From Oopsacas minuta (lineage: Eukaryota; Animalia; Porifera): 20,344 nucleotides of DNA. The stretch covers positions 1-20,344 of the forward strand of contig JAKMXF010000114.1 in assembly GCA_024704765.1 (NCBI GenBank). Reading direction: 5' to 3'. The position numbers and the translations under genes were made by a program. This document shows positions 1 to 20,344 of the stretch, piece by piece. Below the pieces are notes generated by a model. That model was given only the letters and a program-made list of their open reading frames with translations, did no database searches and had not been told where the DNA came from. Numbering within the stretch: position 1 is the first letter of the stretch; the number at the start of each line of letters is the position of its first letter.

Positions 1-2
1 AA

Positions 3-620
3 GGAATAATCGATCAAACTGGTAACAAATGTCTTTTCGTTAGTTGTATCGATCAAGCAGATAAATATCGTCTGCTATTCGACCTTAAAGATCGAATAAT
101 TACCATTTATCCGGATTTCGAGCGAATTTTTGATGATGAAAGCGTTTCAGAGGATAATAATCCTCAGTTAGAAAAATTTGACGCCATTCCAAATCTCAAT
201 ATAGTATTGAATCGTAATGACGAGATAGCAATCGTTTCCAAACCACAGCATATGATTCAGAGCACACAATTAGGATCTGATAATTCTATATTGTCTGAAA
301 CTTATCCACCAAATTCCAATCAATGCTTAAATATGTCAGAATTTGCAGAAAATCCACTACATGCTAGCACAATATGTGAACCTATATCTGTGTATCATAC
401 TGGAAACTTGGAGTTAAGTCAATCCGCAACGAACCTTGATTTTCTACAGCAATTAAATCGAGAACAATTACTCACGCTTTTGCAACAAATGTGTAAAGAT
501 AGGAAATTCCTTAAAGAATGTCGTAAAACTCACAGAGTACTATTCACTCGTGATAGTGTATCATCTTCTACAACTGTGAAACGACCGAAGAGAGATAGGA
601 AATGGTATCACCTGTACTGA
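3..620 (+). CDS. A1: 3' part of an AIG1/GIMAP-like degenerate GTPase (5'-partial at the window edge)
   Basis: Frame 3 is open from position 3 (GIIDQTGNKCLFVSCIDQADKYRLLFDLKDRIITIY...), so the ORF-track start at 207 is internal. Nt 1-111 match the reverse complement of 19733-19843 at 106/111. It shares the C-terminal motif QQLNRExLxxLxQxMCxDxK with A2. Confidence 0.88.
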   Translation, partial: GIIDQTGNKCLFVSCIDQADKYRLLFDLKDRIITIYPDFERIFDDESVSEDNNPQLEKFDAIPNLNIVLNRNDEIAIVSKPQHMIQSTQLGSDNSILSETYPPNSNQCLNMSEFAENPLHASTICEPISVYHTGNLELSQSATNLDFLQQLNREQLLTLLQQMCKDRKFLKECRKTHRVLFTRDSVSSSTTVKRPKRDRKWYHLY

Positions 621-978
621 ATATGTCTACTTGCAATAACAATATACTACTTGCACATGCGGATATATGAAAGTTATAATTTGTGTCGTATTGAATTTCT
701 ATATATTTGTTAACTGCATTAGTTTTTGCTACCACTGCTCTCTCTAAACTCCGTCACGGTCCAAATATGTAAATTGATATTATGATGCAGTTGACATCCG
801 TTATCTCAACATTTGTTTGCTCGAAAGAACTTCATTTCCCTTCGACTCAAAATATTGGTATTCTAATACCCTTTATCCCGGCTATAGATACCGGATATCT
901 ACTGCATAGGTTATTATAATATTATTCTAAATACTTCTTATGCTTACAAACTATTTTTAAGATTATTCGCGTTTATTA

Positions 979-1998
979 ATGGGAAATACACACGGAGGTA
1001 CAGTCGCCAGAAAGAAAGATTACGACAATTATACAGTTATGCTGGTTGGGAATATGGGTGCAGGAAAGAGCAGTCTTGGAAACTTTCTACTGAAGAAAGA
1101 ACATTTTGTAGCCGCGGACAGTTTGGCACGAGTAACAGACAAGAACATGTGTGAGTGTACGAGTCTACCAGATGGTCTTACTCTAAGGATTATCGACACT
1201 CCAGGATTTGGAGACTTTAGGAAAAGCGAAGAAGTCAAGAGAGACCTGGCTGATGCTTTCTATGAAGCTAAAGATGGTGTGGATGCGTTTCTGTTTGTGA
1301 TAAGTTCAGCTGAACGAATCGGGAAAGAAAAGGTTTCACAATTTGAAATGTTTAAAAATTTTAACGACCATGAACATTTCTATGACTACGTAATACCTGT
1401 GTTCACTAAGGTTGATCAAAGGTTACAGAAAAAAGGCGAGAAGGACATCTACTCCTATGAGAAGCAAGAACGCTTAATTAATAGCGAACTTGAAAGCAAA
1501 CAGTTGGACATTTTCAGGGACAAAATTATTGCAAGAACTAAACAAAATTGGATGTGTATTTCTTCTACATCTAACGATGAATTCTACTACAGAGTTATAA
1601 TAAAACGACTGATTCAAACTATTGAAAGCATTCGTATTGAAAGACATGGAATGGTTTGCACAAGTAACATTATGGATAAGGCAAGAGTCCTGGATGATTT
1701 CGAGAAAGAGAGAAACAGGAGAGCAGAACAACAAGAAGTGAAGAGGGTAGTTGTTGGATTTCTACTGCATATCTTGCTTAATCAAATGCAAGGAGATGAT
1801 TTTGATGAAATATTCGGGGACGACAAGGAACGGCAGAAAAGGAATACAGAAAAGAAGGAGGCAGACAAGACGGAAGCAGTTGATAAAGAAAGAGACACCA
1901 AACAATCTGCAAGTAAAGAACTTTCTGATTCAGCTATAGCTACTGCTGCTGATATTCCGCGGTTGTTAAGTATTGAAGTAAAGAGCAAACCAATATAA
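979..1998 (+). CDS. B1: AIG1/GIMAP-like P-loop GTPase, 339 aa, probable N-myristoylation
   Basis: G1 GNMGAGKSS, switch I RVT, G3 IIDTPGF, conserved-box-like DAFLFVISSAER, G4 FTKVD. N-terminus is MGNTHGG; C-terminus is charged and helical. Paralog of B2. Confidence 0.92.
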   Translation: MGNTHGGTVARKKDYDNYTVMLVGNMGAGKSSLGNFLLKKEHFVAADSLARVTDKNMCECTSLPDGLTLRIIDTPGFGDFRKSEEVKRDLADAFYEAKDGVDAFLFVISSAERIGKEKVSQFEMFKNFNDHEHFYDYVIPVFTKVDQRLQKKGEKDIYSYEKQERLINSELESKQLDIFRDKIIARTKQNWMCISSTSNDEFYYRVIIKRLIQTIESIRIERHGMVCTSNIMDKARVLDDFEKERNRRAEQQEVKRVVVGFLLHILLNQMQGDDFDEIFGDDKERQKRNTEKKEADKTEAVDKERDTKQSASKELSDSAIATAADIPRLLSIEVKSKPI

Positions 1999-2479
1999 GG
2001 AACATTGTTAATAATAGCATAGTTATTGCATAAGTGTATTTATCATGTTTGTAAATATGAAAATGTGAATTCATCTTTATATTATTTTAATTGGTTTCCG
2101 ATTTCTGTATGCTGTCCAAAGATATGTAATAAGGGGCATCAAGGTATCGAGAATTATTTATGATTTTCATTCTGAGGAATTTCTAAATAGGAGTCAAGAT
2201 AGTTTAAAATACGTGAGTAACAAAATGGAACTCCTCTCGTTTGGACAGGATACGAAATATATGTCACTACACATTGAAATTTTGCTGTGGAGCATGACAC
2301 TTCTACGAAAACTTAATATTTCCAATTGTCGTAATAAAACACCATTTTGTTAACTTTTATTGTATAAATAAATAATCTCAGCAGTTAACCGTTTAACCAG
2401 CTTATGAATTTAGCCAAAGTTGCTGAATAGAATGATATTTAAAATATACGAGCCGCTTCGTTTGCTAGCACTGTGGGGC

Positions 2480-2880
2480 TTGTGGACATAAAGTGTTCGC
2501 ATGGGACTCGGCACGTCGTGCCTCGAATTTAGCAAAGTATAAAATTGCAAATTGAATTAATCAATTAATATTTCAACAATCTTTTACTTTATATTCATAA
2601 AAGCAACAAAGAATTTATATAAAAGAAACTTGAATATGCTAATTCGGATACAGCGTCCTTTGATATCCATCTATAGCCGTTAAGAGCAAGTCTCTACTTG
2701 AGAACGCGAAATTGGATTCAGCGTACTTGATTCCCCCTATATGTCTGTTGGGAGCAAGTCTAAGTATATTTCGAGATTTCAACTGTTTGTTTACTTTATA
2801 TTCATAAAAAACAACAAATATATTCACATATGATTATTTCGAAAATGTGAAAATCGGAATCAGCACACTCGATTACCCCA
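2480..2880 (+). repeat. Degenerate, tandemly rearranged fragments of the fold-back element family seen at 8453-8943
   Basis: 2480-2696 resembles the element's arm (ggactcggcac..gcctcgaattt..aaagtataaaattgcaaa). 2697-2789 matches the reverse complement of its right inner arm (cttgagaa..ggattcagcgtact..aagtatatttcgagatttcaact). 2790-2880 repeats the ttcataaaaa.caacaaa..tcagc..gattacccc block. Confidence 0.8.
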
Positions 2881-4522
2881 ATGTAATTATTAATTTTTCC
2901 TATATCGTGAGTATTTTCAACTCATGACACAGTGTAACAATTTTACCATTTACCGCCATCATTCATAGGTTCACTGAGTGACACAGGGTTAGAAGTTTCT
3001 TATTCAGGAGCATTTCATATAATTTTAGAAACTGATATATTAGAATACATAGATTGCGAATACCAGAAAATCATGCAAGAGAATTCATCTTGGGTGTTTC
3101 TGAACTATAAATTCCATGGCGATGATATTTGCAATAAACAACAACATCATAAATAAATAGAACACTATTATAGCTTCACAGTGTATAGGCGTTTCTGACT
3201 AGGATTAAATTTCGCTTACATCGTAATCTACTAGATTATCCTATGAACTAACTCGTGATTGTGTGATATTTCACATTTGGTGCAGGTTTGTTGTTTTTCT
3301 ATGCTTATTTTGATTTTTTCTTTCAAATTTTTGAATATTTATACAATTTTCGCATTTATGTGCCTAATTTAGGAAATAATCTTGAATTCTAGGTTCTGAG
3401 GTAATAGAAAATTATTTCAAACTGCTTAGAAAATCGTGGAAATTATTGAGGCACTCAATCTGATAATTGTGAAACTACATGGACGTTTCCTCGAATATAC
3501 CTGGGTATATTCTGGGCTGCTACACGGGGGCCTGTGGAAATGGGGTGAAAAATAGACCGAATTCCTTGTTCCATACAAATGAATCTATCAAATGCGAAAA
3601 CTGATAGCAATTTTCTCATTTTGTGGAGGTTATCCTGTATATTTAGTGACTACTATTTTGTTTCGAATAAAGAAGTACGTCTTATGGATATGCATACCTT
3701 GACAAGGCTATGTGCCGCTCGGTTTGTATTTTGTCTCATTTTACACATGTTGTGTATATAACTACCCTTGGTTCTGATTATCATTAGTTTGCAACCTACT
3801 GAGTACTGACTCCTGGCACTCCTGGCAGTCTAGATAGCTAGTCTCATGTGATAAAGGCTTATAGCATAGATAGCATAGTAAGTAATAGTAAATATCCTAG
3901 CCATATGATCGACAAAGGTTGGTAGATATGAACTCTATGAATATAATTATTTCAGCTCGGTTAAAGTATATACGTATCACGAAATGACCGAAGTCTAATG
4001 ATATAATCTGGCCGACTGGGGTAGAAGAATATTGAGAGGTTTAGAGCTCCCCAACACTCGTATAACGCCAGTATTTAGCAAGAGTAAAATAAAACTCTTT
4101 AGGAAAAGTTTTCACCTCATTGTTTACAATACAAAATTGTAAATAATGGGGTGAAAATTTACTATACAAAAATGTGAAGTCAGCGCCCTAGATGGATGTT
4201 TCGGGGGGCCTTACCCCCGACCCCCAGGTTTTACGCCTATGCCCTATGCTATCCATGCTATGTGACTGTCCTAATATTGAAAGAATTAGATATGTACACA
4301 GTAATAGTCAGGTAAACTTCCGAGATGCATCATCATCGGGAGTAACCGCTTGTGCCGTCTTTCGTAGGTTCCATGTAATGTATTATCAGCATATGAAAAT
4401 AATCTGTAGAGTATGGTATGCTGCACCTAGAAGGTCTGTAGCATTCAAGGTTTACCCATAATTAATTAACTCAGAATTATAACGAATATATTTCATGTTT
4501 CAAATACAAATGATTAGTAAAT

Positions 4523-4956
4523 ATGGAAGCAATTTGGAAATTTTTCAGTTTCTTTCAAAACAATCAAGAATTTCAAACTGTTTCCAATGATTCTGAAGTT
4601 AAAATACGGGATGAAGGTTTGGCTGACAATCCCAAAATGAAAGAATTATTGGATAATCCATTTGAAGCTATCCAAAATAATGAAAAGTTAAGAAACGCCG
4701 TGTTTGCGCAACAGAAACAAATAGGTTGGAATATTTTACCAACAACAAGTGAATACGTTACGAAAGATAACTCCACTGATCTCGGGTTAATCAAACTGAA
4801 TCATAAAATACGAATACAGCCATTGAGAAATGAAACAGGTTTAGTGAACATTTTGATGTTTGGAAAGAGTGGTTGTGGACAAACTACATTACTTTCCTAT
4901 CTAACTAAGAACAATCAGTTGAAAGGTGTAGACTCAATGTCTACTCAACAGTTCTA
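4523..4956 (+). CDS. A3: 5' fragment of an A-type degenerate GTPase, truncated at the N at 4957
   Basis: MEAIWKFFSFF...NILMFGKSGCGQTTLLSYLTKNNQLKGVDSMSTQQF. Nt 4827-4956 match the reverse complement of 20215-20344 at 129/130. Confidence 0.88.
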
Positions 4957-4957
4957 N
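4957..4957. other. Single N, probable contig junction or gap
   Basis: Two truncated A-type CDSs end exactly on either side of this base. Confidence 0.8.
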
Positions 4958-5229
4958 TTGATTAACCCGAGATCAGTGGAGTTATCTTTCGTAATGTATT
5001 CACTTGTTGTTGGTAAAATATTCCAACCCATTTGTTTCTGTTGCGCAAACACGGCGTTTCTTAACTTTTCATTATTTTGGATAGCTTGTAATGGATTATC
5101 CAATATTTCTTTCATTTTGGGATTGTTAGCCAAACTTTCATCCCGTATTTTAGCTTCAGGATCATTGGAAACAGTTTGCGATTCTTGATTGTCTCGAAAG
5201 AAACTCAATAATTTCGAAAAGAATTCCAT
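4958..5229 (-). CDS. A4: N-terminal fragment of another A-type paralog, truncated at the N at 4957
   Basis: MEFFSKLLSFFRDNQES...STDLGLI is colinear with A3 codons 1-90, with 17 amino-acid differences. Confidence 0.85.
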
Positions 5230-7247
5230 ATTTACTAATCATTTGTATTTGAAACATGAAATATTTTCGTTATAATTCTGAGTTAATTAATTATAGGTAA
5301 ACCTCGAAAGCGGCAGACCTTCTAGGTGAAGCATACCATATTCACAGATTACTTTTACTAATTATTCCTATGCAGATAATACATTACATGTAACCTCTGA
5401 AATAAAGCACAAGTGGTTACTCCCGATGATGCTGCATCTCGGAAGTCTACCTGACTATTACTGTGTACAGATGTCTAATTTTTCAATATTAGGACATTCG
5501 ATTTATGCCTAATTAAGTCCCCGAGTTCGTTGTTATTTAATGTATCTTATTAATTATTCCATTTATTTTTAGCGGTGGCGCTATACGGGTCTTGGGGAAC
5601 TATAAACCTCTTCTAGACCCCCAGTCGGCAGATTATTAGACTTCGGCCTTTTCATGATACGTATAAACTTTAATCCAGCTGAAATAAATATATTCTTAGA
5701 GTTCATATCTACCAACCTTTGTCAATCATATGGCTAGAATCAGTGCAATATTTATCCTGGACGACATTCAAAAGTACCCGAAACCTAATAATTTCGCACG
5801 CTCGCTACCCTCGCTTGTAAAATAGTTTAAAGTATGTACTCAACCCAAGAGACATCATGCAGGCATCCAGGAATTCGCTCTATTCAATTACTATTTATTG
5901 AAACATCACAGTGTTTACAATTGTGTGTGTCAGGTTATGAGATTTTATAGTTCAATATTAACGAATTTCGTCGACCTTTTCATAATGGATTGTTGGCCAA
6001 GATGTAGTTTTGAGATCTATAAAATATGCCTATGGCCACCACTGATTATGAATTATAATAATTATCAATCAATACATATTTTGAAAACAGCTCTTTTCGC
6101 AACTCCCTAGGATACCTGATTTCTCGTTAGAAACTAATGACTAGCACAATATTTATTTACAAATGTGCAAATTAAGATTTATCATATTGTAAACATCATT
6201 TTGTGACTATTTCATAGTTTAAAGCCAATCATACACCATGGAACTTTGTTATATGTATGTTTGTTGGAATTTTTATGCAAATTTATTGTATGCAACATGC
6301 CGTTACATTTGAATAGTTTATACCACAAATTGCATGTGAATGGTGGATATAATGTTTATAGAATTTCACAGTTTCCATTGCCCCATGTTATCATCAGTTA
6401 AACTGTGTGAAAATATGATTGATCGTATGATATCTACATTTGATACTTTTCGGACCGCGCAGGCTGACATGGTCTCGAAGAAATAGTAATAACCTACTTT
6501 ACATACTTATAATCATACCTCGTAACAAAAATTCCTACAAACACCTTTGTGATGTCAAATAATACAGATAAATAATAAACGATATATGAGTAGAAATTGC
6601 GAAAATAGAAACCATAATAAACTCACGAATCTGTCGATTATTATTTGTATCACCAAATAGTAGTTCTAGATGTCCAATTAATTTTATACAAAAGGAGGAT
6701 AAATATGAATTATTTATATACGTAGATCAGTATTGAGCTGAGTATTCTATTGCATACATCGTAATATACTAATATTATATGTTAAATTCCCACGGAGATT
6801 ACATCATATAGCATTATTCTATTTAACATCTTGTACACTTCTTATAGTATAAGTTTTGAGATTATATCATAACTCAACTCATTTCCAACCTCAGGTTTAT
6901 ATTGGTAATACTATGAGGCGGAGTTTCCGTCTGTTACGTACTGCTAACATAGCTTGCTATGAGAAAATAACGCTCAAAAATTTTGTGCGATTTTCTCGTG
7001 TTAATTTCCTTGAGCTGATATTTCCATAATCATAAGTTATCCTGAATTTGTATAGATTTACTTAATTACTTAAATATGGTTTATCCTTCCTTATTTAAGT
7101 TTCATTGAATTTGAAAATCAATATTGTAAGAATTATTAGCATTTAATACATCCAATATATCGTATAAAGTATATGGTTATTATAATTTTATTCTTTCATA
7201 AATACTTGTGTAAAGGCCAAAATTTAGTAGAGCTTATTCTATCAATA

Positions 7248-8030
7248 TTATCTACGCTTTTCAACCATCAGGACAAATAACAGCATACCAGCGGTAACCA
7301 CAGCAACCAGATATAGAATCGTAGTAGAAAGTACTCCCAATGCTATTAGCTTGAAAAACTCATACACATATAATAACATTGACACATACGTTCTCTCTAG
7401 ACAGCCTTCATTGTATATCTGCATGAAATCAGCTGTATCGCATTCAGTAGCGTTATAAAACACTTTACAACAACTGGATGGAATGTTTGACATATTTTCA
7501 TAACTGTCTGGTCCTTCGGGCCCGCAGCATTTCAATACTTGATGAAGTTTATCAATAGATGACTGATTTATTCGCTGTCTATCTGTGAAGTATCTCTTAT
7601 GGAAGATTCCAGAATAATCTTTGACATAGTTTTCATAGGAAAGCTCAATAGATATTGCGTTCCCATATGAGCCGCCTGTCAATTGAATGACAGTGGCAAG
7701 AAGCAGTATGTAGATGGTTGCACCGAGTAGAGCGATTGAAATCAATTTTGTATTATTTCGAGGTGAAAAGCTAGCGACAAACGCACCTAATACATTTGTT
7801 ATACATGCAATAAATAGTAACACCCCGCTGATCAATGTTGTTATGTAAAGCACTTTAAAGTGATGGCCATTCACTGGAGATGGTAGTTGAAATGTTTCGA
7901 GAATATTTCTGTTCGCTGCGTCGAAAACAGTTAAATAACTCCCAACAGCAAGCATTACAAGTGACATCATGAATTCAATACTTCCCATAATGGAGCATAC
8001 TAATATTAGAACAAATCTCAACTTCTTCAT
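7248..8030 (-). CDS. Tetraspanin, 260 aa, intronless
   Basis: Four hydrophobic segments (three N-terminal, one C-terminal). The large extracellular loop has CCG (LKCCG), PSSCC and EGC. Confidence 0.93.
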   Translation of the reverse strand: MKKLRFVLILVCSIMGSIEFMMSLVMLAVGSYLTVFDAANRNILETFQLPSPVNGHHFKVLYITTLISGVLLFIACITNVLGAFVASFSPRNNTKLISIALLGATIYILLLATVIQLTGGSYGNAISIELSYENYVKDYSGIFHKRYFTDRQRINQSSIDKLHQVLKCCGPEGPDSYENMSNIPSSCCKVFYNATECDTADFMQIYNEGCLERTYVSMLLYVYEFFKLIALGVLSTTILYLVAVVTAGMLLFVLMVEKRR

Positions 8031-8083
8031 TTCCAGAGATTTTTGTTGGACAATTTGTCAATAAATAATTGTTTGGGCAAATT

Positions 8084-8110
8084 TATATATATATATATAT
8101 ATATATATAT
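8084..8110. repeat. (TA)n microsatellite, 27 nt
   Basis: Pure TA run with 53 nt between it and the tetraspanin ATG. Confidence 0.95.
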
Positions 8111-8452
8111 GGTGAATTGTCACCTGACAAGACCCATTCAGAGTAACAATAGCATTTACACGAGTGTATTTGTCAATGTATTGAATTACTCACTGGCCAT
8201 GACTTTGGATACCATAAATAACTATAGAAATATGATTATCAGTCCACTAAACATTCCATCAAATATTTTATATTATCAATCCTCGATTGTTGTCTGATTA
8301 GAAATTGATTATTATTATTTAACTACACTGCAAAAACGACAAAATAACCTGTTAGGCAAAAACCCACAATGCTAATTACTAATAGGCCAGATTATTTTGA
8401 TAGCTAATTTACACCAATTAACAATAACCCATACACTGCATTAGTAGTTAGC

Positions 8453-8943
8453 ATGCTAACACTTTGTGTTGGCATTGGACTCGGCACTTTGTGCCTCGAA
8501 TTTGGGAAAGTATAAATTGCAAAATTGAATGAATAAATTAATAATTCATCTAATTGTTTACTCTGTATTCATAAAAACAACAAATAGATTTGCATATGGG
8601 AAACTTGCAAATGTGAAATTCGGATTCAGCGTACTAGATTACCCCTTTATGTCTGTTAAGAGGAACTCTCTAAGTGCATTTGAATATACAGCAAACATAA
8701 GTTGAAATCTCGAAATATACTTGGAGTGTTTCCTCTTAACAGACATATGGGGGGTAATCTAGTACGCTGATTCCGAATTTCGCATTCTCAAGTTCCTCAT
8801 ATATAAACTTGTTGTTGTTTCTATGAATATATAGTACACAAACAAATGAATTATTAATTTATTAATTCCATTTTGCAATTTTATACTTTGCTAAATTCGA
8901 GGAATGAAGTGCTGAGTCTATTGCGAACATAAAGTGTTCGCAA
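8453..8943. mobile_element. About 490-bp fold-back (near-palindromic) MITE-like element with small terminal hairpins
   Basis: The roughly 220-bp arms are imperfect reverse complements (e.g. tcagcgtactagattacccc / ggggtaatctagtacgctga). Each end has a 9-bp-stem, 5-nt-loop hairpin (8453-8475, 8921-8943). No TSD was recognised. Related fragments lie at 2480-2880. Confidence 0.8.
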
Positions 8944-9188
8944 ACTATGCAGCGCAAGCAATTGAAACGGCTCATCGATAATAAATCAAATTGGGAGAAA
9001 AGTACATATTAACCGAATTCTATTGTATTTATAAGTTTGTGGCATATATGTACAGCCTTTACAGACTCTACATCATATTCTCAAGAAAGAGTTGAATATC
9101 AAAATAGATTTCTCACAACTCAATGAAAACCTCAAAGAAGTAAGATTTATATGTTACATACTTACTACGTGTCTCCGTTTTATATAAT

Positions 9189-9318
9189 ACTAGCTGAGCT
9201 CTGCCCTTCGTGCGGATGCCTACTAGTCCTGCGGAATCCGAAAAAATTTCGTTAGTTGTCCTATCTTAAATTCAATTGATGCTATAGGAAGTACAAATAC
9301 TAATTTTATATTATAGAT
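9189..9318 (+). mobile_element. Possible short non-autonomous Helitron/Helentron-like remnant
   Basis: Starts actagctga..gcccttcgtgcgg and ends ttttatattatagat, which resembles the ends of such elements as I recall them. It is a single copy here and unverified. Confidence 0.3.
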
Positions 9319-9493
9319 ATCTCATGTCTAAGTATAGTTATTATAATGTTGTTAATATTATAATAGAAATCTGTATTATTACTCCAATTTCTATTGGAAG
9401 AAACTTTCTACTAATTTTAAAATATCATCGAAAGGTACGAAATATGATTTGGTTCCAAATGGGTCCAACCATCTCTGAGATGTTATATAGATA

Positions 9494-9717
9494 CAGTCAT
9501 CTCTACTTAATTGGGACTAATCTCCAGGAACGGAACCATCTCCATTAAAGTTAATATTAAATATTTTCTGTTAATCGGGACAAACTCTGCTTAATCGAGT
9601 GAAACTAGTAACTCAATCAAGACGAAACTTTTCTTGAGTTAGGAATTCTAATAAGCTAGGTATATGTGACTACATTTTAGATTAATTCGGCCAATTCAAA
9701 TTCTATTTACCAGTCAT
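9494..9717 (+). mobile_element. Probable left end of a Tc1/mariner (pogo-like) MITE; right end not seen before the gap
   Basis: TA|CAGTCATCTCTACTTAATTGGGAC resembles the TA|CAGT termini at 11324 and 18849. An internal subrepeat ttaa(t/tc)gggac is present. Confidence 0.35.
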
Positions 9718-9718
9718 N
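9718..9718. other. Single N, probable contig junction or gap
   Basis: The NHL reading frame is open right up to this base, and the upstream sequence is unrelated. Confidence 0.75.
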
Positions 9719-10891
9719 CTACAACTCAGAGAGAGTATCCTCCTCTCTCGTATTGATCAAATAGAGAAAGATTATAATAACAAAACTCAGAAAATGAATA
9801 AATTAGTTGAGACATTGAATACAAATAAATCAATGAATTCAGATACAATAACAGATAACGAATTGAAAGACACTCTAGATGGAGTTATATCATTAATCAA
9901 CAAGATAACAGAACTAACATCTGAGACAGACATTAGTATTGAGTTTGGATGGAACAATCAATTTGAGACTGACATAGAACAGCTAGGGAGCATTAAGCTT
10001 AATAATCAGACTGACATATCTCCCACCCGCACCTTCCCTCCTCAAGTGAAGCCTGTTGTACCTAACTACAAGGCTAAACAGCTGCCTACTGCTTACTACT
10101 GTAATCATTCAGACAAGAAAGCTCCAGGAGAACTGTACTATCCCAGAGGTATAGCAGTTCTTAACCAAACTGGAGACATATACATAGCGGATTATTGCAA
10201 CGATCGTGTACAAGTATTTAGCTGTAACGGAGACTATCTCTTCATGTTCAGTGAGAAGATGGAAAATCCAGTAGGTATCTGTATATCTCAGAATAAAGTG
10301 TTTGTTACACAATGGTATGGTCATTGTATTAATAATTACGAGCTAGAAGGGAAACTAATCAAGAGTGTTGGTAGTAAAGGGAATGGAGAAGCTCAGTTCG
10401 ACGGTCCACGCGGTCTAGATGTCTCTGATAGAAATAGCAATGTGTATGTATGTGATTGTAATAATCATAGAGTTCAAATCTTAACTCAAGAATTCAAGTT
10501 CCATTCCATGCTAGGGATTGATTTGTTCAACCATCCACGTTACGTTAAGGTTACAAGGGACAGAGTATTGGTGCTAGATGAGAGTGATTCGTGTATGTTT
10601 GTGTTCAATTCAGATCACGTTCTAACCAACAGACTGATAACTAGAGGTGGTGGCAAACAAACAAACTATCCATGCTGTTTCGACATAGACAGAGACTATA
10701 ACATCATTATGAGTGACTACAGAAATCACTGTGTGTACGTATTCAATCAGGAGGGAGAACAGATACACAAGTTTGGGAAGGAAGGTCAGGGTATCGGGGA
10801 GTTCATTAATCCCTGGGGAATAGCACTAGACAACACAGGACACATTATTGTTGTGTGTAAGAAGAATACTAATTGTCTACAATTCTTTTGA
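9719..10891 (+). CDS. Coiled-coil plus six NHL repeats (TRIM-NHL-like beta-propeller), probably 5'-partial
   Basis: Six NHL repeats (YPRGIAV..IYIADYCNDRVQVF, GPRGLDV..VYVCDCNNHRVQIL, NPWGIAL.. etc.). The frame is open 25 codons upstream of ATG 9794 (LQLRESILLSRIDQIEKDYNNKTQK) to the N. Confidence 0.9.
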   Translation, partial: LQLRESILLSRIDQIEKDYNNKTQKMNKLVETLNTNKSMNSDTITDNELKDTLDGVISLINKITELTSETDISIEFGWNNQFETDIEQLGSIKLNNQTDISPTRTFPPQVKPVVPNYKAKQLPTAYYCNHSDKKAPGELYYPRGIAVLNQTGDIYIADYCNDRVQVFSCNGDYLFMFSEKMENPVGICISQNKVFVTQWYGHCINNYELEGKLIKSVGSKGNGEAQFDGPRGLDVSDRNSNVYVCDCNNHRVQILTQEFKFHSMLGIDLFNHPRYVKVTRDRVLVLDESDSCMFVFNSDHVLTNRLITRGGGKQTNYPCCFDIDRDYNIIMSDYRNHCVYVFNQEGEQIHKFGKEGQGIGEFINPWGIALDNTGHIIVVCKKNTNCLQFF

Positions 10892-11050
10892 ATTTAGAAT
10901 CTAATTGTATTATTCCTCGTTGGTTTATCAGATTATTTATTATTTATTATTTATTATTTCCAAATGTATTAGGCATTAGAACAATTTAATAATGGCAATC
11001 CTTGGAGGGTCAGAATCTACCAGAATTCCTTCGTTATTGGAAATTCCTTG

Positions 11051-11195
11051 GAAACTTTATTTTAGCGATTATTATTCCATGAATTGGCCAAGTGTATTAT
11101 GTATCATGATAGCGTCATAAATAATGAGGTAATGATAATGAAATGTCCTTACCCACATGCTTAGATGGACATCGCGTGGAGCTGAGACATTTTTC
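11051..11195. mobile_element. Decayed, internally deleted copy of the TIR element at 14822-15103
   Basis: The left end gaaactttattttagc and right end gagctgagacatttttc (14/17 to the 15087-15103 TIR) resemble that element's TIRs. The internal 16-mer cgtcataaataatgag is shared exactly (11113-11128 and 15033-15048). Confidence 0.65.
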
Positions 11196-11255
11196 AGTAA
11201 TTAACAGGGGCCTTACCTAGTGAACACGTTCATTTTATCGTCCGTATTTCATGTA

Positions 11256-11711
11256 CATTCAACTCCCGTCATATCTAAGCTCAAGGAACCGCGAAAATGA
11301 CTTCGTTATAACCGATGAATGTACAGTCGAACCTCCGAGATCCGGACCTCCAAGATACGGGCACCTCCCTCAACCGGGCACCCTTATTTTATATCAGTCC
11401 AAAAGAATTTCACCATTTCATATAATTCTCCTCATACTAACGTTGACTTCAGCTACTACATTCATATGGGATTACGTTTGTATACAGTAAGTAAACTTAA
11501 TAACAGAATTCGAATACCTAAGGGAACTCATATGTACATTATGGGTTGTAACTACCATAGAGTTAATGATATTTCCGAGATCCAGGCACCCTCCGGTCCC
11601 ACACTGCCCGGATCTCGGAGGTTCTACTGTATGTTGCTTTTGACGTTTTGGGACTGGAATGGGACCATATTTGTACAATTCCACATTTCGGTATAACGGG
11701 AGTTGACTATG
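11256..11711. mobile_element. Older pogo/Tc1-mariner-like MITE (outer host of a nested insertion)
   Basis: Imperfect TIRs: TA|cattcaactcccgtcatatc on the left and ggtataacgggagttgactatg|TA on the right. An internal ttcgttataaccga motif is present. Confidence 0.65.
11324..11629. mobile_element. 306-bp pogo/Tc1-mariner-like MITE
   Basis: 22-bp TIRs CAGT(C/A)GAACCTCCGAGATCCGG with 1 mismatch, flanked by TA at 11322-11323 and 11630-11631. Confidence 0.9.
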
Positions 11712-11771
11712 TAATGTTATCACAATTTTGAGATTAATGAATTAATTAATTTTCTATTTATAGCTATCCCA

Positions 11772-12527
11772 ATGTTAGACCTACTATTTGAGATCAGCTG
11801 TGGTGTTATATACTTATTATCCACACCTTTTTGGTTTGTAATACAAGCTATAGAATATGTATTATACCTAGTGGTTCAATGTCTGTATTTGTGTGTATTC
11901 AGCTTAATCCCATTCTTACTGACAGTAGTAATACCGTTCATATGGGAGTATGTTGGATCTCCAATCACAGATATTCTCATTTTTATCGGTAAATACGTTG
12001 TGGATATTGCATTGATTATTATCAACTTTCTGCTATACCCTCCTATACCTTCTGGTATTGGTAAAATCGTGCTTATATTCGCTAGTGCTTATTTTCTGAT
12101 GAGATTTTCAAATTTTTTCCTAAAACAAGCTTTAAATCCGATTTTCGTAACGATTGACCTCTATTTCTCTCCGCTATTAATTCCTTTCAAACTTGTTTAC
12201 TCGGGGCTAAAGTTTGTTTATACAGCAGCTCGTGGCGGTAAGAAACAACAACAAACTCCCGAGGAGATAATACCGGAATATTTGACACAAGTACGACCAG
12301 TCGAACAGCCATTACAGAGAGCCAGACGACGAATAGTTAAAATCACAAATCCAGATGACACCTTGTGCATAGTTTGCTTTACTAACCCCAAATGTATGTT
12401 AATAAGGCCTTGTAATCATGCTTGTTTATGTGTTGACTGTGCTAAAATGTTAACTGAAGAAATGCCAGTAACGGAATGTCCTCTATGTAGAACTATTATT
12501 AATCGAATTGAAAGAATTTACATATAA
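11772..12527 (+). CDS. RNF26: Multi-pass membrane E3 ligase with a C-terminal RING-HC finger, RNF26-like
   Basis: A long hydrophobic N-terminal half is followed by the terminal RING CIVC..PCNHACLCVDCA..ECPLCR..RIYI. This architecture matches RNF26; orthology is untested. Confidence 0.7.
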   Translation: MLDLLFEISCGVIYLLSTPFWFVIQAIEYVLYLVVQCLYLCVFSLIPFLLTVVIPFIWEYVGSPITDILIFIGKYVVDIALIIINFLLYPPIPSGIGKIVLIFASAYFLMRFSNFFLKQALNPIFVTIDLYFSPLLIPFKLVYSGLKFVYTAARGGKKQQQTPEEIIPEYLTQVRPVEQPLQRARRRIVKITNPDDTLCIVCFTNPKCMLIRPCNHACLCVDCAKMLTEEMPVTECPLCRTIINRIERIYI

Positions 12528-13434
12528 TTCCTTTCGGATTTTTTCTTGCTACGAAGTTGTATTCGAGTTTATCAATCTCTATAAATGATTTTATTTCTTC
12601 TTTTGTTAATATTATAGATTTACCAGGGATATATCAATTGCTATGGAGTCTTGTTATACACTAGCTGCATCTGGTTAATTTTGTGGGTGTCTGTAGTATA
12701 TGGGACGATTATATGTCAGCGGTCAATTATCGGAAAGATCTTTCTCCTGAGAACCTAAGCTATAAGGTATGGGTAAAGCAAAATTGAAGAATACTTTCGA
12801 AGCAAACAGCTGATTATTGCAAAATATACCATTATCTGCTAATCTGCTTGTTTTAGTAATCCAAATTTTCACTTTTATGAATATCAAAATGTATTCAATC
12901 TTTACGGGGATTGGCACATGTACTCTGTACCCCTCCACTCCCTGACAACCTAGCAACGCAACCGGACCATAACAATGCACATACAATTAGATTATTAGTT
13001 TGGGCGTATTAGTTAGAACATTCTGTAAAATAAGAATATTATTAACCCATCACAATAGATTAGCTACTGAGATTAAATACTGGTAAGCTCTCTTCTTCTT
13101 TACCACTCTAGTCAGCCTCTCTGTCCTATGACATCAAGGTGTTACAAGAGCGGTACAATATGCTTATACGACACACTCGATTCATATCGAAATGTATAAA
13201 TAGGAGAGCATCCTCAATTAGCAAATATAAATATTTAAAATAAAATCTATGAGAAGTGAGAACACTGGATATAAGAACTATCCGCATGGAAAACGGTTCT
13301 CATATGAACAGTAAATCACTGGTGATGTTCTTATAACTGGCATCAGCCGTAAATGAGTAAATAATAATAATAACAAATGCTTCAACTAATGTATTTATGA
13401 AATCGGATAGAAATCGAACTCCTCGCTTATCGAA

Positions 13435-14762
13435 TCAGCGAAATAGGTAAACACAATTCCTAGACAAACTCCAGTTATATCGGAGTAAATTGTGCGGTTC
13501 TTTGATATTCAATACATCCAAATTCGTACTGTAATACATTCATTACTTACCTGTTGAGTTGTTTGATGTATCTAGAGATGGAGAAGTATTTCCCTCTTTA
13601 ATCGACTGTTCTAGTAAATTCTTGAGAAAATCCTTTATCAATATAACCTACATATGATTACACAAGTATTGTTTGATAAATATTGAAGATTCCTTTACAT
13701 AACTTACTTCGTTGTTAAGTTCCTTCAGTTTTTCCATCACTTTCCCATTCAAGTTTGTTTGTTCTTTTGGTTTTACATTGTTTGATGTATATTGACGCCT
13801 TATGGAAGGTAAACAAATAAATATATAAATGGATCCTCGTTAACATGCTTGCCCCTTGAGAATCATATCTCATGGCATACGCATGATACGATATATGCGT
13901 GTACATGTACGTACATACAAATACATCTAAGCAGGCTACTTACCAATATTTTTGTACTACAAGCGTTGCTTGTAGCCTTCCTTGTTGTTCTTTCCAATTT
14001 TTAAGTTTTTGAACCTATATTGATACGAACAATTAATCAATATGTCAAATTATATTCATATCAATTGTGATATGATAAGAATGGGTTGTTACTAAGCAGA
14101 TAACCCCTCCCCTTGGAGCGTTACGTAACGTGAACGACCTCCTTTGTGAGTTAGGAACAGGACAAAGTTCATATTTCCTAAACCTGGGCTTCAAAGTTTG
14201 CAAAATTTGGTTTATTTATTTCTAGGAATCGAATGGCTGCGAAATTACACTTATCTCTTGTTAATTATCTACAAAGCTAACCTCTGTAGTAAGTTCTGAT
14301 ATTTTCCTTGATTGAGTTTCAACCAAATCTTCCAATCTATACCGATAGAGATATTTTAATTCAACATTCACCAAAATACGTTTTAAAATAATTTAATTGA
14401 TTTGCCCTTATGAAAGCTAATAAATAAATAATCTCTAACTTTATACAAATCTCCAATACTTTATCCATTTCTCTTTTATCCTCTACTTCTTCTGAATCAG
14501 AATTATCACCAGAATTGATCAATTCTCGGATATTATCCGTGTCTTCTCCATTATTAGCAAATATTTTTTTCTGTGTGTATGCCTGTAATAGAGTTCTCAT
14601 TGGTACTACAGGTAGTGACATTGTCATATCATGTGATTGCTCCTTGTTTTGTAATTCTATTTCTTCCTTGTTTTCATCTTGAATTGAGGTAAGTTTATCG
14701 GTCAATTCCCCTGGATATATAATATCCTCATCAGAAGACAATAAATCTAGTTTAGACTCCAT
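13435..14762 (-). CDS. Spliced gene, about 233 aa: acidic N-terminus, coiled coil, IQ-like motif
   Basis: Exons 14762-14440, 14336-14282, 14014-13944, 13798-13708, 13647-13551 and tentatively 13499-13435. All introns are GT-AG and phase-compatible (three have GTAAGT donors). The protein reads ...ICIKLEDLVETQSRKISELTTEVQKLKNWKEQQGRLQATLVVQKYWRQY... The last exon and the start are uncertain. Confidence 0.7.
14103..14143 (-). mobile_element. Possible solo TIR remnant in intron 2
   Basis: The reverse complement reads aggaggtcgttcacgttacgtaacgctccaaggggagggg, with the 12-bp palindrome cgttacgtaacg at 14119-14130. It resembles DNA-transposon termini, but no partner TIR was seen. Confidence 0.3.
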
Positions 14763-14821
14763 CTATTTGGATGTTTTATTAAGCGCTGAGCTTCAGTGAT
14801 ACGTGGTTGCCTCACTGGTTG

Positions 14822-15103
14822 GAAACTTGTTTCAGCTCCACCGCTTGCATCAGGTTTACCTGCCGCCTGAATTTTGTCAGTATTTCACTATTTTCTCAGT
14901 GAATTTCAACTACACAATATATTTACTAGCTAACGGGTGTATAGCAGTAGTCACTCACAAGCGTGAATTAACATATTTCGAAAGCAAAGTAATAGAAAAA
15001 TTTCCATGGAATGGCGACTTTTATTACGATAACGTCATAAATAATGAGATGCCACCCGCCGCCCGCCCGCTTAAATTGCATGATGCGAGCTGAAACAAGT
15101 TTC
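14822..15103. mobile_element. 282-bp MITE-like element with perfect 17-bp TIRs, superfamily uncertain
   Basis: gaaacttgtttcagctc (14822-14838) and gagctgaaacaagtttc (15087-15103). The flanks are ttg and tta, a possible degenerate 3-bp TSD. A relative lies at 11051-11195. Confidence 0.75.
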
Positions 15104-15630
15104 TTAGAGTCTCAATAGATAATATTATAATTGTAAAGCTACCATACGTAAATATTCACTGAGCTATCTAGTAGCTGAATTCTTTAACTGTATAGCTTTG
15201 TTTATCTTCATGGCGGTTTGGTCACCTGTGGGAAACCATTCAAACTAGCGGTAGTCCTTGTCGAAATATTACATGATATAGGAGACGTGATGCATTGTTT
15301 TTACCAAATTCGCCCATATTTTCTATGGCCAAACTTCCTTCCTCATAGAAAATTCACATTTATAGAGACTTACAGAGATTACATTGTTTGTTAGAAATCA
15401 TATTGTCCACTCCAAGATATTGATAATCGCTCTTAACGCCCTTGCGAATATTCGATGAGTTGATAACGTGAATAATATAATCGGAATATTTACTCTGACC
15501 AACGCGAAGACAATTTAAATAGTAAAGATACGATTTAATGAGATTCATTCTGAAAATAGAAATACAAATATATTAGTGAAGAAATATGAATAGAATAACT
15601 ACGAGGATTTAGATTGGAGGTTTGAGGAAG

Positions 15631-16756
15631 TTAGTATTTCCGGAAGCAGCCTTGATCTTGAATGCCAAAACTCATAATATTATCTGAGTTGTCAAGAATT
15701 ATTTCGTTTAAGAAAGAATGATGTCCTCTACCCAGTATATGCTTCATCGCTCCTTTGAGGTGAGAAGATACGAATTTCGTTAGCAGAACTGTCTAATTAA
15801 GAAGTTGCGCTTCTTATCAATTGTGAAGAAGGTAGGTGCTGTCTTTGGTGGCTGATTCTGTTTAGTTAGCTGTATACTCTTCTGGAGAGCACAGTCTTGG
15901 TTGTAGCAGTAGATGGAGTTGTTGTTTGAGCTAGGGTGTAGATTGTGTCAGAGAATACTGTAATGTCTGAAGGGAGTTTGAGTTTTCCTTAGCCGAACTG
16001 AAATAGAATTCAATATTTGAATTATTTGCATATTCCCAGCACATACATATAGCAACCCAATTTCATAACACAATCCTGAGATATTAGTAAATCGCCCTGG
16101 TGTATTGCCTCTTGAGCCTGTTTCCTTTAGGAATTGTCCTGCTAGGCTAAACTTCACAAGAGACTCTTTAGCTTGATCAGTAACGAATACTTCCTCTTTT
16201 GACAGACATATACCCCATGGCTCCTTCAAGTGGTCAGTCCCAAAAGAACGTAAATACTTTCCTTCGGTATTCAACACTTGAATACGACTGTTGTAATAGT
16301 CACAAATGTAAAGTTCATTACTTGCTCTATCTACTGCTATTCCTTACTAATAGGGTTTTATTTCCTAACGTATTCGGGGATCAGTTCAATCAAATCAATT
16401 TCTGCGATTGTCTTTACAAATGTTATCGCTGTAACAACTGAACTCAACAAACTCCAAATTTCAACCGGCACCTCAACTCTTCTAACTTTTGGATTTGCTC
16501 ATCATATTTTTGTGCCGTTGAATGTTACCAAATGCTAATAAGAATAATTTATCAATTTGCTTTCAATATTCTAAGCTGTTGAATAGCTTCCATTAACTCA
16601 GCATTTCTATCATTACCCTCCTTCATTTTGATCAGTCGAGATCTTAAATTTCTCTGAATCATCCGAGACACGCGTAAAGTTCGCCAAAATTTGCAGAACC
16701 TCTGCCATCAACAAATTCGTAATTTGGTTGATATCGAATTCTATTGCTGTGACCAT
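15631..16756 (-). pseudogene. Coiled-coil plus NHL-repeat pseudogene with multiple frameshifts and stops
   Basis: Fragments lie in changing frames from ATG 16756: ..KMKEGNDRNAELMEAIQQLRILK.., EIDLIELIPEY, GIAVDRASNELYICDYYNSRIQVL, KEPWGICLSKEEVFVTD, GKLKLPSDITVF, FFTIDKKRNFLI, KHILGRG..GCFRKY* (stop at 15631-15633). Confidence 0.85.
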
Positions 16757-17377
16757 TTCGTCTGAAACAAAGTGTGTGTATTTGAAATGGTTACAATTTG
16801 TTTATTCAACTCTAAATGTTGTTATTTGTTTGTAATTTCTCTATTTAGTATTTATATTTTATTTATCTGTGCTTTTATAAATTTATTAAAACACGGTCAT
16901 GGCCGTTTATTATAAACCAATTTGTTGGCCCAAATAAATCATTTTCATCAGATTTTCATTAAATGCTAGGTTACTTCCTTATATGGCGATAATATGATTC
17001 CATTTCTAGAAATTTAGAGGTGTAAGCCATTTGTTGTTAATTTTTTGGAACAGGTGTTTTTAGGGTAATTTGAACATACTGAATCCAAAAATCACTCTTC
17101 CAAGCTGAAATATGACGTAATGACCGTCAAAAATTACTTTGGAATAGCGGCTGTTGGGCTAATTTTCTTAGGCAACACAGAAATATCTCAGGAATGTGGC
17201 AACCAAATACTTTATCACAGCTATATTTATCTTGCTAGCTCCCAAGACTACAAAATCATATTTTGACTGAGGTATTATAAGAGGTAATATTTCGCGGTCC
17301 AGACGGTCCATGGAATTACCGGTACGCTGCAATACTGAATTATACTTATATCCCATCAACCAATGGGTCGGTTAATG

Positions 17378-17449
17378 ACTAATTTACATCTCTCTGAGGT
17401 TGACAGGACTCAGCGTTAAGTCCTGTCAACCTCAGAGGTGTAAATTAGT
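17378..17449. repeat. 72-nt near-perfect hairpin
   Basis: A perfect 19-bp inner stem ctctgaggttgacaggact with an 8-nt loop cagcgtta, plus an 11-bp outer stem actaatttaca beyond a small bulge or mismatch. Confidence 0.9.
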
Positions 17450-17622
17450 TGTATGTATTTATGTGCATAGTTTGTAAACTATCTACAAAAATTCCATGCA
17501 ATTGTTAGTGAACCTGGGGTATCACAAAATATTTTACAAATATATATGCAACTACAAGACATATACAGCAGAAGAGCCTCTAAGTATAAGACTTAACTAA
17601 ATCAACTTTTTTGTTCAGCTCA

Positions 17623-18565
17623 CTATTTCAGATCCTCTGCAGTGCCTGAAGCACCGGTCTGCGCATCTTGTTTCGTGCTAGCTCTCCTATTTTCTGCTTC
17701 CCTCTTCTGTCGTTCTGTATCATTACCAAACATTTCATCAAATTCTTCCCCCTGCATGTTGTTAATTAGGATTTGTAGTATCATCAATAGCACAATTCTT
17801 CTTATTTCTTCTTCTTCAGCTTTTTCGTTCTTCAATCTTTCCATTTTCATCTATATCTTTCACCTTATCCAAGATCCGAGGTGTGCACACCATACCTTTC
17901 CTTTGAGTGCGGATACTTTCGATCGTACCAATCAGTCTATTTGTTATAACTTTGTAGTAGAATGCGTCTTTCGATAAATTGGAAATACACATCCAATTCT
18001 GTCTTGCCCTGCCAATGATTTTGTTCTTGAAAATATCAAGTTGATCATTTTCAAGTTCACTATTAATTAAGCGTTCTTGCTTCTCATAGGAGTAGATGTC
18101 CTTCTCGCCTTTTTTCTGTAACCTTTGATCAACCTTAGTGAACACAGGTATTACGTAGTCATAGAAATGTTCATGTTGCATAAATTCTGCAAACATTTCA
18201 AAGTGTTTAACCAGTTCTCTCCCGATTCGTTCAGCTGAACTTATCACAAACAGAAATGCATCTACACCATCTTTAGCTTGATAGAAAGCTTCAGCTAGGT
18301 CCTTCTTGACTTCTTCGCTACTTCTAAAGTCTCCAAATCCTGGAGTGTCGATAATCCTTAGAGTACGACCATCTGCTAGACTGGTACACTCACTCATGTT
18401 CTTTGCTGTTACTCGTGACATATTGTCTGCAGCTTTAAATACTTCTCTCTTCAGTAGAAAGTTTCCAAGACTGCTCTTTCCTGCACCCATTTTCCCAACC
18501 AACATAACTGTATAATTGTCGTAATCTTTCTTTCTGGCGACTGTACCTCCGTGTTTGTTACCCAT
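17623..18565 (-). CDS. B2: AIG1/GIMAP-like GTPase with a +1 frameshift at 17844-17847 (313 aa if corrected); sequencing error or pseudogenising mutation
   Basis: MGNKHGG, GKMGAGKSS, DTPG, FTKVD. Removing one A from GATGAAAATG joins ORFs 17816-18565 and 17623-17850 and restores a gapless alignment with B1 (DKVKDIDEMERLKNEKAEEEEIRR vs DKARVLDDFEKERNRRAEQQEVKR). Confidence 0.85.
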
Positions 18566-18632
18566 TTTGTTGAGGGCTATTATAGCTATTAGTTAGAATC
18601 AGACTTTTAGACGAAATATTATTATGTATATA

Positions 18633-18849
18633 CAGTAAATATCTGTTATAACAAAGTGATTGTTACCCTATAGCTTGTAAGCAAGGTTGCAACCGAATAG
18701 TTCAGTATTCGGTTAGGCTACTATTCATGAATACTGATATTCGGTTTGAGCGGTTTCAACCTTGCTTGTAAGTAATAAATAGCATTTACCCTCTTACAAT
18801 GAAATGAACCCGAGGTCCCGATACCGTGCGTTATATGGAGAGTTTACTG
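18633..18849. mobile_element. Decayed pogo/Tc1-mariner-like MITE upstream of B2
   Basis: TA|CAGTAAAtatctgtTATAAC on the left and GTTATAtggagagTTTACTG|TA on the right, preceded by ggtccc. The TIRs are imperfect. Confidence 0.5.
18682..18764. mobile_element. 83-bp hAT-like mini-element with an 8-bp target-site duplication
   Basis: A perfect TSD CTTGTAAG at 18674-18681 and 18765-18772. TIRs are CAAGGTTG(C/A)AACCG (13/14), with internal tattcggtt subrepeats. Confidence 0.85.
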
Positions 18850-19223
18850 TACGTATGTCGAAATTGGATTGAAGGGAATTTAGAAAACAGAAGGATTTTC
18901 TGCGAATTAAATTAGAAAAACTATATCTTGAAATTATAATCATATCCTGGGCTGTAGGATATTACACTTTTACTCGTATTTGAGAGGTAAATTAATCCCT
19001 GAGTAAATTCATGTGGTGTATAGTTTGCAAATAATTTCATCAACTTGGCCTCTTTATAAAATTATGGTTATTGAATCGCAAAATATATATTTCTCCTGAC
19101 CCATGAGTCTGGTTTGCACACAGTTACAATAAATCTACTATACAAATTACTAACTATAGTTTGCATACTGTTTGTAATACATTTTGCTGTCAAAAGATAT
19201 ATGTTAGTGTGCAAGGATACTCT

Positions 19224-20344
19224 TCAAGGTTGAAATTTTTCCTTTTTCCCTTTTTTCAACGGAGGTTCTTTAGTAAGAAATAGTTTACTAAATTTTTTAT
19301 TGCACAGTTTCCTACCTTTTTTGTCCTGACACATTTCCTGAACTAACTTAATTAACTCTTCTCTATTGAGTTGCTGAATATGGTCAAATTCATCATCTTC
19401 TGCCCCAAAATCCATATTCGGTATTCCACTAATCGTATTAGCACGCATCTTTCTATCCGCGAGGTCAGAGGTATTGTCATCTGTATCATGATGATTGGAT
19501 TTGAATTCTTTCATTTCAAATGATGTAACATTTGAATTTTCACGATTAGATTGTGTGAATGGATGCAGACTAACTATATTATTCCCTTTGAATAATTTTT
19601 TATGGTTGCTCATAGGTAGTTGATGACATTCTCTATGATTGTCCTGCAATTCAACGGATTTTTTAGGGTAAGGTATGCTAGTATTCGAATCAGTTTCCGT
19701 TTCAGATAAATAGCCATTAAATCCGTTAAATCGATAAATGGAAATTATTCGGTCTTTAAGGTCGAATAACAGACGATATTTATCTGCTTGATCGATACAA
19801 CTAACGTAAAGACATTTGTTACCAGTTCGATCGATTATTCCTTTCACTTTCTCCATACCTCGCATTGCTATCTGTGATTCCAGCTTAGCAACTCTCTCTT
19901 CAAACGTGCTACATCCATTCAGTTCATCGATTGTTGTGAATACAATTACAGTTCTCTTCCACATTTCTTCTTTATCCTTGAAATACAATTCTGAAAACTC
20001 TTCCAGTTCATCAATCAATTGTGAGATGATTCTTTCATTTGACTTTATCAAGAGAAGGAAGATACTCACTCCTCCCTCATCATTCACACCTTCTATTAAT
20101 CTGTTCCAGTGTTCTTCCAGTTGTGGAATTTCAAAACCACTACACATGCCTGGAGATTCGTGGATTCGTACTTTAGCCATTTCTGATTTGCTTTGTATAT
20201 CAATGGTTTCAGCATAGAACTGTTGAGTAGACATTGAGTCTACACCTTTCAACTGATTGTTCTTAGTTAGATATGAAAGTAATGTAGTTTGTCCACAACC
20301 ACTCTTTCCAAACATCAAAATGTTCACTAAACCTGTTTCATTTC
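19224..20344 (-). CDS. A2: AIG1/GIMAP-like degenerate GTPase (5'-partial at the window edge)
   Basis: G1 GKSGCGQTT, G3 IHESPG, conserved-box-like SIFLLLIKSNER, G4 FTTID, then a low-complexity linker, the QQLNRE helix and a basic tail. The frame is open to the window end; the ORF-track start at 20327 is an internal GTG. Combined with the A3 N-terminus it would be about 474 aa. Confidence 0.9.
   Translation of the reverse strand, partial: NETGLVNILMFGKSGCGQTTLLSYLTKNNQLKGVDSMSTQQFYAETIDIQSKSEMAKVRIHESPGMCSGFEIPQLEEHWNRLIEGVNDEGGVSIFLLLIKSNERIISQLIDELEEFSELYFKDKEEMWKRTVIVFTTIDELNGCSTFEERVAKLESQIAMRGMEKVKGIIDRTGNKCLYVSCIDQADKYRLLFDLKDRIISIYRFNGFNGYLSETETDSNTSIPYPKKSVELQDNHRECHQLPMSNHKKLFKGNNIVSLHPFTQSNRENSNVTSFEMKEFKSNHHDTDDNTSDLADRKMRANTISGIPNMDFGAEDDEFDHIQQLNREELIKLVQEMCQDKKGRKLCNKKFSKLFLTKEPPLKKGKKEKFQP

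Follow-up and report, generated by a model that had tools for sequence, protein, structure and literature searches.

Why should a gene for a degenerate GTPase lie directly upstream of a gene for a canonical one, and why should this arrangement occur at both ends of the same contig? The window (the whole stretch of DNA analysed here) is an entire contig/scaffold of 20,344 bp from a hexactinellid (glass) sponge, and both of its ends fall inside copies of the degenerate gene, A. Each copy is followed on the same strand by the canonical gene, B, as the preliminary description had noted: A1 (3-620, forward) leads into B1 (979-1998, forward) and A2 (20344-19224, reverse) into B2 (18565-17816, reverse), the two genes lying ~360-660 bp apart in both modules. 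The window belongs to an AIG1/GIMAP-type GTPase gene array of glass sponges (Hexactinellida), whose building block is a conserved two-gene unit. The two modules comprise the following genes.

3 to 620, forward strand: A1, 3' portion of a gene of type A (AIG1-like, with a dead P-loop); open frame from 3 with its stop at 618-620, aligning to the A family.
979 to 1998, forward strand: B1, intact canonical AIG1/GIMAP-type GTPase gene, 339 aa; open reading frame, Pfam AIG1 73 bits (cut-off 27).
17626 to 18565, reverse strand: B2, canonical AIG1 GTPase gene; Pfam AIG1 80.9 bits (cut-off 27), translation and tblastn.
19224 to 20344, reverse strand: A2, A-type gene, present from the P-loop onward and truncated by the contig end; open reading frame and A-family alignment.

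Gene B encodes a protein of ~300-340 aa with all canonical G motifs and a C-terminal hydrophobic helix. B1 begins with MGNTHGG, carries GNMGAGKS, DTPG and TKVD, ends in the hydrophobic helix, and is 71-76% identical to AIG1 proteins of Oopsacas minuta and 74% identical to a transcript from Vazella pourtalesii, where transcription of B is seen. The open reading frame of B2 (18565-17816, 249 aa) ends at 17816 after a 1-nt frameshift in an A5 run near 17820, and its conserved tail (17844-17626, end approximate) is intact in the +1 frame only. That B is a canonical GTPase, as had been proposed, is borne out by GxMGAGKS, DTPG and TKVD and by its Pfam AIG1 scores (73 and 81 bits, cut-off 27). These motifs are invariant or nearly so in an alignment of 17 B sequences (DTPG in 16/17, TKVD in 14/17), with GxxGAGKS present in B1 and B2. 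An MG start is common to the 23 distinct B proteins, and in 22 of them it reads MGN, which resembles an N-myristoylation signal. Searched against the PDB, the B-family profile finds GIMAP4 best (1e-9) and also GIMAP5, GIMAP2, GIMAP7, GIMAP1, septins and Toc33; the block GVDAF.FVIS.AERIG aligns in sequence to the conserved box of GIMAP4 between G3 and G4. A Pfam score above threshold, canonical G1, G3 and G4 and the GIMAPs as closest solved relatives place B, on sequence grounds, in the AIG1/GIMAP family.

Gene A is longer (~440-690 aa). An N-terminal helical motif in one to three copies precedes a G domain of GIMAP fold, which is followed by a variable, probably disordered stretch and then by a polybasic/aromatic or transmembrane tail. 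A1, cut by the contig start, retains such a polybasic/aromatic tail at its end (..RKWYHLY), while A2, 42-69% identical to 24 sponge homologs, combines GKSGCGQT, ESPG and FTTID with a polybasic tail. The first reading of A as a degenerate GTPase holds throughout the family. The P-loop GKSGCGQT has Gln for Lys, with ESPG and FTTID further on, and every A copy has P-loop Lys replaced by Gln, switch-I Thr by Gln or Arg, G3 Asp by Glu and G4 Lys by Ala, Ser, Thr or Gly, so that the canonical G1-G4 motifs are not matched. ESPG stands where DxxG is expected and T-x-I-D where TKxD is expected, the G4 Asp being kept. Moreover, GxSG[CS]GQT, ESPG and FT.ID are invariant in 18/18 long A open reading frames (the end-cut A2 and 17 intact genes), even in a member of only 34% identity.

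Several lines of evidence bear on the origin of this fold. Aligned with hhalign, the A and B profiles match at 97% probability (E 1e-10, 199 columns); in this alignment Gln sits opposite the P-loop Lys, ESPG opposite DTPG and T-x-I-D opposite TKVD. A structure model of A, of low confidence (pLDDT 49 on average and 65-74 within the G domain), retrieves GIMAP2, GIMAP1, GIMAP5 and GIMAP7 first in Foldseek (TM 0.56-0.71 by target) and then Toc33/34. On Pfam AIG1 (cut-off 27) the A members P0002, P0053 and P0017 score 28.7, 27.8 and 23.5 bits, P0055 gives no match, and the A2 of the window has a weak match to MMR_HSR1 only. By homology and modelled fold, then, A has an AIG1/GIMAP-like G domain; with degenerate G motifs kept by selection it fits the description of a pseudo-GTPase, and would bind or hydrolyse nucleotide poorly or not at all. 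Family A is restricted to these sponges, an exhaustive profile search returning 29 proteins among 1.84 billion representatives. The nearest proteins outside the family retain GCGKS and hence the P-loop Lys, and the one outside locus that was fetched, that of P0063, lies alone within an MCM8 intron with no B nearby. A search of transcript collections brought up none for A, and in those Oopsacas loci that were examined the A copies are either broken or present as fragments.

How general is the pairing? We counted B copies in the window and in 11 non-redundant further loci, drawn from six ENA sponge assemblies and Oopsacas minuta. A lies directly upstream on the same strand in 21 of the 24 copies, with a spacer of 77-2628 bp (median 502), and B is separated from the next A by 1206-2525 bp. 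The partner was found in 5/5 non-redundant look-ups centred on A and in 4/6 centred on B; solo B copies occur at loci L005, L010 and L011 and one solo A at L001. Homologs of the two genes are thus mostly linked rather than scattered. Units lie on long contigs (0.35-1.2 Mb) in the six other assemblies, and inverted copies leave the A-B unit whole. An orthologous tetraspanin gene adjoins the arrays at L001, L003, L007 and L008; since this neighbour is only 57-80% identical between the species concerned, the A-B pair must be old. The earlier proposal of a co-inherited pair, A upstream of B, is therefore strongly supported by order and strand in 21/24 B copies, by tetraspanin synteny and by degenerate A motifs held invariant under purifying selection. 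The A and B trees share 6/10 splits compared to 0-1 by chance, an overlap that mostly reflects species history. The one supported conflict between the trees represents local exchange in the L003/L006 array. The conserved unit, a P-loop-dead GIMAP-type partner followed by a canonical one, is real and present in many copies in glass-sponge genomes, and of the dead/live pair itself, taken apart from any function, we are highly confident.

The arrangement of the two modules within the window is a different matter. They had been described as pointing inward, which hinges on a single-N junction between two converging A fragments:

4523 to 4956, forward strand: 5' part of an A-type gene, with the N-terminal helical region and P-loop GKSGCGQT, truncated at the N; open reading frame.
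4957, no strand: single N, marking the exact point where two converging A 5' fragments break off; as an assembly join it lacks support.
4958 to 5229, reverse strand: A4, 5' part of another A-type gene, interrupted by the join; open reading frame, with inverted repeats I2, I5 and I6.

(A second single N lies at 9718.) Once reverse-complemented, the end of the contig (20215-20344) agrees with positions 4827-4956 at 129/130 bases. This DNA is present in a single sample, and read contigs from 4/4 of its runs cross 4956 and run on for 109-111 nt, and the 30-nt consensus of this continuation exactly matches the reverse complement of 20185-20214; among the pieces listed from these four runs, none bridges N4957. 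Both additional A-type starts of the preliminary description, at 4523 (forward) and 5229 (reverse), are present. From the 129/130 overlap and the continuation past 4956, however, it follows that the start at 4523 is most likely the 5' end of A2 itself. As the read contigs pass from 4956 straight into the body of A2, a direct tandem is more likely than convergence: N4957 most likely marks a mis-oriented join that created the mirror-image layout, and the real order is probably A1 and B1, a 2.5-kb spacer, then A2 and B2. Because a multi-copy family can give rise to chimeric short-read contigs, this evidence is strong rather than final. A4 is 93% identical in DNA to 4523-4794, with homologous upstream regions; all 17 differing codons are non-synonymous, which is not significant.

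Several other features share the window.

2437 to 2986, no strand: MITE/SINE-like interspersed repeat of high copy number, with direct repeats D1-D3 and inverted repeats I7-I9 as families; more copies at 8466-8986.
7248 to 8030, reverse strand: tetraspanin gene, the synteny anchor of A/B arrays in other glass sponges; Pfam Tetraspanin 60 bits.
9794 to 10891, forward strand: NHL-repeat (six-bladed propeller) gene; Pfam NHL 95.6 bits.
11772 to 12527, forward strand: gene for a multi-pass membrane protein with a C-terminal RING (C3HC4) finger; Pfam zf-C3HC4_3 43.7 bits.
15948 to 16277, reverse strand: NHL/propeller gene fragment downstream of B2; weak Pfam DUF5128 match.

The repeat at 2437-2986, where summed contig word depth reaches 2,000-10,000 compared to ~100 in flanking DNA, is a spacer element outside the genes. 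NHL genes flank B genes in Oopsacas and at L011 as well.

Was the pair duplicated as a unit, as had been suggested? The A-B order at both ends stands, but the modules are not clean copies of one another. B1 and B2 are 85% identical in DNA over 720 nt (dS 0.33), whereas A1 and A2 are 95% identical over the first 111 nt and then diverge, with a tail dS above 1 (~1.35). At 85% identity between B1 and B2, the two ends are not one locus assembled twice. Across the family, dN/dS is 0.22-0.59 for A and 0.10-0.55 for B: both genes are under purifying selection. The pair has been both multiplied and inverted as a whole, and gene conversion and exchange have taken place within arrays.

What, then, might keep A next to B? 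In the explanation we favour, a pseudo-GTPase A, seated on membranes through its tail, would pair with B across its conserved nucleotide-side (G) face and thereby control the GTP-dependent dimerisation or oligomerisation of B on membranes, perhaps much as GIMAP7 acts on GIMAP2 or GMS IRGs on GKS IRGs. The pair may have a regulator/effector, a sensor/executor or an immune role. Taken as a whole, with the control of B by A included, we hold this account to be evenly balanced between belief and doubt.

A serious competitor, plausible to us without being probable, is that A and B are simply old AIG1 neighbours, co-copied by segmental duplication in a birth-and-death cluster and working independently, with low rearrangement rates keeping them adjacent. 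Such adjacency could persist passively, because segmental duplication co-copies neighbours and glass-sponge microsynteny is extensive; in Aphrocallistes vastus, 50 AIG1-domain genes (38 of them single-exon) form one tandem block (PMC10282587). The A-to-B spacer is short, so that random breakpoints would seldom split the unit anyway. Solo copies of either gene occur, and partners do not decay together: within arrays, a broken B can be found next to an intact A and an A lacking its G domain next to an intact B. A and B dS are discordant at L008, at L003 and in the window, and pairings permuted within species equal or beat the real ones in tree agreement. Three observations argue against neighbourhood as a satisfactory explanation. 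First, order and strand are held in the great majority of copies across deeply diverged species, inverted copies included. Second, family A is known solely from genomes that also carry B. Third, the most conserved part of A is its nucleotide-side face even though the nucleotide-contact residues are gone, which calls for some ligand or partner.

The remaining readings fare less well. Imagine that A and B formed a guard switch analogous to that of IRGM and the IRGs: A, nucleotide-dead and anchored by its tail, would label the membranes of the cell itself and keep myristoylated B inactive, and B would oligomerise only on membranes without A, such as vacuoles holding microbes. If true, one of the animal lineages that branched off earliest would have evolved independently a cell-autonomous defence of the missing-self kind; we think it unlikely. 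Distinctly unlikely, too, is that A is not dead, its non-canonical P-loop (the Gln, the neighbouring Lys of GKSG and the invariant Cys residues) binding nucleotide or another ligand and A acting alone as a membrane-tethered switch or enzyme. GKSGCGQT, ESPGMCSGF and FT.ID are strictly invariant, beyond the needs of a mere scaffold, and the G4 Asp is retained; however, the G1 Lys, G2 Thr, G3 Asp and G4 Lys are all lost together, and the Lys at P-loop position 2 is not a relocated catalytic Lys, since it is a general GIMAP trait found in B-type proteins and human GIMAPs. Finally, it is extremely improbable that there is no real feature, the modules being a single locus assembled twice or A a decaying pseudogene family, for although the contig starts and stops inside A genes, the join at N4957 lacks support, B2 is frameshifted and Oopsacas A copies are damaged, B1 and B2 differ at 15% of bases, the A tails cannot be aligned as copies, the same units sit on long contigs of six other assemblies and A open reading frames are intact with dN/dS <1.

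Returning to the favoured reading of a controlled pair, how does the unit compare with known systems? The description of the A. vastus AIG1 expansion contains neither a P-loop-dead partner family nor a two-gene unit (PMC10282587). Toc159 and Toc33(34), and likewise the septins (paraseptin/septin branch), share a related G-domain fold, and differ in their roles (chloroplast import and the cytoskeleton), in having no gene-pair organisation and in giving A and B lower scores than the GIMAPs do. Their function depends on hetero-dimers formed across the G interface, and among septins some subunits lack catalytic activity.

The IRGs are likewise split into members with a substituted P-loop Lys (GMS, Irgm1-3) and canonical ones (GKS, for example Irga6). 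Some IRG effectors, Irga6 among them, are N-myristoylated. IRG regulators are membrane-seated, and direct interaction between family members is regulatory, with GMS IRGs regulating GKS IRGs (PMC2532785, PMC3681737). GMS proteins remain able to bind nucleotide, whereas A is missing several further motifs, and IRG regulators and effectors do not form fixed adjacent gene pairs. No IRG-family model appears among the Pfam matches of A or B (for A, up to E 1), and we reject membership of that family; any resemblance would be functional analogy only.

The vertebrate GIMAPs come closest. They belong to the same fold family, B scoring 73-81 bits on Pfam AIG1 with GIMAP4 as its closest solved relative and the A model best matching GIMAP2, GIMAP1, GIMAP5 and GIMAP7, and they too form tandem gene clusters with C-terminal membrane anchors or helices in some members. 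In contrast to A, which is without the G1 Lys, G2 Thr, G3 Asp and G4 Lys, GIMAP2 and GIMAP5 bind GTP and have a full set of G motifs. In an HMM alignment, an invariant Arg lies one residue off the GIMAP position; any catalytic arginine supplied by A would be putative. The sponge genes differ further in forming a fixed, ordered pair that multiplies as a unit, and sponge B in its myristoylation-like MGN start. What the two systems may share is one member modulating another through G-domain dimerisation: GIMAP7 stimulates hydrolysis by GIMAP2 in this way (PMC8201404), and A would act on B in a comparable manner.

The contig, which the window covers in its entirety (20,344 bp), is AT-rich (31-39% GC) and its genes, mostly single-exon and eukaryotic, comprise two AIG1-type GTPases, a tetraspanin, an NHL-propeller gene and a membrane RING protein. 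The preliminary description placed a degenerate GTPase (A) upstream of a canonical one (B) at both ends, an order that open reading frames, motifs, Pfam and profile-profile alignment bear out:

3 to the stop at 618-620, plus strand: A1, an open frame from base 3
979-1998, plus strand: B1, downstream of A1
20344-19224, minus strand: A2, starting at the contig end
18565-17816, minus strand: B2, downstream of A2

Compared with two AIG1 proteins of Oopsacas minuta, those of the B type show 71-76% identity, and with one transcript from Vazella pourtalesii 74%, both species being hexactinellid glass sponges; the remaining relatives all lie on long contigs, from six ENA assemblies. Two other kinds of sequence recur around these genes. 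An interspersed repeat (2437-2986 and 8466-8986, in direct and inverted copies) has a summed read-contig word depth of 2,000-10,000, compared to ~100 nearby, with many alternative joints, and is probably a high-copy MITE/SINE-like element. NHL-repeat propeller genes adjoin A/B pairs or B genes in the window (9794-10891, 15948-16277), at two fetched Oopsacas loci (L004:3997-5259, L005:3615-4883) and in another sponge assembly (locus L011), and may constitute a second co-located expanded family.

B1 and B2 score 73 and 81 bits against the Pfam AIG1 model (cut-off 27) and carry the motifs GxMGAGKS, DTPG and TKVD, where A has GKSGCGQT, ESPG and FTTID. Profile-profile comparison relates the A family to the B family with 97% probability over 199 columns (24% identity), aligning Gln with the P-loop Lys, Gln or Arg with the switch-I Thr, ESPG with DTPG, and T-x-I-D with TKVD. 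Because a search of the A sequence against the PDB returned merely a weak match to the Rab25 P-loop, relatives were sought by fold: the best matches of a low-confidence model of one A member (pLDDT 49 overall, 65-74 in the G domain) are GIMAP2, GIMAP1, GIMAP5 and GIMAP7, followed by Toc33/34. An Arg invariant in A and B, for which we considered equivalence to the arginine finger of GIMAP7, sits one residue off the GIMAP4 position in the HMM alignment. Every distinct B protein (23/23) starts with MG, 22/23 with MGN, and 13/23 fit the strict myristoylation pattern, while the C-terminal tails of A are polybasic/aromatic, Cys-rich or transmembrane. That A and B are a single gene or a fusion was rejected: a conserved stop closes A, behind a polybasic tail that is likewise conserved, and the first two residues of B are invariably MG. 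A conserved N-terminal A motif without a Pfam match, NP.L..IL.NP.EA...NE.LRN, was noted in L001:16385-18442 (minus strand) and in P0053: it is present three times in a 685-aa A protein and also lies near the C-terminus of a 751-aa one.

Might A simply be a family of pseudogenes? Intact reading frames, invariant motifs and dN/dS values below 1 (0.22-0.59 for A; 0.10-0.55 for B) rule this out: A is being maintained and is no relic. Nor is diversifying selection on the A N-terminus supported. In the window comparison, 17/17 differing codons are non-synonymous (dN/dS 3.9), but a binomial test gives p ~0.08 and the same region in seven other paralog or ortholog pairs shows dN/dS of 0.23-0.63. As to where the family came from, the A profile recovers 29 proteins from 1.84 billion representatives. 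Its nearest outsiders (P0061, P0063 and P0065) retain a canonical GCGKS P-loop and share the E-x-PG form of G3 with A. P0063 (470 aa, GCGKS; L013:7798-9210) is nested alone in an MCM8 intron, with no B gene near it in L013, and its source assembly also carries an A-B pair. Since the outsiders keep GCGKS and P0063 is unpaired, the P-loop Lys to Gln change is, judging from these sequences, a derived and fixed trait of the paired A family.

To count pairs we fetched 12 loci centred on homologs of A or B, of which 11 are non-redundant, plus L013 around the nearest canonical A relative, mapped all A- and B-like segments by tblastn and excluded two near-identical haplotype contigs. Across the non-redundant loci and the window, A lies directly upstream of B on the same strand for 21 of 24 B copies, so that the adjacency expected from the preliminary description does recur. 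A partner was found in 5/5 non-redundant A-centred look-ups and in 4/6 B-centred ones. Without a partner are a solo A in L001 and three B copies, namely one from Oopsacas (L005), the second in L010 and a divergent one in L011; neither L010 nor L011 has a degenerate A upstream of its solo B. The median A-to-B spacer is 502 bp and the largest array has five units (L006). The main rival explanation is that this adjacency is passive, persisting in a genome that rearranges little (PMC10282587). In at least five species the arrays have an orthologous tetraspanin beside them (57-80% identity), indicating that the locus is ancestral and the species well diverged. Some A copies upstream of an intact B have kept an open frame but lost the P-loop or the whole G domain in frame:

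L003:14212-14988: A copy with in-frame P-loop/G-domain deletion
L006:5426-6625: A copy with in-frame P-loop/G-domain deletion
L006:18114-18863: A copy with in-frame P-loop/G-domain deletion

Have A and B also been inherited together? Trees built from 13 pairs have 6/10 splits in common (0-1 with random labels). Permuting pairings within samples yields agreement as good as that of the actual pairing, which means that most of it is species history and that co-phylogeny has little power beyond species signal as a test of unit duplication. The informative features of the trees are three: the two pair types of L001 and L009 are orthologous in the A tree and in the B tree; A and B were each duplicated later than speciation in three lineages; and one pair in the L003/L006 array has, with strong support, swapped partners.

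For the window itself, duplication of the pair as a clean unit, as initially suggested, does not fit the divergence of its parts. B1 and B2 are 85% identical at the DNA level (dS 0.33), whereas the A1 and A2 tails have diverged to a dS of about 1.35 and the intergenic DNA of the two modules cannot be aligned. The last 111 nt of the A1 and A2 G domains are 95% identical (dS 0.135). Within-A comparisons in other arrays (L003, L006, L007) show a similar pattern, with dS of 0.04-0.07 in the G domain versus 0.7-0.9 in the N-terminal region, an about 10-fold regional difference within single comparisons. Low dS in one region beside high dS in another suggests that the dead G domain of A is homogenised by gene conversion while its ends diversify. 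In the region 17780-17900 (minus strand), a frameshift of 1 nt within an A5 run cuts the B2 frame to 249 aa; the +1 frame preserves the 66-codon tail intact, including its hydrophobic helix and the motif GASGTAEDLK. An Oopsacas B gene, LOD99_9994 (L004:2130-2420), is shifted independently within a few codons of this position, its tail likewise intact. These shifts could be sequencing errors, very recent truncations or slippage sites yielding tail-less and tailed isoforms.

The inward-pointing, inverted layout of the two modules is doubtful. Of two single Ns in the window, at 4957 and 9718, the first separates two A-type 5' fragments that abut tail to tail (4523-4956, plus strand; 5229-4958, minus strand), and 4827-4956 matches the reverse complement of the last 130 contig bases at 129/130 positions. 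We placed read contigs from the four public runs with this DNA, all from one sample, on window positions 1-6000. In 4/4 runs a contig crosses 4956 and extends for another 109-111 bases; the 30-nt consensus of this extension is the exact reverse complement of 20185-20214, in the body of A2. No piece bridging N4957 is present among the listed contig pieces of these four runs. The simplest reading is that 1-4956 was joined to the remainder with one of the two flipped relative to the other; we consider this quite probable, and go no further since chimeras can arise among the short-read contigs of a multi-copy family. Both A-type starts noted previously, at 4523 and 5229, exist as fragments, but the former is likely A2's own start and would yield an in-frame A2 gene of about 475 aa. 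The true order would then be A1 to B1, a 2.5-kb spacer and A2 to B2, the spacer being at the top of, and slightly beyond, the B-to-next-A range of other arrays (1.2-2.4 kb). Genuine inverted pairs, with the two B genes facing each other, are nevertheless present in other species, on long contigs (L001, L008, L009); the case of N4957 illustrates that a single-N join can produce a spurious palindromic gene arrangement. The N at 9718, 76 bp 5' of the ATG of an NHL gene, may mark a further join.

An older survey stated that no GIMAPs had been detected in sponges (PMC8857920), and AIG1 expansions in one glass-sponge genome have since been published (PMC10282587). For a P-loop-dead partner family or a two-gene A/B unit we found no description in the literature searched. 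The mechanism of GIMAP/AIG1 GTPases is poorly understood, and a motif-dead and a motif-complete GIMAP-type protein, conserved and multiplied as a pair across glass sponges, make a natural two-component system in which hetero-dimerisation with inactive paralogs could be tested as a means of controlling GIMAP-type proteins. Should the pair turn out to have an immune role, regulated defence GTPases would be known from sponges as well.

What, then, might be the role of a protein whose fold, motif loss, conservation and linkage to B have been demonstrated? We suggest that A and B both act on membranes, that the G face may be where A pairs with B, and that A would thereby control B's nucleotide-dependent assembly. 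This proposal is modelled on two precedents: GIMAP7, which acts on GIMAP2 (PMC8201404) and provides the basis for the idea of control by hetero-dimerisation, and the GMS IRGs, which act on GKS IRGs (PMC2532785, PMC3681737) and serve as an analogy.

Follow-up and report, generated by a model that had tools for sequence, protein, structure and literature searches.

A lysine-less P-loop fixed across a family of AIG1/GIMAP-fold proteins encoded beside canonical AIG1 GTPases in Oopsacas minuta, and its plausible role in a non-catalytic partner

In this study, we analyzed a stretch of 20,344 nucleotides from the glass sponge Oopsacas minuta (contig JAKMXF010000114.1 of assembly GCA_024704765.1; hereafter the window), which carries genes of two types, A and B. 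The window is a small contig, and A genes are cut at both of its ends. A1 (positions 3 to 620, plus strand) comprises the C-terminal 205 codons of a separate A gene truncated by the window start; its translation aligns with the tail of the A family (P0024), and bases 1 to 111 are 95% complementary to 19733 to 19843. A canonical AIG1 GTPase, B1 (979 to 1998, plus strand; Pfam AIG1, E 2.9e-20), lies 358 bp downstream of this tail. A2 (4523 to 4956, plus strand), recognized through repeats I2 (93%) and I3 (99%), consists of the N-terminal head and P-loop of an A gene and stops at an assembly 'n' at 4957, beyond which a diverged, inverted second A head occupies 4958 to 5229. B2 (17816 to 18565, minus strand) is likewise a canonical AIG1 GTPase (Pfam AIG1, E 1e-22; PDB sequence matches to GIMAP4 at 9e-10 and to GIMAP7 at 5.4e-8), follows A3 on the same strand at a distance of 658 bp, and forms an inverted repeat with B1 at 85% identity. 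It appears truncated in the window because of a one-nucleotide indel at 17844: the base at this position is absent from all four public runs, and the B-type C-terminus runs on in another frame. The N-terminus of B2, MGNKHGG, is myristoylation-like and the MGN start is conserved in every B; the B proteins are probably N-myristoylated.

The gene on which we concentrate, A3 (19224 to 20344 and beyond, minus strand; open reading frame and translation), is represented by its 3' 372 codons, with its 5' end outside the window. The contigs of the public runs continue beyond 20344 on the A3 side; the gene extends past the window, so the GTG at 20327 is not its genuine start codon. A full-length A protein has approximately 470 residues (436 to 690 among the homologues in other assemblies) and begins with an N-terminal head followed by the G domain; a variable linker then leads to a conserved helix motif, and the tail is polybasic. 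The G domain of A3 (204 residues; 19731 to 20342, minus strand) has the AIG1/GIMAP fold, as supported by AF2, Foldseek, Pfam and hhalign. Translation of 19224 to 20342 bore out the motifs that an earlier, sequence-only reading of this DNA had listed, all on the minus strand: the P-loop GKSGCGQT (20286 to 20309), in which Gln (CAA codon, 20289 to 20291) stands at the position of the Walker A Lys; ESPG at G3/switch II (20148 to 20159); LLIKSNER within the conserved-box strand and loop FLLLIKSNER (20031 to 20060), which ends in Arg104 (AGA, 20031 to 20033); and TTID at G4 (19926 to 19937), where the guanine-specificity Asp is present and the Lys is gone. The translated counterparts in B1 and B2 are GNMGAGKS and GKMGAGKS, respectively, followed in both by DTPG, FVISSAER and TKVD.

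Sequence search by itself does not place A, so that profile-profile and fold comparisons were needed. A profile HMM of the full-length A family retrieved from the PDB sequences weak Rab matches only (E 0.012) and no GIMAP, and AIG1 was not among the Pfam matches of full-length A3. The A3 G domain scored 20.5 bits against Pfam AIG1 (PF04548; E 3.2e-4), which is under the gathering cut-off of 27 bits, and 17 of 18 A family members matched AIG1 at E<0.01 (best 5.7e-7). The hhalign comparison of the A and B families gave a probability of 96.7% (E 3.4e-10) over 191 columns and paired Q with K, ESPG with DTPG, NER with AER, and T.ID with TKVD; together with the sub-cut-off Pfam score, this match indicates that A is a divergent AIG1 relative rather than a model-level member. 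The AF2 model of the A3 G domain, built from a 49-sequence alignment that included AIG1 relatives, reached a pLDDT of 83.8 and a pTM of 0.85; an earlier run with an 18-sequence alignment of A proteins only was poor (pLDDT 56.6, with the P-loop and switch I below 50) and was not used. Among the PDB structures, the best 20 Foldseek matches of the model were GIMAP2, GIMAP7, GIMAP1, GIMAP5 and GIMAP4 together with one Toc33 chain, at TM scores of 0.62 to 0.72, and more Toc33/34 chains followed below; the Atlas feature and structure neighbours of A were mostly AIG1 as well. At the level of motifs, A departs from G1 GxxxxGK[ST] and G3 DxxG, and carries G4 T/N-x-x-D and the conserved-box Arg. Within the AIG1/GIMAP-fold GTPase superfamily, A is a lineage-restricted member whose P-loop is non-canonical throughout the family.

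The Gln proved to be conserved across homologues. It occupies the Walker A position in each of the 21 A-type proteins found in five other assemblies (family codons CAA in 18 and CAG in one), and the non-A relatives compared have Lys there in every case but one, which has Arg. It had been argued earlier that the occurrence of Gln in both A2 and A3 made a read error unlikely; the residue itself stands, but the argument does not, since A2 is 99% identical to A3 across their 130-nt overlap and ends at the 'n', and is not independent evidence. The contigs of the four public runs span the Gln codon, and no change there is among the differences listed. These data bear directly on the view that the A gene is degenerating into a pseudogene, or that the Gln arose through an error of sequencing or assembly. 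Such a view could appeal to the small contig with its truncated A genes, the abutment of A2 on the 'n', the indel in B2, and damaged A copies elsewhere, such as the one at L004 5411-6622 with a deletion in the P-loop. Against these, intact open reading frames for proteins of 436 to 690 residues persist in six assemblies, the G domain is under strong constraint as given below, Gln is present in 21 of 21 proteins, and no difference at the codon is listed for any of the four independent runs; this view is effectively refuted.

Between assemblies, dN/dS was 0.11 in the G domain of A at a dS of approximately 1.2, as compared with 0.4 in the N-terminal head and 0.26 in the tail, and the head displayed an excess of amino-acid changes (17 non-synonymous vs. 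0 synonymous). The segments forming the pocket and the G-interface had an entropy of 0.52 bits against 1.04 elsewhere in A, a difference that 0 of 10,000 permutations reached, although gene conversion, which is limited to the G domain and homogenises A within arrays, inflates the conservation among A paralogues. A is intact, under purifying selection, and most conserved at the pocket and the G-interface. The phylogeny grouped the A proteins in a single clade (95/90), with a Lys-retaining clade as its sister group (99/97), and set them apart from B (100/99). The replacement of Lys by Gln was consequently one old, derived change, placed on the stem branch of A and giving the P-loop GxSGxGQT, and neither A nor B is a recent duplicate of the other.

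The earlier claim that A has lost its nucleotide-binding residues holds for the Walker A Lys only, and not for the G4 Asp and the P-loop Thr, which are invariant. The G4 of the A family reads FT[TSAG]ID, with T136, I138 and D139 unchanging, and the Lys at the second position of G4 varies among ordinary AIG1 proteins too (H, R, W, F, S). ESPG is found in all A proteins; the Glu is shared with the Lys-retaining sister clade (EAPG/ETPG), and ExPG also occurs in some multi-domain AIG1 proteins. The invariant pocket residues of A include G12, S14, G17, T19, Asp139 and Lys100, and the switch I Thr is not conserved in one A subclade (MSTQ vs. MFAQ). Could A still be an active GTPase or other NTPase, the Gln being compensated by Lys100, which ends beta4, or by the P-loop residue Lys13? 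The strictly conserved pocket would suit such an enzyme, as would the precedent of the IRG GMS proteins, which bind GTP with a Lys-less P-loop. However, some A proteins have Arg or Asn in place of Lys13, Lys or Arg stands at the Lys100 position in Lys-type AIG1 relatives as well, and efficient hydrolysis by a P-loop GTPase that lacks the Walker A Lys is not known to us; we regard continued activity as very unlikely. With the G4 Asp and the P-loop Gly and Thr invariant, A may nevertheless still hold guanine nucleotide. In the pseudoGTPase scheme of Stiegler and Boggon (2020), cited by PMC10731463, class I does not bind nucleotide and class II binds without hydrolysis; the invariant G4 Asp and P-loop Thr lean toward class II for A.

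The AF2 model puts Arg104 in the beta4-alpha3 loop, the loop concerned in GIMAPs and Toc33 as well. Around it, the A and B families align in an ungapped block of 15 residues (FLLLIKSNER vs. FLFVISSAER), and B agrees with GIMAP4 in a distance of 41 residues between the G3 Asp and the Arg. Relative to vertebrate GIMAPs, A and B have one extra residue in this loop, and the register against GIMAP4 and GIMAP7 shifts by one residue between alignments, so the match to the vertebrate arginine finger, which we take to be Arg103 in GIMAP7, is uncertain by one residue. The statement that this Arg is kept applies to A3 and to 18 of the 21 A proteins; it fails for P0003, P0012 and P0014, which have NQG, NES and NAS instead, and the phylogeny requires at least two losses (P0003, and the P0012/P0014 pair). 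Where present, the Arg is encoded by AGA in eight cases and by CGA in eight, and the use of both codons suggests that it has been maintained and not merely inherited. It is invariant in B and absent from the Lys-type sister clade, and the column is common to many AIG1 relatives. Its loss does not cleanly track the absence of B: the unpaired A genes of one array (L006) are mostly Arg-positive, and the Arg-less P0003 is paired with B.

This pattern allows the proposal of a dedicated GAP-like subunit, in which A binds no nucleotide and its Arg104 triggers hydrolysis by B in trans, in the manner of GIMAP7 acting on GIMAP2. The maintenance of the Arg in most A proteins with two codons, its disappearance from the sister clade, which is unpaired, and its place in the beta4-alpha3 loop agree with the proposal. 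So does the precedent itself: secondary sources confirm that GIMAP2 is activated when GIMAP7 dimerises with it and supplies a catalytic arginine finger in trans (Schwefel et al., 2013, as summarized in PMC8201404, PMC9111091 and PMC8066113). A resembles that pair in its AIG1/GIMAP fold and in having an Arg in the loop that follows the conserved-box strand; GIMAP heterodimers across the G-interface change hydrolysis by the partner. In contrast, the Arg donor GIMAP7 is active and GTP-binding and its recipient is silent, whereas here the donor A would be the degenerate member and the recipient B has an Arg of its own. For this last reason the GAP idea is without direct support, as B homodimers with an invariant Arg at the same position should be self-sufficient. 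The repeated loss of the Arg in A, including in the paired P0003, and the one-residue uncertainty in the match to the vertebrate finger also count against it. In addition, vertebrate GIMAPs form the G-dimer in a GTP-dependent manner, and GIMAP6, for which ITC showed no GTP binding, acts through the G-interface to inhibit GIMAP7, and does so also when its interface residue Arg134 is mutated (Yao et al., 2022, PMC9111091). Of the two roles suggested earlier for A, GAP-like or inhibitory partner, the behavior of GIMAP6 favors the second, and we consider the GAP proposal improbable.

The arrangement of the two gene types is itself conserved. In the window and five other assemblies, 15 of 20 A genes are followed by B as the next gene on the same strand, roughly 0.1 to 1.2 kb away, and the most divergent A (P0028, 46% identity) also has B downstream. 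Adjacency in an animal genome can arise from tandem duplication alone. We also considered whether A and B might be exons of one gene and rejected this, as a stop ends every A, spacers of approximately 0.1 to 1.2 kb separate the two and MGN opens every B. No public run recorded as RNA was found for the stretch, and the four runs that hold it are DNA-like, with even intergenic coverage.

Several observations are in keeping with A working independently of B, the adjacency having arisen incidentally as a fast-evolving AIG1 cluster underwent tandem duplication. Five A genes have no adjacent B, four of them forming the array in L006, and in L004 some B genes of the array are broken beside an intact A. 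In L003, the G-domain dS was 0.07 between A copies vs. 0.69 between their partner B copies, so the paired copies do not have one shared history, and A and B are not recent mutual duplicates. An independent A could be a GTP-locked or nucleotide-free scaffold acting through its N-terminal head, its C-terminal helix motif and its polybasic or tail-anchor end, for example as membrane homo-oligomers; some A paralogues (P0013 and P0016) end in a hydrophobic tail, and the excess of non-synonymous changes suggests that the head has a target of its own. On the other side, the A-then-B order, strand and short spacing are kept in six assemblies, down to 46% identity in A, and such persistence of the cassette is hard to explain without functional or regulatory coupling. 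Independence of A from B is a possible but rather unlikely explanation.

The best explanation overall, to which we give a probability of roughly 0.5, is that A is a pseudo-GTPase that pairs with B and alters the GTPase cycle of B. That A usually lies immediately upstream of a normal GTPase from its own superfamily suggests that it is probably a non-catalytic regulator of this neighbor, a role that is plausible by analogy with related systems. In such a scheme A would no longer hydrolyse GTP, would contact B across the G-interface, and would thereby shift the dimerisation-driven cycle of B, either by capping and inhibiting B or by donating its Arg. A more specific version, which we view as speculative and doubtful, is an obligate, genomically hard-wired asymmetric G-dimer: A would be permanently GTP-bound on its Gln P-loop, the Arg of A would complete the site of B, and the Arg of B would be parked on the dead site of A.

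An arrangement of a non-catalytic regulator beside an active GTPase would be of a kind already known from vertebrate immune GTPases. Three related systems offer precedents. First, in the human GIMAP6/GIMAP7 pair, a GIMAP-fold paralogue without GTPase activity modulates a competent one, and both genes are located in one cluster. GIMAP6 keeps a canonical GKS P-loop, whereas A has the fixed changes of Lys to Gln and Asp to Glu; moreover, A and B share only about 25% identity, and their genes recur as a two-gene cassette. Second, the mouse IRG GMS proteins (Irgm1-3, Lys to Met) bind guanine nucleotide and regulate the GKS IRGs by direct, nucleotide-dependent contact (Hunn et al., 2008, PMC2532785). 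Here too the P-loop Lys is replaced throughout a subfamily, by Met in IRG and Gln in A, beside a canonical subfamily; A, however, belongs to AIG1 and not to IRG, and the GDI-like mechanism shown for IRG would extend to A by analogy only. Third, septins, a related family of G-dimerising GTPases, include pseudoGTPases located at G-interface heterodimers (PMC10731463). Non-hydrolysing or non-binding subunits have evolved among them repeatedly, with pocket residues that stay tied to the G-interface with an active partner; unlike A, septins build ordered filaments, lose the catalytic Thr instead of the P-loop Lys, and have no two-gene cassette.

Dimerisation-activated GTPases, including GIMAP, IRG, septin and Toc proteins, repeatedly evolve non-catalytic paralogues that tune the active ones, and for GIMAP/AIG1 proteins such tuning has been documented in vertebrates only. 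The subfamily described here lacks the Lys as a fixed trait, has a strongly constrained pocket, adjoins an active paralogue, and resides in a small, intron-poor genome. If A regulates B, the pair would offer a simple two-protein system for control of an AIG1 GTPase by a degenerate P-loop, could show whether the conserved-box Arg acts in trans, and would bear on the ancient or convergent origin of regulator/effector splits. Should the asymmetric G-dimer be true, it would give early animals, apparently glass sponges, a counterpart to the splits that arose independently in IRG (GMS/GKS), vertebrate GIMAP (6/7 and 7/2) and septins, and half-dead dimers would emerge as a recurrent design of GTPases activated by dimerisation.

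Earlier surveys reported no GIMAPs in sponges (PMC8857920), and the AIG1/GIMAP-type genes found here give the family a wider range than those surveys found. The glass sponges Aphrocallistes vastus and O. minuta have been described, in a passage of PMC10282587, as having compact genomes with single-exon AIG1-domain genes in expanded, non-syntenic clusters. That passage notes AIG1 domains only, with no description of a Gln-P-loop subfamily, an A-then-B cassette or the Arg; the gene style of the window matches the AIG1 clusters it describes.

The window is a complete contig of 20,344 bp with about 34% G+C, and its genes are long, single-exon and eukaryotic. A3, a gene of the A family of AIG1/GIMAP-like proteins with a Gln in the P-loop, occupies 19224-20344 on the minus strand as an ORF that continues beyond the window end. 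All motifs named by the sequence-only reading were recovered in its translation: GKSGCGQT in the P-loop (20286-20309, Gln codon CAA at 20289-20291), ESPG in G3 (20148-20159), FLLLIKSNER in the conserved box, the strand and loop between G3 and G4 (20031-20060, Arg codon AGA at 20031-20033), and TTID in G4 (19926-19937). B2, a canonical AIG1 GTPase (17816-18565, minus strand; Pfam AIG1, E 1e-22), lies 658 bp downstream of A3 on the same strand, and B1 (979-1998, plus strand; E 2.9e-20) stands at the opposite contig end, after A1 (3-620), the C-terminal tail of a further A gene. Both B proteins show G.MGAGKS, DTPG, FVISSAER and TKVD, and have GIMAP4 and GIMAP7 as top PDB sequence matches. The window also holds genes for a tetraspanin (7248-8030, minus strand), an NHL-repeat protein (9794-10891, plus strand) and a RING protein (11772-12527, plus strand). 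The tetraspanin gene also stands beside the A/B arrays of three other assemblies (loci L001, L003 and L005), so the whole locus is syntenic.

The Gln had been considered unlikely to be a read error because it recurred in A2. This conclusion held on other grounds, but A2 gives no independent support, since it is an N-terminal head only (4523-4956) that stops at a single 'n' and is 99% identical to A3 over a 130-nt overlap; it may be the missing 5' end of A3 or A1, put there by scaffolding. A word-indexed protein search returned 25 relatives, and 1.84 billion representatives searched exhaustively with a profile gave 13 at E<1e-30. G.S[GC].GQ[TS], ESPG and FT.ID were found in 21 of 21 A-type G domains, with five other assemblies represented, and the Gln is encoded by CAA in 18 cases and CAG in one. 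Among the differences listed for contigs of four public runs from the same organism, none fell at the Gln codon, which is a soft negative. The possibility that A is a pseudogene or an artefact is for practical purposes excluded.

Searches with sequence alone placed A poorly. Every Pfam family was sub-threshold for A3 alone, the full protein matching MMR_HSR1 at E 0.009 and the G domain AIG1 at E 3.2e-4 (20.5 bits against a cut-off of 27 bits), and an A-family HMM found only weak Rab matches among PDB sequences. The assignment to the AIG1 fold comes from four other results. First, 17 of 18 A-family members matched AIG1. Second, profile-profile alignment joined the A and B families over 191 columns (probability 96.7%, E 3.4e-10). 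Third, most ESM Atlas neighbours were AIG1, whether found by features or by structure. Fourth, an AlphaFold2 model of A (pLDDT 83.8, pTM 0.85, 49-sequence alignment) had GIMAP2, GIMAP7, GIMAP1, GIMAP5 and GIMAP4 as best PDB structure matches (TM 0.62-0.72), with one Toc33 chain in the top 20 and more Toc33/34 chains next. The model has a canonical beta1, P-loop and alpha1, and the loop that carries Arg104 (A3 G-domain numbering) joins strand 94-100 to helix 107-120.

In the alignment of A with B, Gln18 falls opposite the Walker A Lys, and ESPG, NER and T.ID fall opposite DTPG, AER and TKVD respectively. All aligned non-A relatives that cover the P-loop have Lys there, except P0042 (Arg). This B-type representative reads GKIGAGRSS, with Lys for the conserved-box Arg (VEKIG), and is a second, independent P-loop deviation within the same gene family. 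The proposal that A has lost its nucleotide-binding residues was borne out for the Walker A Lys, which is lost as judged by alignment, but not for the remainder: Glu also occurs at G3 in the nearest outgroup (P0031, P0032 and P0034), where GNSGCGKS is retained; many ordinary AIG1 proteins carry H, R, W, F or S at position 2 of G4; and A shows no variation at Asp139 (guanine specificity), Thr136, Gly12 and Gly17 of the P-loop, or Thr19 of the Mg site. The switch I Thr varies (MSTQ in one subclade, MFAQ in another). With the Lys replaced, catalysis is probably gone, and it is very improbable that A is a still-active enzyme in which another basic residue compensates. Nucleotide may nevertheless still be bound, as mouse IRG GMS proteins have Met for the same Lys and bind guanine nucleotide (PMC2532785).

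The maximum-likelihood tree united all A proteins (95/90), joined them to the Lys-retaining clade as sister group (99/97) and placed B in a separate clade (100/99); the Lys-to-Gln replacement is thus one old change, and A is no recent copy of B. P0031 (L008:831-2213), a gene of the sister clade and the closest Lys-retaining relative of A, reads GNSGCGKS and EAPG, lacks the conserved-box Arg and has no adjoining B. It is nested within MCM8, in the same orientation, with the MCM P-loop exon on one side and the exon for the lid and winged helix on the other (flanks L008:2-277 and 2504-3220). Two A copies of L003 (10001-11410 and 18043-19413) had a dS of 0.07 in the G domain, against 0.85 in the N-terminal head and 1.6 in the C-terminal tail. 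Gene conversion, apparently confined to the G domain, homogenises the G domains of A paralogues within arrays (L003, also L005), so that only between-assembly comparisons are independent. In these, the A G domain had a dN/dS of 0.11 at dS ~1.2; the value was ~0.4 in the head, 0.26 in the tail and a median of 0.12 in the B G domain. Mean column entropy was 0.52 bits over the P-loop, switch I, G3/switch II, conserved box and G4 of A and 1.04 over the remaining G domain (observed value reached in 0 of 10,000 permutations), so the non-canonical pocket is the most constrained part of A. Such constraint is expected under either ligand binding or a conserved protein interface; the same elements make the G-interface of GIMAPs (PMC9111091).

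B follows A on the same strand within ~0.1-1.2 kb in 15 of 20 A genes from the window and five other assemblies, including P0028, the most divergent A, whose G domain shares 46% identity with that of A3. The conserved start of every B, MGN...K.KK, resembles an N-myristoylation site with a basic patch. The C-terminal tail of A proteins is polybasic, and a few finish in a hydrophobic tail-anchor-like segment. We give a probability of about 0.5 to the reading that A is an AIG1-fold paralogue that has lost hydrolysis but may still hold nucleotide, and that by binding B through the G-interface it would change the dimerisation-dependent GTPase cycle of B in either direction. Strict coupling is opposed by three observations: four A genes at L006:1730-17584 have no B between them (their C-terminal extensions are long and differing, in ORFs of about 390-690 aa), intact A genes adjoin broken B genes in L004, and divergence is discordant between paired copies. 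That A is an independent scaffold is the main rival, possible though doubtful. The L004 tandem array also includes an A copy without the stretch from P-loop to switch I (5411-6622) and two fragmented B copies (11632-12545 and 16076-16876); A/B cassettes decay as well as duplicate.

The sequence-only reading had made A a dedicated GAP-like or inhibitory partner of B; partnership is the best-supported reading, but a dedicated GAP whose Arg104 acts on B is rather unlikely. The Gln is conserved in 21 of 21 A proteins and Arg104 in 18 of 21, with AGA and CGA codons (eight each), so that it was maintained through synonymous change, and the unpaired sister clade has Glu or Lys there. However, B has its own, invariant Arg; on terminal branches Arg104 was lost at least twice (in P0003 and in the pair P0012/P0014), and P0003 has kept its B partner; and mutation of interface Arg134 does not stop GIMAP6 from inhibiting GIMAP7 (PMC9111091). 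P0012 and P0014 are relatives of the L006 subgroup. Secondary sources confirm the stimulation of GIMAP2 named in that reading, in that GIMAP7 activates itself and GIMAP2 through dimerisation and a catalytic arginine finger (PMC8201404, PMC9111091, PMC8066113). Aligned sequences make the A-to-B Arg equivalence unambiguous. Equivalence of B with vertebrate GIMAPs hinges on a one-residue gap: single-sequence alignment with GIMAP4 puts Arg on Arg, whereas the ungapped B profile puts Glu on that Arg. The G3 Asp-to-Arg spacing is 41 residues in both B and GIMAP4, and in MAFFT 'GPHA...GR/K' type sequences reach the same column via a one-residue gap. The A/B Arg thus lies in the same loop as the GIMAP Arg and is a candidate for its exact structural equivalent.

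Non-catalytic paralogues that control active ones are already known in vertebrate GIMAPs (GIMAP6/7; PMC9111091), in IRG proteins (GMS/GKS), where the P-loop Lys is likewise replaced (PMC2532785), and in septins (PMC10731463). Older surveys found no GIMAPs in sponges (PMC8857920), and AIG1-domain clusters are reported for glass sponges (PMC10282587); the intron-poor style with nested genes seen here fits a glass sponge genome. What seems new is the combination of a fixed Gln-P-loop AIG1 subfamily, strong pocket constraint and a conserved pairing with a canonical AIG1 GTPase in a two-gene cassette.

Three further observations concern the window. At 4409-5343, the A2 head is opposed across the single 'n' (4957) by an inverted second head, 93% identical; 17 of 90 codons differ, all 17 amino-acid changing and none synonymous, with 8 differing sites in 114 nt upstream, which points to diversifying selection in this N-terminal part or to a palindrome created by mis-scaffolding. 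At the B2 3' end (17816-17900), one base at 17844 is absent in four of four public runs, and the B-type C-terminus (…EEFDEMFG…GTAEDL…) runs on in the adjacent frame; the apparent truncation of B2 to 249 aa is therefore an assembly indel or T-run polymorphism, and a genuine short isoform is ruled out. Read-contig depth rises ~50-fold, with many loose ends, at 16074-16431 and 18580-18758. Both are short repeats of high copy number that resemble MITEs or TEs, and the A3-B2 spacer contains one of them.
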